Source of the DNA: an uncultured Chloroflexia bacterium
GTDB taxonomy: Bacteria; Chloroflexota; Limnocylindria; Limnocylindrales; CSP1-4
Direction: 5' to 3'
Length of the DNA stretch: 64,000 nt
NCBI GenBank assembly: GCA_963768655.1
Contig: CAVYIM010000004.1
Span: forward strand, 320,001-384,000
Part shown: one piece after another, positions 1 to 64,000 of the stretch
How positions within the stretch are numbered: the first letter of the stretch is position 1
Layout: each line of letters opens with the position of its first letter
Notes under the pieces: model-generated
Databases searched by the model: none
What the model saw: only the letters and a program-made list of their open reading frames with translations
What the model was told of the DNA's origin: nothing
Position numbers and translations under genes: made by a program

Positions 1-10
1 CCCGCTGCTC

Positions 11-1405
11 ATGCTGGCCAGCACTCTGGCGGCCCGGGCATTCATGGTCGGCTCGGCGCTGGCCCTTGCGACGCTGATCCTGACCCTCCTGTTCGGCCGT
101 GCCTGGTGCGGCTGGCTGTGTCCGCTCGGAACTATGTTCGACCTGGTCCCTGTCAGGCCCGGGCGCGGTCGGCGCCTGGCCGTGCCGGAAGGCTTGCGCA
201 AGGTCAAGTACGTCCTGTTCTTCCTCATCCTGTTCGCCGCGCTGCTGGGCAACCAGACCCTGCTCTTCCTCGACCCGCTGGCCATCTTCTTCCGAACCCT
301 CACCACGGCCGTCTGGCCTGCCCTGGACCAGATCGTGACGGCCCTCGAAACCTTCCTGTCTCAGATCCCGGGCTTCGGCGGGCCGATCTCCTCGCTGGAC
401 ACGGTCATCCGGCCGCTCATCCTGCCCGCCGAGCCGGTCTCGTACGAGGATGCCTTCTTGTTCGCATCCTTCTTCGTTTTGCTCGTGGCGCTGAACGCTC
501 TCGCTCCGCGCTTCTGGTGTCGCTATCTCTGTCCCCTGGGCGGGTTTCTCGGCCTGATCAGTCGGGTAGCCATCTTCCGCCGAGAGGTGGCGGCGTCGTG
601 CAGCAACTGCGGCCTGTGCGCGGAAGATTGCCCGACCGGAACCATCGACCCGGCCAGGAACCACGCCAGCGACCCGGCCGAATGCACGGTCTGCATGGGA
701 TGCCTGGAGGCGTGCCCGCTCGGTTCCGTCGAGTTCAAGCCGAGCCTGTCCCAGGCCGAAGGTCGGCCCTACGACCCCCGCCGGCGCGAACTGCTCCTGG
801 CACTCGGCGTTGCAGCCGTTGGAATCGCTCTCTTCCAGAGCGATCTGCTTGCCAAACGCGAATCTCCTTTCCTGCTGCGTCCGCCCGGGTCGCGAGAAAG
901 CAACCCGGACGTCGTGGCCCTCACGGACTGCACACGCTGCAGCGAGTGCGCTCGCGTCTGCCCGACGGGAGCCATCCAGCCGGCCATCCTTCAGGCCGGG
1001 CTGCAGGGTCTGGGCACGCCCGTGTTGGTCCCGCGCCTGGGCTACTGCGACTACTCCTGCAACGCCTGTGGCCAGGTCTGCCCAACGCAGGCCATCCCAC
1101 TGCTCAGCCTGGCGGACAAGCAGCAGCAGGTCATCGGCAATGCCTACATCGACCAGAACCGCTGCCTTGCCTGGTCGGATCACCAGCCCTGCGTCGTCTG
1201 CCAGGAGATGTGCCCGCTGCCCGAGAAGGCGATCCAGCTCGAGGAGCAGGATGTCTGGAGCCCGGACGGAGGCACGGTCAGTCTGCAGCTGCCGCACGTC
1301 GTCAGGAACCTCTGCATCGGGTGCGGACTCTGCGAGTACAGATGTCCGGTCAGTGGCGACGCGGCCATTCGCGTGTATGTCCCGCCGCTGCCGGTACCGT
1401 ACTAG
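11..1405 (+). CDS. Membrane polyferredoxin (NapH/MauN-like plus NapG/MauM-like 4Fe-4S protein), probably cut by the window edge
   Basis: GRAWCGWLCPLG and RFWCRYLCPLG motifs, several CxxCxxCxxxCP clusters, TM helices. Confidence 0.85.
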   Translation: MLASTLAARAFMVGSALALATLILTLLFGRAWCGWLCPLGTMFDLVPVRPGRGRRLAVPEGLRKVKYVLFFLILFAALLGNQTLLFLDPLAIFFRTLTTAVWPALDQIVTALETFLSQIPGFGGPISSLDTVIRPLILPAEPVSYEDAFLFASFFVLLVALNALAPRFWCRYLCPLGGFLGLISRVAIFRREVAASCSNCGLCAEDCPTGTIDPARNHASDPAECTVCMGCLEACPLGSVEFKPSLSQAEGRPYDPRRRELLLALGVAAVGIALFQSDLLAKRESPFLLRPPGSRESNPDVVALTDCTRCSECARVCPTGAIQPAILQAGLQGLGTPVLVPRLGYCDYSCNACGQVCPTQAIPLLSLADKQQQVIGNAYIDQNRCLAWSDHQPCVVCQEMCPLPEKAIQLEEQDVWSPDGGTVSLQLPHVVRNLCIGCGLCEYRCPVSGDAAIRVYVPPLPVPY

Positions 1406-1450
1406 GATCGAGACCAGGATCGAGCGACATCAGTCGCCCTGAGGCACCTC

Positions 1451-1486
1451 TTCCCGAACGGGCAACGGAATCCTCCCGAAGGTGCG
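1451..1486. promoter_or_regulatory. Pair of degenerate YGCCY-N4-RGGCA-like sites upstream of the cargo-like gene
   Basis: TTCCC-GAAC-GGGCA at 1451 and a weaker CTCCC-GAAG-GTGCG at 1473; similar sites at 51366-51400 and 56388-56453. Confidence 0.45.
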
Positions 1487-1629
1487 GTAGATCGGCTCAG
1501 CCGACGCGGCGGCGGCGCGCGATCATATGCGAGGACGTTCGGCCAGGCACCGGACCGCCCGAGAGGAGACCTGAGTGCACGACTGGCCGGTGGATCGGTC
1601 GCCTGCACGGCGCGGCGAGGGCGCCTGAG

Positions 1630-3081
1630 ATGCGCGCCCACATGCTCGCCCGCAAGCAGCGGGGCGAGGACGGCCGCCAATCGCTGAACGGGCGCCCAGG
1701 CGGCGGTCCGCGACGAACCGGCGAGGACGTGACGCCGCTCGTCGCGCACGTGCTCGCGCTCCAGAGCTCCGCCGGCAACGCCGCCGTGTCTCGGCTGTTC
1801 GCGGGCGGGGCTTCGTCGCCGACCGCCGTCCCCGCGAACGAGGGCGACGAGGAGGATCTGCAAGACGGGGCCGAACCGTCGGGGACGACACAGCCGGCTC
1901 CGGCCCAGGGTGAAGCCGCGGGCGCGAGCGATCTGGCGGAGCCGGAGCCGACCGGCGGCGGCCAGCCCGGCGATCTGACCGAGCCGGCTCCGGCCCAGGG
2001 CGAAGCCGCAGGCCCGAGCGATCTGGCCGAGCCCGAGCCGACCGGTGGCGGCGCTGCGGGTCTCGAGGGCGAGAGCGGGACCGAAGCCGGGGCCGAGCCG
2101 ACAGGCGGGGCCGGCGCTGCGGGTCTCGAGGGCGAGAGCGGAACCGCAGCCGGGGGGGCCAGCGCTGCGGGTTCCGAAGGCGCGAATTGGACCGAAGGCG
2201 ACGGCGCCGGCGGTCCCGGTGCCGGCTGGACGGAGGGCGACGGTGGTGGAGGCGGCGAAGGTGAGGGCGACGTGCCCGACGTCGTCGAGGAGGATCCGTT
2301 CCTCCCGCTGACCGGGGGCGGTCCCGTCGCGTCTGGTCCGGGCCCGAGCCCGGCCTCGACCGGCGGCTCGGGCCCCGGCTTCGTGGATCTCGGTCGGGTC
2401 GGCAGTTCAGCTGCCGGCGAGCCCATCTCCGACGAGACGTACAAGCCGCACGCCTTCACCGATGGCGGCCGTGCCGGGTCGGCGCAATGGAGCGGCGGCG
2501 GCCCCGGCGGCGGTCCCAAGGGCAACGAGGAAGCCGGCTCGACGTCGCCCGACGGGACGGTGCAACCAAAGTACGTCTCGCGGTCCAATGGCGTTCTCCG
2601 ACAGTCGGAGGCGTGGGTGACCCCCGGTACCGGAACCGTCAGCGTCGTCCGACAGTGGTTCGGGGCCGAGCCCGGCGACCAGGGCAACGGCTGGTACGTG
2701 ACCGACGCGGCCGCGGCGCGCCTCAACCAGCATGAGGAACTCCACGTCCAGAAATCGCGTGAGTACTACAGCCAGTTCCTCGACCCGATGATGAATCGGA
2801 TGGCGACCTGGGGCCCAACCGGAAACCACGCCACGGCATACCTGCAGTGGTCGGCGATCTCGACGCTCGAGGCGGCCGTGGGCTGGGACAAGGCGCTGGA
2901 GAGCTTCTTCGTGCAGGATCGCCTGGCCAACGTGAACGGCGGGATCGTCGACCAGGACGACCTCAGCTCCGGCACGTACCCCCAGCGATTCCCGTCGCCG
3001 GAGAAGCCGGAGCAGATCAAGATCGGCGGCAAGGACTACGCCTCGCTTCTGAAGATGCCAGGCGAGAAGACGCCGGCGTAG
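1630..3081 (+). CDS. Putative CIS cargo/effector: LQSSAGNAAV motif, acidic Gly/Pro linker, C-terminal HEELH domain
   Basis: ATG 1630 after GAGG; motif at 1759-1788 matches [10 protein letters not shown] of the DUF4157 protein; HExxH at 2731-2745. Confidence 0.7.
   Translation: MRAHMLARKQRGEDGRQSLNGRPGGGPRRTGEDVTPLVAHVLALQSSAGNAAVSRLFAGGASSPTAVPANEGDEEDLQDGAEPSGTTQPAPAQGEAAGASDLAEPEPTGGGQPGDLTEPAPAQGEAAGPSDLAEPEPTGGGAAGLEGESGTEAGAEPTGGAGAAGLEGESGTAAGGASAAGSEGANWTEGDGAGGPGAGWTEGDGGGGGEGEGDVPDVVEEDPFLPLTGGGPVASGPGPSPASTGGSGPGFVDLGRVGSSAAGEPISDETYKPHAFTDGGRAGSAQWSGGGPGGGPKGNEEAGSTSPDGTVQPKYVSRSNGVLRQSEAWVTPGTGTVSVVRQWFGAEPGDQGNGWYVTDAAAARLNQHEELHVQKSREYYSQFLDPMMNRMATWGPTGNHATAYLQWSAISTLEAAVGWDKALESFFVQDRLANVNGGIVDQDDLSSGTYPQRFPSPEKPEQIKIGGKDYASLLKMPGEKTPA
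1891..2160 (+). repeat. Intragenic duplications (PAPAQGEAAGxSDLAEPEPTGGG x2; AAGLEGESGT x2)
   Basis: Direct repeats visible in DNA and protein. Confidence 0.85.
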
Positions 3082-3308
3082 CGGCGCCCGGCAGGCTGCA
3101 GGCCCTTGCGTGGGCCCAGGCCAGTCTCGGATTTCGTCCGGGGTCTCGCGTCCGTCCCATTGGTGTGGATTCGACCCAACAACCGCGTCGTGACTCACTA
3201 CACTTCTGGCGGGTCCAGTCCGGGTAGGAAGGGTGCCAGGGCAAGGGTTCCGTCACGCGAGCCCGATCTCCCGGAGACAGGGGACCGGCTCGTACGTCCC
3301 TGCGAACC

Positions 3309-5009
3309 CCTTCTGCTACGCCTACGACGCCACCGACGAGCTCCTCTGGAAGGGTCCGAACGCTAACGGCTCGGGGTCCTCCGCCTTTAGCTACGATGCC
3401 CTGGGCAACCTGCTCTCGAGCCAGCCCTCGGGTCCGGACTCGGGCAGCCTGAAGCCGACCACCTACACCTACGACCCCGCCGGGCACCTGCTCACCATCG
3501 ACGATGGCACGGCGGCCCAGAAGGTCACCTTCACCATCGATGCCGCCGGCCGTCATGCGAGCGAGGTTATCGGCTCGGGAGCGACCACGACGTACGAGTA
3601 CCTCGGTACATCGGATGTGATCAGCTCGGAGACTACGAGCGGCGTCACGACCTACTCGGGTATCGATGCCATCGGCGATCGATTGAGCCAGGGCAGCGGC
3701 GCCAGCGTGGCGGGCTGGCTCATCGCCGATCTCCACGGCAACATCGTCGCCGCCGCATCGAGCGGCTCCTCGCCGGCCTATCTAGATGCCTACCGCTACG
3801 ACCCCTACGGCGAGACCTGCGGCTCCTGGGCCGCCTCATCGGGCTCGCTCACCGTACCCTGGCGCTTTCAGGGCCGGATCCTGGAGTCGGACATCGGCGC
3901 CGGTACCGATCTGTATGACTTCGGGGCTCGCGCCTACGATCCCGATCTTGGCGACTTCACGAGCTTCGACACCGTCTCGGGCTCCGCCCTGAACCCGCTC
4001 ACCCTCAACCGCTACCTCTATGCCAGCGCCAACCCTGAGACATTGGTGGATCCGGACGGCCACGCCAACTGCGGTGGCGCCGGGAACGCGGCCGAGGAGG
4101 AAGCCTGCGAGGCGGCCGCGGAACCTCCGTCGCCTGTGTCTCAACCTGTCTCTCATCCGAACACCGAGCTCTTCAACTGCTCGGGCGCACCCGCCTCGTC
4201 TGCTGCCGAGTGCGAGGCGGCCAAGTTCGACGCTCAGCTTGAGACGGCGCGGGCCGAGCTGTCGGGCAGCACCGACTCGACCACCGCGGCCTACGACTCC
4301 GTGCTACACGACTCTGTGCTACACGACACCACCGACTCGGGCAGCGCGGTCTACTCGTACACGAGCAGTGCAGACGCGGCGGTCCCCACGACCTACCTGG
4401 GCGAAACCGCCGACGTGAAGCGCAACATCGCCAACGAGAACGAGATGGAGCACTACAGCGGGCAATGTCTGAACGGGAACGACTCGGCCTGCGCGACGAT
4501 GAAGACGATCAATGTGGACTACAACAACGTGTCGAACTTGCTTGGAAACGTAAGTACTCTCGGAAGTAGTGCCGGTCTGTGTTTGTTGACGGGCGCAGAA
4601 ACTCTAGGCGTCGGCTGCACACCTCTCATCGGCGAAGCTATCTACACGGCCATCACAGCGGGAGAACAACTTAAGGAAGGGCCAGCCACTTCTGGAAGGC
4701 TGGTCCTGGCAGGATGCCACAATCGCAGCGGTGGGCACATACGTGATGACCACGACGGACTTGACCGTGCCGGTGGTGGCGGGTCTGGGTGCAGCTGTCG
4801 GGTTCGTCTCAGACGTGATTTCACAGGAGGCCAAACATCCACTCACAATGCCCAACCTCCCGCACGCTTTCTGCGCAAGTGGCACGAGCGGCCTCTCCTC
4901 CGTAGCCGTGTTCAGCAAGACAGTCAATGGCGTGGTGCGAGGCGCCTTCTGGAGTCTGTTGACTGGTTTCGATAGCAACGAAGTCTGCAATGAGGTGTTT
5001 GGTGGATAG
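3309..5009 (+). pseudogene. rhs: Orphan Rhs module A1: truncated type A core plus toxin tip with one frameshift
   Basis: YD repeats; NRYLYASANPETLVDPDGH ending at 4063; an extra G at 4679-4681 joins the tip to the 4731..5009 frame. Confidence 0.85.
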
Positions 5010-5376
5010 CGCCGCGCAGCAAGCAGCGATTGTCTTCTTTATCTGTTGCTTACCGATGAGCGTCCTCTGGTCGTCTGTCGCGATCTTGTCCGCAGGCTTT
5101 CTTGGCCATCCTCAGGATCAGCCAGCCGTTGTCCAGTTCCTCGTCTCTAGGACTGGTTCAGGCCTGGAGTACGACCATCCAGTTCCGGTCGTATTTGCCC
5201 TGTCATGTTTGGGTTTCGCGGCCTTCAACTTCGTGCCCGTGTCTCTCCTTGCCGACAACCCATATGGCCCGCAAAGCCTGGCCGTCGACGTCGTGTACCT
5301 GATTGTCCTCGGGCTTTGGCTTGTCCGGTTGGCGGTGGCACTGATCCGATCACGATCCCGCCACCCGGACGAGTGA
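5002..5376 (+). CDS. Candidate 3-TM immunity protein for tip A1
   Basis: GTG after GAGGTG overlaps the toxin stop; homologous to 14018..14392. Confidence 0.7.
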   Translation: MDSAAQQAAIVFFICCLPMSVLWSSVAILSAGFLGHPQDQPAVVQFLVSRTGSGLEYDHPVPVVFALSCLGFAAFNFVPVSLLADNPYGPQSLAVDVVYLIVLGLWLVRLAVALIRSRSRHPDE

Positions 5377-5386
5377 CCGTCTCCCG

Positions 5387-5735
5387 ATGAGTGGTCTCGG
5401 CGATTTCTACGTGGGCTGCCTGCTGGCGGCCGGGGAGGTCGTGGTCGTAGTGGCGATCGAGGTTCGAAATCGCCCTCGGTCTGGGTCGGATACCCGTCTC
5501 AGGCCCCTTGGCGATGATCGCTCGCGACTTCGAGGCTCCAGTGAGCCACCGACGTACATACCTGGCGACATACGCCCTGATCCTGGCCATGTTTCAGTTC
5601 TTCCCATTGAGCCAGGAGCGGTTGTTGGGTGGCAGTTCTCCGCCGAACCATATCAGCGGTGCCGCGGTCGTTGCTGCGGAGATACTCTTCGCCGTATATG
5701 TCTGGCTCGGCACCCGTCCGGCGGAACCGAAGTAG
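5387..5735 (+). pseudogene. Frameshifted small membrane protein, candidate orphan immunity
   Basis: Hydrophobic N-terminus in the 5387 frame continues in the 5508..5735 frame; shift near 5500. Confidence 0.5.
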
Positions 5736-6089
5736 GCGAGTGACGCTCGACTATCAATGCCGTCCCGTGACCAAAGCCAAGAGTAGCCAGGATTGTGCCC
5801 AGCGCGGGCGGGCAAGATCTTCCAACCCAGCCGGCATGCAGACGAAGATTTGCATGACCGCCATAGGAAAGGGACTGTCGTGACACCGCAGTGGTATCGA
5901 TGTCCGTCGTGCGGCGGGGCCTTAGGGCCGGGCACCGCGTTCTGTCCGGCCTGTGGCGCGAGATTCGCTCAACCGACGCCAGGTGCGCAGCCGTGGGTTC
6001 CGGCAGATCCGTCGCAGCCGCCATACGGCGCTCCGCCATACGCCGTTCCGCCCTACGGCGCCCCGGTCGCCGCGCCTACGGCCAAGACC

Positions 6090-7578
6090 GAGGATGTCCC
6101 GCTCGTCGTGGAATTTCAGTGAGGGTCGGGTCTCCAGGTTGCTGATCATATCGGTTGGTTGGTAGCGCTCGCCTCGCTTTCGATGTGGAGCTCGCGCTTT
6201 AGCGCAGCGGCAAGAATGGGCAGCTCCCGATAGCCGCAGACTCGGCGGAACTGAGCCTCTGCGGCGAGCATCCCAGCGGCGGCCCAGCGCAGCGCCATCT
6301 CGCCCGACTCCCAGTTCTTCACCCGGCGGGCGTGCGTCTTGACGATCTCGATCATCGATTCCATCGGGTTGGTCGACTCGAGCGTCCTCCAGAGCGAGCC
6401 GCTGATGCCCAGACGCGTCAGGGTGAGCGTGTCGTCGAGCCCCTCGCGCAGCGACGCGGCGGCTCCCGGACGGCTGTGGGCCAGACTGCGGGCCAGGGAG
6501 TGGAGGGCCGCCTTCGCCCTGTCCGGATCTCGCTCGGCCCAGGCGGCCCGAAGCCGGCGCTGGGCGAGCGGTCGTTCGATCTCGGGCAGGTGCTCTAGAA
6601 CGTTGCGCTCTTTGTGGCGATGGCAGCGATGGATCGCCACGCCTTTGCCCAAGAAGGTGGGGATGGCCGAACCGATGGCGGAGCCGCCGTCGACGACGAA
6701 GAGGACGCCTGCGCTTGTGTCCAGACCGCGATCGCGCAAGTCCGCCAGGAGCGCGTTGACCACCGCGCTGTTCTCGGTCGTGCCCTCGACCACGCCGAGG
6801 GGCACCTTGTGGCCGGCGGCGTCGATCCCGAGCGCGCCTACGAGCAGGTGATCGCCCAGGCGAAAGCCATCGAGCATGAGCACGAGGTAGCGGCGGTCGT
6901 CGAGTCTGCGCCCGAGCAGCTCAGCCAGGCGCTCTGCCGTGGCGGCGAGGAAGCGGCGGCTGACGGCGGCGTGGCTGGTCGAGACGGCGGCCTCCTCGAT
7001 GGCCTCGCCAACAGGCTCGAGGCCAACCGGATAGTCGCGAGTCGAGAGCCCCGCGAGCATCCGGGCGACGATCCCGTCGGCGAGCAGATCGCTGGCTCTC
7101 GCGGCCTCGTAGGTCGCGAGCGGCAGCTCGGCTGCTCCATCGGCACTTCGCACACGTGGCCGCTCGACGCGGAGTCGGCGGCCGCCCAGGGTCACGGTTC
7201 CGGCTTCACTGCCATGGCGATAGGCAACTCGATCCGCTCGGTGGCGGCCGCGTGGGCCGGCCAGGCCGTCAACCTCAGCCGCCATCAGCTCGTCGAGGAC
7301 CTCGAGGCCGACCGCGGTCGAAGCGGCCAGCAGGCCCTCGCGCAGATGGCTCGCGAACGTGGCGAGATGGCCCTCGAGCCGCCCTGTCAGCTCAGCAGGA
7401 AGCTGGTGAACGAGACGGCGAGGTCGGCGGCATCGCTTCTCAGGGCGGGGCCGGACGTGGGACGATGGCATGGGTTCCTCCAGTTCGACTTTCCGGGTCT
7501 CCCGTAGCGTGACAGCTCACGCTCCGGGCTGGAGGACCCACCCCTCAACTCAAATTCCACGGAACTCGGGACAACCTC
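6090..7578 (-). mobile_element. IS256-family element copy 1 (1489 bp)
   Basis: Imperfect 27-bp inverted ends GAGG(A/T)TGTCCCG...CGTGGAATTT; 8-bp target duplication CCAAGACC. Confidence 0.95.
6146..7471 (-). CDS. IS256 (mutator-type) DDE transposase
   Basis: LMLDG, FVVDG, HRCHRHKERN and STNPMES motifs; 441 aa. Confidence 0.92.
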   Translation of the reverse strand: MPSSHVRPRPEKRCRRPRRLVHQLPAELTGRLEGHLATFASHLREGLLAASTAVGLEVLDELMAAEVDGLAGPRGRHRADRVAYRHGSEAGTVTLGGRRLRVERPRVRSADGAAELPLATYEAARASDLLADGIVARMLAGLSTRDYPVGLEPVGEAIEEAAVSTSHAAVSRRFLAATAERLAELLGRRLDDRRYLVLMLDGFRLGDHLLVGALGIDAAGHKVPLGVVEGTTENSAVVNALLADLRDRGLDTSAGVLFVVDGGSAIGSAIPTFLGKGVAIHRCHRHKERNVLEHLPEIERPLAQRRLRAAWAERDPDRAKAALHSLARSLAHSRPGAAASLREGLDDTLTLTRLGISGSLWRTLESTNPMESMIEIVKTHARRVKNWESGEMALRWAAAGMLAAEAQFRRVCGYRELPILAAALKRELHIESEASATNQPI

Positions 7579-8015
7579 CCAAGACCGAGCTCGGCATGAT
7601 TGCCGGCCTTCTCGCCCTTGGCGGCGGCCTGGTGGCCATCGCCTCGGCGTGGCTGCCCTGGGTGACCTATCCTTGGGCCACGCTCTGGAGCCCCACCAAC
7701 TCGACCGATCTGTCCACTCTCCACTGCTGCTACTACCTGGTGGCTGGCGGCGCCATCGCGGCAGTGTGCGGTACGCTGCTCCTCCGCGCCGGTCGGGCGA
7801 CACGGCTCGCCAAGCTCGTCGGCATAGGTGCGATGGCGGGCGGGGCACTCGCGATCGCCGTCGAGGTGGACGCCTATAGCTGGATCAACCGCTTCCTGAC
7901 CATCGCCGCCGGCGACAGCGTCGTCCCGGCCATGGGCTACGGGCTCTACGTCGGCCTCGCTGGCGGCGTGGCGAGTGTCATCGGTGGCTTACTTGGGTTG
8001 GTCGGGCGCCGCTAG

Positions 8016-8157
8016 CCGTTGAAGCCGGCCCCAACACCGCCAAGGCGATGGCCGCCGTCCGGGTGACTTTCTCCGCTGGTCCCGCCGAGGTGGCGGTTGG
8101 CGTTCGAATCGGCCGTCCAGCGGCAAACGCGCAAGCCTTCATCTATGGTCCGTCGCC
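8016..8157 (+). repeat. About 140-bp diverged repeat, second copy near 20566-20707
   Basis: Shared gaagccggccc...cgatggccgccgtccgggtga...ggtcccgcc...ggccgtcca blocks, each just before an Rhs core. Confidence 0.75.
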
Positions 8158-9601
8158 GGTCACCTTCACCATCGATGCCGCCGGCCGTCATGCGAGCGAG
8201 GTCATCGGCTCGGGAGCGACCACGACGTACGAGTACCTCGGTACATCGGATGTGATCAGCTCGGAGACTACGAGCGGCGTCACGACCTACTCGGGTATCG
8301 ATGCCATCGGCGATCGATTGAGCCAGGGCAGCGGCGCCAGCGTGGCGGGCTGGCTCATCGCCGATCTCCACGGCAACATCGTCGCCGCCGCATCGAGCGG
8401 CTCCTCGCCGGCCTATCTAGATGCCTACCGCTACGACCCCTACGGCGAGACCTGCGGCTCCTGGGCCGCCTCATCGGGCTCGCTCACCGTACCCTGGCGC
8501 TTTCAGGGCCGGATCCTGGAGTCGGACATCGGCGCCGGTACCGATCTGTATGACTTCGGGGCCCGCGCCTACGATCCCGATCTTGGCGACTTCACGAGCT
8601 TCGACACCGTATCGGGCTCCGCCCTGAACCCGCTCACCCTCAACCGCTACCTCTATGCCAGCGCCAACCCGGCGACCCTTGTGGATCCGGACGGCCATTG
8701 CGCCGGCGACGCCGACGACGAGCGAGGGCTCATGGACAAGTGCACGTCATGGGCGTACGTGGGATCGGACCTCGAGTGCGTCGAGCGAGGCCACAAGCCG
8801 TCCAGAGGGAAGACGCCGACGGTGACTCCAACGGTGACTCCGACAGCCCAATCGCCTCAACTCACCGGCAAGGAGGCTGCCTACTACAACTTCTGCATGA
8901 ACAACTTCGCCAATGACGAATCGGGCACGATGCCGGACCTTCCTCAGCAGCAGATGACGTGCAATTCTCAAGTAGCCAAGCTGTACGGTGCGCCGTCTGC
9001 TGACGATTCGGCAGCAGCGACAGCTGCTGCGGCTTGCGCTAAGGGCTCGATGAGCGCGTGCGTGGCCCTCGGGGAGTACGTGGCGAACACAGCCTCAAAT
9101 GGCAATTGGCAAGATGCCAAGGAATGTGCATGGAACGAAGACCAAGAATCGGCCGCATGCGCGCAAGTCGGAGTCGAAGTGACGTCGGATACCCTCGCCC
9201 TTTACGCGAAGGTGATAAAGGGTCAGGCGGCCAGTTCCGGGCAGTTGGCAGACGCGAGTGCACCGGCTGTCCCAGTCGCCGAGGCGGACAGTGCGGCCAG
9301 CGACCTATCCAAAGGCATCGGGGTCTTCGGCGCGGCTCTAGACTCAGGCGTGACCTACTTCTCCTGCTCAGGCGGCGAGCATCCGAATGAGAATTGCGTG
9401 GTAAGAGGCGGGATCGCTGGTGGATCCGACTTGGTTGGGGGGTTTGGAGGCGGGACCTTGGCCCTCACGATTTGCGCAGGAGGTGCAGCTGCGACGGCGG
9501 GCCTTTCATGCGTTGCCGCAGGGATCTTGGTCGGTGTGGCCGCGTCTGGTGCGCTGAAATGGATCGGCGACACGACGGGGGACCTAACCAAATGGTGGTG
9601 A
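8158..9601 (+). pseudogene. rhs: Orphan Rhs module A2: short type A core plus intact Cys-rich tip (ORF open from ATG 8048)
   Basis: Core nearly identical to A1; DPDGH ends at 8698; tip ends in a Gly/Ala hydrophobic hairpin. Confidence 0.85.
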
Positions 9602-9771
9602 CCGCCCTGAGTTCGTGCCTGGCCACGGAGCCGCCACGGAAGGCCGGCTTCATCGGGACGTGACTCTTGATCGAGGAGACTTGGGCCCATGCACTTAGCG
9701 AGGTCGCGGGCGCTAGCCGGCCGGCGCTGGCGTGTAGGGCGGTACGGAACGGAAGCAGGAGCGCGGAGGAC

Positions 9772-10815
9772 ATGAGCGTGTTCCGTCGTCTCCTCGCCTT
9801 TGGAGGTTGGTGCGCCCATCAGGGCAACCAACTGATGATCGGGACCTACAACCGAAGCCACGACCGGGCCATCCGTCCGAGTTGGCTTTTCGTCTCGTGT
9901 GGATTGCTGGCACTCTTTGCTGCCGCAGCGGGAGTCGCAGCAGTCACCGCGGCCACCACCGGACTGGCCAGTACGACCGTCGCGCAGGTGGCGGCCGGAG
10001 GCCCCCTCCAGGCAGGATCCAGGTACGTGAGGGTTTCGGGCACGCCCGAGCCTGGGGGTGTCCAGCTCTGCAATTCGGACGGATCGTGCCAGGACCTGGT
10101 CGTGCTCACGGACGGGGCCGGTGGGCACGCCATCTTCGTGCTCACGGACGGCCCTGCGCCCAATCCAGGTCCCGACGGCACCGTTACATTCACCGGTCTG
10201 GTCGTCGATGGCACGAGCGGAGGCCGGGACACGAGCGACTGGCAGTCGCTCGTGCGGATGAGGATGCTCACAGTCATCCCGCTGTCGCTGGACTACCTGG
10301 ACGCCACTTGGAGTCCGGCCAATCTGCCATTGGCGATCGCTGGCGCGATCTTCTTCGCCGGGCTTGACCTGCTGATCGCCCTCGGTTGGCTGGTTGGCTT
10401 GATGCCCTTTGCGGCCCTGCCCCGAACGGCCGTAGCTCCGATCGAAACTGGGGCCGGGAGCCCGTTGAGCAGCGTTCCTGTTGGCATTACAGGGGTGCTC
10501 GTGGACATCAGAGGTAAGAAGAGGCGGTACCGGGATCGGCCGGCCCGATTGGACCTGGACCGGACCGGAGCGAGTGTGATTATCAGCCAGTGGGTCGCCC
10601 GCTACCGCCATGTGGCCACTGCTCTGGTACCGAGTACGGAGGCGTTGATCGAACCGGCCGGCGTCTCAGGGGTGAACCGCGGAACTGGCTACCTGGTTAC
10701 CCGTACCAAACCCGCCATCAAGATGGCTACAGAAACCGGGCAGATCATTCTGACTTTCAAGGATGCTCTCACGAGAGACCGGGCTTTCGCCGAGGTCGCG
10801 GCCTGGGCGCGGTGA
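9772..10815 (+). CDS. Membrane protein with two TM regions, candidate immunity for A2
   Basis: GGAGGA before ATG 9772; hydrophobic segments; position after the tip. Confidence 0.65.
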   Translation: MSVFRRLLAFGGWCAHQGNQLMIGTYNRSHDRAIRPSWLFVSCGLLALFAAAAGVAAVTAATTGLASTTVAQVAAGGPLQAGSRYVRVSGTPEPGGVQLCNSDGSCQDLVVLTDGAGGHAIFVLTDGPAPNPGPDGTVTFTGLVVDGTSGGRDTSDWQSLVRMRMLTVIPLSLDYLDATWSPANLPLAIAGAIFFAGLDLLIALGWLVGLMPFAALPRTAVAPIETGAGSPLSSVPVGITGVLVDIRGKKRRYRDRPARLDLDRTGASVIISQWVARYRHVATALVPSTEALIEPAGVSGVNRGTGYLVTRTKPAIKMATETGQIILTFKDALTRDRAFAEVAAWAR

Positions 10816-10846
10816 AGCATTGGAAGGCGGCGGACCGTGCGGGCTC

Positions 10847-12561
10847 CCGATGGCAACCGCACCGCCGTGAGTGAGGCCGGGGTGACCTTCTACTACGCCT
10901 ACGACGCCACCGACGAGGTCCTCTGGAAGGGTCCGAACGCTAATGGCTCGGGGTCTTCGGCCTTTAGCTACGATGCCCTGGGCAACCTGCTCTCGAGCCA
11001 GCCCTCGGGCCCGGACTCGGGCAGCCTGAAGCCGACCACCTACACCTACGACCCCGCCGGGCACCTGCTCACCATCGACGATGGCACGGCGGCCCAGAAG
11101 GTCACCTTCACCATCGATGCCGCCGGCCGTCATGCGAGCGAGGTTATCGGCTCGGGAGCGACCACCACGTACGAGTACCTCGGTACATCGGATGTGATCA
11201 GCTCGGAGACCACGAGCGGCGTCACGACCTACTCGGGCATCGATGCCATCGGCGATCGCTTGAGCCAGGGCAGCGGCGCCAGCGTCTCGGGCTGGCTCAT
11301 CGCCGATCTCCACGGCAACATCGTCGCCGCCGCATCGAGCGGCTCCTCGCCGGCCTATCTAGATGCCTACCGCTACGACCCCTACGGCGAGACCTGCGGC
11401 TCCTGGGCCGCCTCATCGGGCTCGCTCACCGTACCCTGGCGCTTTCAGGGTCGGATCCTGGAGTCCGACATCGGCGCCGGGACCGATCTGTATGACTTCG
11501 GGGCCCGCGCCTACGACCCCGATCTTGGCGCCTTCACGAGCTTCGACACCGTCTCGGGCTCCGCTTTGAACCCGCTCACTCTCAACCGCTACCTCTATGC
11601 CAGCGCCAACCCTGAGACCCTTGTGGATCCCGATGGCCACGTCAACTGCGGCGGTGGGCCGCCGAGCGCAATCGCCGCCTGCGAGGCGGCCGCGGAACCT
11701 CCGTCGCCTGTGTCTCAACCTGTGTCTCATCCGAACACCGAGCTCTTCAACTGCTCGGGCGCGCCCGCCTCGTCTGCTGCCGAGTGCGAGGCGGCCAAGG
11801 CGCAAGCCGTATTCGACGCTCAGTTACAGACGGCGCGGGCCGAGCTGACGGGCAGCACTGACATGACCACCGCGGCCTACGACTCCGTGCTACACGACTC
11901 CGTGCTATACGACACCACCGACTCGGGCAGCGCGGTCTACTCGTACGACAGCGGCGTGGCCGACGCGAAAGCGGCGGCGGCCGCGGGAGCTTCGTCGCGC
12001 TCGAACGTGGATTGTGGCTGGAACCCACTATGTGATATCAACAACGCCGTCGGCACAGCCGGAGATGTGGGGAGGGGCGTAGCCGGGAACCCGGCCGTGC
12101 AGTGGACAGCGGCGATCGCAGCCACTGGAATTGTCTGTCTGGGGTTGGGTGCCGGCTTGGCGTGCGGGGCCGCTGGCCTAGCCTACGTAGGTACAACGTG
12201 GATCAAGAACAAGTTGGAGGGGAATAGCGACCTCCTCGCGGGGGCGAATCCCTCGACATGGTCTTGTCGGTGGGCTCGGCAGGTATGTTGGATTGGGATC
12301 GAATCAGCAAATGAGCGTCGTTTACCGACAAACTAGTCCAGGGAGCTTACGCTGGCTTCGTGTCAGATGGCGCGTCCCAAATGGCCCGGAATCCAGGGCG
12401 ACTAACCGAACCCATGCGAATTGGGTGCGTCGACTGTCGGAGGTGCCATCTCAAACGTGTTGCCTTCTGGCTTGCCGACAAAGGACTTCTTCTTCGGCGG
12501 ATTCATATCGAGCGGGATTGGCGGAAGCCTTTCCGCGGCGTGCGATCGTCTTCTTCCCTAG
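10847..12561 (+). pseudogene. rhs: Orphan Rhs module A3 with multiply frameshifted tip
   Basis: Type A core; DPDGH ends at 11640; tip can be followed across frames (GFVSDGASQ...SAACDRLLP stop at 12561). Confidence 0.8.
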
Positions 12562-12590
12562 TCGCGGCCACGAGTGGGAGATTCCTGATC

Positions 12591-12923
12591 TTGAACAGCC
12601 AGTGGTATACGCCAGGTGTGACATGCATAGTCGGCCTGGGTCTCTTCCTGATGGTCACGACACCTCTTGTAGGAGCGGTGGTGTATCCGCGCAGACTCCG
12701 GCTGCCGCGCCTGTTGCGATGGAGCTACGTGCGGTTTCCGGACGTATTGACTCCGTATCACCGAGTCTACATGGTGGTGGTTGGATTACTCCTGGAGGCG
12801 TTCCCGGCAGCGGTGTGGGCTGTGGGCTGGACCGCTGGAAGCTCACTCTCGCTGCCAAGCTTGGGCGCAGAACTGGGCCTGAGCCTGGGCTGGGTGCTGC
12901 TGCTGCTGCACCATGCGAGATGA
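12591..12923 (+). CDS. Candidate 3-TM immunity protein for A3
   Basis: TTG after GGGAG; three hydrophobic segments. Confidence 0.6.
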   Translation: MNSQWYTPGVTCIVGLGLFLMVTTPLVGAVVYPRRLRLPRLLRWSYVRFPDVLTPYHRVYMVVVGLLLEAFPAAVWAVGWTAGSSLSLPSLGAELGLSLGWVLLLLHHAR

Positions 12924-12967
12924 TGGAGACTGTTCAGCCTCGATGGCAACATGCCCATTCGGAGTAA

Positions 12968-13054
12968 GGGCCGGGGAACTGGTCGGATACTGGGCCCAGA
13001 TCCGAGTTCAGCAAGCTCAAGAAGTATGGAGATCGAGGGTTCCAGGACCCATGA
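12968..13054 (+). pseudogene. Remnant of a toxin C-terminus (GPGNWSDTGPRSEFSKLKKYGDRGFQDP)
   Basis: Manual translation; resembles a recurrent polymorphic toxin terminus as recalled. Confidence 0.5.
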
Positions 13055-13159
13055 GGTTCGCCGTTGGTTGCGAGGAGCCAGGTTGAGCATGAGCGCCCGC
13101 TGTTCAGTTGAGTCAACACGCGATTACATCGGTGACAAGCAGAACGAGAGGCAGGCGGA

Positions 13160-13402
13160 ATGGCAGCGGTGTTCCTGGTCGAGCATTACCATCCCCTCTC
13201 CGACGAAGCGCCTGACTCCAAGTTGATCGGCATCTACACCACGCGTGAGAAGGCAGAGCGGGCGGTCAGAGACTTGGCAGAACAACCAGGCTTTCGGGAT
13301 CTGCCTGACGTAATTGCAGATCCCGCGGAACGCGGCAGTCTTGGGATTTGGCGGATCGAACTGGATGAGACCGCTTGGTCCCGGGGCTACGAGACCGTCT
13401 AG
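13160..13402 (+). CDS. Small soluble immunity-like protein (DUF7336-like)
   Basis: KLIGIYTT...A...PGF...LDE..W..GY pattern. Confidence 0.65.
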   Translation: MAAVFLVEHYHPLSDEAPDSKLIGIYTTREKAERAVRDLAEQPGFRDLPDVIADPAERGSLGIWRIELDETAWSRGYETV

Positions 13403-13408
13403 TCGACA

Positions 13409-14011
13409 ATGCTCAACCCCTGGCCTGCGGGCAGTACCCATAGCGTTGACCGTGACCGCTCTCGACGCATGTGGCAACGTGGCCACAGGCTACATGGGGA
13501 CGATCCCTTCACGACCAGCGATTCGGCCGCGACCCTGCCCGCGGACTACACCTTCACCGCCGCTGACAAGGGCGCCCATACCTTCGCAAACACACTGGTC
13601 CCGGGGCTCAGCCTCAAGACTCCCGGCAGCCAGGCGGCCGATATCGCGGCCGCCTTCACCGTCCTTAGTTCGAGTCTGTCTGGCGACGCTCTTACCAAAC
13701 ACCTCGGTGCCGCAGATCGAACCAGACGACCTTCACCTACGATCGCTACCGAGATCGGTGTCGGCGCGGGCACACTGGCGGCCGCCGGCTTCGCTTTGGG
13801 CTTCACGTCGGACGTATTCAGCCAGGAACTCCAGCATCCCCTCCACCCTATCAACATGGAGCACGCTCTCTGTTCCGGAGCGATGGGCGGCGCGTCCGGG
13901 TTCTTGACCAAGGATCTAGATGCGATGGGCATAAAGGATCCAACAGAAAAGGGATTTGCCTGGGATGTTCTGAGCACCATCTATGGAAACCAGGTCTGCT
14001 CGGGAGGATAG
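13409..14011 (+). pseudogene. Chimeric remnant: bacterial Ig-like repeat fragment fused to a toxin tip paralogous to A1
   Basis: VTALDACGNVATGY / SDSAATLPADYTFTAADKGAHTF...LKTPGSQ, then GFTSDVFSQELQHP. Confidence 0.7.
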
Positions 14012-14017
14012 TAAGCA

Positions 14018-14392
14018 ATGGACGGTCCGTGGCCGGAAGACGCCCTCGCTCTCTTCGCGCTCTGCCTCCCTTTCAGCATGATCGCCTGGGCTGGCATAGC
14101 GCGCTCGGCTGGCTGGCTTCGGGAGCAAGCCGACCAGCCGGCATGGTTTCGGTTCATCGCCGTGAGGTCTCCGTCGTGGGGAACAGGCGATCCTCCGGTC
14201 TGGGCTGAAATCATCCTCGCGCTTGTCTTCGGGACCTTGATGAACTTCCCTGCGGCTGGCCTATTGGCAATCTGGCCGTACGGGTGGCTCGGTCGTCTCA
14301 TCCCTGTGGCGTATTTCCTCGCTCAAGGGATGTGGCTCCTCGATATGCGCCGGGCGATCATCCGCGCCAAGGCTCGCCATCCAGGCAGCTGA
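14018..14392 (+). CDS. Candidate 3-TM immunity protein, paralog of 5002..5376
   Basis: Shared CLP.S, SAG.L, DQPA, NF, PYG, G.WL and IR....RHP. Confidence 0.75.
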   Translation: MDGPWPEDALALFALCLPFSMIAWAGIARSAGWLREQADQPAWFRFIAVRSPSWGTGDPPVWAEIILALVFGTLMNFPAAGLLAIWPYGWLGRLIPVAYFLAQGMWLLDMRRAIIRAKARHPGS

Positions 14393-14682
14393 AACCGAGG
14401 GGAGCGCTTTGGGTATCACCTACTTCGATGTACTCGCCGCAGCCGCGTGGTTCTTTGGCGTAACCGTGGTCGCGGCTCGGTCCCGGAGGCCCGTACCTAC
14501 ACCTACGACGCCGATGGCAACCGCACCGCCGTGAGTGAGGCCGGGGTGACCTTCTACTACGCCTACGACGCCACCGACGAGGTCCTCTGGAAGGGTCCGA
14601 ACGCTAACGGCTCGGGGTCCTCCGCCTTTAGCTACGATGCCCTGGGCAACCTGCTCTCGAGCCAGCCCTCGGGTCCGGACTC

Positions 14683-16171
14683 GAGGATGTCCCGCTCGTC
14701 GTGGAATTTCAGTGAGGGTCGGGTCTCCAGGTTGCTGATCATATCGGTTGGTTGGTAGCGCTCGCCTCGCTTTCGATGTGGAGCTCGCGCTTTAGCGCAG
14801 CGGCAAGAATGGGCAGCTCCCGATAGCCGCAGACTCGGCGGAACTGAGCCTCTGCGGCGAGCATCCCAGCGGCGGCCCAGCGCAGCGCCATCTCGCCCGA
14901 CTCCCAGTTCTTCACCCGGCGGGCGTGCGTCTTGACGATCTCGATCATCGATTCCATCGGGTTGGTCGACTCGAGCGTCCTCCGGAGCGAGCCGCTGATG
15001 CCCAGACGCGTCAGGGTGAGCGTGTCGTCGAGCCCCTCGCGCAGCGACGCGGCGGCTCCCGGACGGCTGTGGGCCAGACTGCGGGCCAGGGAGTGGAGGG
15101 CCGCCTTCGCCCTGTCCGGATCTCGCTCGGCCCAGGCGGCCCGAAGCCGGCGCTGGGCGAGCGGTCGTTCGATCTCGGGCAGGTGCTCTAGAACGTTGCG
15201 CTCTTTGTGGCGATGGCAGCGATGGATCGCCACGCCTTTGCCCAAGAAGGTGGGGATGGCCGAACCGATGGCGGAGCCGCCGTCGACGACGAAGAGGACG
15301 CCTGCGCTTGTGTCCAGACCGCGATCGCGCAAGTCCGCCAGGAGCGCGTTGACCACCGCGCTGTTCTCGGTCGTGCCCTCGACCACGCCGAGGGGCACCT
15401 TGTGGCCGGCGGCGTCGATCCCGAGCGCGCCTACGAGCAGGTGATCGCCCAGGCGAAAGCCATCGAGCATGAGCACGAGGTAGCGGCGGTCGTCGAGTCT
15501 GCGCCCGAGCAGCTCAGCCAGGCGCTCTGCCGTGGCGGCGAGGAAGCGGCGGCTGACGGCGGCGTGGCTGGTCGAGACGGCGGCCTCCTCGATGGCCTCG
15601 CCAACAGGCTCGAGGCCAACCGGATAGTCGCGAGTCGAGAGCCCCGCGAGCATCCGGGCGACGATCCCGTCGGCGAGCAGATCGCTGGCTCTCGCGGCCT
15701 CGTAGGTCGCGAGCGGCAGCTCGGCTGCTCCATCGGCACTTCGCACACGTGGCCGCTCGACGCGGAGTCGGCGGCCGCCCAGGGTCACGGTTCCGGCTTC
15801 ACTGCCATGGCGATAGGCAACTCGATCCGCTCGGTGGCGGCCGCGTGGGCCGGCCAGGCCGTCAACCTCAGCCGCCATCAGCTCGTCGAGGACCTCGAGG
15901 CCGACCGCGGTCGAAGCGGCCAGCAGGCCCTCGCGCAGATGGCTCGCGAACGTGGCGAGATGGCCCTCGAGCCGCCCTGTCAGCTCAGCAGGAAGCTGGT
16001 GAACGAGACGGCGAGGTCGGCGGCATCGCTTCTCAGGGCGGGGCCGGACGTGGGACGATGGCATGGGTTCCTCCAGTTCGACTTTCCGGGTCTCCCGTAG
16101 CGTGACAGCTCACGCTCCGGGCTGGAGGACCCACCCCTCAACTCAAATTCCACGGAACTCGGGACAACCTC
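14683..16171 (-). mobile_element. IS256-family element copy 2
   Basis: Same ends as copy 1; target duplication CCGGACTC. Confidence 0.95.
14739..16064 (-). CDS. IS256 transposase
   Basis: Matches copy 1 apart from a W-to-R change (SLWRT to SLRRT). Confidence 0.92.
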   Translation of the reverse strand: MPSSHVRPRPEKRCRRPRRLVHQLPAELTGRLEGHLATFASHLREGLLAASTAVGLEVLDELMAAEVDGLAGPRGRHRADRVAYRHGSEAGTVTLGGRRLRVERPRVRSADGAAELPLATYEAARASDLLADGIVARMLAGLSTRDYPVGLEPVGEAIEEAAVSTSHAAVSRRFLAATAERLAELLGRRLDDRRYLVLMLDGFRLGDHLLVGALGIDAAGHKVPLGVVEGTTENSAVVNALLADLRDRGLDTSAGVLFVVDGGSAIGSAIPTFLGKGVAIHRCHRHKERNVLEHLPEIERPLAQRRLRAAWAERDPDRAKAALHSLARSLAHSRPGAAASLREGLDDTLTLTRLGISGSLRRTLESTNPMESMIEIVKTHARRVKNWESGEMALRWAAAGMLAAEAQFRRVCGYRELPILAAALKRELHIESEASATNQPI

Positions 16172-17741
16172 CCGGACTCGGGCAGCCTGAAGCCGACCAC
16201 CTACACCTACGACCCCGCCGGGCACCTGCTCACCATCGACGATGGCACGGCGGCCCAGAAGGTCACCTTCACCATCGATGCCGCCGGCCGTCATGCGAGC
16301 GAGGTTATCGGCTCGGGAGCGACCACGACGTACGAGTACCTCGGTACATCGGATGTGATCAGCTCGGAGACTACGAGCGGCGTCACGACCTACTCGGGTA
16401 TCGATGCCATCGGCGATCGATTGAGCCAGGGCAGCGGCGCCAGCGTGGCGGGCTGGCTCATCGCCGATCTCCACGGCAACATCGTCGCCGCCGCATCGAG
16501 CGGCTCCTCGCCGGCCTATCTAGATGCCTACCGCTACGACCCCTACGGCGAGACCTGCGGCTCCTGGGCCGCCTCATCGGGCTCGCTCACCGTACCCTGG
16601 CGCTTTCAGGGCCGGATCCTGGAGTCGGACATCGGCGCCGGTACCGATCTGTATGACTTCGGGGCTCGCGCCTACGATCCCGATCTTGGCGACTTCACGA
16701 GCTTCGACACCGTCTCGGGCTCCGCCCTGAACCCGCTCACCCTCAACCGCTACCTCTATGCATCGGCCAACCCGGCCACGCTGGTGGATCCGGATGGGCA
16801 TCAGGTGCTCTCCTGCGGGCCTGACGGTATCTACTGCGGCTACGGCAAATCGTTCGGGGACGACGACTCGTCGGGCAGCTCCTCGGACAGTTCGGGGAAC
16901 GGGACCAGGCCGCTGAAGCCATTGCATTCGAGGTTCATTCCGATACAAGACTGCTTTCCGCGCGCAACAGGCAGAGGTGATCCCAACCAACGAATGCCGC
17001 CGTCCTGGTGCCCATACAGCGGAGGAATCTGGGTCGACGATGGCGGCGACGCGCAGGACGGCACGTGGGCAATCTATACCGACTCCAGCGGGCATCTCCA
17101 CTACGCCTACACCTACTCGACGCCTGATGAGGACGATGGAGCGGGTGGTTGGACGCACATGGAGTACACGGTCGATTATGACCTGGGCTACGGAGGCGAC
17201 AACGGATTCCAGGCAGATGTGAATTCGGGAACCGACGGAGGTCTGAGCCTTGAGCTTCCCGATAGCCTCGGAACGCTCAAGCTCGATGCACCAGACGAGA
17301 AAGGTGGAAAATGGGAGGGTAGTATTCAGGCGGGACCATCGTTCTCCGTGGCGACCAACACCACGGTATTACCGAATGGTGACCAGCTGGTGCAAGACAG
17401 CGTTACGAGCTACACTGCCGGCCTTGGTTTCGGTGGATTCGAGACCAGTGTCTCCTACGGCACGTCGTCGACCGTATCGGGTAACGGTGCGTCAATTGGA
17501 GTGACCGCGACGGCAACCTGGGTCTATGACCGCGGACCGGACATTCCAGAGGCAGTTGGGGCCGGTGCATCGATCGTGGCGGCCTTTGTGCTCAGTGTGT
17601 TGCAAGAAGGCACTAAGGATGCTGAGCAGGTGTGCTCCTCCAACCCGGATCTTTGTCCGCCCCCAGTGATGCCGTGACGGGCGCATGTCGCAAGCCTCTT
17701 CCTGGCGCCAAGGCGTGTGAATTGGAACCGCGTGGAGGCCA

Positions 17742-18470
17742 ATGATGAAGGGCACCTCTCGAAAGGCAGCTGTCGATGCAAAGTGGCGCCGGCGTCGAAG
17801 GACAGCCGCTGTCGTACTCGCATTCGTCCTCCCCCTTCCGTTGATCTTCCTCCCGAGTCACACGACTCTGGCGACGTTGGTGGTCGCCCTCTTGGTTGGC
17901 CTGGGCGCCGGGCTCCTGACCGCGCCGTTTTGGGCAGAAGATCGCCTGGCGGTTTGGCTGCCTGCAAACGTAGAGCGCCGATCGACCCGGGAAGGGGCTA
18001 GGCAATGGCTCCATGACCACCCGGGCGGAGCGGACGATTCGACGGTCGGCGCGCTCCTCGCGGCGAGTCAATACCCGGAGGCGGCAGCGATGCTGTCTAT
18101 GCTGCCGCCTGTCACAAACGAAACACAGACCTTCTTTCGCAGGTGGGCGAGCGCTGTGATAGATGTGCGTCGCGATGCCGCCGTTGACCTGGATGGCCTT
18201 TGGTCCCTAGCAGGAGCCCAGCCAAATGTCGCAGCTCGCGTGATGGCCCAGGCGCAAGTGGCCAACTTGGGACTCACTTTCGCGTTGAGAGGCGGCGGCG
18301 ACTGGCCTGAGGCCCTCCGTCGAGTGAGGGCGATCGGGTCCTCGCTCCAACTGTCGGCTTCGCAACGTCTGCGTCTTTGGTTCATGCATTTCCCGGGTCT
18401 TGCTATCGTGCTCATCGTGCTCGCTACGTGGGCGCTGGGGCTTCCGATGGGCTATTCTCGAATCACATAG
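17742..18470 (+). CDS. Membrane protein, candidate immunity for A4
   Basis: GGAGG RBS; two N-terminal TMs and one C-terminal TM; similar to 33592..34320. Confidence 0.65.
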   Translation: MMKGTSRKAAVDAKWRRRRRTAAVVLAFVLPLPLIFLPSHTTLATLVVALLVGLGAGLLTAPFWAEDRLAVWLPANVERRSTREGARQWLHDHPGGADDSTVGALLAASQYPEAAAMLSMLPPVTNETQTFFRRWASAVIDVRRDAAVDLDGLWSLAGAQPNVAARVMAQAQVANLGLTFALRGGGDWPEALRRVRAIGSSLQLSASQRLRLWFMHFPGLAIVLIVLATWALGLPMGYSRIT

Positions 18471-18742
18471 CTGCCTCTGATCGGCTTCTTGTCAGCGGCC
18501 CCTTTTCGCCACTACCGATGACCCGAGATACGACATAGGCGAGGTCCCAGAGTTGGGCCCGGATGCCTGAGGATCAGACAGATCAGAACACGTAGCTCAT
18601 CCTGTGGGAAGTCTGACTTCCCCAATGGCTGTTACTGTCGCGAACCGTCGTACTTTCGCCGTCGCCTTCAAAGCCTCGTGCCCGCCCGTTGGGCGGCAGC
18701 GGCCCGCCAGTCGGAGCCCAATCGATCGCTAGGAGTGTGCGC

Positions 18743-19303
18743 ATGCAGTGGTGGGGTGGGCGTGAGGTAGGCGAGGCGCTTGACTCGAGAGAACGCCGGA
18801 CATCTTATCGAGGCTTCAGCCTGGAGATCGTCTACACGCTGACACTCAGCGACCTAGTATGGATGTACCTCGGCTCTTGGGCGGCACGCATGGCTGCGGC
18901 GCCTGGGTTCCTGTGCGTCGTATTCTGTGTCGCCGGGTGGCCGAGCGCAGGGATTCCGATCGCCAGCTACCTTGAGATACTGGGTGCCTGCCTCGTCTTC
19001 ATGGCCCTCGGTCCTCTCCTCTTTCTGCTCGGCGCGTTGGGGATGTACGGATCGAGGAGGTTCGTCGGTACCACAGTCCGTCTCTCCATCGATGATCAGG
19101 GTGTTCGGGGCTGGCCGCTGGCAAAGGAGATGAGACTAACCTGGGCGCAGATCCGTCGTGTGCGATCGGTGCGGGGCGTCATCACGCTGCCATTTCGTCA
19201 TTTCGGTACCCGAGCCGGATGGGTTCCAGTGCCCGAACGCGCTATGACCGCCGGCCAGCTCACAGACTTCCTGAGTCTCCTTGCGGACAAGGGCGTGCTG
19301 TAG
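18743..19303 (+). CDS. YcxB-like 2-TM protein, paralog of 22626..23135
   Basis: LSDLVWMYLGSWA, GTTVRL, GWP and GWVP.PERA shared. Confidence 0.7.
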   Translation: MQWWGGREVGEALDSRERRTSYRGFSLEIVYTLTLSDLVWMYLGSWAARMAAAPGFLCVVFCVAGWPSAGIPIASYLEILGACLVFMALGPLLFLLGALGMYGSRRFVGTTVRLSIDDQGVRGWPLAKEMRLTWAQIRRVRSVRGVITLPFRHFGTRAGWVPVPERAMTAGQLTDFLSLLADKGVL

Positions 19304-19344
19304 GTATGAATCGCCTCTCGTCTTGCTGGAGGGTGCCGCATCAG

Positions 19345-19426
19345 TACGAGGGTTTCGGCACATGGCTTCGCCCCCCGGATGGGCCCGCAGAGTGTTCGGG
19401 GCCCACACGGTCGGATACGTTGGGAC
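19345..19426 (+). repeat. 82-bp fragment matching part of gene 28197..28562
   Basis: Near-identical to 28299-28382. Confidence 0.85.
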
Positions 19427-19556
19427 TTGGGTTCTTGACCATTCCCGCGACGCCGTTCGCGAACCGATTCCGGGGAGATCCGGCAGACCTGCACCGATTC
19501 ATCGTCGGCCCACGACGTGGCGATGCCCGGATGATCGACTATCGTTGGAGGTGAGA

Positions 19557-20036
19557 ATGCAAGGGCGAGTTGAGTGGTGGCTGCGGCCACAGAGTGGCGA
19601 CGGAATCCTCGGGATTCTGGCGCGTCTTGACATGCATGGCTTGCGGGTGTTTCGTGAGCCAAGTGGTGAGTTCGAAGCTTGGGGAACGGACGTCGAGACT
19701 GCCGGATCGTATTGGGCAACCACGCCGGATGACTTGGTGGGATCCTGGACGCCTTCGGCGATGAAAGATGTTGCCTTCAAGCTCTGGCGCGGGCCCGACC
19801 AAGCAACTCTGGTGTCGCTGAGCCAGGACGACCGCCGCTGCGAGTTCGCATTCAGTCTCAACGGTTCTTGGTTCGACGATGCCGAGAGACTGGCGGCGAT
19901 CCTATTCTGGAATGTAGTCACAACCGAAGATTCGATTGCCATGATCGCCGCGCGCCTTTTCGACTTCCTACCAGAATGGCCTGTCTTCCTTGAGGACCCA
20001 TCGCTGCCGGATGCAATGGATCCCGACCTGTTCTGA
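19557..20036 (+). CDS. Hypothetical acidic protein, candidate orphan immunity
   Basis: GGAGGTG RBS overlapping the stop of an upstream remnant. Confidence 0.6.
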   Translation: MQGRVEWWLRPQSGDGILGILARLDMHGLRVFREPSGEFEAWGTDVETAGSYWATTPDDLVGSWTPSAMKDVAFKLWRGPDQATLVSLSQDDRRCEFAFSLNGSWFDDAERLAAILFWNVVTTEDSIAMIAARLFDFLPEWPVFLEDPSLPDAMDPDLF

Positions 20037-20134
20037 GTGAGGAGCGTTGGCGAACGTGGCGGCCCGTTTCTTCGTGCGAGGCCTGGGTTCTGGCGATAGG
20101 CGGACGAAGGTCAGTGCCAGGACACTGAGGACGA

Positions 20135-20482
20135 ATGGTGCGCTACCTGCGTCTTGACGAATGGTTGGGCGAGGACGCCCCCCTGCCTTTTGCACGCAGT
20201 CTTGTGGAAGTCCGCGAAGACGGGTGGGTCGGTCGCGAGATAGGATTGGATCGCAACGGCCGCGTCGTGTACAAGTATCCGACCTCAAACTTGCCTCGTG
20301 GCTTCCGAGGCATCTGCGACATGGTCACGTTCGACGATGGTCCTGATGACCTCACGAAGGCGGAGTTCGAGGCCTACTGGTCGGCATCGCTAGACGCGCA
20401 GGATCAGGCGCGATCGGTTCAGGCAATTCGAGGCCCGTCCCTTCGTGAGCGCCTCTGGGGGCTACCTCGGCATGGCCACTGA
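20135..20482 (+). CDS. Hypothetical small protein, candidate orphan immunity
   Basis: GAGGA RBS; REIGLD..G and EFEAYW pattern. Confidence 0.6.
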   Translation: MVRYLRLDEWLGEDAPLPFARSLVEVREDGWVGREIGLDRNGRVVYKYPTSNLPRGFRGICDMVTFDDGPDDLTKAEFEAYWSASLDAQDQARSVQAIRGPSLRERLWGLPRHGH

Positions 20483-20492
20483 CATAGGGGAA
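20386..20492 (+). repeat. About 105-bp dispersed repeat, second copy at 32613-32719
   Basis: Shared gatcaggcgcgatcggttca.gcaattcgaggcccgtcccttc.tgagcgcctctgg...atggccactgacat. Confidence 0.85.
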
Positions 20493-20739
20493 TGCTGGGC
20501 TTCGTTGACCGGTCCCCACCGATGCGGTCGGCGCCCTTCTGATCGACTCTAAGAGAGTCCACCCAGCGTCGAAGCCGGCCCGGAACACGACGAAACGATG
20601 GCCGCCGTCCGGGTGAGTTTCACCGCCGGTCCCGCCAAGGTTGCGGATAGCGCCCGCACCGGCCGTCCACCGTCAGGCGCCCAATCGTTCATTCGCCCGT
20701 CGTCGTCGTCGCTCAATCCGCTGTCTCATCCTTCTGGTC

Positions 20740-22550
20740 ATGTGACCCGCGCAGCCATCCGCGAGTGCAACGGCAGCACCGGGGCCTGCAGCGGAGCGGC
20801 GATCGACATCGAGCGCAGCTACGATCGCGACGGCAACGTCGCGAGTGAGACCCAGACCATGGCTAGCGGTGCCGATCCCTCCCAGTACGGGGTCGGGAGC
20901 TTCGCCTATGACGGCGCGGGTCGGGTCGTCTCTAGCTCGCTCAACAGCGTCGCCCGGGCCTATACCTACGATCCCGACGGCAACCGCACCAGCGTCAGCG
21001 TCGCCGGTGTCACGATCGACAGCTTCGCCTTCGATACGAGCGACGAGACGATCTCCGACACCCACGCCGGGACCAAGACGGCCTTCACCTACGATCGCTA
21101 CGGCAACCTGCTCTCATCGGGCACCGCCGCCGCCGCCACTACCGCCTACGCCTACGACCTCGCCGATCGTCTCGACTCGATCACCCAGGCCGATGGCAGT
21201 ACGGTTGGCTTCACCTTCGATGCCGCCGGACGCCATGCCACAAGGATCTCGGGTGCCTCTACGATCGACACCTACGCCTATCTGGGTACGAGTGACTCCG
21301 TCCTGCAGGATGTGTCGAGTACCGCGGGTACGATCAACGCCGCCATCGACTCGGCCGGCCGATCGCCTCTCCAGCGCCGCTAGCGGCGGCTTTGGCTGGA
21401 TAGTGCCCGATCTCCACGGCAACATCGCCGCCCAGTGCACAGCCGCAGGCTCGATCGAGGACGTCTTTCGCTACGACGCCTACGGCAATGCTCTCGGATC
21501 CCCCAAGCCGCCCAGCGGCGTACCCTCGCCCTGGCGCTTCAGGGCCGGATCCTGGAGTCCACCGCCGGCTCGGCCACCTACGACTTCGGGGCTCGGGCCT
21601 ATGTCCCCGATCTTGGCACCTTCACCAGCCTCGACTCAGTCGCCGGCTCTGCTCAGAACCCGCTCACCCTCAACCGCTACCTCTACGCCGAGGCCGACCC
21701 TGAGACATTGGTGGATCCCGATGGCCACGGCACTCCAAACTGCGACGGCGTGCCTCCGGACGAAATCGCGCAGTGCGAAGCCGCAGGAGGTGGGTCTGCC
21801 CCGCCCCCCAACTGCGACGGCGCCAATCCGAATGACGTCCAGCAGTGTGAGATCGCCGGAGGCGACACGCCCACCCCGCGTACGACAAGGCCCACGCCCA
21901 CGCCCACGACGGGCAACGTGTCGTCGGGCATCTCCTCAGGCGACTCCGCCTACAACGCTTGTGACTATGTCGCGTGCAACCACGCAGCCGGTCAGGGTGG
22001 GGCACCAGGCGGCAGTCTGTGCGAGTACATTGCCTCAGCAAGCTGCCCCACGACCAACACAGCGACGACCGAGCCGCCGACCACGGGTAGTTCTCTATAC
22101 GAGTCATGTCTGCACAGCGACATAGAGGGCAACTCGTCGCAGGTACGAGACGTCTGCGAGACGTACGCGAGCGAAGTCTCCAGCGGCGACGTGTCCCACG
22201 ATTTTCCTCTGCTTTCAGCGCTGTTGGGCGCGGCCAAGGTTGGTGTCGGAGACGCGGCCGCCTGGGGAGGCGACATGTTGAGCTACGCAAAGCGGGACCC
22301 ACTCGGTTTCACAGGGAACGTCCTGACGGTAGGCATCACATGTGCTCTGTTCTGTGAGGACGGCATCGAAGAGCTGGGACGGGCAGGCGCTGCTTTGCGG
22401 GCGGGCGACTTGAGTGATGCTTCTGGCTGGATAGCCCAGGCGGCGGGCCCCTGGGTGGTTGCGATCTATCAGATACTAAGTGGAGATGAGGCCGATCCTG
22501 GGCCGATAGCTCCTTATGTCCCCGTGGCACAGCCAGCGCCCGCTCCGTGA
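20740..22550 (+). pseudogene. rhs: Orphan Rhs module B1: type B core with two frameshifts plus Cys-rich tip
   Basis: YD repeats; shifts near 21360 and 21540; YAEADPETLVDPDGH ends at 21728. Confidence 0.85.
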
Positions 22551-22625
22551 CGAGCCCCACCAGGGACTCGACCAGCATGTGCAGCATGAACACGGCACCG
22601 ATTGATGGCACGTTAGGATCAAGAA

Positions 22626-23135
22626 ATGGACAATGCGGCACGCGGGATCGTGATCAGCTACAAGGTTCGGTTGTCCGATCTCGTATGGATGTACCTAGGT
22701 TCTTGGGCCGTCCGCATGTTGGCTGCGCCCGGCCTCTTCCTGCTCCTCGTTGCTGCAACGCCGCCCTATGTCAATGTCCTCGCTGATGTGGAAGTTGGCT
22801 TGGCTAGCATGGTCCTGGCCCCTATCGCCGCAGTCGTGGGGCTGTCGGTCTACAACCGGACGCTGCCGCTCATCGGCACCACGGTCCGCCTCAGGATCCA
22901 CGAGGCGGGTGTGCAGGGATGGCCCGCGGCAACCGGCTTGGACCAAACCTGGCCGCACGTGCATCGCGTTCGCGCATTTCGGGGGGTGACCACGATCCCA
23001 TTTCGGCAGCTCGGCATGCCCCAGGGGGCCCGGCGCGGCTGGGTCCCGATCCCTGAACGTGCTCTCTCGACCGAACAGGCCTCCTTCCTGAAGGACCTGT
23101 TTGAACGCAATGGGTTGGCCAAGTCTCGGCGCTGA
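22626..23135 (+). CDS. YcxB-like membrane protein, candidate immunity for B1
   Basis: Follows the tip; 2 TMs plus a soluble domain. Confidence 0.7.
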   Translation: MDNAARGIVISYKVRLSDLVWMYLGSWAVRMLAAPGLFLLLVAATPPYVNVLADVEVGLASMVLAPIAAVVGLSVYNRTLPLIGTTVRLRIHEAGVQGWPAATGLDQTWPHVHRVRAFRGVTTIPFRQLGMPQGARRGWVPIPERALSTEQASFLKDLFERNGLAKSRR

Positions 23136-24325
23136 GCTTCGCCTCGCCGTCGGTATGCCGGCTTTGGCACACCATCGAGTCGACCTACGACGCCCTGGGG
23201 CGGGTGAGCGCCACCTACGAGGGCACGAGCGTGCCGGGCACGCCGCCCGGCGATGGCAACGCCCAAACCGAGGCTGCCACCTACAACCCCGATGGCACAA
23301 TCGCCACCCGGACCGACTACGCCATCAGCACGACCGCCTCGGTCTACACCTACGATGTCCTGGGTCGCCTGACCAAGGCGACGAGCCCGACCTTTGCCGC
23401 CGGCGTCTCGGTCGGCTTCGCCTGGCGCGTCGATGGCCTGCTCGCGAGCCGCAGCTGGTCGACCGGACCCGCGGCCCTGGTCTATGCCTATGACGGCGCG
23501 GGTCGGGTCGTCTCTAGCTCGCTCAACAGCGTCGCCCGGGCCTATACCTACGATCCCGACGGCAACCGCACCAGCGTCAGCGTCGCCGGTGTCACGATCG
23601 ACAGCTTCGCCTTCGATACGAGCGACGAGACGATCTCCGACACCCACGCCGGGACCAAGACGGCCTTCACCTACGATCGCTACGGCAACCTGCTCTCATC
23701 GGGCACCGCCGCCGCCGCCACTACCGCCTACGCCTATGACCTCGCCGATCGTCTCGACTCGATCACCCAGGCCGATGGCAGTACGGTTGGCTTCACCTTC
23801 GATGCCGCCGGACGCCATGCCACAAGGATCTCGGGTGCCTCTACGATCGACACCTACGCCTATCTGGGTACGAGTGACTCCGTCCTGCAGGATGTGTCGA
23901 GTACCGCGGGTACGATCAACGCCGCCATCGACTCGGCCGGCCGATCGCCTCTCCAGCGCCGCTAGCGGCGGCTTTGGCTGGATAGTGCCCGATCTCCACG
24001 GCAACATCGCCGCCCAGTGCACAGCCGCAGGCTCGATCGAGGACGTCTTTCGCTACGACGCCTACGGCAATGCTCTCGGATCCCCCAAGCCGCCCAGCGG
24101 CGTACCCTCGCCCTGGCGCTTCAGGGCCGGATCCTGGAGTCCACCGCCGGCTCGGCCACCTACGACTTCGGGGCTCGGGCCTATGTCCCCGATCTTGGCA
24201 CCTTCACCAGCCTCGACTCAGTCGCCGGCTCTGCTCAGAACCCGCTCACCCTCAACCGCTACCTCTACGCCGAGGCCGACCCTGAGACATTGGTGGATCC
24301 CGATGGCCATGCCAACTGCGGTGGC

Positions 24326-25814
24326 GAGGATGTCCCGCTCGTCGTGGAATTTCAGTGAGGGTCGGGTCTCCAGGTTGCTGATCATATCGGTTGGTTGGTA
24401 GCGCTCGCCTCGCTTTCGATGTGGAGCTCGCGCTTTAGCGCAGCGGCAAGAATGGGCAGCTCCCGATAGCCGCAGACTCGGCGGAACTGAGCCTCTGCGG
24501 CGAGCATCCCAGCGGCGGCCCAGCGCAGCGCCATCTCGCCCGACTCCCAGTTCTTCACCCGGCGGGCGTGCGTCTTGACGATCTCGATCATCGATTCCAT
24601 CGGGTTGGTCGACTCGAGCGTCCTCCAGAGCGAGCCGCTGATGCCCAGACGCGTCAGGGTGAGCGTGTCGTCGAGCCCCTCGCGCAGCGACGCGGCGGCT
24701 CCCGGACGGCTGTGGGCCAGACTGCGGGCCAGGGAGTGGAGGGCCGCCTTCGCCCTGTCCGGATCTCGCTCGGCCCAGGCGGCCCGAAGCCGGCGCTGGG
24801 CGAGCGGTCGTTCGATCTCGGGCAGGTGCTCTAGAACGTTGCGCTCTTTGTGGCGATGGCAGCGATGGATCGCCACGCCTTTGCCCAAGAAGGTGGGGAT
24901 GGCCGAACCGATGGCGGAGCCGCCGTCGACGACGAAGAGGACGCCTGCGCTTGTGTCCAGACCGCGATCGCGCAAGTCCGCCAGGAGCGCGTTGACCACC
25001 GCGCTGTTCTCGGTCGTGCCCTCGACCACGCCGAGGGGCACCTTGTGGCCGGCGGCGTCGATCCCGAGCGCGCCTACGAGCAGGTGATCGCCCAGGCGAA
25101 AGCCATCGAGCATGAGCACGAGGTAGCGGCGGTCGTCGAGTCTGCGCCCGAGCAGCTCAGCCAGGCGCTCTGCCGTGGCGGCGAGGAAGCGGCGGCTGAC
25201 GGCGGCGTGGCTGGTCGAGACGGCGGCCTCCTCGATGGCCTCGCCAACAGGCTCGAGGCCAACCGGATAGTCGCGAGTCGAGAGCCCCGCGAGCATCCGG
25301 GCGACGATCCCGTCGGCGAGCAGATCGCTGGCTCTCGCGGCCTCGTAGGTCGCGAGCGGCAGCTCGGCTGCTCCATCGGCACTTCGCACACGTGGCCGCT
25401 CGACGCGGAGTCGGCGGCCGCCCAGGGTCACGGTTCCGGCTTCACTGCCATGGCGATAGGCAACTCGATCCGCTCGGTGGCGGCCGCGTGGGCCGGCCAG
25501 GCCGTCAACCTCAGCCGCCATCAGCTCGTCGAGGACCTCGAGGCCGACCGCGGTCGAAGCGGCCAGCAGGCCCTCGCGCAGATGGCTCGCGAACGTGGCG
25601 AGATGGCCCTCGAGCCGCCCTGTCAGCTCAGCAGGAAGCTGGTGAACGAGACGGCGAGGTCGGCGGCATCGCTTCTCAGGGCGGGGCCGGACGTGGGACG
25701 ATGGCATGGGTTCCTCCAGTTCGACTTTCCGGGTCTCCCGTAGCGTGACAGCTCACGCTCCGGGCTGGAGGACCCACCCCTCAACTCAAATTCCACGGAA
25801 CTCGGGACAACCTC
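24326..25814 (-). mobile_element. IS256-family element copy 3
   Basis: Same ends; target duplication GCGGTGGC. Confidence 0.95.
24382..25707 (-). CDS. IS256 transposase
   Basis: Same protein as copy 1. Confidence 0.92.
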   Translation of the reverse strand: MPSSHVRPRPEKRCRRPRRLVHQLPAELTGRLEGHLATFASHLREGLLAASTAVGLEVLDELMAAEVDGLAGPRGRHRADRVAYRHGSEAGTVTLGGRRLRVERPRVRSADGAAELPLATYEAARASDLLADGIVARMLAGLSTRDYPVGLEPVGEAIEEAAVSTSHAAVSRRFLAATAERLAELLGRRLDDRRYLVLMLDGFRLGDHLLVGALGIDAAGHKVPLGVVEGTTENSAVVNALLADLRDRGLDTSAGVLFVVDGGSAIGSAIPTFLGKGVAIHRCHRHKERNVLEHLPEIERPLAQRRLRAAWAERDPDRAKAALHSLARSLAHSRPGAAASLREGLDDTLTLTRLGISGSLWRTLESTNPMESMIEIVKTHARRVKNWESGEMALRWAAAGMLAAEAQFRRVCGYRELPILAAALKRELHIESEASATNQPI

Positions 25815-26853
25815 GCGGTGGCGCCGGGAACGCGGCCGAGGAGGAAGCCTGCGAAGCAGTCGCGGAAGCGGACTCCTTCGCCGATGAAGAGGGCTACTAC
25901 AAGTCGGAAGCGAGCTACTACCAGTCGGCGGCCGTTGCGGAGCTGGCGCAGGCCTCGATCGACGCAGAGCAGTCCGACTACCAGCACGAGGGTGCCTACG
26001 TCCAGTCTCTGAAGACGCAGGCGGCAGCCAACACCTGCAACAACATCATCTGCGGCTTCACGAACTCGGTCGGGGATTGGACCCTACATCACCCCATCAC
26101 CGCGCTGGCGGCTGGAAGCTGTGCGGCGACAGTAATTCTCTGTGCGACGCTGGCACCGGCAGCTGTCGCGGCCAACAAAGTCAGCGGCGGGGCGGGTACG
26201 CAGGCTCTCTCGTGGGCCGATCAGCACCCCGTCGAGGTCGCGGCAGGCGCCGGGCTCGGCGCCGCGTGCGCGATCCAGCCCGAGCTGTGCCCGGCCATCC
26301 TGGCTGGAGCAGCGTGGGGCGCCGGAGGATCGGCACTCGGGTACGTTGCTGGCTGTGGCACGGGACAGGAGTGCTCACCGAGCGGGTTCGCAGACACTAC
26401 CTTGATTGGCGCTGAAGCCGGTGGGATCACAGGTGGCATCATGGGAGGGGCGGGGGCGTTGGCAGGTGATCTCGAGGACGAGGATTCGGCTATCCTGTCG
26501 GGACTTCCACGGTTCGCCCAGGATGTGGTGTCAAGTTATGGTCCGACAGCGATGAGGACACTGGGCGGTGCTCTCGGAGGTGGCTTCACAGACATGGCCA
26601 CCGTGCTCGACGGGCGCCATCTGTCTCCGGACAATGCCGTCTGGCAGATCGCCGCAGGAGGCATTCTTGCCGGTGCAGCGCCGGGAGAGGGGCTGCGACC
26701 GGCCTGAACTGGTCCACCTTCGTTCAGGCCTCAGCGCGCACGAACCTGGGAATTGGATGGGGGTTGGCACCAGTATCTTCTCGGCGCTGAACTGGCCTAA
26801 TGGATGATAAGCACGGCTGACGAAGCCCGACACCGCTTCATGCGGCCCACTAG

Positions 26854-27501
26854 GTGAAGAACAACATGCGCCTGATGCACAACCGATGGTCGGTCCCGCT
26901 CGAAGATGGCACCCGTCGGCCATTCGAGGCCGCGCCGGGAGGGCCATTTACCATCAGTGTCACTTCGGAGGGGAGGGAGGTCGCAAGATTTGCAGCGCCT
27001 ACGGCCACCACGCGATGGACTGAGTCAGCCCCGCTCGCTTTCGACGGGAAGTCCCTCATTTTCGGAGCTCAGTACATCCGGGGAATCACCGACGCCATCC
27101 TGTGCTACGTCTTCCACGATGGGATCGCCTCCAGAGGTGGGCGCCCGATCGAGGAGTTCCGAGCGGCGGCCACGGTGAAAGGGGCGGGGAGCCTCGCCTT
27201 CGCAGAGCTGTTCGTGTCGTGGGCGCCGTGGATGGGGCTGATCGGGGTGGCGCGAGGAATCGGCCCGGCCATCAGCGAGCGCAGTGCCCCGGCCATCGGC
27301 GTCGGTCTGGCTGTCTACCTCGTGGCCGCCCTAGTCGCGGCCAACATTGGCGGCCGGGCCCTGGCAAGAGCGAAGAAGTCACAGCAGCTCGTGGGTCTCA
27401 AGGCTGGCCTGATCGCCTTGGGAGTGTTCGTCTTCTGCGGAGTCGTGGTGCTGGGGGTCTTTCTTGGGCCGTTGCGGCCTTGGCTCCTCGTCTCCGAGTA
27501 G
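26854..27501 (+). CDS. Membrane protein, candidate immunity for B2
   Basis: Soluble N-terminus plus three C-terminal TMs; directly after the tip. Confidence 0.65.
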   Translation: MKNNMRLMHNRWSVPLEDGTRRPFEAAPGGPFTISVTSEGREVARFAAPTATTRWTESAPLAFDGKSLIFGAQYIRGITDAILCYVFHDGIASRGGRPIEEFRAAATVKGAGSLAFAELFVSWAPWMGLIGVARGIGPAISERSAPAIGVGLAVYLVAALVAANIGGRALARAKKSQQLVGLKAGLIALGVFVFCGVVVLGVFLGPLRPWLLVSE

Positions 27502-27524
27502 CGATCAACCCGTCGTCGTCACAT

Positions 27525-28200
27525 CGCCTACGACGCCGCGGGTCGGGTCGTCTCTAGCTCGCTCAACAGCGTCGCCCGGGCCTTCACCTACGATCGCTAC
27601 GGCAACCTGCTCTCATCGGGCACCGCCGCCGCCGCCACTACCGCCTACGCCTATGACCTCGCCGATCGTCTCGACTCGATCACCCAGGCCGATGGCAGTA
27701 CGGTTGGCTTCACCTTCGATGCCGCCGGACGCCATGCCACAAGGATCTCGGGTGCCTCTACGATCGACACCTACGCCTATCTGGGTACGAGTGACTCCGT
27801 CCTGCAGGATGTGTCGAGTACCGCGGGTACGATCAACGCCGCCATCGACTCGGCCGGCCGATCGCCTCTCCAGCGCCGCTAGCGGCGGCTTTGGCTGGAT
27901 CGTGCCCGATCTCCACGGCAACATCGCCGCCCAGTGCACAGCCGCAGGCTCGATCGAGGACGTCTTTCGCTACGACGCCTACGGCAATGGTGCCGCTTGG
28001 GAGAGGCTTGGCCTGGCACAACCGCAAGATCTGAATGGGTTCGCACCCGGAATACTCAAGGGTGGCGCCGTCACGCCGTTTTCGGACGCGGCAGGCAGTA
28101 TCATCCACGGCTTCGGATGCAACGTCGGGCTCGGACAGTGTTAGCCAGGTCAGCGAGTAACAGCCCCATGCCAGCCCAACCGTGGCGGGAGTCTAGATGA
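27525..28200 (+). pseudogene. Rhs type B core fragment B3 with internal deletion, joined to a tip remnant
   Basis: Identity to B1/B2 ends at about 27989 (YDAYGN); no DPxG. Confidence 0.8.
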
Positions 28201-28562
28201 TGAACTCGTCGCACGATGCATGGCAGGTGTTCGCTTTGGGTGGGCTGGTCTTCTACCTCTTCTCGCGAATGGCCAGAAGAAGCAGAACGATTTCGTATTA
28301 CGAGGGTTTCGGCACATGGCTTCGCCCGCCCGGATGGGCGCGCAGAGTGTTCGGGGGCCCACACGGTCGGATACGCTGGGACGTCCTGAGCTGGGAGATG
28401 ATGAGCCTGGTCTGCATGTTCTTCGGCGGAGTGGGTTGGGTTCTCCAGCCGCCGACCCGATCGTTCCTCTACGTGGTGGTTGGCCTGCCGATCGTTGAAT
28501 CCATCTTCCTGCTGGGGGTCGTTCTGGTGATCGTCAGAATCGGCAGGCGGAACAGATGGTGA
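28197..28562 (+). CDS. Small 3-TM protein, candidate immunity
   Basis: GGGAG RBS, ATGA overlap, hydrophobic segments. Confidence 0.65.
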   Translation: MMNSSHDAWQVFALGGLVFYLFSRMARRSRTISYYEGFGTWLRPPGWARRVFGGPHGRIRWDVLSWEMMSLVCMFFGGVGWVLQPPTRSFLYVVVGLPIVESIFLLGVVLVIVRIGRRNRW

Positions 28563-28577
28563 CCATGTAATCAGGCC

Positions 28578-28898
28578 GTGTTCAATGCGGATCCGGCCAA
28601 GGTGGTAGGGGGCGCCTTCAAACTGGCCCTTGGACTGGGCGAAGGCGCGATCGGCGGCTTCACGATGGCGGAAACCGACGGTATTGAGGGTTCGGATATG
28701 GCGGGCGAGGGCGCTGTGAACATAGGTGACGGGGTGGGCGAGTTGGGGGAGTTGGTTGGCACTCGAGACAATCGTGCGTGGAAGACCCAGGCTCCAGCTG
28801 ACTGGAACATCACAGTAAACTACTTGGCTGGTCAGATTACTGGAGGCGGCATGGATCCATACGATCTCACCACGTCTCCACTTCGGACGGTCCCGTGA
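28578..28898 (+). pseudogene. Probable naked toxin-tip remnant (Gly-rich, acidic)
   Basis: Composition like the other tips; GTGA overlap with the next gene. Confidence 0.45.
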
Positions 28899-30076
28899 TC
28901 CAGATGAGATCGAGTTGTTGCTTATCTCGGCTGGCCGCCGCTGGTCTCGTCTTGTCGGTGGTGGCAGGCGCTGCGTCAGGATGTTCAAACGGAATCGCGA
29001 GCCCCTCAGACAGGAGCACAAGCGCAGACGTACCCGGCCCAGTCGACGGCACGGCCACTCTGCTCGCCGATGGACGTGTGCTCCTGGCCGGAGGGTATTC
29101 GGGCGCGAACACCCCGGTCACCGCCTCGGCCGAACTGTACGACCCGACGACCAACACGTTCGCTCCGACAGGGCCGATGACCACTCCGCGCGAGGGCCAC
29201 ACGGCGACCCTTCTCGATGATGGACAGGTCCTGATCGCCGGAGGTGCAAACGACAAAGACGGCGCCCTGACATCGGCCGAGCTGTACAACCCGAAAACGG
29301 GCAAGTTCACACCGACCGGGTCGCTGAGCGCGGACAACTCGGGCGGGATGGCGACCATCCTGAAGGATGGCCGGGTCCTTGTCCTCGACTTCCGCGATGT
29401 CATAGCCGATGTGTACGATCCACGCACGGGAACGTTCAGTTCCACCGGCCGGATGGCCGACGCTCACAGATGGGGAGGCCTCACGTTGCTCGCGGACGGG
29501 CGCGTCCTGCTCGTCGGCGGCGAGGACGCCCAGTTGCACGACCTGGCGTCCGCAGAGATCTACGACCCATCGACGGGCACTTTCGGCTTCACGGGCTCGA
29601 TGACCACGGCCCGCTCGGAACCTACCGCGACGCTGCTATCCGACGGCCGGGTTCTCATCGCGGGTGGCCAGTCCGACTACGCCCACACCATCGGATACTC
29701 GGAGTTATACGACCCGAAGACCGGCGTGTTTACGCCGAGCGGCACGATGATCGAGCCCCGCAGCGATCATGTCGCCGTTTCACTCGCCGACGGACGCGTC
29801 CTACTCGTCGGCGGAACGGACGCGATCGGACGTGCTATCTCGTCCGCCGAATTGTATGACCCAAGGACCGGCACTTTCAGCTCAACGGGCTCGATGGCCG
29901 TGGATAGGTATTGGCCCGTTGCCGTACTTGTCCCCGACGGCCGCGTGTTCGTCGCCGGCGGCCAGGGCAATGCCGCTAGCCAAAGCAACGGCGGGGGCCA
30001 ATTCATCGACAACACGCCCGAGGCTTCGGCCGAGCTGTACGACCCGAGCACCGGTTCGTTCAGCCCGGCGGGATAG
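28895..30076 (+). CDS. Kelch-repeat beta-propeller lipoprotein
   Basis: Seven ATLL.DGRVL..GG...AELYDP.TG.F..TG repeats; ASGC lipobox. Confidence 0.9.
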   Translation: MIQMRSSCCLSRLAAAGLVLSVVAGAASGCSNGIASPSDRSTSADVPGPVDGTATLLADGRVLLAGGYSGANTPVTASAELYDPTTNTFAPTGPMTTPREGHTATLLDDGQVLIAGGANDKDGALTSAELYNPKTGKFTPTGSLSADNSGGMATILKDGRVLVLDFRDVIADVYDPRTGTFSSTGRMADAHRWGGLTLLADGRVLLVGGEDAQLHDLASAEIYDPSTGTFGFTGSMTTARSEPTATLLSDGRVLIAGGQSDYAHTIGYSELYDPKTGVFTPSGTMIEPRSDHVAVSLADGRVLLVGGTDAIGRAISSAELYDPRTGTFSSTGSMAVDRYWPVAVLVPDGRVFVAGGQGNAASQSNGGGQFIDNTPEASAELYDPSTGSFSPAG

Positions 30077-30228
30077 CGGATCCGTTCGGTCAGCGGCGGC
30101 TCCGAAGGCGCATCGTGGTGCGGGCATTCCCATGCCGGTGTCGCAGCCGCTATAGTTCGAGTGTCATGTTGACCACGTCCGGCGGTCTGGCTCGCCCTCG
30201 GGAGTAGGCCGTATCGCGGAGGCAACAT

Positions 30229-30654
30229 ATGGAGAGCACATCGAGCTCGTTGTTCATCGGGGCACTCCTGGCCCTGATAGCGGGCGGGCTCATTCCATAT
30301 GCCTCAGTAGGCGCCGCGCTTTCCTTACATCTTGTGAGACTACCTGACTGCCCACCCGCATACGTCGAGTACTTCGCCAAACGAAACGACCCCGATCATC
30401 CGACCGATCTGCTCGCGAGACTCCTCTCCCGTAGGCGCGATTTCGAGAAGACCCATTCGATCCATGTCGAGGCTGGGCTCGAGAACGTCATCCTCATCAT
30501 CCTGTGCAACTTTCTGCCGATCGTGGCCAACATAGCGCAGGATCCCTACTACACGGCTGGGCCACTGCTCAGACTGTTCACCGCAGCGTTCTTCGTCTGT
30601 GAGGGGCTTTGGTTCTGGTGGTTCCTGCGGTTCGTATCGCGCAATCGGCCATAA
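30229..30654 (+). CDS. 3-TM orphan immunity candidate related to 5002 and 14018
   Basis: GGAGG RBS; PAYVEYF..R, NFLP, PY and GLW motifs. Confidence 0.6.
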   Translation: MESTSSSLFIGALLALIAGGLIPYASVGAALSLHLVRLPDCPPAYVEYFAKRNDPDHPTDLLARLLSRRRDFEKTHSIHVEAGLENVILIILCNFLPIVANIAQDPYYTAGPLLRLFTAAFFVCEGLWFWWFLRFVSRNRP

Positions 30655-30657
30655 GGA

Positions 30658-30789
30658 CCGACCACCTACACCTACGACCCCGCCGGGCACCTGCTCACCA
30701 TCGACGATGGCACGGCGGCCCAGGAGGTCACCTTCACCATCGATGCCGCCGGCCGTCACGCGAGCGAGGTTATCGGGTCGGGAGCGACG
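30658..30789 (+). pseudogene. Short internal fragment of the type A Rhs core
   Basis: PTTYTYDPAGHLLTIDDG...GSGAT nearly identical to A1. Confidence 0.85.
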
Positions 30790-30959
30790 CAGTAGGCATC
30801 GTCTTCTTCACACCGACAAGGTCGCCGCTCTCCTGTTCGTTGCGGATTCAGGCGGACCACTGACTGCACAGTTTGTGACTTTCGAGGTGCCACCGCCGGA
30901 TTGGACAACCACGCACTGAAGACGGCGCGGCACAATCAGGCAAGATCGCTGATCGGACG

Positions 30960-32421
30960 CTACGGTGCACCCACTGGCGCACCTGCCGGTGTTAGGGCGA
31001 CCACCGTCGATTTCAGCGCCGTCACCCGTGACGTAGACGGTCCCATCTGACCCGACGGCGAGGTTGAGAGACGTGTAGCTGCCGGACAGTTGGTATGGCC
31101 ATCCCGGCCGTGGCGTGCCGTCCGGTCCATAGGCGGAGACCATCGTGCCGGTGACTACATACACCGTCCCGTCCGGCGCGATAGTCGGTTCTCCCCGTGT
31201 GTCGATGAGGTTCTTAGGCCACGTGGACAATGGAAGCCCATCGGACCCAAGTGCGATCGTCGGTCCGGGCACCTCCGTATTGCCATGTGTCACCGACTCC
31301 GTTACGTAGACAACGCCCGTCGGTCCGATGACCGGCGCGTACCAGTACGTGCCTTTGGCGACTGAGAATGGGTGCCAATTGGACATCAGTGCCCCCGTCG
31401 GGTCAAGAGCGACCAACTCGTCTAGGGCCGTGGACCCGCCGAAAGTTTCTACGTAGGTCGTTCCGTCCGGGGCTACGACGAAGGAGCCCGCCTGGACCCC
31501 TGGCAGGGTCAAGGATGACCAGTTCGGCTTGGCGGTTCCATCGGGCTCATAGGCGGCGATCGTCCTCCCAGCCGCGACGTACAGGGCCCCATCAGGGGCG
31601 AGAGTTGGGCTCTGGAGGTCTGTACGCGCCGGCGGCCACCCGGGTCTGGGCTTGGCATCGGGACCATAGGCATATACACGGTTCAGCATCGACGATGTCG
31701 TGATCGTGCTCGTTCCGACGTACACCGTCCCGTCCGAACTGAGAACGAAGTTCTGGCCCGGTTGTCCCTGAAGGTGGGTGGGCCACCCGGCCATCGCCTT
31801 GCCCGACGAGTCGACAGCATAGATGTAGTTGTCGGCCTGAGTCGTTCCCTCGAAATAGGCAGTGCTGTCAGCGGCAAACTTGACCTGCCAAGGCATCGAA
31901 CTCAGAGGTACCGGCCACCCGGGCATCGCTTTCCCATCGGTCCCCAAGGCGACCAAGTGCCCGGGCGAGTCGTTGCTCAGGCCACCAGAGACCACGTATA
32001 CCGTTCCGTTCGGTGCGAGGTCGATCCCCCAGATCAACTTGTCGCCGGTCTGATAAGGCCACCCGGGTTTGACCTGCCCACTGGGGTCCAAGGCCACGAG
32101 CACGGCGTTGTCCGTCGTGGCGCCCACCGACATATAGACAGTGCCGTCCGGCGCCACGGTAACCTGGCCAATCGGAGCCTTGGCCGTATAGGCCTGCCAG
32201 GTGGGCCGCGGGGTCGGCGTCGGCATGGGGGTTGACGTAGCGGTTGCTGCGGCCACCGACGCTGCGGGCGTGCCCGAGGGCTGGCCACCGACCTGGGTGG
32301 CGAAACTCGCCGACGGCGTGGCCGTGCTGCTGCAGGACGCCACGCTGACCCCCGCGATCAACACAAGTACAAATGGGCACCAATGGCTCAAGGCATGCAC
32401 CGCGTACGACCGATCGGCCAT
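30960..32421 (-). CDS. Beta-propeller lipoprotein with GWP repeats; frameshift near the C-terminus
   Basis: VASC lipobox; repeated APDGTVYV...ALxxxG..xPGWP; likely true end KSTVVALTPAGAPVGAP stop lies in a shifted frame. Confidence 0.75.
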
Positions 32422-32710
32422 GATTGAGTTCCTCCCCGCGATCTTCTAGTGTTGCGCAGCGCTGCTGTTCTTGGATCATCTTAGCGAGCACCGTGCTCCT
32501 GATCTACCGAAAGCCGACCCTCCCGACCCAGCGTCAGCGGCATGTAATTGCGGCGCTCCGACACACTGCGGCCAGTGAGGAAGAAGCGAGAAATGAGCAG
32601 GGCGGTTCAGGTATCGCCAGACGCGCGAGATCAGGCGCGATCGGTTCATGCAATTCGAGGCCCGTCCCTTCATGAGCGCCTCTGGAGGCCAGCCCGGAAT
32701 GGCCACTGAC

Positions 32711-33160
32711 ATGGGGCAATACTGCGGCACGGTCCACATCCTCCGCCAAGGCGGATGGTCTGAGTTTCGATCCGTGGACATTGAGGCGGATCGCCGCGCG
32801 CTGATCCAGAATGGCATCGAGGTTTGGCCCGAGCTGGAGGCTTTCCTGCGTGAGTTCTCCGGGCTGACTCTGCGTTACGAACGCAACGGGCGCCCAGACT
32901 CGACGTGGTTCGGCAGCGCGCGTGCACTGCGCGAAGCGGCCCATCCTGCGTGGGCGCTGAGGTACGGCGAAGGACTTGGCGTGAGATTCGCGCCGATCGG
33001 CTGCTCGAACCTGGAGTACCTGACCCTCCATCTCGCCGACGACGGGAGGTTCTTCGGCGGACTTGATCCGTCGCTTAGCTACCTAGGGTCATCTCCACTC
33101 GAGATGCTGAATGGCCTGATCCACGGAATCAACACTCCTGTCGATTGGCGCCCTGCCTAG
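32711..33160 (+). CDS. SUKH-3-like immunity protein
   Basis: L..GW...R.VD, FLREFSGL, PIG and L.L...G..F motifs. Confidence 0.75.
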   Translation: MGQYCGTVHILRQGGWSEFRSVDIEADRRALIQNGIEVWPELEAFLREFSGLTLRYERNGRPDSTWFGSARALREAAHPAWALRYGEGLGVRFAPIGCSNLEYLTLHLADDGRFFGGLDPSLSYLGSSPLEMLNGLIHGINTPVDWRPA

Positions 33161-33591
33161 CTGTCGACCACGAAGGTTGGTGACACACGAGGAGTGCCTC
33201 CCGCCCCGCGTTTGCGTTGTCACCGCCGGATGCCCGCCTCGTGACTTGGGATTGGAGTACGGGAAATGTGGGATGTCATCGACTGGATCGGCGTGCTTGG
33301 CACCCTTGGCGCATTGGCATGATCTTGGTGGATGGCGGGACGGACTGTCCTTGAGTCAGCGGCAGGCTCGACAAACAGGAGAGAATGCGAGCTTGGCTAG
33401 TGCTCGCCCGAGGATCCGGTCTCGCCTTGGCCGCCATTCTGCTGGTGTTGCTCGTCCCGCACCTCGCCACCGGGACACCGTGAGCCGCGGGCCAACGTGA
33501 TGAGGAAGCCTCAAGGTATCCCGCAAGGCATCCAGCGAGGCGCGCAAGAGTTCTGCCAGGTGACTGGTCTCTGCTAGAAAGGAGGACTGGA

Positions 33592-34320
33592 GTGTCACGC
33601 CTGAATACACGCCTGGATTGCCTTCGCTATTGGTGCGGGCTTCCCTTCAACTTGCCCAAGCTCTCGCGTGAAACCCAGACTACCCGCCGCATCATCAGGT
33701 ACACATTCCTAGTCGCCTTCGTAGTGGCGTTCGTCGCCGAGGGAATCGTGGCCGCGATCGTGATGGCGGTTGCCGGGTCGGCCATCCTGGGGCTGGTCTC
33801 GTACTGGAGGTCATGGGCGATCTGGGACCTGCTCGTTTGGGACCGCGACCGATGGTCAGATGGCTCCGGTCCGCATCCGGCTGAGGGCCCAAACCGCGAG
33901 GCAGCGATGGAGACGAGGGCGGCGATTCTGGCGCGAAGTCCGGATCAGATCAGAACCGCCGTAGCCAGAGTGGTCGACCCGACTCCGTGGAGAACCGTGT
34001 TCGATCAGTATGCCCTGGCTCTGGCTGAGGTCATGGAGAACAGACCGGCGAACCTTAAGGGGCTGGAAGTCGCGGCTGCACGGCTGCAGACCGATGTCGA
34101 ACGCGAGAAAGCTGCCGTCATGGGCGCATTGGTCCGAGCCAGCGAGGCCGATATTGCGAGCGGTGATTGGCGGGCTCCGCTGTTGCAGTGCCGCCGAGAG
34201 TTGCGTCCGCCACTCTCGCCGTTCCGGTGGCTATGGCCCTGCCGGCTCAATCTATATGTCGACGCCTTCTTGCTTGGCCTTGGGCTGGTGCTGATGGTCA
34301 TCTACTCGACAGTCCGGTGA
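33592..34320 (+). CDS. Membrane protein, distant paralog of 17742..18470
   Basis: AAAGGAGG RBS; same length and topology; L.VW, L.GL and GDW...L shared. Confidence 0.65.
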   Translation: MSRLNTRLDCLRYWCGLPFNLPKLSRETQTTRRIIRYTFLVAFVVAFVAEGIVAAIVMAVAGSAILGLVSYWRSWAIWDLLVWDRDRWSDGSGPHPAEGPNREAAMETRAAILARSPDQIRTAVARVVDPTPWRTVFDQYALALAEVMENRPANLKGLEVAAARLQTDVEREKAAVMGALVRASEADIASGDWRAPLLQCRRELRPPLSPFRWLWPCRLNLYVDAFLLGLGLVLMVIYSTVR

Positions 34321-34377
34321 GCCCGAGTTAGGAACGGTGGACGGCTTCGGCGGCGTGAACGCCGCGGCTTGAGTCGT

Positions 34378-35415
34378 ATGATCGTCGCGATGACCCGTCC
34401 CCTGTTCGGCCGCCTGACGCGCGACGCGGAGGCGGCCTTGCTGTTCGAGAGCTTCTTCGTCGCGGCCGTCGCCTCGTTCCTCGGGATCCGCTGGTTCCTG
34501 GCCTCCACCGGCTACCCGCGGGTCGGGTCCAACGGGATCCACATCGCCCACATGCTGTGGGGCGGCCTTCTCATGCTCCTGGCGCTCATGCTCCTGTTCG
34601 CTTTCCTCGACCGTTCCGTCCAGCATCTGGCGGCGGTGATCGCCGGACTGGGGTTCGGCACGTTCATCGACGAGATCGGGAAGTTCGTGACCTCGGACAA
34701 CGACTACTTCTACCGACCCGCGATCGCCCTGATCTACTGCCTGTTCGTGATCGCGTTTCTCGTGGCCCGGACCCTCGTCGGCCGGCGTCGGCTCAGCGAG
34801 ACCGAGGCGCTTGCGAACGCCCTCGACCTCCTGGAGGGGACGCCGGACGGGCCGATCGAACCGGACGATCGAACGCGGATCGAGCGACTCCTCGAGCTTG
34901 CCAATCCAAAGGCACCGCTGGCCGTCTTCGCGAAGCGCTACGTCGCCGATCTCCCTCCTGCGGCGGAGCGTACGAGCTTCCTCGGGACCGTCGGCCGGCG
35001 ACTCGCCGCCGGCTATGAGGCGCTGATGGCGAGTCCGTGGGCGGAGCGTGTCCTCAGCGTCGGGGTGGTCGCCTATGCAGTGGTGGCGGTCGTGGCCGTC
35101 GCTCTCGTCGCCATCGAGACTCCCGCCGGTGGCGCGGCCGAGACCTCGACCGTCGCGACGATCGCGCAGGTCGCCTCGACGGTCACGGGTGCGGCGCTCG
35201 TCGGCCGGGGCGTCCTGAGCCTCCGCACCTCCAGGACTGCCGCGTATCGCTGGTTCATGCGCGGCCTCCTGGTGTGGATCCTCGTCACGCAGGTGTTCGT
35301 CTTCTACAGCTCCCAGCTTGCCGGCCTCGGCGGGCTTCTCGTCGATCTCGTCGCCTACGGCAGCCTGAGGTTCGCCGTCACGCGCGAGGATCTTCGCCGC
35401 ACGACGCCCATCTGA
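34378..35415 (+). CDS. Hypothetical integral membrane protein
   Basis: IHIAHMLWGG and GTFIDEIGKFVT.DNDYFY.P motifs; many TMs; GC-rich codons. Confidence 0.8.
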   Translation: MIVAMTRPLFGRLTRDAEAALLFESFFVAAVASFLGIRWFLASTGYPRVGSNGIHIAHMLWGGLLMLLALMLLFAFLDRSVQHLAAVIAGLGFGTFIDEIGKFVTSDNDYFYRPAIALIYCLFVIAFLVARTLVGRRRLSETEALANALDLLEGTPDGPIEPDDRTRIERLLELANPKAPLAVFAKRYVADLPPAAERTSFLGTVGRRLAAGYEALMASPWAERVLSVGVVAYAVVAVVAVALVAIETPAGGAAETSTVATIAQVASTVTGAALVGRGVLSLRTSRTAAYRWFMRGLLVWILVTQVFVFYSSQLAGLGGLLVDLVAYGSLRFAVTREDLRRTTPI

Positions 35416-35791
35416 GGCGGCCTCCGGCGAGGCGTGACGCGGGTGGCTGACGGCCTCGGTGACGGCCCGGCGGCCGCCTTCGGAGGGCAGCGCCACGCGG
35501 CCGGCCGACCGCCTCGATGCAGCTTCCTCGATTCTCGAGCCGATCTCTCGCGTCGCGACTCGGAGCGTGCTAGATGCTCGACTGACCCGGACGCCGCTCC
35601 GGCACAGAAGCGGTACGAGGCGGAGCCGACGATTGGCCATGGCTTCGTTGCGCGCAGCGATAAACGGTGTTGCCCGGGGGTGGGCCACGGTCTAGCATGG
35701 GCCGGTCCGGGCGCGTCTGGATCCGCCGACATCGCGGTTGCGCCCGAACGAGTTGAGCAGCAGCAACCCGGGTCCACATTGGGGGAAGCTG

Positions 35792-38700
35792 ATGGCCCTT
35801 GTGGTCGCGCCGCCCGGCTCCCCGACTCAAGCCATCGAATCGGGCGGAACCGATCTCGCGCGAGTCAGGCCCCGAAAGCCGCCGGCGGGCGCCCAATTCG
35901 TGCGCTCCAAGGTGCGTGTGCCGCGCGGCGCTTCGATGTCGCGCGAGCGGCTCGAGCGTCTGGTGGAGGAAACAAGGCGGCACCGTCTGACCATCGTCGT
36001 GGCCCCGGCAGGCTCAGGCAAGACGACGCTGATGTCCCGCTGGGCCGGCGCGGCCGAGGCGGCCGGCACTCCGGTCGGTTGGTATCGGGCCGAAAGCACC
36101 GACTCCACGGCGCCGGCTTTCCTGGGCTACATCCAGCTGGCCGTCGGCGAGGCGCTCAGGCGGACCGCCGAACGGGAAGCTCGGCCTCAGGTCGAGGCCA
36201 GGCCGTGGCGTTCCGTCGAGGAGGCGACCGAGTGGCTGGACGCCGACTGCCGCGAGGGGCTGCTGATCGTGATCGACGACCTGCACGCGCTCGCCGGCAC
36301 GGAAGCCGAGGCCACTCTGGCCCAATTCGTCGAGCTGGCCGGCCCCGGCGTCTGCATCGTGGTCGGCACGAGGAGCCTGCCTTCGTTCGACCTCTCCCGC
36401 GCGCGACTTTCCGGCGACCTTCTGGAGGTCACCGGAGACGATCTGCGGTTCAGATCGTGGGAAGTGGAACGGCTCTTTCGCGAGTATTACGGCGAGGTGC
36501 TTCGGGGCGACGAGCTCGGGCGACTGGCGAGGCGCACGGAGGGATGGGCGGCCGGGCTGCAGTTCTTCCATCTGGCCACGCGCGGCAAGTCGCCGGCGGA
36601 GAGGACGCGGCTGCTGCAGGCACTCGGCGGGAGCACCAGGCTGATTCGCGAGTACCTGGCGCGGAACGTTCTCGACGAGCTGCCCGAGGAGCTGCGGGCG
36701 TTCCTGGTCGACACGAGCCCGCTGCGGCGCCTGTCCGGACCGCTGTGCGACCTGTTTCTGGACCGGACGGGCAGCGCCGCGCTGCTCGAGGACCTGGAGC
36801 GGCGGCAGGTGTTCACCGTTTCCCTGGACGACGGCACCTATCGCTACCACGAGGTGTTGCAGGCCCACCTCGATCAGATTCTGACGGAAACGCGGGGTGA
36901 GACGGCTGCACGAGCCGGAGCCGCGCGCGCCGGGGAGTTGCTCGAAGAGCGCGGATTCGCGGCTGAGGCGCTCGCGGCCTACTGCCGGGCCGATCGCTGG
37001 GAGGCCGCGGCCCGACTGCTCGGGACGGGCGGCGAGTGGCTCAACAGCGACAGCTCGGCGGACTGGCTGGCCGAAGTCGCGCCGGCCGTGATCCGCAACG
37101 ATCCCTGGGTCCGCCTGGGCAGCGCCCGGCGCCTGCGAGCCGAAGGTCATTGGGCCAAGGCGCTGGGCGCCTTCGCCGAGTCGGAGGCGGCGTTCGGGGC
37201 CTCGGAGATGGCCGCCTCCTGCCGGGCCGAGCGCCAGACCCTGGCATCCTTCTTCGACCCGACGGCACGGCCGCCCCTGGACTGGGCGGGCACGCTGCGG
37301 TCGGCCCTCCGCCGCGACCCTCTGGGGAAACGGACGGCCGGCGCCGAGCATCCGGGTCGACCTGCACCCGAAACCGCGCCGGATCGGCTGGCGCGAGGAC
37401 TTGCCGCGCTGGCCGCGGGCTATGTCGTCGACGCCAGGGCCAAGCTGCTGGACGTGGCCCTGGATCCGGACGCCGATCCGGCGATCGCCGCCGCGGCCAC
37501 GATCGGCGCCGGCACGGCGGGCGCCCTGGCCGGCGACGCGGCGGCGCGGGCCGACATCGACAGGGGGGCGGCGATGGCCGAGCGAGCGGGGCAGGCATGG
37601 CTGGCCCGCCTGGGACGGGCGGCCGTGTCGCTGGCCGAACCGTCGAACGAGCGGCAGCTGGCGGAGATGCGAGCCCTTCGCGAAAAGGCGGCTCGAGAGG
37701 GTGATCGCTGGGGCGAGGTCCTCGAAGCCCTGGCGGAAGGATGGGTCCTCATTCGCCGCCGAGAATCGGCCATCGGCCCGCTCGAGACTGCCGCGGCCGG
37801 CGCGCGGCTCCTGAGCTCGGGGACGCTGGAGGCCTGGGCCAGGGGGCTCGGGGCTGCGGCGGCGGCGAGGGAAGGCTTGCCCGGGGCGCGCCAGTTGGCC
37901 CTCCAGGCCGAGAGCCAGGCCCGTGTGGCGGGCGTCGACGGCGCGAGGTATCCGATCTATGTGGCGCTGGCGACGTGCGACCCGGATCGATCCGCCGAGC
38001 ACCGCGCTCTGGCCGAATCCGTCGCCCGGGAGACCGGCCTCGCGGCCGCGTGGGACCAGCCGGTCGACCCGGCCGTCGCCGCCGATTCCGCTCACGGCCA
38101 CGAGGAGGGCCGGCCGGCGACGATGGTTGCGCCGGCCGACGAGATCGCGCCGGACTGCGATGAGCGGCATTCATCCGCGGCGGTTCCGATGCGGGTAAGG
38201 CTCCTGGGCGGATTCGAGATGCAGATCGCCGGTCGCCCGGTAGACATGGCCGCCATCAAGCCGAGACCGCGTGCGGTCCTGCGCCTCCTGGCCCTGAACG
38301 CCGGACGGCCCGTCCACCGCGAGGTCCTGGCCACCACCTTCTGGCCCGACGCGGATCCGGTGACCTCCGCCCGCAACGTCCACGTCGCTCTGTCCGGCCT
38401 GCGCAAACAGATCTGTCCCGTCGACGGGTCGGGCTGCGATGCGCTCGTCCGGGAAGGTGACGCGTATCGGCTCGTCGTGCCGCCGGGCGGCCACGTGGAT
38501 CTGCTGGATGCGGAGAAGGCGCTCAGCGATGCTCGGGCGGCCCACGGGCGAAAGGACCCTGCCGCCGAGGCGGCGGCGTATCGGTGCGCGATCGAGCTGG
38601 CCGGCGGCGAGCTACTCCCGGAGGACGGCCCCGCGGATTGGGTCGTCTACCGCCGAGAGGAGACCAGAACCGAGCTCTCCGGGGCGGCGTATGCGCTGGC

Positions 38701-38932
38701 GGGCATGACGCTGGCCGAGGATCCACATGGGGCCGCCGAAACGTGCGTAGCCGGTCTGCGCCTGGACCCGCACCACGACGGCCTGTGGCGGCTCCTCATC
38801 GCCGCTCGTGAGAGGGCAGGGGACCACGCTGCCGCGGCGTCGGCCCGCCAGGGATACGACCGAATGCTGGCCCAGCTGGGCCTCACGAAGGCCGGCGACG
38901 ACGGAGAGGGTTCGCGTACGGCGCCGGACTAG
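35792..38932 (+). CDS. MalT-like STAND NTPase regulator with C-terminal winged helix plus BTAD
   Basis: APAGSGKTT, IVIDDLH, TEGWAAGL, YRYHEV; C-terminal RLLGGF...VHRE.LA..FWPD. Confidence 0.85.
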   Translation: MALVVAPPGSPTQAIESGGTDLARVRPRKPPAGAQFVRSKVRVPRGASMSRERLERLVEETRRHRLTIVVAPAGSGKTTLMSRWAGAAEAAGTPVGWYRAESTDSTAPAFLGYIQLAVGEALRRTAEREARPQVEARPWRSVEEATEWLDADCREGLLIVIDDLHALAGTEAEATLAQFVELAGPGVCIVVGTRSLPSFDLSRARLSGDLLEVTGDDLRFRSWEVERLFREYYGEVLRGDELGRLARRTEGWAAGLQFFHLATRGKSPAERTRLLQALGGSTRLIREYLARNVLDELPEELRAFLVDTSPLRRLSGPLCDLFLDRTGSAALLEDLERRQVFTVSLDDGTYRYHEVLQAHLDQILTETRGETAARAGAARAGELLEERGFAAEALAAYCRADRWEAAARLLGTGGEWLNSDSSADWLAEVAPAVIRNDPWVRLGSARRLRAEGHWAKALGAFAESEAAFGASEMAASCRAERQTLASFFDPTARPPLDWAGTLRSALRRDPLGKRTAGAEHPGRPAPETAPDRLARGLAALAAGYVVDARAKLLDVALDPDADPAIAAAATIGAGTAGALAGDAAARADIDRGAAMAERAGQAWLARLGRAAVSLAEPSNERQLAEMRALREKAAREGDRWGEVLEALAEGWVLIRRRESAIGPLETAAAGARLLSSGTLEAWARGLGAAAAAREGLPGARQLALQAESQARVAGVDGARYPIYVALATCDPDRSAEHRALAESVARETGLAAAWDQPVDPAVAADSAHGHEEGRPATMVAPADEIAPDCDERHSSAAVPMRVRLLGGFEMQIAGRPVDMAAIKPRPRAVLRLLALNAGRPVHREVLATTFWPDADPVTSARNVHVALSGLRKQICPVDGSGCDALVREGDAYRLVVPPGGHVDLLDAEKALSDARAAHGRKDPAAEAAAYRCAIELAGGELLPEDGPADWVVYRREETRTELSGAAYALAGMTLAEDPHGAAETCVAGLRLDPHHDGLWRLLIAARERAGDHAAAASARQGYDRMLAQLGLTKAGDDGEGSRTAPD

Positions 38933-38985
38933 CCGGATGCCCGGCGCGGGACGGCAGCGCGCAAGCGCGGGCGGAACGACCTCGG

Positions 38986-39084
38986 GCGCCGGAGACCCGC
39001 GCCGCGAGACCCGCGCCCCGCCGCGCCGGAGACCCGCGCCGCGCAGCGCCGGAGACCGGCGCCGCGCCGGACACCCGCGCGCGC
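38986..39084. repeat. Intergenic tandem repeat, about five copies of gccggagacccgc
   Basis: Degenerate tandem units between convergent genes. Confidence 0.75.
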
Positions 39085-39099
39085 CGTCGTCACGGGCGC

Positions 39100-40662
39100 C
39101 TACTGGCGGGACCGGAACTGGACCTCCGTGATCGAGACGTTGTTGCCCCCGGTCGACTGATAGACGCTCAGAACCGTGATCGCCATCGAGGCCGCGCCTT
39201 TCGCAGCCACATCCAGCGTCTGGAAGTCCTTGCTGTCCTGCAGGTTGAACTGCCCGGTGAAGACGATGTTGCCGTTGGCGTCCTTGAAGTCCAGTCGGAT
39301 CGCGTGCGGTCGAGGCTGTGACTCGAAGTCCGACGGATCGCCCGACGTGATCAACACCTTGGCTATGTCGGCCGGCGGCGAGAAGCTCGCATGAATCGAG
39401 GGTTGGGTCGCATTCGCCGGCGCTGCCCAGTAGGTGTTGCTGAAGCCGTCGAAGGCCTTCGCAGCCCCATGTCCGGGGATGGATGGCCCGGTTGCCTGGC
39501 CGGCGATGTTGACAGGTACGTAGTTGGGAGCAACGTCCATCCGGATCTGGTTCGCGGCCCCCGTGACGGCGTTGTGGAACGATGGGACCAGCACGAACCC
39601 GGCGGCGCCCACGACCACCACGCCCACCAGGACCGCGGCCAGGATCTTCGCGAGCGAGCCGCCGCCCCCACCCGCGGCCTGGGCCGCTTGCCGCTGGACA
39701 CTGATGGGTCGCGCGCCGGCAGGCGTGGCCCCGGCCCGACGGGTGAAGAGCCTCCGCCACCACGGCACCGGGCGAGGGACGGGCGGCGCGGCCAGAGGGA
39801 TGCCGCAGCGGCGGCAGAAGCGGCGCGTGGCCTCGTTGGCGGTTCCGCAGCTGGCGCAGACGAGCTCGCCCGGCCGCGGCGCTTCCTCGACCGCGGCGAC
39901 CGGCGGCGGAGCCGCGCGGAGCTTGGTCATTCCGGGTTTGACGGCCTCCGGCTGGGAGATCGAGGCCGCATCGGGCTTCTGGGCGGGCGGCTGCGGGAGG
40001 CCGGGCCGGACGGCCGGCGGCTCGGACACGGGTGCTCGCGCCGCGGGCGATGGCACAGGCGGGGCGGACTTCGGCTGTGGCGCGGGCACGATCGGCGGCA
40101 GGACTGCCGGGGGCGAGACTGCTGCGGCGCCGACGGCAGGTGGGAGCTCGACCTTCGTGGCCGCGCTTGGGGGCACCGCGGCCGCCCGCGCGGGTGCGGG
40201 AGCCGGCGCGGGGGCGGGAGCCGGCGCGGGGGCGGGAGCCGGCGCCACGTCGCTCGCCGGGACAACCTCGTCGGTTGCGGGGACGGTCGCCCCTTCCGCC
40301 GGCTCCGTGGCCACGAAGTCGACCGCCGGAGCGACGCGCCTCGACGTGACGACGACCGGCGCGGGAGCAGCCGGCGCAGGCGCCCCCGAGGCCGCGGCGG
40401 CCGCAGCTCCGGCCCCGGTCGAGGTCGTGTCCGCTCCCGCGTCGGCGGCCTCGCCCTCGGGCCGGCCGTCGAGGCCGAGCATCCGGCGCGCGTGCACGAT
40501 GAGCCCGGCGCGCTCCGGTCCCGGCTCCGTCGCTTCGGGTTCGGGGGGTGGCGCGGCCGGCGGCTGGACCTTCTGCCCGGTCCATTCCAGGAAGCTGCCG
40601 CACGAGCCGCAGAAGCTGGCGTCGTCGGGGTTCTGCAAGCCACACTTGGTGCAGATGACCAC
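39100..40662 (-). CDS. CIS membrane adaptor-like protein: two zinc ribbons, Pro/Ala linker, one TM, discoidin-like C-terminal domain
   Basis: CTKC/CGSC and CASC/CRRC; TM helix; AFDG..NTYW and VSITEVQF; last gene of the operon. Confidence 0.75.
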   Translation of the reverse strand: MVICTKCGLQNPDDASFCGSCGSFLEWTGQKVQPPAAPPPEPEATEPGPERAGLIVHARRMLGLDGRPEGEAADAGADTTSTGAGAAAAAASGAPAPAAPAPVVVTSRRVAPAVDFVATEPAEGATVPATDEVVPASDVAPAPAPAPAPAPAPAPAPARAAAVPPSAATKVELPPAVGAAAVSPPAVLPPIVPAPQPKSAPPVPSPAARAPVSEPPAVRPGLPQPPAQKPDAASISQPEAVKPGMTKLRAAPPPVAAVEEAPRPGELVCASCGTANEATRRFCRRCGIPLAAPPVPRPVPWWRRLFTRRAGATPAGARPISVQRQAAQAAGGGGGSLAKILAAVLVGVVVVGAAGFVLVPSFHNAVTGAANQIRMDVAPNYVPVNIAGQATGPSIPGHGAAKAFDGFSNTYWAAPANATQPSIHASFSPPADIAKVLITSGDPSDFESQPRPHAIRLDFKDANGNIVFTGQFNLQDSKDFQTLDVAAKGAASMAITVLSVYQSTGGNNVSITEVQFRSRQ

Positions 40663-40673
40663 GCTATTCCCCC

Positions 40674-41216
40674 TTATGCTTCGACGATCTCCACGGCGTG
40701 TGGAATATGTGCAGGTTTAGCCGCCGCGACCAGCGCGTCAAGTCGAGCCGCCGAAACCTTCTTCGAGTCGTGCACCGTGACCCGCACCAACAGTGAGGGC
40801 GTGGCATCGCCCGGGATCGCCGCGCTCGGGGCTTTCGACCAGCCGGCCGCGCCGGACTCGATTATCTCCACCTGCCCGCCGGTGTAGATGGCGATCTGCG
40901 ACGCCAGGCCGCCGGCCGTCCCGCGAAGCCTGAAGAGGTCGACGGCCGACGCGACCATCATCCGGCGGCGTTCGAGAGGCCAGGTCTGGTCCAGCGTGAC
41001 CCCCACCCAGCCGCCCAGCCAGTCCAGGAAGTCCTCGGGCGCGTAGGCCGGATCCAGGTAGGCTTCGAAGCCGTCGAGAGAGGCGAAGATCGGGGCCAGC
41101 TCCGAGTCCATCGCCGACACCAGCCGCTGGGCCAGGTCATCGTCCTGGTACAGGGCGGGCAGCGTCTGGCCGATCGGGTGAGGGGTAACGAGACCGGGGA
41201 CCAGGCCGCGCATCAC
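40674..41216 (-). CDS. CIS baseplate wedge, P2 gpI-like tail protein
   Basis: LPALYQ, YLDP..AP.DFLDWL..WVG, RGT..GL. Confidence 0.85.
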   Translation of the reverse strand: MMRGLVPGLVTPHPIGQTLPALYQDDDLAQRLVSAMDSELAPIFASLDGFEAYLDPAYAPEDFLDWLGGWVGVTLDQTWPLERRRMMVASAVDLFRLRGTAGGLASQIAIYTGGQVEIIESGAAGWSKAPSAAIPGDATPSLLVRVTVHDSKKVSAARLDALVAAAKPAHIPHAVEIVEA

Positions 41217-43192
41217 GCGCCCTCCACCATGAGCTGGTGCTCGTACGAGAAGACGAGCGAATTCGGCTCCAGGTCGAGCCGCTGCGTGGCGGAACCGCGC
41301 TGACCGGTGATCGGGTCGGCACCGAACAGCCGGACGTCCTCGACCAGTGCCGTCCCCGGCACGGCCTGCAGGACCGCATAGACCTCGCCGACCTGGACCG
41401 GCCGGCCGAATGGCCAGCCCGTGCCGTCAGGCCCCCCGGAGATCGGATTGAAGTACCCGTACAGGGCCCGCGTGGCCGCGGCCTGCAGCTTGGTCGGGTT
41501 CGTCCGCGGCTTCGGCTGGATCCTGGCGACGACGGTGATGCCCCGATAATCCGGCGGCTCCACCACCACCCGAGCGCCGATGACCCGGCAGTCGTCGAGT
41601 CGGGTCGTGATGCGAGCCAGCGTCTCCTCGGCCGGGACGAGCAGCTCGAAGCGGAGGCGGCCGTCCTCGTCCGCCGCACGCGGCACCACCAGGACCCGGA
41701 CGCCGCCCTGGTCGGCCGCGGCCGTGGCCGCCACGGCCCGGACCCGGACGATCTCGGGAGCGGCTTCCAGGACGATCTGCTCGTAGTCCTCGGTCGTGAC
41801 CGCGCGGCCGCGGGTCCGCAACGAGATGGGACCTCGCAGCTTGGCATTCTCGATGTCCTCGCCATCGACCCCGCCGGAGGCGGGCCGGCGGTTCGAGACC
41901 CTGGCGATGAACGGGATGCTGGACTTCAGCACGCTGATGGCGCCGGCGGCGACGTTGCCTCTCCGCCCGCCGCCGGTCATGTAGGCGTCCAGCTTCAGGC
42001 GTGCGCCTTTGGGCGGCACCTGGCCGTACTGGCGGAAGGTCCCGTCCGGCTGGCGGACACCCGGCCCGAGCAGCACGGCGCCCGCGACCGTGTCGAGGAC
42101 GAAGTGGCGATCGGCCGACCCGCTCGAGGCGAAGTCAGGGACCTGCTCCCAGTCGACCCACGCGTCGGCCTCGCTGACGCGGAGGACGGCCGGCCGTTCG
42201 CCCGGCACGACCGGGTGATGAAGGAGCGAGAAGCGCTGCCCCGGGACGCCGGCGCTGGTGCCGATGATCTCGCCGGCGGGGCCGCCCTCTCCGTTCTGGC
42301 CGCCGCCCACGACCTGGGCGTTGACCGCCGCCGCGGTGCCGCCGATTGTCTCGGCGGCGACGCCATGGATTCGGGGCGAGGCGGAGTACGTCGGCATGTC
42401 GGCTTCGGGGCTGACGACCCGCGCCCGCAGCCAGCCGCCGCGGGTCCGGTTGACGAGCGAGGCCACGTGTCCGGCCGGGACGTGGAGAACCACCCGCCCG
42501 TCGCGGTTGAGCCCGCCCGTCGAGTCCGACTCGAGGTCGCAGCCGGTCCAGCCGTCGCCCGTCCAGGCCTCCCAGACGATCGGGGGCCGCGTCGGATCGA
42601 CGCCCACGCCCTCGATCGAGCACCGCATCGAAAGCGCCACCGCGCAGGACGGCACCGCCTCGCTGAGTCCGATCAGCAACGTGTCGCCCGGCTGGGGCAC
42701 GGTTGAGAACGCCTCGAACGACGCGCCCTTCTCGAGGAGATCGGAGCGGTCCACCGCCGGCGCCCCCTCGGCCGAAGTTGCCACGTGCCCCAGGGAGCAG
42801 GCGACGACTGCCAGATCTTCGAGCGTGCTGAAGACGATGGCCTCGTCGGTCTCCGTGCGAACGGTCGCGGCCCGCGTGCCCGCGGCGATGCGGACCGTGT
42901 CCGGCTGGGGCGCGCTCAGGTAGAACGTCAGCGGGGCGCGGGCCGCCGCCGGCGGGAAGAGCCGCACCCCGATCAGGTCGAGAAAGCGGACGTAGTTGCG
43001 ATCGGGCACGCGGTTGAGCCGGTACAGGAGCTGGTCGGTCATGTAGGCGAACGCCTCGATGAGCGTCACGCCCGGATCGGATACGTTGTGATCCGTCCAC
43101 TCCGGACAGCGCTGCTGGACGAGGCGTTTGGCGTCGTCGACCAGATCCTGGAACCGCCGGTCGTCGAGGTTGGGAGTCGGGAGGGCCATCAC
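41213..43192 (-). CDS. CIS baseplate J-like protein
   Basis: PNLDDR, PEWTDHN.SDPG.TL, RAVT.EDYE, GWPFGR. Confidence 0.92.
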   Translation of the reverse strand: MMALPTPNLDDRRFQDLVDDAKRLVQQRCPEWTDHNVSDPGVTLIEAFAYMTDQLLYRLNRVPDRNYVRFLDLIGVRLFPPAAARAPLTFYLSAPQPDTVRIAAGTRAATVRTETDEAIVFSTLEDLAVVACSLGHVATSAEGAPAVDRSDLLEKGASFEAFSTVPQPGDTLLIGLSEAVPSCAVALSMRCSIEGVGVDPTRPPIVWEAWTGDGWTGCDLESDSTGGLNRDGRVVLHVPAGHVASLVNRTRGGWLRARVVSPEADMPTYSASPRIHGVAAETIGGTAAAVNAQVVGGGQNGEGGPAGEIIGTSAGVPGQRFSLLHHPVVPGERPAVLRVSEADAWVDWEQVPDFASSGSADRHFVLDTVAGAVLLGPGVRQPDGTFRQYGQVPPKGARLKLDAYMTGGGRRGNVAAGAISVLKSSIPFIARVSNRRPASGGVDGEDIENAKLRGPISLRTRGRAVTTEDYEQIVLEAAPEIVRVRAVAATAAADQGGVRVLVVPRAADEDGRLRFELLVPAEETLARITTRLDDCRVIGARVVVEPPDYRGITVVARIQPKPRTNPTKLQAAATRALYGYFNPISGGPDGTGWPFGRPVQVGEVYAVLQAVPGTALVEDVRLFGADPITGQRGSATQRLDLEPNSLVFSYEHQLMVEGA

Positions 43193-43590
43193 TCAGCCTC
43201 CTCGGGGATCGTGTAGAAGGGGAAGACCAGGTTTCTGCGGTCGTTCGTAGCCTTGATGGTGTAGATGACCTCGATGTAGAGGACGGATCGATCCTCGGTG
43301 TCGACGCTCACGTCCACGTCGGTGACCTCGATGCGCGGCTCCCAGCGCAGCAGGGCGTCGCGAACGGCCTGGGCCAGCCGGCCCGCCGCGCCGGCCCCCG
43401 CGCCGGCGAAGACCTCGTCGTGGATCCGGCAACCGAACTCGGGTCGCATCGGCCGCTCGCCGGGGGCGGTGCCCAGGATGAGCCGGATGGCCTCTTCGAC
43501 CTCGCGGCCCTTCGAGACCAGGGCGATGCCCCCGCTCGAATCGGTCCGGAGCGGGAAGGCCCAGCCTGCGCCGATGAACTCGTCCGTCAT
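43189..43590 (-). CDS. GPW/gp25 baseplate protein
   Basis: GWAFP, IL.T.PGER.MRPEFGC, WEPRI, NLVFPFY. Confidence 0.92.
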   Translation of the reverse strand: MTDEFIGAGWAFPLRTDSSGGIALVSKGREVEEAIRLILGTAPGERPMRPEFGCRIHDEVFAGAGAGAAGRLAQAVRDALLRWEPRIEVTDVDVSVDTEDRSVLYIEVIYTIKATNDRRNLVFPFYTIPEEAE

Positions 43591-43600
43591 GACTGCCTCC

Positions 43601-43987
43601 TCAACCGACCGTCACGGCGGCGGTCGTCGCCACACAGGTGCCGCCCGGAATGCCGCAACAGGTCGCCTGCGACTCGGTCGTCGCCGCCGGCTTGCCCTCG
43701 ATGAACACGCTGGCCGAGCCGGTCATGATCTGGGCTTGCTCCGTGGGAGGCGCGAAGAATGGGTCGCTCGGATGCAGGCCGACGTGCGGCGGCGTGTTCA
43801 GTCCGCTCGAGCCGAGCACTGCCGCGGGCTTGCCTCCGATGGTGACCGTCGTCGAGAGCCCGATCGTCAGCGGCGCGGCGAAGGGCAGGGGCGGCGATGG
43901 CTGCGGCGCCCCCGTGGTCGGGTTGGGGATCAAGTGGATCGAGCACGTCGCTTGAACCTGGTCTCCCTGGACGATCGGCTGGCCCAT
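43601..43987 (-). CDS. PAAR-like spike tip protein
   Basis: TVTIGGKPAA and GSASVFIEGKPAA; follows VgrG. Confidence 0.85.
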   Translation of the reverse strand: MGQPIVQGDQVQATCSIHLIPNPTTGAPQPSPPLPFAAPLTIGLSTTVTIGGKPAAVLGSSGLNTPPHVGLHPSDPFFAPPTEQAQIMTGSASVFIEGKPAATTESQATCCGIPGGTCVATTAAVTVG

Positions 43988-43999
43988 CTCTCGTCCCTC

Positions 44000-45733
44000 T
44001 CATCCCGGCGGGTTCAGCTGCAGCATCTGGCCCTTGACCGTCGTCGTGGCGTCGCTCTTGAGGTCGAGGCCGCTGGTGCCCGAGAGGCTCAGGCTCGCGC
44101 CGGCCTTGATCGTCACGTTGCCCTGGCCGGAGATCGAGATGTCGCCGTCGGCGTCGATCGAGAGCTTCGCCCCGCCGCCGGCCTTGACGGAGATCTGGCC
44201 GTTGTCGTCGTCGAGCACGACCGTCAGGCCCTTGGGCGTCGTCAACTCGATCGATCCGTCGTTCTCGTCGTGAAGGACCAGCTTGTGGCCCTTGAGGGAG
44301 ACGAGCGCCCGGGCGTTCGGCTGGCCGTTCGGCACGCCGTAGGGCGGGGCGGTGTCGGTCGAGTTCCACAGTCCGCCGAGCACGATCGGACGCCGGACGT
44401 CGCCGTGCTCGAAGGCCACGAGGACCTCGTCGTCGACCTCGGGCATCCAGACCACGCCCCGGCTCGATCCGGCGCCGGGCATCGCCACCCGCGCCCAGTC
44501 GCTGACGTAATCGTCGGCCAGCCACGGGAAATGCAGTTTCACGCGGCCGTGGTTGTCGGGGTCGCCGGTGTCGGACACGATCCCCACGACCACTCCCTGG
44601 ATCGGGGCGCCGCCGGAGACGCTCGTGCCGCCCGGCGTGGCGCCGCGAACCAGGCCCAGAAGCGACCGGTCCTGGCGCCCGCTGGCGACGAATTGGGTTC
44701 TGTACCCGCGCTGGTCGAAGACGTGCCGGGTGTGAGACAGCGTGAAGCTGCCCACGAACGGGCTGCCGACGACGGAGACGCTGATGGCCCGGCCCGCCTG
44801 TATCTCCGCGTTCCCGCGCGCCGTCCCGGTCGCCTCGGCGAAGGTCGTCCCGACCTGCTGGGCAATCCGAGCGGCCCGCTTGTCGGCGGAGTCCTGGTCG
44901 ATCGCGCGCGGCTCGACCGTCACCAGCCTAGCGTCGCCGAATAGCCCGCTGAGCGCCTGCGGATCCTGGGTGAGCGAGGCGGTGGATGCGGCTGTCTGAG
45001 CGGTGCCCACCACGGCCTGCTTGTTGATGCCGTCCCAGGAGCGGACCTCGACGGTGTCGACCTGGCCCGCGCCCGTCACCCGCGGCCGGAACTCCAGGAG
45101 GTCCTCGCCGAATATCAGCTGGAGGGTCACCTTCGAGCCGTACGTCCCCTGAGTCGGGGCCGCCGAGGCGTCCGTCGGAGCGTGGAAGTTGAGGGCACCG
45201 TCGACGACGCTCAGCTCGAAGTCGATCTCGTCGGCCAGCTCGCGCAGGAAGCTCCAGTCAGACTGATCCACCTGCGGCACGTGGTCCTTGACCTGACCCG
45301 TGGAGTCGATCGTGCCGGTGTCGAGGCCGGCGTCCGATGCGATCTGCTGGGCCACGTCCGAGTACATGACCTGGGTGAAGACCTTTGTATGGCGTCCCCG
45401 ATGCAGCCGGTGGGCCAGGTCGTAACCGCGCACGACCAGGAAGGAGCCGGTCTCCGAGTACTCCGCCTCGAGCGCGGTGACCTCACCCGAGAGCACCGGC
45501 GCAGGCGTGCCGTTGACCGACGCCCCGGTGACCTTGACACGCGAGGCGATCTTCACCGGGACCTCGTCGGTGGCGGTCCGACCGGGATCGCTGAACCTGA
45601 TCTCGAAGCTGGCCGGAAGGTGCACGTCCTGATCGACGATCACCTCCGCCACTCGGCCGGCGATGGCGGCGGACAGGGCTTCGCCGTCGATCTCGATGGT
45701 CGCTCCGGTTGCGGTGGCGGTCGCGGAGGGCAT
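44000..45733 (-). CDS. vgrG: VgrG-like spike
   Basis: Q.DQSDWSFL..LA, DP...GRVKL.FPWL, WARV, PEV.DEVLV.FE.GD. Confidence 0.92.
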   Translation of the reverse strand: MPSATATATGATIEIDGEALSAAIAGRVAEVIVDQDVHLPASFEIRFSDPGRTATDEVPVKIASRVKVTGASVNGTPAPVLSGEVTALEAEYSETGSFLVVRGYDLAHRLHRGRHTKVFTQVMYSDVAQQIASDAGLDTGTIDSTGQVKDHVPQVDQSDWSFLRELADEIDFELSVVDGALNFHAPTDASAAPTQGTYGSKVTLQLIFGEDLLEFRPRVTGAGQVDTVEVRSWDGINKQAVVGTAQTAASTASLTQDPQALSGLFGDARLVTVEPRAIDQDSADKRAARIAQQVGTTFAEATGTARGNAEIQAGRAISVSVVGSPFVGSFTLSHTRHVFDQRGYRTQFVASGRQDRSLLGLVRGATPGGTSVSGGAPIQGVVVGIVSDTGDPDNHGRVKLHFPWLADDYVSDWARVAMPGAGSSRGVVWMPEVDDEVLVAFEHGDVRRPIVLGGLWNSTDTAPPYGVPNGQPNARALVSLKGHKLVLHDENDGSIELTTPKGLTVVLDDDNGQISVKAGGGAKLSIDADGDISISGQGNVTIKAGASLSLSGTSGLDLKSDATTTVKGQMLQLNPPG

Positions 45734-45736
45734 CGC

Positions 45737-46447
45737 TCAATCCTCGGCGGCGTTCAGGAGCCGGGCCTCGGCCGCGGACGGCACGAGGATCCGCGTGCCC
45801 GAGGCGATGGCCATCGGGTCGTCGATCCCGTTGAGGCGGGCCAGGGCGCGCCAGAGCGTGGCGTCGCCGAACTCGCCGAAAGCTATCGACGCCAGCGAAT
45901 CGCCCTCGCCGAGGATGCGGCTGCGCCGGCTCTCGCGGGCACCCGAGGTCGGGTTCTGGGCCAGCGGGCTGTCGTCCGAGTACTCGCTCAGGCTCAGGTC
46001 GCAGGTCGCCCTGATGGGCGTCCCGTTGGCCCGGAACATCGTGTACTCGGCGCTTACGCTCTCGATGCACCACTTGTGGTCGGCCAGGGCACCGCTCTGA
46101 CCCCACTGGAACCCGACCACCGGCGGCCTGGGCCGGTCGTGCTGGGCCACGGAGATCGGACTCGGCTTGGTCCAGCTCAGGAGCTTGTTGACTTGCTTGG
46201 AGACGTCGCCCTCGGAGTTGCTCCACTCGTCGAAGAAGATCGACAGCTGGGCCTTCTGCGGCCCGGAGCTGATGTACTCCGGCCGGTCGGTCATGGCGCC
46301 GTCGGGCTTCTTCCACGTGGCCGACCGCGACGTCTTGACTTCGCTGGGGTTGTAGCTGAAGACCAGCGTGGCGAACGGGACGCTCCCGCTCGGGTCGGCG
46401 TAGGCCGTCAGCGAGGCTCGTTCGAGAGAGGAATTACCGAGCGGCAC
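45737..46447 (-). CDS. CIS tube initiator with LysM domain
   Basis: F.YNP, F.WG, YTMF...G.PIRA, QNPTSG, GDSL..IA..E.GD..LWR.LA..N.IDDP. Confidence 0.88.
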   Translation of the reverse strand: MPLGNSSLERASLTAYADPSGSVPFATLVFSYNPSEVKTSRSATWKKPDGAMTDRPEYISSGPQKAQLSIFFDEWSNSEGDVSKQVNKLLSWTKPSPISVAQHDRPRPPVVGFQWGQSGALADHKWCIESVSAEYTMFRANGTPIRATCDLSLSEYSDDSPLAQNPTSGARESRRSRILGEGDSLASIAFGEFGDATLWRALARLNGIDDPMAIASGTRILVPSAAEARLLNAAED

Positions 46448-46449
46448 GG

Positions 46450-46869
46450 CTAGGCTCCCAGGAATCCGTTGTGGATCAGCTCGAGGGTCTCCGTCGCCGG
46501 CTCCCTGCCGCCGGCGTTGAGGGTCGGGCCGCTCCAGTGGGAGGGGTAGACGCCGGTCAGGTTCCAGCTGGCGATCTCGGTGCCGGCCGAGTCCATGACG
46601 GCGATCTTCGCCGTCGCGTACGCGATCGACTTCTCGACCGACGCCAGCCAGCTCATGACGGCCGAGGTGGATTCGTCGACCACCCGTGTCAGCTTGACGC
46701 TGTCGTACCGGGCGCGGCCGGGGAGGCGATGGACGAAGCCGTTGTTGCCTCCCTCCTTGTACTCGAAGACGTCGTACGTGACGCCCAACCCTTCGCACTT
46801 CGTCCACGCGCCGAGGTCGTGGCCGTCGATGGTGACCACGAAGTTCAGTGCCAGTCCGTACTCAGCCAT
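46450..46869 (-). CDS. CIS tube protein 2 (gp19-like)
   Basis: C.GL...Y.EGG.N..V..LPGR, W.GP.LNA, ETLEL.H.G. Confidence 0.9.
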   Translation of the reverse strand: MAEYGLALNFVVTIDGHDLGAWTKCEGLGVTYDVFEYKEGGNNGFVHRLPGRARYDSVKLTRVVDESTSAVMSWLASVEKSIAYATAKIAVMDSAGTEIASWNLTGVYPSHWSGPTLNAGGREPATETLELIHNGFLGA

Positions 46870-46920
46870 GGTGTCTACCGCCCGATTCGAGGTTCCGCTC
46901 AAGCATCGACCGCCACCTCA

Positions 46921-48669
46921 TCACCGATCGGGGAGCAGGCCGGCCCGCTCCCGATCGCGCAGCAGCTCGGCGCCGAGGCGGTCCCTGATCCGCCAGTAGA
47001 TACGCCCGGCCAGCTGCTCGACCTGGTCGTCCGGTATGGATTGGGCCCCGGCCGCGGCCGCGGCCGTCGCGCCGGGCGATGCACCGCCGCCGACGTCCGC
47101 GGCACGAGCGACGAGAACGTTGCCGCTACCACCGGCCGGCGCTTCGGGCCGGGCGCTGTCGGGGTCGTGGATGCGCTGGATGACGGGGCCCCCGCCTGCC
47201 GCCGGCGTGCCGCTCCACTGCGGCGACGGGGCCGCCGGGCTCGGCGGTACGGCCAGCGACAGCACCGGGTGGCCGGCCATCGCGGGCTGCGGCAGCTCGG
47301 GCACCGGGGCGCCGGAGCTCGAGCTCGGGAACGGCCACGTCTGACCCTCCCCGGCCCGCGGTGATGACCCGGCAACGGAGTGGGTGAGGAGCTCTGCCGG
47401 CCGCCCGATCGCGGAACGTTGCACCGAGTTCGAGCGGGCGCCGCCGGCGCCGGCCGCCGGAGACGCGGAGCCCGCCGGGCCGGGACTCGGGCTGGCAGGC
47501 AGCCCGCGAGCGGGCCCGGCCGGGGCGAACGACGTCGTCCCGTTCTCGCGCGCTGCCACATTCTCCCGCCCGGCATCGTCGGGCCGATCGCGGACGGGGT
47601 GCAAACCCGTGGGCGAGAGGGTCGCCACGGGGAGGATCGGCAACGCTCGTGCCGCACCGCCGGTTATGGGCGAGCGTCGGGCTGCGGTCTCGGCAAAGGC
47701 CGCCGCGCCGGCGATCGGGCCGGTGGCTCGAAGCAGTTGCGAGGCGTCGAGCCCACGGGGCTGGGCCGATCCCGGCATCGCTGCCAGCGGCGCGCCCAGG
47801 CCGACGCGCCGAACCCTGTTGACAGGCAGATGAGACGGACCTTCCCGCAGCGAGAGCTCGCCACCAACGGGCGTGGGCCGAACTTCGCCCGACATCCGGG
47901 GGGCCGGGGCAGCCACGGCGCCGCCCAGCGCCGGGGCTGCGGCGCGGTCCGGGGCCGTGGCTGCGGCGCCCGGCGTTTCGGTCGGCGAGCCGGCCTGGTC
48001 GCTCAGGGCCGCGGCGTCCGCGGCGGCGCCGCTGCCTGGCCGACCACCCGGCCCGGCGGCGAGGTGCACGCGACCGCCCGACCAGCCGGGGTCCGACGCC
48101 GGGTCGACCGAGGTGTAGGAGTGGCTTCGCTCGGCGGCCGGGAGATCCACGACCGGCAGCCGCCGCCTGGCACCGAGATCCCCGTCTGCGCCGAGGTTCG
48201 CGCCGAAGCCGGCGGGCGCGCCGAGGCCGGCGGGCGTCCCCGGCACGGCGCCGAACCCGGACGCATTTACGAGCGGCCTAGCCGCGGCCCCGGCGTCGCG
48301 GGCAACCGCCGCGTGGGGCCCGTGCCGGCTGCCGGTCCCGGCCCCGCCGGCAGGCCCCCCGGCCCGCGGCATCGCCGGCCTGGTCAGACCGCCGATGACG
48401 CCCACCGGCCCACCGGCAGCGGTTTCGTGCTCGAGCGGGCGCAGCGTCGGCGTGATGCCGTGCGAGACGGCCAGTCCCGCAATGAACTGACTCGGTCGCA
48501 CCGTCAGCGGCGCCGTCCCAAAAGTGCTCTGGAGAGGCTCGATGGCAGCGGCGGACCGCTCCGCCTGTTCGGCTGCCTCAGCGGTCACCGGGCCCGTTTC
48601 GCCCGACACCTGGCTGGACGCGGCGGTCGACTCACCGGATCGGCGAGGCAGGCTGAATGGCCAGCGCAC
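46921..48669 (-). CDS. Low-complexity Pro/Ala protein, putative tape-measure equivalent
   Basis: Position between chaperone and tube 2; VQR motifs; C-terminal LA.RIY..I..RL.AEL..DRERAG. Confidence 0.7.
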   Translation of the reverse strand: MRWPFSLPRRSGESTAASSQVSGETGPVTAEAAEQAERSAAAIEPLQSTFGTAPLTVRPSQFIAGLAVSHGITPTLRPLEHETAAGGPVGVIGGLTRPAMPRAGGPAGGAGTGSRHGPHAAVARDAGAAARPLVNASGFGAVPGTPAGLGAPAGFGANLGADGDLGARRRLPVVDLPAAERSHSYTSVDPASDPGWSGGRVHLAAGPGGRPGSGAAADAAALSDQAGSPTETPGAAATAPDRAAAPALGGAVAAPAPRMSGEVRPTPVGGELSLREGPSHLPVNRVRRVGLGAPLAAMPGSAQPRGLDASQLLRATGPIAGAAAFAETAARRSPITGGAARALPILPVATLSPTGLHPVRDRPDDAGRENVAARENGTTSFAPAGPARGLPASPSPGPAGSASPAAGAGGARSNSVQRSAIGRPAELLTHSVAGSSPRAGEGQTWPFPSSSSGAPVPELPQPAMAGHPVLSLAVPPSPAAPSPQWSGTPAAGGGPVIQRIHDPDSARPEAPAGGSGNVLVARAADVGGGASPGATAAAAAGAQSIPDDQVEQLAGRIYWRIRDRLGAELLRDRERAGLLPDR

Positions 48670-48676
48670 GGCGACC

Positions 48677-48835
48677 TCACTCCTCTCCGGTCAGTCGCCG
48701 GTTGATGCCCGCGACCTCTTCGACAAACCGCCGCCTGTCCGGATGCTCGAGATCCAGGATCTCCTCGAAGGACCAGTGAAGGTGGTAGCCGACGTACGCG
48801 ATCTCCTCGAAGAGGCGGTCGGTCGCGTACGTCAT
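48677..48835 (-). CDS. DUF6760-like 52-aa protein (absent from the ORF track)
   Basis: MTYATDRLFEEIAYVGYHLHWSFEEILDLEHPDRRRFVEEVAGIN; ATGA overlap with the upstream gene. Confidence 0.85.
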   Translation of the reverse strand: MTYATDRLFEEIAYVGYHLHWSFEEILDLEHPDRRRFVEEVAGINRRLTGEE

Positions 48836-49254
48836 GATCCCCCCGAGGAACCACCGCCGATCTCGACGGTGAACTCGTGGTGGCAGGCAGGGCAGGTCAC
48901 CGCGGCCTGCGAGGTTCCGTCCTGGTTGATGCGCCGGTACAGGTCCTGAAGGAAGGCCAGATCCGACGCGAACATCCCTTCGACGATGCCCGGATTGATC
49001 TGGGGCAGCGTGCCCAGCCGGGTGATGACGCGACTGAGCAGGATGACCGTCAGGTAGGCCTCGTTCTCCCGGACGCGGGGGTCGCGCACCGGAGTGATCT
49101 CGTCCCGCGCCGTCGCCAGCCGCATCAGGCCTTCGCGATGGACGACGCCCTGCTCATCGACGTAGCCGCGCGGCAGCACGAACGAGAACTCCGTTCGCAG
49201 CGGCCCGGGCCGGTCGACAGCGGTCATGGGTGCCACCCTGGTCTCGGCCACCAT
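48832..49254 (-). CDS. Tail assembly chaperone-like protein
   Basis: F.LPRGYVD..G..HREG.MRLATARDEI, DLAFLQDLY..IN, CPAC. Confidence 0.85.
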   Translation of the reverse strand: MVAETRVAPMTAVDRPGPLRTEFSFVLPRGYVDEQGVVHREGLMRLATARDEITPVRDPRVRENEAYLTVILLSRVITRLGTLPQINPGIVEGMFASDLAFLQDLYRRINQDGTSQAAVTCPACHHEFTVEIGGGSSGGS

Positions 49255-49257
49255 CGC

Positions 49258-49716
49258 TTACTTGACCCTCACGAAGGTCTCGCAGACGATCGTGACCTCC
49301 TCGACCGAAGGCGTGTTGTCGCCGGCCTTGAAACCGGTGACCGTCAACTTCGAGACCCAGGCGTTGGTGAAGTTGTAGCGGGCGACTTCCTGGTGCTCGA
49401 AGTCGTACTGGACGATCGAGCCGTTTCGCCGGGCATCCTTGAGCTTGCCGTCGAGCGCGGCCTGGTGCCAGTTCCACAGGTCCATGGACTGGTTGGCGGC
49501 CCGCTTCAGGGTGATCGTCGGCGGCTTGATGGCGCCGATCTGCTTCTTGAGGGTGGGCCGGCCCGCCTTGTCGACCTCCTTGACCTCGATGACGTCGAGC
49601 TCCGACGCCGCCCCGGTCACCTCCTGGAACTGGGCGAGGCTGACGCTGTCGATCTCGATCGAGAAGCGCTGGGCGCTCAGGGCGTCCTGGGGAAGATTTG
49701 GGACACCAGCTGGCAT
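49258..49716 (-). CDS. CIS inner tube protein (gp19-like)
   Basis: F.IEID, ITLKR, RRNGSI, RYNF.NAW.SK. Confidence 0.92.
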   Translation of the reverse strand: MPAGVPNLPQDALSAQRFSIEIDSVSLAQFQEVTGAASELDVIEVKEVDKAGRPTLKKQIGAIKPPTITLKRAANQSMDLWNWHQAALDGKLKDARRNGSIVQYDFEHQEVARYNFTNAWVSKLTVTGFKAGDNTPSVEEVTIVCETFVRVK

Positions 49717-49750
49717 GTTGGAATCTCCTTGCGCTCCTACCGGTTGGCGC

Positions 49751-51265
49751 CTATTCGGTCAGCGACGCGCCGCCGGAGAACTGGGCGATCCGGAAGATCA
49801 CGAATTCGGCCGGCTTCACGGGCGCGATCCCTATGTCGATGATCAGCTGGCCGGCGTCGATCGTTTCCGACGTGTTGTTCTCCCCGTCGCACTTGACGAA
49901 GAAGGCTTCGCCGGGCGTCGCGCCGAACAGCGCGCCGTCGCGCCAGACGCGGACGAGGAACGAGTTGATCGTCCGCTTGACGCGTTCCCAGAGCGCCATG
50001 TCGTTGGGCTCGAAGACGACCCACTGGGTACCTTCGAGGATCGACTCCTCCACGTAGTTGAAGAGGCGCCGGACGTTGAGGTACCGCCAGGCCGGATCGG
50101 ACGAGAGAGTCCTCGCGCCCCAGACGCGGATGCCGCGGCCGGGGAAGGAGCGGATGCAGTTGACTCCGATCGGGTTGAGGAGGTCGTGCTCGCTCTTGGT
50201 GATCTGCACTTCCAGGGCGATGGCTCCCCGGACGACTTCGTTGGCGGGGGCCTTGTGGACGCCACGCTCCGAGTCGCTGCGGGCCCAGATGCCGGCCATG
50301 TGGCCGGATGGCGGCACGAAGATCGCCCGGCCGGCGAGCGGATCGAAGACCTTGACCCAGGGCCAGTACAGGGCCGCGTACTTGGAGTCGTAGCCGGCCC
50401 GATCGGTCCGCCACTCGTGGATCTGCTGCGCCCCGAAGTCGGGCGGCGCGTCCAGGATGGCGACCCGGTCGCCCATCAGCTCGCAGTGGGCGATCATCGC
50501 CAGCTGGACGGCCTTCACGCCCTCCATGTCGATGGTGCCCTTCTGATACAGAGCCATGAGATCGGGAGCGGCGACCATCGTCACCTCGTCGACCGCCTCC
50601 AGGCCGCCGAAGCCGGTGCGCTCGGCCGCGTTGCCGGCGTATTCGTCCGGAGTGACCCGGATCGTGCCCGTCGTCGTGCCGCCGCTGAGCGACATCCTGC
50701 CCATGGCGGGTGTCAGCTCCGACTTCGTGACCTCTTCGAGACGGATCCGGTGGGACGTCCTGGTCTGGGTGAAGACGTTCTGGCGGCCCTTCTTGAGGGT
50801 TACGTTGTCGTAAACCTCATCCTCCTTACCGCCAACCGACACGATGAGCTTGAAGACGCCTTCGCCAGGTTCCGACGGTTCGGCCACCTCGACCGAGATC
50901 TGGTCGCCGGAGACGCCGGGCTCGAGGGCGACGGCCCGGAACGCCGGGACCGATTTGTCGGTGGAGCTCGGCAGCTCGAGGCGGGCGGCCGGGGCAACGC
51001 CGTCCGCTCCGATCCGGACAACATAGGCGGCGCCGCCGCCGTTCAGGAAGTAGCCGTAGACGGCATGGGCGAGATAGGAGCCCTCGATGAAGTCTCCGAA
51101 CGTGGATGTGAACTGGGTCCAGTTGGTGACCAGGACGGGCGTGTTGGCGGGTCCTAGCTGAGCAAGGCCGACGAAGGCTGCGACGGCGGTCCCGACGCCC
51201 TCGATCGGGCGGGAGCCGGCCTCGACCTCCTCGACGTAGACGCCGGGCGACAGGTATTGCGGCAT
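49751..51265 (-). CDS. CIS contractile sheath protein
   Basis: YLSPGVYVEEV, RGVHKAPANE, WGARTL, VNVRR-like YLNVRRL, VFEPN, APVKPAEFV. Confidence 0.95.
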   Translation of the reverse strand: MPQYLSPGVYVEEVEAGSRPIEGVGTAVAAFVGLAQLGPANTPVLVTNWTQFTSTFGDFIEGSYLAHAVYGYFLNGGGAAYVVRIGADGVAPAARLELPSSTDKSVPAFRAVALEPGVSGDQISVEVAEPSEPGEGVFKLIVSVGGKEDEVYDNVTLKKGRQNVFTQTRTSHRIRLEEVTKSELTPAMGRMSLSGGTTTGTIRVTPDEYAGNAAERTGFGGLEAVDEVTMVAAPDLMALYQKGTIDMEGVKAVQLAMIAHCELMGDRVAILDAPPDFGAQQIHEWRTDRAGYDSKYAALYWPWVKVFDPLAGRAIFVPPSGHMAGIWARSDSERGVHKAPANEVVRGAIALEVQITKSEHDLLNPIGVNCIRSFPGRGIRVWGARTLSSDPAWRYLNVRRLFNYVEESILEGTQWVVFEPNDMALWERVKRTINSFLVRVWRDGALFGATPGEAFFVKCDGENNTSETIDAGQLIIDIGIAPVKPAEFVIFRIAQFSGGASLTE

Positions 51266-51365
51266 GCGGTTCGTCTCCAACACTGCGGAGATGTAGAGGC
51301 TGAGGGTCCGCTCTGGCCAGGTCGGCGGCAATGGTCGGGCGGGCGGTCTGGAGGGAAGAAACGGG

Positions 51366-51400
51366 TGTCCATCAGGGCAGTCGCGTTGCCCGAACGGTTG
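51366..51400. promoter_or_regulatory. Two palindromic-type sites in the sheath/DUF4255 divergent promoter
   Basis: TGTCC-ATCA-GGGCA and TGCCC-GAAC-GGTTG, 21 bp apart. Confidence 0.5.
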
Positions 51401-51542
51401 CCCCGCAACCACTTGCAGGGCCCCCGTTCCGCACCGAAGCTGGGGCGCGGCGAGCGCTGCCATTCGGCGGCGCGTGGCTGCCTGCCGTCGACGTCAGGAT
51501 CGGGACGGAGGAGCACATGGGTCGGGCCGACCGGATGTCCGG

Positions 51543-52295
51543 ATGATCGAGGTCTTCGACGAGACTCTCCGCGAGCTCGTGCGACGCGAGGTTCTGAACG
51601 GCAGCCAGGTCGAGATCGCCTTCGACGCGCCCACCAAGGATTGGGCGTCTCGCCGGAACGCCCCCGTCGTCAACCTGTACCTGTACGACATCAGAGACGA
51701 CCTGACTCGCCGCGAGGTCCAGTACGAGGAAGTCCGCGATCCGGCCGGCCGGGTCACCGAGAGGCGTCCGCCGGTCCACCGCTTCCGGCTCTCCTACATC
51801 GTCACCGCCTGGACCCAACGGCCGGAGGATGAGCACCGCCTCCTGTCTGCGTGCCTGGCAAGCTTCCTGCGGCACGAGACCCTGGCCCCGCGCGAGCTCT
51901 CCGGCGCCCTTGCGGCGCAGCCTCACCCGGTCCTCTTGAATGTGGCGCTGCCGCCCACCGAAGACCGCTCGATCGCCGACGTGTGGACGGCCCTGGGTGG
52001 CGAGCTCAAGCCTTCGATAGACCTGGTGGCCATCGTTCCGTTCGTCGTCGACCGACATCAGGAAGCAGGGCCGCCGGTCCTCGAAGCGCCGCGCCTGACG
52101 CTGACGTCGCGCCGGGAGTCTCCGGAACGGATCCCGAGCACGGGTCGGGGACGGGCCGCCGCCAGCGCCGGCGCCGGCGCGGGAGACGGGGGCGAGAGCC
52201 GGCTCGACGCGGGAGTGGCCGCGGAGACGGTCACGGGCGGGAGCGAGGATCAGCCGGGTCGGATCGTTCGCGTCCGATCGGTCCGTCGCCTATGA
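51543..52295 (+). CDS. DUF4255 / Pvc16-like cap (tail terminator) protein
   Basis: FDAPT..W, NLYLYDIR, LSY.VTAW...EDEHRLL, W.ALGGELKPS. Confidence 0.9.
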   Translation: MIEVFDETLRELVRREVLNGSQVEIAFDAPTKDWASRRNAPVVNLYLYDIRDDLTRREVQYEEVRDPAGRVTERRPPVHRFRLSYIVTAWTQRPEDEHRLLSACLASFLRHETLAPRELSGALAAQPHPVLLNVALPPTEDRSIADVWTALGGELKPSIDLVAIVPFVVDRHQEAGPPVLEAPRLTLTSRRESPERIPSTGRGRAAASAGAGAGDGGESRLDAGVAAETVTGGSEDQPGRIVRVRSVRRL

Positions 52296-54538
52296 CCGGG
52301 ACGGGTGTGCGGGACGCCGCTCCGGCGCGCGACGGCGCGCCGGAGGCGGCTGGAGGCGACCCCGAGATCGATCCGTCGCTGCGTCACCTGGCCGGCCGGA
52401 TGTCGATCGTCGAGGCTCGCGTAGGGATCCTCGTGGCGGCGAGGAGGGCTTCGAACGCCAACCCCGACGACAGGTTCCGAGGGCTGTACGTATCCGATTC
52501 CGACGCGGCGATGCTGGTCCAGGGCTCGGCCGCCCACGGTGCGGGTCCACCCGCGGGGCCGCCCGCGGCGACGGCTGCGGGGCCGCCGGCGGCGACGGCC
52601 CGGGGACCCGCGGCGGACACTGCGCCCGCGGAAGACGGGATCGCGACGGCCTTCGCCGCGGTCGAGGCCGACGCCGACCGGGCCGAGGCGGACGGCCGCG
52701 AGATCCGCCTGCGGACTCTGTCCCGCGCCTATGGGCTGGACCGGCTCGACGAGGAGCTGCTCCTGATCGCGCTCGCGCCCGATTTGGATCCACGGTACGA
52801 GCGGCTGTACGGGTACTTGAACGACGACGTCTCGAGGAGGCGCGCGTCGGTCGGCCTGGCGCTGACGCTGTGCGGCGTGTCGGTCAGCTCGGGCGTCGGG
52901 CGCGGCCGTCTCGGCGTATCCGGCCCGCTCGTGGCTGGTCGCCTGATCGAGATCGAAGACGCGGGCCGGCCATTCCTGACCCGCCTGCTCCGCGCTCGAG
53001 ATCGAGTGGTCGGTTTCCTGCTGGGCGACCCCACTCCGGACGCCGGGCTGGCGGGGTTGCTGCCGGCCGTCGATGGTCCCGCCTCGACTGAAACTGGCTC
53101 CCCTGATTCCGCCCGATCCGCCGAGGAAGCGATGCTGGAACGCGGCCTACGCGCCGGAGCGGGACTCGCCTACGTCCGCGACGGAGTGGGTTCGGACGGG
53201 CGCGGCATCGCCCTTGCCGGCTCGACGCGGACCGGAGCTCGAGTCATCGCCCTGGACCTCGAATCTCTCCCGCCCGAGCCGGACGTCCGGGGCGTCGCAG
53301 CCGCCGCGGCGCTGGAAGCGCGGCTTCGCGGCGGCGCCGTAGTCGCGGGGCCGCTCGACGTCCTGGCCGACCTGGGCCCGTGGGCCGTCTCCGCCTTCGC
53401 CGACCTGCCCTGCCGGGTCGTGCTCCACGGAACTCGAGCCTGGGACCCGCGATGGTCGCACCGTCCGCCGCTGTTCATCGAAGCGCCCCAGGCGACGGCG
53501 GCCGAGCGGTCGCGGGCCTGGCGGGCCTCGCTCGACGGGTTGCCCGGGGCCGACGATCTGGCCGCCGCCGTCTCGGCCTATCCATTCCGCCTCGCGCCGC
53601 CGGAGATCGCCCGGGCGACGAGCCTGGCCCGTCTTGCCGCAGCCGCGGCCGGTCGACCGGTCGCCGCCTCCGATCTGGCCGCCGGCGTTCGGGCCCGAAA
53701 TGCGACCGGCCTGCAGAAGCTCGCTCGCCGGATCGAGCCCCGGGCCGGGTGGTCGGACCTGATCCTGCCGCCCGACATCGTCGACCATCTGCACGACCTG
53801 TCGAACCGGGCCCGCCATCGCGACCAGGTCCTGGATGGCTGGGGACTCGGCGATCCGAACCGGGGTCGCGGGCTCACCGTCCTGTTCACCGGCGACTCCG
53901 GGACGGGCAAGACGCTGTCGGCCGAGGTCGTCGCCGGCACGCTGGGCCTGGAGATGTACCTGATCGACCTGTCCTCGGTCGTCGACAAGTACATCGGGGA
54001 GACGGAGAAGAACCTCGACCGCGTCTTCAGCCAGGCCGACGGAGTCAACGGCGTGCTCCTCTTCGATGAGGCCGACGCCATCTTCGGGAAGCGTTCCGAG
54101 GTTCGCGACGCCCACGATCGCTACGCCAACGTGGAGATAGCCTATCTGCTCCAGCGGATGGAGCGCTTCGACGGCATGGCGATCCTGACCACGAATCTGC
54201 GGGCCAACCTCGACGATGCTTTCCTGCGCCGGCTGGACGTGCTGGTCGACTTTCCGATGCCCGACGAGGCCCAGCGACGCCGCCTCTGGCAGCGCCATCT
54301 ACCTTCCAGCCTGCCCGTCTCTGACGACTTGGACCTCGATTTCCTGGCCCGCAGCTTCCGGGTTTCCGGCGGCAGCATCCGAAACATCGTGGCCACGGCC
54401 GCCTACAACGCCGCAGCCGGTGACCGGCCCGTGGCGATGGCGGACCTCATCAGGGGCACCGAACGCGAATACCGAAAGCTCGGACACCTCAACACGGAGG
54501 CCGAGTTCGGGCCCTACTTCCATCAACTGGGATCGTGA
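52292..54538 (+). CDS. CIS-associated AAA+ ATPase (Afp15/Pvc15-like)
   Basis: GDSGTGKT, VVDKYIGETEKNL, LFDEADAIFGKR, DRYAN. Confidence 0.92.
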   Translation: MTGTGVRDAAPARDGAPEAAGGDPEIDPSLRHLAGRMSIVEARVGILVAARRASNANPDDRFRGLYVSDSDAAMLVQGSAAHGAGPPAGPPAATAAGPPAATARGPAADTAPAEDGIATAFAAVEADADRAEADGREIRLRTLSRAYGLDRLDEELLLIALAPDLDPRYERLYGYLNDDVSRRRASVGLALTLCGVSVSSGVGRGRLGVSGPLVAGRLIEIEDAGRPFLTRLLRARDRVVGFLLGDPTPDAGLAGLLPAVDGPASTETGSPDSARSAEEAMLERGLRAGAGLAYVRDGVGSDGRGIALAGSTRTGARVIALDLESLPPEPDVRGVAAAAALEARLRGGAVVAGPLDVLADLGPWAVSAFADLPCRVVLHGTRAWDPRWSHRPPLFIEAPQATAAERSRAWRASLDGLPGADDLAAAVSAYPFRLAPPEIARATSLARLAAAAAGRPVAASDLAAGVRARNATGLQKLARRIEPRAGWSDLILPPDIVDHLHDLSNRARHRDQVLDGWGLGDPNRGRGLTVLFTGDSGTGKTLSAEVVAGTLGLEMYLIDLSSVVDKYIGETEKNLDRVFSQADGVNGVLLFDEADAIFGKRSEVRDAHDRYANVEIAYLLQRMERFDGMAILTTNLRANLDDAFLRRLDVLVDFPMPDEAQRRRLWQRHLPSSLPVSDDLDLDFLARSFRVSGGSIRNIVATAAYNAAAGDRPVAMADLIRGTEREYRKLGHLNTEAEFGPYFHQLGS

Positions 54539-54551
54539 CGGAGGCTGAAGC

Positions 54552-55589
54552 ATGAGCAGCCGGGATCGCACGCGAACACACGCGCACGAGCAGGCCGAAG
54601 TCGTGCCGGCGCGGCGCCGGCCCCAGCCGGCCGCGGAAGAGGCGGTCGAGGGCGAGGCGCTGCATGCTACTGATCTCGCGCGGCCGGCCGGGCTCGGTCA
54701 GACGGAGATCCGACATCTACAGCGGACCGCCGGCAACTCCGCCGTCGCATCGCTGATGGACGACCTCGACGAGGTGGATCCGGTTCCGGGCGATGGCCAG
54801 CGGCTCGATCCGGCCTTCGAGGCCAGGATGGCCCAGGCGTTCGGGACCGACTTCTCCGACGTCCGGGTCCACGACGGCGCCGATGCCGCGGCCTCCGCTG
54901 CCGCCTTCGAGGCCCGTGCCTACACCATCGGCAACGACATCGTCCGGGGCGAAGGCTCGGGCGACGATCGGACGATGGCCCACGAGCTCGCCCATGTCGT
55001 CCAGCAGCGGAACGGGCCGGTCGGCGGAGCTCCCGTCGGCGGGGCCAACGTGGCGCGTTTCTCGATCAGCGATCCGAGCGACGCCCTGGAGCAGGCGGCC
55101 AATTCCGCGGCCAGTTCCGTGATGGGCGGCGGAATGCCGAGCATCCCCGGCCTGGGCAGCCTGCCCGGTCTGGGCGGCGGCATGCCGAGCATCCCCGGCC
55201 TGGGCAGCCTGCCCGGTCTGGGCGGCGGCATGCCGAGCCTGCCGAGCATCCCCGGCCTGGGCAGCCTGCCCGGTCTGGGCGGCGGCATGCCGAGCCTGCC
55301 GAGCATCCCCGGCCTGGGCAGCCTGCCCGGTCTGGGCGGCGGCATGCCGAGCCTGCCGAGCATCCCCGGCCTGGGCAGCCTCCCCGGTCTGGGCGGCGGC
55401 ATGCCGAGCCTGCCGAGCATCCCCGGCCTGGGCAGCATCCCCGGTCTGGGCGGCGGCATGCCGAGCATCCCGGGTCTCGGCGGCCTGCCCGAGCCCGGGC
55501 AGCTCGAAGACGACCTGACCAAGGGCGCATCCGGCCTCATGGGCTCCCTCGGCGGACTCGCCGGCTCTCTTGGCGGGCTCTTCGGCTAG
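54552..55589 (+). CDS. DUF4157 (eCIS core domain) protein with C-terminal Gly/Pro/Leu repeats
   Basis: [37 protein letters not shown]. Confidence 0.9.
55134..55490 (+). repeat. Coding tandem repeat: 2 x 48 bp, 4 x 57 bp and a partial unit
   Basis: MPS(LPS)[13 protein letters not shown] units. Confidence 0.95.
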
Positions 55590-55652
55590 AGGAGGCGTCC
55601 GGGGCGGGTCGCCTGCGGCGGCCGGGCCGGCTCCGGCGGACGCGGGCCGCCT

Positions 55653-56279
55653 CTAGATGAGGCCCTGGCGAATCACGTAGGCGACCGCGTGGGCGCGGTT
55701 GCGCAGCTCGAACCGGACTGTCACGTCGTGGATGATGTTCTTGACCGTCCGCTCGGAGAAGTACAGCTCGCGTCCCACTTCCGCCGTGTCGTGGCCGTCC
55801 GCGATCAGCTTGAGGACCGCGACCTCGCGTTCGGTCAACCCGCCGAGAGTCAGGCCGCGCGGAGACAGCACCTGGCGCTGCAGCCGTCCGACCTGGGCGA
55901 GGAGCCGGCCCAGCAGGTCGGGTGGCAGCGTGCCGTCGCCTTCCGCGGCCCGCCGGATCGCCTGTTCGAGCGTGGCGGCGTCACTGTTCCGACGGACGAT
56001 GCCACTCACGCCGGCTTCTACGGCGGCGAGCAGGCCTGCGTCGTCGATCCGGCCCACGAGCAGCACGACCCGCCGAAGGCCGGCCGCCGGTGTCGTGCGG
56101 ATGGCCTGGATGGTGGCCCCGTCCGCTTCTTCGGCCGCGATCAGCGTGACGCCGCCTTCGGGTGTCGGACCGGAAGTGAGGACGATGTCGGGCTTGCGGC
56201 CGAGCCTGGCCTCGATGCCCGCTCGAGTCAGCGGATCCGCGCCGCTCAGCGACACGACGATCTTGTTCTGGGACGCCAT
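55653..56279 (-). CDS. LuxR/NarL-family regulator with degenerate receiver domain
   Basis: LTERE..VL.LIADG...SERTVKN...LRNRAHAVAY; GGAGG RBS. Confidence 0.9.
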   Translation of the reverse strand: MASQNKIVVSLSGADPLTRAGIEARLGRKPDIVLTSGPTPEGGVTLIAAEEADGATIQAIRTTPAAGLRRVVLLVGRIDDAGLLAAVEAGVSGIVRRNSDAATLEQAIRRAAEGDGTLPPDLLGRLLAQVGRLQRQVLSPRGLTLGGLTEREVAVLKLIADGHDTAEVGRELYFSERTVKNIIHDVTVRFELRNRAHAVAYVIRQGLI

Positions 56280-56387
56280 CTGAACATCTCCTCCCGCCCC
56301 GCATTCACGGGGCCTCGGCGGTCTGGACGGAGCGGGCCGGATTTTGCCACCGAGCGGATTCCGTGGACTTAACGTGCAGTTAGCGGG

Positions 56388-56453
56388 CGCCTCAAGAGGC
56401 CGAAGTCTGCCCCTTAGGGCAACGCGATCCACCCCTCGGCGCCTTTTCAGGCA
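56388..56453. promoter_or_regulatory. Three YGCCY-N4-RGGCA-type palindromes in the LuxR/accessory divergent promoter
   Basis: CGCCT-CAAG-AGGCC (56388), TGCCC-CTTA-GGGCA (56408), CGCCT-TTTC-AGGCA (56440). Confidence 0.6.
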
Positions 56454-56482
56454 GTTGGGCAGCCGCGAAACTTCGAGCCAAT

Positions 56483-57763
56483 ATGGCATCGATCGTGAAG
56501 CTCCCGAGCGACGTGGTCCAGGTCGTCCCCGGTTCCGAGGCGACCATCCCGGTCACCGTCCGGAACACCGGCACCGTCGTGGACCAATTCACCATCGAAG
56601 TCCTCGGCGAAGCAGCCGCCTGGGCGACCGTCCAGCCCCCGACCCTTTCGCTGTTCCCCGGCGCCGAGGGCAAGGCCGTCGTCACCTTCGCGCCCCCGCG
56701 CGTGGCCTCCGTTCCCGCCGGCCCGCTCGTCTTTGGGATCCGAGTGGCTTCGCACGAAGACCCGACAGGGAGCACGGTGGAGGAGGGGAATCTCAACGTC
56801 GCGGTGTTCGCGGACACGTTCGCCGAACTCCTGCCTCGCACGTCCGCCGGGAGTCGCTCCGCGTCCCACAGCCTGGCGATCGACAACCGGGGCAACGCCG
56901 CCCTCAATGCCACGGTGGCCGGCACCGATCCCGACAATCTGCTCAACATCGCCGCTAAGCCCGCCGGCCTGGTCGTCGACCCGGGAACGGCCGCCTTCGC
57001 GAGCATTCACGTTTCGCCGCGCAAGAGCTTCTGGCGCGGCCAACCGAAAACGCGTCCGTTCAAGCTCCAGGTTGAGTCGCCCGACGGCGCTCCTCTGGTT
57101 CTGGACGGCACGATGCTCCAACAGCCCGTCCTTCCGGGCTGGCTTGGGAAGGCTCTGCTGCTGTGCCTGGCACTGCTGCTCCTGGCGGCGTTGCTCTGGT
57201 TCGGGCTGCTTCAGCCCGACATCAAATCGACTGCCCAGCAGGCCCTGGCCGACGCCGGATACACGCCTCACCCGTCCGGCGCGGCAGCTACGCCGGCGCC
57301 GACCGCGGCCGCGACGCCGACCGCGGCGCCCAGCGCGGCGCCGAGCCCGAAGCCCAGCTCGACGCCAGGGCCGACGTCGGGGCCGACGGCCGGGCCGACC
57401 GCCAGCCCGTCGCCGCTGTCGCCCTTCGCCGGAACCCCCGTCGACGGCCGCCTCACGGCCAACGGGAAGCCCAATTCGACCGGGCCGGTCGCGGCGGGAG
57501 AGGTTCTCTACATCACTGACCTCATCTTCGAAAACCCGAATGGGTTGAGCGGGCCCGCGCAGCTTGTACGTAAGGGCCTGGTGATCGCGGATCTCCAGCT
57601 CGAGAACTTCCGCGACCTCGACTACCACTTCATCACACCGATCGTGCTCGACGCCGGCGACGGACTCACCTTCACCGCGAGTTGCCCTCCCAACAACCTG
57701 GCGACGGCGCCACCTCTGCCATGCACCCCATCCGTCTACTACTCCGGCTTCACCATCCCGTAA
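56483..57763 (+). CDS. CIS-associated single-TM protein with N-terminal Ig-like (COG1470-type) domains
   Basis: VRNTGTVVDQF, LSLFPG, EL.PRT, N.GN; TM; LENFRDLDYHF.TPI. Confidence 0.8.
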   Translation: MASIVKLPSDVVQVVPGSEATIPVTVRNTGTVVDQFTIEVLGEAAAWATVQPPTLSLFPGAEGKAVVTFAPPRVASVPAGPLVFGIRVASHEDPTGSTVEEGNLNVAVFADTFAELLPRTSAGSRSASHSLAIDNRGNAALNATVAGTDPDNLLNIAAKPAGLVVDPGTAAFASIHVSPRKSFWRGQPKTRPFKLQVESPDGAPLVLDGTMLQQPVLPGWLGKALLLCLALLLLAALLWFGLLQPDIKSTAQQALADAGYTPHPSGAAATPAPTAAATPTAAPSAAPSPKPSSTPGPTSGPTAGPTASPSPLSPFAGTPVDGRLTANGKPNSTGPVAAGEVLYITDLIFENPNGLSGPAQLVRKGLVIADLQLENFRDLDYHFITPIVLDAGDGLTFTASCPPNNLATAPPLPCTPSVYYSGFTIP

Positions 57764-58305
57764 GCGGGCGCTCGATCGGGCGGGGCCTGGCCGCGGCAAG
57801 CATCCTGACTCTCGCGGCAGCTTCCGGCCCGACCGCCCCGATCACCGCCGGCGCCGAGATCGCGGCGTCTGCGGGACCGGCCGGCTACGGCGCCACGACT
57901 CAGCCGCAGGCCGAGATCCTGCTCCCACCCACGATCACGCTGTCACTCTCCGTTGGACCGCCCGGTTCCGTGACCACCGTGACCGGCAGCAACTTCGCGG
58001 GCCAGCAGCCGGTCCTGTTGCAGTGGTCGACGGGTGTCCCATACCAGCTGCCGAATCCCGTAGTAACCCGGGACGACGGCACGTTCCAGGTCCAGTTCCT
58101 GGTCGTCGCCGGGGACGATGTCTTTGGGCCGCGTGAGCTCCAGGCGGCCATTCCCTTCGTCGGCTTCTTCGGCGCGCCAACGACCACCAATGGGCGGGTC
58201 GTCGCCCAGGCCCAGTTCCTGGTCGTGCCGCACACCGCCGGGCCACCGACAGACGACATCATCCACGCCATCTGGGGGTCGCGGCCGTTCTTCTTCCGGC
58301 ACTGA
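57760..58305 (+). CDS. Hypothetical exported Ig-like protein; start uncertain
   Basis: Signal-like segment, then GPPG.V..VTG..F...V.L.W. Confidence 0.55.
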   Translation, partial: VSGRSIGRGLAAASILTLAAASGPTAPITAGAEIAASAGPAGYGATTQPQAEILLPPTITLSLSVGPPGSVTTVTGSNFAGQQPVLLQWSTGVPYQLPNPVVTRDDGTFQVQFLVVAGDDVFGPRELQAAIPFVGFFGAPTTTNGRVVAQAQFLVVPHTAGPPTDDIIHAIWGSRPFFFRH

Positions 58306-58355
58306 GGCCCTTCGGGCGAACGTCGACGCCGGTCGGCGCCGGACGCGGCCGCCTG

Positions 58356-59837
58356 TCAGATGCTGGAGAGCGGTGCCGACGTTCCGAGGATGTTGCCGGA
58401 AGCGTCGCGCGCGCGAACCGCAACGAACGGTTTCGTCGTCGTCAGGGTGATTGCGGTTTCGAAGCCCGACCGCGGTGCCGTGGCCACGCTGCTCAGGTCG
58501 GCAGCGCCGGTCCCCGCCAGGACGTCCCAGGCGGCGACCTCGGTGGCTCCGTTCCAGCTGGCGTAGACCAGCAGCGATCCGCCCTGCTTCTCGAGCGCGA
58601 TCGCGGGCGCGTCCGCCGGCTGCCCGACCCACGGGAAGCGATAGTCGCGATAGGACTGCGAGGCCGCGAATGTCGAATTGATCAGCAGCTTGCCGTCGCC
58701 GCTGAACTCACTGAAATGCGGCAGGCTGCCCCAGCCGACGAACACGTCGCCGTTGGGCAGGATCTGCACGTTGCCCTGGCTCGTCGCGAACAGTCCCTGC
58801 GGCTGGGCGTATTCGCGCACGAGCGTCGCCGTCATGGCCGTCTCGTCGAGGCGCAGGACGATCGCGCGTGAGGGTCCGGGCCCGGCTCCGTCGTCGAACA
58901 GGGTGAGCGTCCCATCGGCTTGCCGGCGCGCATCGTGCTGGTAGTTGAAGGTCGTTCCGGGCCCCATGGCGAAGTCGCTGCGCTTTCCACCCAGTCGCCA
59001 TCGGATCTCGCCGCTCTGCCGATCGATCTTGTAGATCGTCGAAGTGTTCCGAGCGGAGACGAGGAGGGTTCCGTCCGTGTCGACATCGATCGAGTTGGCG
59101 TGGACGTAGTCGTAGACCGCGTTGGGCGCGGTGGGGGCGCCCACGGTCGACTCCTCGACCTCGATGTAGTCGGCGGTGTGCCACTCGAAGAGCAGAAGGC
59201 CAGTCGTGAGGTCGATCTCCTGGATGGCGCAATCCATGATCGGCCAGGGGGCGGGCGTCGCGCCTGCCGGAGACGTCGGCGCGACCGCGGCATCGGCGAA
59301 GAAGAGGGCCGTGCCGTCCGGTGTGAGCTGCAGCTCGTGGAGGTCGGCCTGCCTGCCGTTCATCGCCTGGATCCGCATGAGCTCCTGGTATGAGCTGTCG
59401 ACCACGATGTGCTCGCCCGATCCGATACCGCCGTTGTTGGACCCCTCCCACCACGTCAGCACCGGTTTGCCCTGGTAGCTGGCGACCCGCAGGTCTGTCA
59501 CGACCTGGCCGGTGCCGGGACGCTCCCAGACGAGCTCGCCCGCGTTGTCGACGATCGTCGGTCCGTTCAAATTCCCGCCATCGGCCGGAGTGAAGAAGAT
59601 GAAGCCCGGTGCGACGGCGCGCGCGGGAGTCGTCGTCTGGATGGACGGTGGGATGAGATCGGGCCGCGAGCGGTAGGTGAGGTTGGGCGTGGGCGTCGCG
59701 GCGGCCTGGAACGCGGCTGGCCAACCTCGCAACAGTTCGAGAGTCGTGACGGCCGCTCCGCCGACGGCGACGGCGCCGACCGCAATGAGCACCTGGCGCC
59801 GCGTCATCAGGCGCCCCGCCGTTGCCGGGCCGGGCAT
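58356..59837 (-). CDS. Arylsulfotransferase (ASST) family protein with Tat-like signal
   Basis: TRRQVL, SRPDL.PP, DLHE, DY.HANS, QHDAR, SQGN.Q.LPNG. Confidence 0.88.
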   Translation of the reverse strand: MPGPATAGRLMTRRQVLIAVGAVAVGGAAVTTLELLRGWPAAFQAAATPTPNLTYRSRPDLIPPSIQTTTPARAVAPGFIFFTPADGGNLNGPTIVDNAGELVWERPGTGQVVTDLRVASYQGKPVLTWWEGSNNGGIGSGEHIVVDSSYQELMRIQAMNGRQADLHELQLTPDGTALFFADAAVAPTSPAGATPAPWPIMDCAIQEIDLTTGLLLFEWHTADYIEVEESTVGAPTAPNAVYDYVHANSIDVDTDGTLLVSARNTSTIYKIDRQSGEIRWRLGGKRSDFAMGPGTTFNYQHDARRQADGTLTLFDDGAGPGPSRAIVLRLDETAMTATLVREYAQPQGLFATSQGNVQILPNGDVFVGWGSLPHFSEFSGDGKLLINSTFAASQSYRDYRFPWVGQPADAPAIALEKQGGSLLVYASWNGATEVAAWDVLAGTGAADLSSVATAPRSGFETAITLTTTKPFVAVRARDASGNILGTSAPLSSI

Positions 59838-60269
59838 TCGAGCCTCCAGTGCTGTCGGCCACGCTCGCGTGGTCGGTTCGTGGACCGGAATCTGGCGTGA
59901 CTCGTCGGGGAACCGGGCGCCAGGAGCCGCCGCACCCATCCTAACGTGGAGTGCTTCCCACCCGGCCCGCCCCACCCTCGACGGACCGGGCTGCGAGACC
60001 GGGGCCCGAAGCGCGAGCCCGGGTCTTGCCGCCAGAGTCCTGCAAGCGAAGGTTTTCGGCCGCCGTGGGTTCCGGTGAAGGGCGGTCCAGGGTCCAGGCT
60101 CGACGCGAGTCAGCCTGGCTCGCCCGGGGTCGACCGAGTCCGGCGCGGCCCGGTTAGGACGAAGGGGTGCTGGGCAGAGGCTTTCAGGACACGGGCCGGG
60201 CGAAAGGCTAGTCTTGCGATAGGGGGACGCTTCTTTTGAGTGGGGGAGTAAGCGCGAGGAGGTGCTCAG

Positions 60270-61199
60270 GTGGTGCGTGTCCGCAGGCCGGTTCTAGCCG
60301 TGTTGGTAGGCGTCGCGGTCATCGTCGGTGGTTGCTCGGGCGGCAGCACCGCGTCACCCACCGAGGCCGCCGCAACGGTTGGCCCGACGCCGACCGCCGT
60401 CGCCGCGCCCACGCCCACGCCGGCCGATCCGGATGCGCTCTTCGGCCTGGGCATCGCGGAGGGTCCCGCCTGGAAGTCGTTCCACCTCAAGATCACCCTG
60501 GACGGCACCATCAAGTCCGCCTTCCTCAAGACCCTGGGCAACCGCAGCTGGGCGAACCTCAAGAGCGATGCAGTACTCGATGGCACCTCGATCGAGGGCG
60601 ACGTAGATGCCCCGGATCTGGCGTTTCAGCTGGCCATCACCGTGCCGGCGATCTCCGCCCTTGGAACCGTCCCGATCACCGGCGACGTGGTCGTCAAGAA
60701 CTCGGACCTGTATCTGAAGTTGAGCGATCTGGGAGCCAAGTACCACGAGGTCAAGCTGGGCACCATGAGCAAGGAGCTGGGTCTTCCGGTGTCGGTCCCA
60801 ACTCCGGGTGCATCAGCGCTCACGGGGCTGGCAGACATGACCGCCAGCCTGCGCAGTCAGCTCGAGGCGGACGGCGTCACGCCCAAGGTGGTCGGGGTCG
60901 ATCAGATCGGTGGCCGTGACGCATACCACATCGACCTTACGGTGCCGCTCGACAAGATCAACGCGGACCTGGCCGCGGCCACGGCCACCGAAGGCGCGAG
61001 TGTCCTGCGGGGGATCAAGATCGACTCGGTCTCGTCGGGCATCTGGATCTACGAGGACAACTACGAGCTTGCCCAGGTTCAGATCGCCGGCGCCTCGTCG
61101 AGCGTGGGCAACCTGAGCTTCACGATGACCCTGACCAACTTCGACCAGCCGGTCACGATCAACGCCCCGGCCGCGAGCGACGTTGCGGCGGGCCTGTAG
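60270..61199 (+). CDS. Lipoprotein, LppX/LprAFG-like
   Basis: VGGC lipobox; SFH, VG...G..AYH, FDQPVTI.AP. Confidence 0.7.
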   Translation: MVRVRRPVLAVLVGVAVIVGGCSGGSTASPTEAAATVGPTPTAVAAPTPTPADPDALFGLGIAEGPAWKSFHLKITLDGTIKSAFLKTLGNRSWANLKSDAVLDGTSIEGDVDAPDLAFQLAITVPAISALGTVPITGDVVVKNSDLYLKLSDLGAKYHEVKLGTMSKELGLPVSVPTPGASALTGLADMTASLRSQLEADGVTPKVVGVDQIGGRDAYHIDLTVPLDKINADLAAATATEGASVLRGIKIDSVSSGIWIYEDNYELAQVQIAGASSSVGNLSFTMTLTNFDQPVTINAPAASDVAAGL

Positions 61200-61456
61200 G
61201 CCTGCTCTCAATTCAGGCCCTCGCCGGGACGATCCGGACTGCGGCCGACCCGGCCGAGAGCGCGGGCGCCGATCGAAGACACGATCGTTGCAACGTCACG
61301 ACGCCACCATCAATTCGCCGCGATGGCCTGTGAAGAACACGGGTATTGCCTGCGGGGTCGTTGACCGGGTGGCAGCGCGCCGGCGCGTTCGCCGGTCCAG
61401 CCAGATGGCCGAGCGAAGGTCTCGAAGACGGGCCGAGAACTGATCTGGCGGGAACT

Positions 61457-62071
61457 CTATGAGAGTGTCACGCCGGGAGCGTTCTGATAGGCCGAACCCA
61501 TCATACACAGGTCATCCAGAACCAGCGCGAACAGCTCGAATAGCTCCTTCAGGCGCTGGATGTCCGTGACGAAACCGTGCGTCTCGAAACAGAGTTCGTC
61601 CACACCTGCGGGGAAACTCGAGCGGAACCAACCCGCGTCATCCTTGACCTGGAAGTGGACGTCTGTCTCAGCTTCGAGCAGGCCACGGATCCGCGGGTCC
61701 GACAGCAAGCGCCTGATTTCGGCTTCAGACGAACTCTGGACGACGAACCGAGCGTCGAAGGCGGGGTCGCCAATCGTGATGTCCTGGGCGCCGAACACTT
61801 TCCCAAGAGAGCCGAACACACCCTGGGTGTGGACATTGAACCTGAGCCCGTCGGCATTCACGTAGGGCGCCCGAAAGCGGGTGAAGATGGTCGAGGTCTT
61901 GCCCGTGCTCACGGCATACGTGTCGAGAGTGATCTGCCATTGCCCGTGCGACAGCGTTACCTTCCCCGTCCCGAGCCACCCGCCCGCTTGAAACTGGGCG
62001 CCTATTTGCTGGCTGAGTTGGGACCAGATCTCATCCTTGCTCGGTCCGAACACGTCGCGAAGTAGCCCCAT
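61457..62071 (-). CDS. Hypothetical protein (DUF3137-like)
   Basis: G.QDI.IGDP.FD.RFVV; GAAGGG upstream of the ATG. Confidence 0.7.
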   Translation of the reverse strand: MGLLRDVFGPSKDEIWSQLSQQIGAQFQAGGWLGTGKVTLSHGQWQITLDTYAVSTGKTSTIFTRFRAPYVNADGLRFNVHTQGVFGSLGKVFGAQDITIGDPAFDARFVVQSSSEAEIRRLLSDPRIRGLLEAETDVHFQVKDDAGWFRSSFPAGVDELCFETHGFVTDIQRLKELFELFALVLDDLCMMGSAYQNAPGVTLS

Positions 62072-62353
62072 CGTCTGTCCCTTCCATCCTGGGCACCGCC
62101 CGGAGCCTGGTGCGCGAGGAGGCGTTGCCATCGAGAGGTATAGCGGTCCCGCGACCGACTCGCAACGTCGGGTCCGAGCACACCTCCTGGCGCGTTGCTC
62201 GGCCGCTCCCGCCGCGGTACTCGTCGGATCGTCTCTTCCTGCGGCCCAGGCGCCCTTGCGCGGCGCTTACCTTCGCCGGAATCGCGGCGAAGCAGTCGAG
62301 GCCACTGTGGCTGGCAGCTCGACGATCAACCAGGAGCTCAAGGATCAGACGCG

Positions 62354-62683
62354 ATGGACACCCGCATCAGCACCCTGCTCGCCGGTCTTCTGCTCGGAGG
62401 CGCATACGCCTTCGGCGCCGTGGCCCTCGTGTCAGCGGCCTTGTACAGCCTCGGCTGTATCGCCTTGCGGCTCCACTGGATCGGGTTCCCTCGCACCCAG
62501 AGCTGCGGCAGTGCTCCTGCCGTCCCTGACGCGGCCGCACCGACGGCTGCGAGCCGGGACGGAGTTCCGCGTGGCGAATCGAAAAGCGGCCGGGTGGGAA
62601 CCGCTGCCCGCGAGGCGGCGTCAGAGCCGTGCCAGACGGTTCGAACCGAGACCGCATCACCCGATCCCAGGAGATACCAATGA
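62354..62683 (+). CDS. Small hypothetical membrane protein
   Basis: AGGA RBS; hydrophobic N-terminus; ATGA overlap with the next gene. Confidence 0.4.
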   Translation: MDTRISTLLAGLLLGGAYAFGAVALVSAALYSLGCIALRLHWIGFPRTQSCGSAPAVPDAAAPTAASRDGVPRGESKSGRVGTAAREAASEPCQTVRTETASPDPRRYQ

Positions 62684-63345
62684 ACTCGCACCCGAGATTC
62701 ACCCGGCCGACCAGGTCCGTGCTGACCGGCTTCTTCGTAGTCGCTATGGCAGCGCTGGCGATAGGCTGGACTGCCGGCACCGTGGCTGCGTCAAGCGGTT
62801 CGCGAGCCGCCTCGCCCACGGCCGCCCCCACGACGGTTCCCGCCGACACGTCAGGCGTCCCCGGCGTTGGCACGACGACGACCCTATCGCAGAACGCCGG
62901 CGAGGTGGCCTCGTCGGGCGGCGTGGCAAGTTCGATCGCCTACCCCGTGACCGGCTACAACTCTCTCGGGGTGGCGCCTCAGGGCACGATCCTGGCCGAG
63001 GGCACGGGCACGGCCGGCATGAAGGCAAATGGCTCCGACCAGGCGGCGGCGCTCAAGACGGCCACTGACGCGGCGTTCGCCGATGCCCACGTCCAGGCTC
63101 TCGCGGCGGCGACGTCGATGGGCGTGCAGCTGGCGGGGATCTACTCGGTCAGCATCGCGTCGAACGACAGCTACGCTTACGCGACGCCCGATTGCGTGGC
63201 CGTTCCGCCGGTGCCGGGCAACGCCACCGGTGCGAGCGCTTCGACCGGGACCGCGCCGGCGAGCACGCCCATCGTCTGCGAGCAAGCCACGCCCACCTCC
63301 GCTCAGCTCGTTGTGACCCTTATCGTCGCCTACAAGTACGCGTAG
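62680..63345 (+). CDS. Exported SIMPL/DUF541-like protein
   Basis: Signal peptide; A..AA..DA...A..LA...GV.L..I.SV. Confidence 0.7.
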   Translation: MNSHPRFTRPTRSVLTGFFVVAMAALAIGWTAGTVAASSGSRAASPTAAPTTVPADTSGVPGVGTTTTLSQNAGEVASSGGVASSIAYPVTGYNSLGVAPQGTILAEGTGTAGMKANGSDQAAALKTATDAAFADAHVQALAAATSMGVQLAGIYSVSIASNDSYAYATPDCVAVPPVPGNATGASASTGTAPASTPIVCEQATPTSAQLVVTLIVAYKYA

Positions 63346-63368
63346 GCGGGGAAGCCCGCCAGACAACC

Positions 63369-63400
63369 ACTCGCCGCCGCGGGATCCCGCGGCGGCGAGT
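63369..63400. terminator. Perfect 32-bp palindrome between convergent genes
   Basis: actcgccgccgcggga-tcccgcggcggcgagt. Confidence 0.75.
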
Positions 63401-63498
63401 CTGTATTGGCGTCGGCCGCGGCTCGGCGCGCCGGGAGGTCAGTCTTCGGCGACGAACGCGGCGTGGGCCGCTTCGATGGGGTCGCCGGGGCGGGCGGC

Positions 63499-64000
63499 TC
63501 AGTACGAGTCGATCACCTTGATCGTCGGGTCTCCCGGCCCGACCTGCCAGTTGTTGGTCGTGGAAGCCGAGTTGTTCCACGACCAGACGAGAAAGCCCCT
63601 GACACCTGCCTTGAACATGGCCGCGAGCTTGGCGTTGAAGGCGGCGGCCCTGTCGGCGAGGGTTCCGCCCACGCTGGTGGCCTTGATGCCCGACTCGCCG
63701 ACGAAGATCGGCTTGTTGAGGGCGTTGCAGGCGGCGATGTCCGACACGAGGTGGGCCGGCAGTGCCTCCGTCTCGTGACCGTAGTCGTGGTATTCGCAGA
63801 CATCGATCGTGGGGACCGAGTTGATCTTCTGATAGTCGGAGCCCTGGCTGCCGCACTGGCCGGCGCCCATGGTGCCGAGCGAGACCAGGTGGTTGGGATC
63901 GATCGACTTTATCAAGCCTGATACGTCCGCCGCGAAGTTGTAGAGATCGGAGGCGGGGGCGCAGGTCGAGGTGTTGTCGAGCTTGACCTCGGCCTCGTTC
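63499..64000 (-). CDS. C-terminal part of a GH5-type glycoside hydrolase (mannanase/cellulase-like)
   Basis: NE at the window edge, IKSIDPNHLVSLG, H.Y, KPIFVGE.G, LVW. Confidence 0.8.
   Translation of the reverse strand, partial: NEAEVKLDNTSTCAPASDLYNFAADVSGLIKSIDPNHLVSLGTMGAGQCGSQGSDYQKINSVPTIDVCEYHDYGHETEALPAHLVSDIAACNALNKPIFVGESGIKATSVGGTLADRAAAFNAKLAAMFKAGVRGFLVWSWNNSASTTNNWQVGPGDPTIKVIDSY

Follow-up and report, generated by a model that had tools for sequence, protein, structure and literature searches.

Background

In Enterobacteria, orphan Rhs C-terminal tips and immunity genes form arrays downstream of a main rhs gene; the WapA-type Rhs proteins of Gram-positive bacteria are Sec-exported. 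Such arrays and the CIS are both kinds of system that are already known. The closest described relative of the CIS considered here is CIS-Sc of Streptomyces coelicolor (SCO4242-4260, called a type IId eCIS locus), together with the related cytoplasmic CIS lineage of Chloroflexota and Deinococcota. According to two reports, the studied members of this lineage act within the producer cell (PMC12237407; PMC12998442). Further sources indicate that GerE and BTAD regulators flank eCIS loci (PMC8213781) and that in Streptomyces the partners of DUF4157 proteins are spike or tube-initiator proteins (PMC11126660; PMC13277306). For AlgoCIS, a preprint describes cargos that have a system-specific disordered N-terminal loading sequence in common, DUF4157 being optional (bioRxiv 10.64898/2026.05.27.728243).

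In this study we analysed a stretch of 64,000 nucleotides (the window) from the metagenome-assembled genome of an uncultured soil bacterium, an assembly of 3.37 Mb with an estimated completeness of 88.6%. An earlier, sequence-only reading of the window had proposed that a library of Rhs tips could feed the CIS encoded beside it, or that the two might be independent. Our analysis favours the latter. With a probability of about 0.78, two unrelated accessory modules, a CIS and an Rhs array, adjoin within a single variable region in a genome of the Limnocylindrales (Chloroflexota); the evidence points to two pieces of mobile DNA that arrived separately and came to lie next to each other.

The CIS module

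The Pfam search revealed a complete CIS cluster at 35.9-58.3 kb of the window, in Streptomyces gene order and collinear with three Streptomyces/Streptomycetaceae loci (Table 1). That a complete CIS locus lies beside orphan Rhs tips was thus seen correctly from the sequence, and is borne out by Pfam, core-end motifs and repeats. The label Streptomyces-type that was then given to it holds for the gene order but not for the organism, as the host is probably a member of the Chloroflexota (Limnocylindrales). The best named relatives are Chloroflexota/Limnocylindrales genomes and not Streptomyces, and Baseplate_J is 60-75% identical to counterparts in Chloroflexota/Limnocylindrales/Dormibacterota genomes and 56-59% to those of Streptomyces. 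The STAND/BTAD regulator forms the conserved left end of the module, being 77-82% identical and CIS-adjacent in the related genomes G046 and G005, and conservation reaches upstream of it, from about 35641. At the other end the GerE regulator and the 426-aa and 194-aa genes all accompany the CIS in G046. The CisA-position protein, compared here with CisA as described in PMC12237407, begins with two zinc ribbons and further comprises an extended region rich in Pro and Ala, a single membrane helix and a C-terminal domain. Its homologues occupy the same position in 56 of 75 CIS loci, those of Streptomyces being 28-31% identical. No tail-fibre gene was recognised in the cluster, and no chaperone or adaptor family in the Pfam search of the window. 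The module (35.6-58.3 kb), which encodes regulators of its own along with the CisA-position membrane protein and a small DUF4157 protein, is a complete CIS of the actinobacterial/Chloroflexota lineage, and we infer for it the cytoplasmic mode of action of the studied members of that lineage.

Table 1. Features of the window, in order of position
Feature	Position (nt)	Strand	Basis or remark
ORF1630, putative remote CIS cargo	1630-3081	+	N-terminal motif, co-occurrence
Rhs tip T1, type A	3233-4975	+	RHS_repeat (Pfam), repeats, core-end motif (nt 4049)
Two small membrane-protein ORFs	5209-5376, 5514-5735	+	possible immunity genes, from position alone
IS256-family IS copy 1	6090-7578	-	transposase 6146-7471; 8-bp target duplication CCAAGACC
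Membrane protein, 139 aa	7596-8015	+	immunity candidate
Rhs tip T2, type A, shorter core	8048-9601	+	repeats, core-end motif (nt 8684)
Membrane protein, 347 aa	9772-10815	+	T2 immunity candidate
Rhs tip T3, type A	10837-12336	+	Pfam, core-end motif (nt 11626)
Membrane protein, 101 aa	12618-12923	+	T3 immunity candidate
Rhs tip T4, type A, IS-split	14447-17677	+	repeats, core-end motif (nt 16787)
IS256-family IS copy 2, inside T4	14683-16171		target duplication CCGGACTC
Membrane protein	18737-19303	+	immunity candidate, paralogous to 22626-23135
ORF	19761-20036	+	immunity candidate
Rhs tip T5, type B	20742-22550	+	Pfam, core-end motif (nt 21714)
Membrane protein, 169 aa	22626-23135	+	T5 immunity candidate
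Rhs tip T6, type B, IS-split	23204-26707	+	Pfam, repeats, core-end motif (nt 24296)
IS256-family IS copy 3, inside T6	24326-25814		target duplication GCGGTGGC
Membrane protein, 215 aa	26854-27501	+	T6 immunity candidate
Type B core fragment	27524-28144	+	repeats
Kelch-repeat protein	29078-30076	+	in G012 likewise after Rhs tips
Type A fragment, 131 nt	30658-30788	+	repeats
SUKH-3 family immunity protein	32648-33160	+	Pfam
STAND ATPase with Trans_reg_C and BTAD domains (regulator)	35936-38932	+	Pfam
CisA-position protein	39100-40662	-	just downstream of baseplate genes
CIS structural operon, Tail_P2_I through sheath	40674-51331	-	Pfam, comparison of loci
Tail_P2_I wedge	40674-41216	-	Pfam
Baseplate_J	41213-43192	-	Pfam
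gp25	43189-43590	-	Pfam
Stand-alone PAAR, 128 aa, without extension	43601-43987	-	Pfam
VgrG-like spike	44000-45733	-	Pfam
Tube initiator, CIS_tube and LysM	45737-46447	-	Pfam
Second tube protein	46450-46869	-	Pfam
562-aa disordered variable protein, DUF6760, 140-aa ORF		-	listed between second tube and tube genes
Tube	49258-49716	-	Pfam
Sheath	49751-51331	-	Pfam
Pvc16_N cap protein	51543-52295	+	Pfam
AAA+ ATPase	52292-54538	+	Pfam
DUF4157 (eCIS_core) protein, 328 aa	54603-55589	+	Pfam
GerE/LuxR-type regulator	55653-56279	-	Pfam
Single-pass membrane protein, 426 aa	56483-57763	+	
Exported-looking protein, 194 aa	57721-58305	+	

The Rhs array

Six 5'-truncated Rhs C-terminal tips lie at 3.2-30.8 kb of the window, accompanied by two or more further fragments and by genes for small membrane proteins. 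The 31 kb of tips and immunity genes noted earlier is present as an array, although about 4.5 kb of it consists of three copies of one IS. All six tips are without their 5' part and retain only the last ~150-290 core residues up to an LVDPDGH core end, and no Pfam family matched the six toxin tips at E <= 1. T1 has ~270 core residues followed by a C-terminal region of ~300 residues, of which the last ~80 are Arg-rich and apparently out of frame; that of T2 is also ~300 residues long and has a Gly/Ala-rich hydrophobic tail. T3 has a C-terminal region of ~230 residues, and over 469 residues the tip as a whole has 64% identity to one in G046 (C31). T5 contains two compensating frameshifts ~55 codons apart, and its region 21022-21485 is covered gap-free by an independent contig. 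The same frameshifts are present in T6, which breaks just after DPDGHANCGG and resumes its toxin part at 25815. Small ORFs are also found within the array tail (27524-30788), and a 115-nt copy of the 5' region of the SUKH-3 gene lies at 20383-20497.

Of the immunity genes proposed from the sequence, only the SUKH-3 gene has family support; for the remaining ORFs we infer such a function from position and membrane-protein character. The 101-aa candidate is 82% identical over 101/101 residues to an ORF beside a T3-like tip (L029), and is likely to be the immunity partner of T3, tip and ORF having been kept together in G046. There the pair occupies a different backbone site. The three IS256-family insertions into the array are recent: the copies are 99.9-100% identical, have intact 8-bp target duplications and belong to 12 in the assembly, and copy 1 sits just upstream of the ATG of the 139-aa membrane-protein gene.

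It is possible that the array is a live recombination library, independent of the CIS, whose tips are still swapped onto a full-length type A or B rhs that lies in the 11% of the genome missing from the assembly or is carried by co-resident strains; the array would then be an arsenal in use and no remnant. The type A tips have a core of ~150-270 residues in common that is 94-100% identical and could support homologous recombination, they are truncated at nearly the same core position throughout, as repeated displacement predicts, and the frames of T1, T2 and T3 are uninterrupted through the toxin part. In G006 (C10) a main rhs does precede two orphan tips, and the incompleteness of the present assembly leaves room for such a gene. 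However, a main rhs normally lies directly upstream of the orphans, where here there is ORF1630 and a spacer of 150 nt, and a tblastn search of the assembly, which took in the contig ends, turned up no type A or B core besides those of the array. Moreover, four of the seven tips or fragments are either split by an IS or frameshifted. We consider a live library quite unlikely; the most fitting reading of the array is that of an orphan toxin/immunity remnant. Since the assembly has no full-length rhs of their types, the tips could not be produced or exported alone; a full-length type A or B gene could sit in the missing part of the assembly. The module, which may extend up to 34.3 kb, would today most likely serve as an immunity-gene bank and recombination reservoir that is decaying through IS insertions and frameshifts.

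Full-length Rhs proteins of the genus (2549-3858 aa) contain Laminin_G_3, CBM_4_9, Ig-like and DUF6531 regions, and three of them (L024, L031, L108) have N-termini that, judged by eye from the sequence, resemble signal peptides. The full-length protein closest to type B is L024, with 54-62% identity, and 94% in the last 62 residues of the core. Close full-length relatives of type A are lacking; the nearest, at 60-66% identity (G006, G066), have N-termini that are unclear or frameshifted. PAAR and DUF4157 are absent from the best 120 Rhs relatives of 470-2000 aa. The array is probably derived from large Rhs proteins of this kind, displaced as 5'-truncated tips with putative immunity genes, and the lectin, carbohydrate-binding and Ig-like regions of such parents, together with their signal-peptide-like N-termini, suggest Sec-type export to the cell surface.

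Linkage between CIS and Rhs

The sequence-only reading envisaged an integrated system in which the tips feed the CIS. They would then form its cargo library, each being recombined onto a carrier gene or bound by an adaptor, loaded on the spike or in the tube and fired. The array does lie between a cargo-like gene and the CIS, and Rhs is mildly enriched among CIS genomes: in a class sample of 401 genomes the sheath was found in 52, RHS_repeat in 70 and both in 14, so that 27% of CIS genomes have Rhs vs 16% (odds ratio 1.9, p 0.076; within family f1 1.4, p 0.54). There is also a second adjacency in the same family, a full-length Rhs of 2549 aa whose end lies ~4.7 kb upstream of a CIS of another type (G439, C64). 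This Rhs, however, has a signal- or membrane-type N-terminus and Ig-like repeats, and the regions found in other full-length relatives are those typical of surface proteins. No carrier is present in the assembly, whether as a PAAR-Rhs fusion (its absence, reported before, was confirmed by Pfam and by tblastn of the assembly), an Rhs with LQxxAGN or DUF4157, or a full-length type A or B rhs, and the PAAR protein has no extension. The GC content of the array (63.5-65.8%) is 5-8 points below that of the CIS (70-72%). Since the studied members of the lineage act inside the producer cell, according to the reports cited above, such a CIS would be ill-suited to delivering antibacterial toxins that need immunity genes.

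Comparison of genomes argues in the same direction. In G046 (C187) and G005 (C21) the CIS module starts at the regulator, and in the former it extends to the homologue of ORF 57721-58305; neither contig has homologues of Rhs, ORF1630 or ORF 34378. Within the genus the sheath occurs in 5 of 51 genomes and type-A-like Rhs in 26, and no Rhs match was obtained in the CIS genomes G005 and G060. Class-wide, 38 of the 52 CIS genomes are without an Rhs repeat. Of the 13 other genomes that carry both, all Rhs positions were listed for ten: three have Rhs on the sheath contig at 427-920 kb and seven on separate contigs, and none has it close to the sheath; for two more (G356, G431) Rhs positions are known only among the matches listed. 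Four of five further long-contig CIS genomes had no RHS_repeat match, and in the fifth Rhs lies ~600 kb off on the contig presumed, from its length, to carry the CIS. A tblastn search of 75 CIS loci with 10-kb flanks found no Rhs, a result that speaks only of Rhs inside or beside the clusters, as flanks of this length miss even the array of this window. CIS-Rhs adjacency is seen in 2 of the 14 genomes carrying both, and may be explained if both gene kinds simply gather in variable regions, although a link between them is conceivable. The ferredoxin gene at C4:321.4 kb of the present genome lies in G023 and G063 only 1-5.6 kb from homologues of C4:406.8 kb, so ~85 kb, including everything described here, is a variable insert. 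The flanks of the CIS modules of G046 and G005 match elsewhere in the present genome, at C4:406.8-428 kb and C3:882-913 kb respectively.

Sec-type parents unlinked to the CIS in related genomes had been named beforehand as the observations that would count against integration, and this is largely what was found. Functional integration is not supported and we regard it as highly improbable. A regulon, in the sense of co-regulation, likewise has no support beyond one weak near-palindrome in common.

A putative remote cargo

ORF1630, called CIS-cargo-like from the sequence, retains that description on the strength of its N-terminal motif and of co-occurrence. LQSSAGNAAV stands at residue 44, and the CIS DUF4157 protein has the same LQxxAGNxAV motif at residue 39. 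In the six-frame translation of the whole assembly the pattern LQxx[AVI]GNxA[VTLI] has two matches, both near the N-terminus of these proteins, and the reversed motif has none. Among 78 CIS loci, seven contain the strict pattern, with ten occurrences in all; the DUF4157 genes of G046, G005 and G045 are among them. In the ORF1630 family 7 of 11 members have the motif or a close variant, and three, ORF1630 among them, the strict pattern. The family was found in 3 of 401 class genomes, all of which have a sheath gene against a base rate of 13% (hypergeometric figure 0.002, the three genomes being kin and not independent). The G106 and G433 homologues are encoded on different contigs from the sheath, so that the cargo link is drawn from motif and co-occurrence only.

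In a structure model an N-terminal helix is followed by 230 residues of disorder and then by a folded C-terminal domain with GDQGNGW and HExxH, for which there is no family and no clear fold match. This is the layout of known CIS cargo, with N-terminal signal, disordered linker and variable C-terminal domain. It is conceivable that the ten-residue motif is due to chance or is a generic helix, and that ORF1630 has another role. The gene is 33 kb from the nearest gene of the cluster, its protein has no Pfam match, not even to DUF4157 at E <= 1, and co-occurrence is thin as the family is in only three genomes, of which G106 and G433 have it apart from the sheath. The restriction of the motif to two proteins in 3.37 Mb, its recurrence in the family and in DUF4157 genes of other CIS loci, the sheath in all three genomes and the fit to described cargo all speak against this, and we hold it to be somewhat unlikely. 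Judged by sequence, ORF1630 probably encodes a remote cargo of the CIS that belongs to an undescribed family and would load by the N-terminal helix that it has in common with the DUF4157 protein.

Comparison with known systems

The CIS resembles CIS-Sc in the order of sheath, tube, DUF6760, tube 2, initiator, spike, gp25, Baseplate_J, P2_I and CisA-position protein, and resembles CIS-Sc and its lineage in having no recognised tail-fibre gene and in the GerE and BTAD regulators that adjoin the cluster. It differs in its host, a ~3.4 Mb metagenome-assembled Limnocylindrales genome, and in a CisA-position protein whose two zinc ribbons go with a low identity to the Streptomyces counterparts. With the enterobacterial orphan-Rhs arrays and WapA the array shares truncated cores that end in a DPxG cleavage-site motif, variable C-terminal toxins, small downstream ORFs, core repeats permitting recombination, and full-length relatives with signal-peptide-like N-termini and surface-protein-type domains. 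Unlike those arrays it has no main rhs upstream or elsewhere in the assembly, and it has three IS256-family insertions, double frameshifts and six tips without a Pfam match, while the parents in the genus are very large and carry Laminin_G/CBM modules. A feature in common with the PAAR-Rhs and VgrG-linked Rhs effectors of T6SS is that genes for a VgrG-like spike and for PAAR occur less than 20 kb from Rhs sequences; here, however, PAAR is unfused, no Rhs in the window or among the best 120 relatives has PAAR, no chaperone or adaptor family was recognised, and the CIS is not a T6SS. ORF1630 differs from the AlgoCIS cargos and from the Streptomyces DUF4157 effectors Tme and Sle2 in having no DUF4157 domain, in lying 33 kb away instead of at the 3' end of the cluster, and in a C-terminal domain without a family. 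It and the DUF4157 protein are nevertheless like the AlgoCIS cargos Cgo1 and Cgo2 in their common N-terminal element, their disorder and their variable C-terminal domains.

The contractile injection system

Genes were predicted from genome-trained codon usage, and a Pfam scan of them found all ten core parts of a contractile injection system (CIS) in the window at E values of 1e-8 to 1e-41: sheath, inner tube, LysM tube initiator, VgrG-like spike, PAAR, gp25, Baseplate_J, P2_I wedge, Pvc16 cap and AAA+ ATPase. The cluster also encodes a second tube protein and a DUF4157 protein, and its PAAR is a stand-alone protein of 128 aa. By tblastn its order is collinear with that of three Streptomyces or Streptomycetaceae loci (L105, L107 and L089). 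Since the set is complete and the order collinear, including a membrane protein at the CisA position, the complete CIS locus described in the sequence-only reading is borne out. Its description as Streptomyces-type holds for gene order but not for organism, as Baseplate_J is closest to metagenome-assembled genomes of Chloroflexota, Limnocylindrales and Dormibacterota (60-75% identity, best named relatives; Streptomyces 56-59%). The named relatives of the Rhs sequences belong to Candidatus Limnocylindrales. The source assembly (G000) comprises 3.37 Mb in 9 contigs and is 88.6% complete.

Like CisA-like proteins, the protein at the CisA position is unstructured in its N-terminal region, has a single membrane helix and ends in a C-terminal domain, and homologues occupy the same place in 56 of 75 CIS loci, among them Streptomyces loci at 28-31% identity. 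It resembles CisA of S. coelicolor (SCO4242) in position, layout and published description (PMC12237407, in the portions available). Those portions do not mention, for CisA, two features of this protein, a pair of zinc ribbons at its N-terminus and, at its C-terminus, weak similarity (E 0.004) to an F5/8 type C-like translocation domain. A cytoplasmic CIS lineage of Chloroflexota, related to the Streptomyces one, has been published (PMC12998442), and judging by lineage (PMC12237407; PMC12998442) the particles here would be cytoplasmic and would fire at the producer's own membrane.

One disordered protein of 562 aa shares about 44% identity with its counterparts in two relatives (G046 and G005), against 84-94% for most other structural genes, and may be a rapidly diverging cargo or tape-measure-like protein.

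Features of the window and their coordinates
Feature	Position	Strand	Remarks
Polyferredoxin membrane protein	2-1405
Near-palindrome CTTCCCGAACGGGCAA	1450-1465		upstream of ORF1630
ORF1630	1630-3081	+	cargo-like gene
Tandem repeat in ORF1630	1887-2052
Rhs sequences and small ORFs	3233-30788		27.5-kb run
Core ends, type A (tips T1-T4)	4049, 8684, 11626, 16787
Core ends, type B (tips T5-T6)	21714, 24296
IS256-family element, three copies	6090-7578; 14683-16171; 24326-25814		1489 bp
ORF beside tip T3	12618-12923
Extra Rhs core fragments	27524-28144; 30658-30788
Kelch-repeat protein	29078-30076	+	after the Rhs tips
Lipoprotein-like beta-propeller gene	30808-32364	-
SUKH-3 gene	32648-33160
Two membrane-protein genes			between SUKH-3 gene and regulator
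STAND/BTAD regulator	from 35936		full CIS cluster after it, to 55589
CisA-position membrane protein	39100-40662	-	just downstream of baseplate genes
562-aa disordered protein	46921-48609	-	inside CIS structural operon
Tandem repeat in DUF4157 protein	55100-55500
Relative of the near-palindrome	56407-56422		3 mismatches; between GerE gene and ORF 56483
GerE regulator and two further genes	to 58305

A candidate cargo gene and loading motif

In six-frame translations of the whole assembly the pattern LQxx[AVI]GNxA[VTLI] was matched twice, at residue 44 of ORF1630 and at residue 39 of the DUF4157 protein of the cluster, and the reversed pattern was not matched. It recurs ten times in 7 of 78 CIS loci, in the DUF4157 genes of three comparison genomes (G046, G005 and G045) and of four named loci. 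When the C-terminal 214 residues of ORF1630 were searched against 5.8 billion proteins, 11 were returned, the query included, in which GDQGNGW and HExxH are invariant. Seven of the 11 have the N-terminal motif or a close variant, and three, counting ORF1630, have the strict pattern. The family is present in 3 of 401 genomes of the class; all three possess a sheath gene, but in two (G106 and G433) it lies on another contig.

In the AlphaFold model of ORF1630 (mean pLDDT 55) a helix at residues 36-59 is followed by disorder at 60-293 and a fold at 305-483 (pLDDT 75-91). This fits a cargo layout, with an N-terminal element in common with the DUF4157 protein, a disordered part and a C-terminal domain. 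It agrees with the published description of AlgoCIS cargo, in which, according to the text available, the N-terminal loading sequence is specific to the system, DUF4157 is optional and the C-terminal domain varies (bioRxiv 10.64898/2026.05.27.728243). Available sections of two further papers report that Streptomyces DUF4157 proteins associate with spike or tube-initiator proteins (PMC11126660; PMC13277306). The LQxxAGNxAV motif and the sheath gene in 3/3 genomes support the earlier description of ORF1630 as CIS-cargo-like, and we consider it rather likely that it is a cargo or adaptor of this CIS.

The whole 483-residue model had no Foldseek match in the PDB at E <= 0.001, its best VIA-align matches, designed helical bundles at Z 5.5, are not meaningful, and Pfam at E <= 1 returned nothing usable for the C-terminal domain. 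Both motif-bearing proteins contain tandem repeats in their disordered parts, two 76-nt copies that are 89% alike in ORF1630 and a repeated unit starting GGGMPS(L/I) in the DUF4157 protein.

It had also been suggested that ORF1630 and the CIS form a regulon, and this finds no real support. The near-palindrome upstream of ORF1630 has three matches in the window at up to 3 mismatches, where 0.57 are expected, and 3 of 100 shuffles reach that number. A shared operator was rejected, as this count is too weak and a site at the sheath promoter failed.

The Rhs array

Six core ends in the array carry NRYLYA..P.TLVDPDGH, with a DPxG-type cleavage motif at each, after which the sequences are mutually unrelated. 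The regions beyond DPDGH are 230-300 residues long and different in each tip, and several finish in Gly/Ala-rich hydrophobic stretches. The type A cores are 94-100% identical. All six tips retain just the last ~150-290 core residues, and an N-terminal trafficking or secretion domain and the full YD-repeat shell are absent from every one. The two type B tips have in common two compensating frameshifts about 55 codons apart. One public DNA run, in which 15% of the sampled words were found, yielded a single contig of 464 nt when mapped on 20500-23200, and this contig covers the first of these frameshifts without a gap; this is weak support for the frameshift, because the run may be of the sample of origin. 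Among public sequencing runs no RNA run was listed with the sampled words.

Pfam at E <= 1 found no match in any of the six toxin tips and nothing usable in twelve downstream or flanking ORFs of the array, immunity candidates among them. Small membrane-protein ORFs, putatively for immunity, lie downstream of each tip, and an immunity family is recognised in the SUKH-3 gene only. The ORF beside T3 has a counterpart next to a T3-like tip in G046 (the ORFs are 82% identical and the tips 64%), and by this evidence, the best in the array, the two make up a putative toxin-immunity pair. A Kelch-repeat protein follows the tips, as it does on two contigs of G012 (L028:2648-3643 and L032:6084-7049; 75-86% identity), and seems to be part of the Rhs cassette and no bystander.

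Three copies of an insertion element, 99.9-100% identical and each with an intact 8-bp target duplication, lie within the 27-kb array, and two of the tips, T4 and T6, are split by them. The transposase is of the Mutator type (PF00872, E 1e-26) and the ends are imperfect terminal repeats, GAGGATGTCCCG and GAGGTTGTCCCG. Transposase, terminal inverted repeats and 8-bp target duplication all place the element in the IS256 family. There are 12 copies in the 3.37-Mb assembly, inclusive of these three, and the element looks active.

The assembly, 88.6% complete, contains no full-length type A or B rhs gene. Its sole other Rhs is an unrelated giant of 4286 aa on the contig of the window, 137 kb upstream of it (G000:C4:181429-194289). 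This ORF has an N-terminal Rhs/YD core ending in DPSGK and a Gly/Ala-rich hydrophobic stretch, and continues with three near-identical Kelch-like blocks of ~330 aa each and more than 20 Fn3-like repeats; it has no evident signal peptide, and the layout is unusual for an Rhs protein.

Within the genus, full-length Rhs proteins with 29-66% identity to the tips span 2549-3858 aa and contain Laminin_G_3, CBM_4_9, Ig-like and DUF6531 regions. The sequence-only reading had called for a look at the N-termini of the genome's own full-length type A and B genes for PAAR or LQxxAGN, and neither these nor DUF4157 is found in the full-length genus proteins. Instead there are Ig, lectin and CBM regions and, as judged by eye, signal-peptide-like starts in the closest full-length type B relative (L024) and in L031. 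PAAR and DUF4157 are absent as well from the top 120 database relatives in the size range of 470-2000 aa. The closest type-A-like full-length genes are a chimeric open frame and one with an upstream frameshift (in G006 and G066), and the argument from parents is weaker for type A because their N-termini are uncertain. We take the array as a remnant, orphan tips with their putative immunity genes, derived from Rhs toxins whose export to the cell surface probably ran through Sec.

Relationship between the array and the CIS

The arrangement noticed in the earlier reading, with the CIS and a cargo-like gene on either side of the Rhs tips, is real. That the tip library feeds the CIS, the central proposal of that reading, is not supported. 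Its own observation that the window has no PAAR-Rhs fusion was confirmed by the Pfam and assembly searches. Delivery of Rhs by the CIS or a T6SS finds no support either, since Rhs is fused neither to PAAR or VgrG nor to any loading element of a CIS, synteny is absent in G046 and G005, and co-occurrence in the family is near random.

In the genus, 5 of 51 genomes possess the sheath gene. Two of their CIS contigs are long (G046:C187 and G005:C21), and on both the module is found from the regulator onward, most genes being 57-94% identical. The region upstream of the regulator, from ~35641, is its conserved left edge, nothing of window positions 1630-35415 is present, and there is no Rhs on either contig. 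The CIS adjoins homologues of G000 C4:406.8-428 kb in G046 and of G000 C3:882-913 kb in G005, and the T3-like tip of G046 adjoins homologues of G000 C6:296-302 kb, a different backbone site. In two genomes that lack the CIS (G023 and G063), 1-5.6 kb separate the ferredoxin gene from the homologues of C4:406.8 kb, a spacing from which ~85 kb of G000, made up of ORF1630, array, CIS and another 28 kb, can be taken as one variable site. GC content is 63.5-65.8% in the array, 70-72% in the CIS and ~68.6% on average in the genome, and no tRNA gene was found at the island ends. The alternative that the earlier reading had named, an independent island beside CIS genes, is favoured by the Rhs-free CIS contigs of relatives, the location of related tips elsewhere and the difference in GC. 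The site that holds array and CIS is a hot spot for accessory DNA.

Genomes with a sheath gene, with Rhs and with both (related genomes, many of them incomplete)
Sample	Genomes	Sheath	Rhs	Both	Odds ratio
Genus	51	5	26 (type-A-like query)	3	none
Class sample	401	52	70 (RHS_repeat)	14	1.9 (p 0.076)
Family f1	138	45	37	14	1.4 (p 0.54)

Co-occurrence is near random within family f1, which holds nearly all CIS genomes, and 38 of the 52 CIS genomes of the class sample have no Rhs repeat. The Rhs tally takes in five unpublished genomes (G129, G214, G171, G207 and G344) as counts. Thirteen other genomes have both, and for 10 of them every Rhs match is listed: three have Rhs and sheath on a shared contig, 427-920 kb apart, and seven on different contigs. 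Among the matches listed for G356 they are on different contigs, and among those for G431 they are 227 kb apart. Named loci led to five more CIS genomes. Four are without an Rhs repeat, and in the fifth the nearest Rhs lies ~600 kb off on the contig presumed, from its length, to carry the CIS. No Rhs was found in 75 CIS loci with 10-kb flanks, a span that stops short of an array positioned like the one in the window.

Besides G000, the only adjacency of Rhs and CIS seen is in G439 (contig C64), where a full-length Rhs of 2549 aa (L108:10523-18172) ends ~4.7 kb upstream of a CIS of a second type, unlike the one here, whose sheath is 45% identical. That cluster (L109:1268-18851) comprises a BTAD regulator, sheath, tube, Pvc16, AAA, a 935-aa DUF4157 protein, spike, gp25 and Baseplate_J. 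The Rhs begins with a signal-peptide- or membrane-anchor-like segment, then has Ig-like repeats and DUF6531, and is followed by a small membrane protein; by its own sequence it would be an exported surface toxin. It is conceivable that a pairing seen twice in one family is no accident and reflects a functional coupling not yet described, in which the orphan array serves the CIS; CIS-triggered lysis could release Rhs toxins, for example, or an unrecognised adaptor could load the tips. Such a coupling is very improbable, and the few per cent that we leave to a real link are owed mainly to G439. If true, this would be the first Rhs library feeding an injection machine other than a T6SS. As the link did not stand up, the case is a caution against inferring function from adjacency within variable regions.

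Comparison with known systems

The points that are new are modest. The locus is a well-bounded example of a Streptomyces-like CIS in a host group, mesophilic soil Limnocylindrales. Its candidate loading motif LQxxAGNxAV is common to DUF4157 proteins and to the members of a small, previously undescribed family of cargo-like proteins encoded at a distance, and if it is a loading signal, cargo of this CIS lineage could be found genome-wide and not inside clusters alone. New too are six Rhs toxin tips that fall in no known family, of which one has a putative immunity partner that is conserved. The literature search found nothing linking Rhs to this CIS lineage, and the main text of an eCIS survey, so far as available, names DUF4157, GerE and BTAD as eCIS-associated and does not contain the word Rhs (PMC8213781). 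The CIS is of a known lineage, and orphan Rhs arrays, like this CIS, are of a kind already known.
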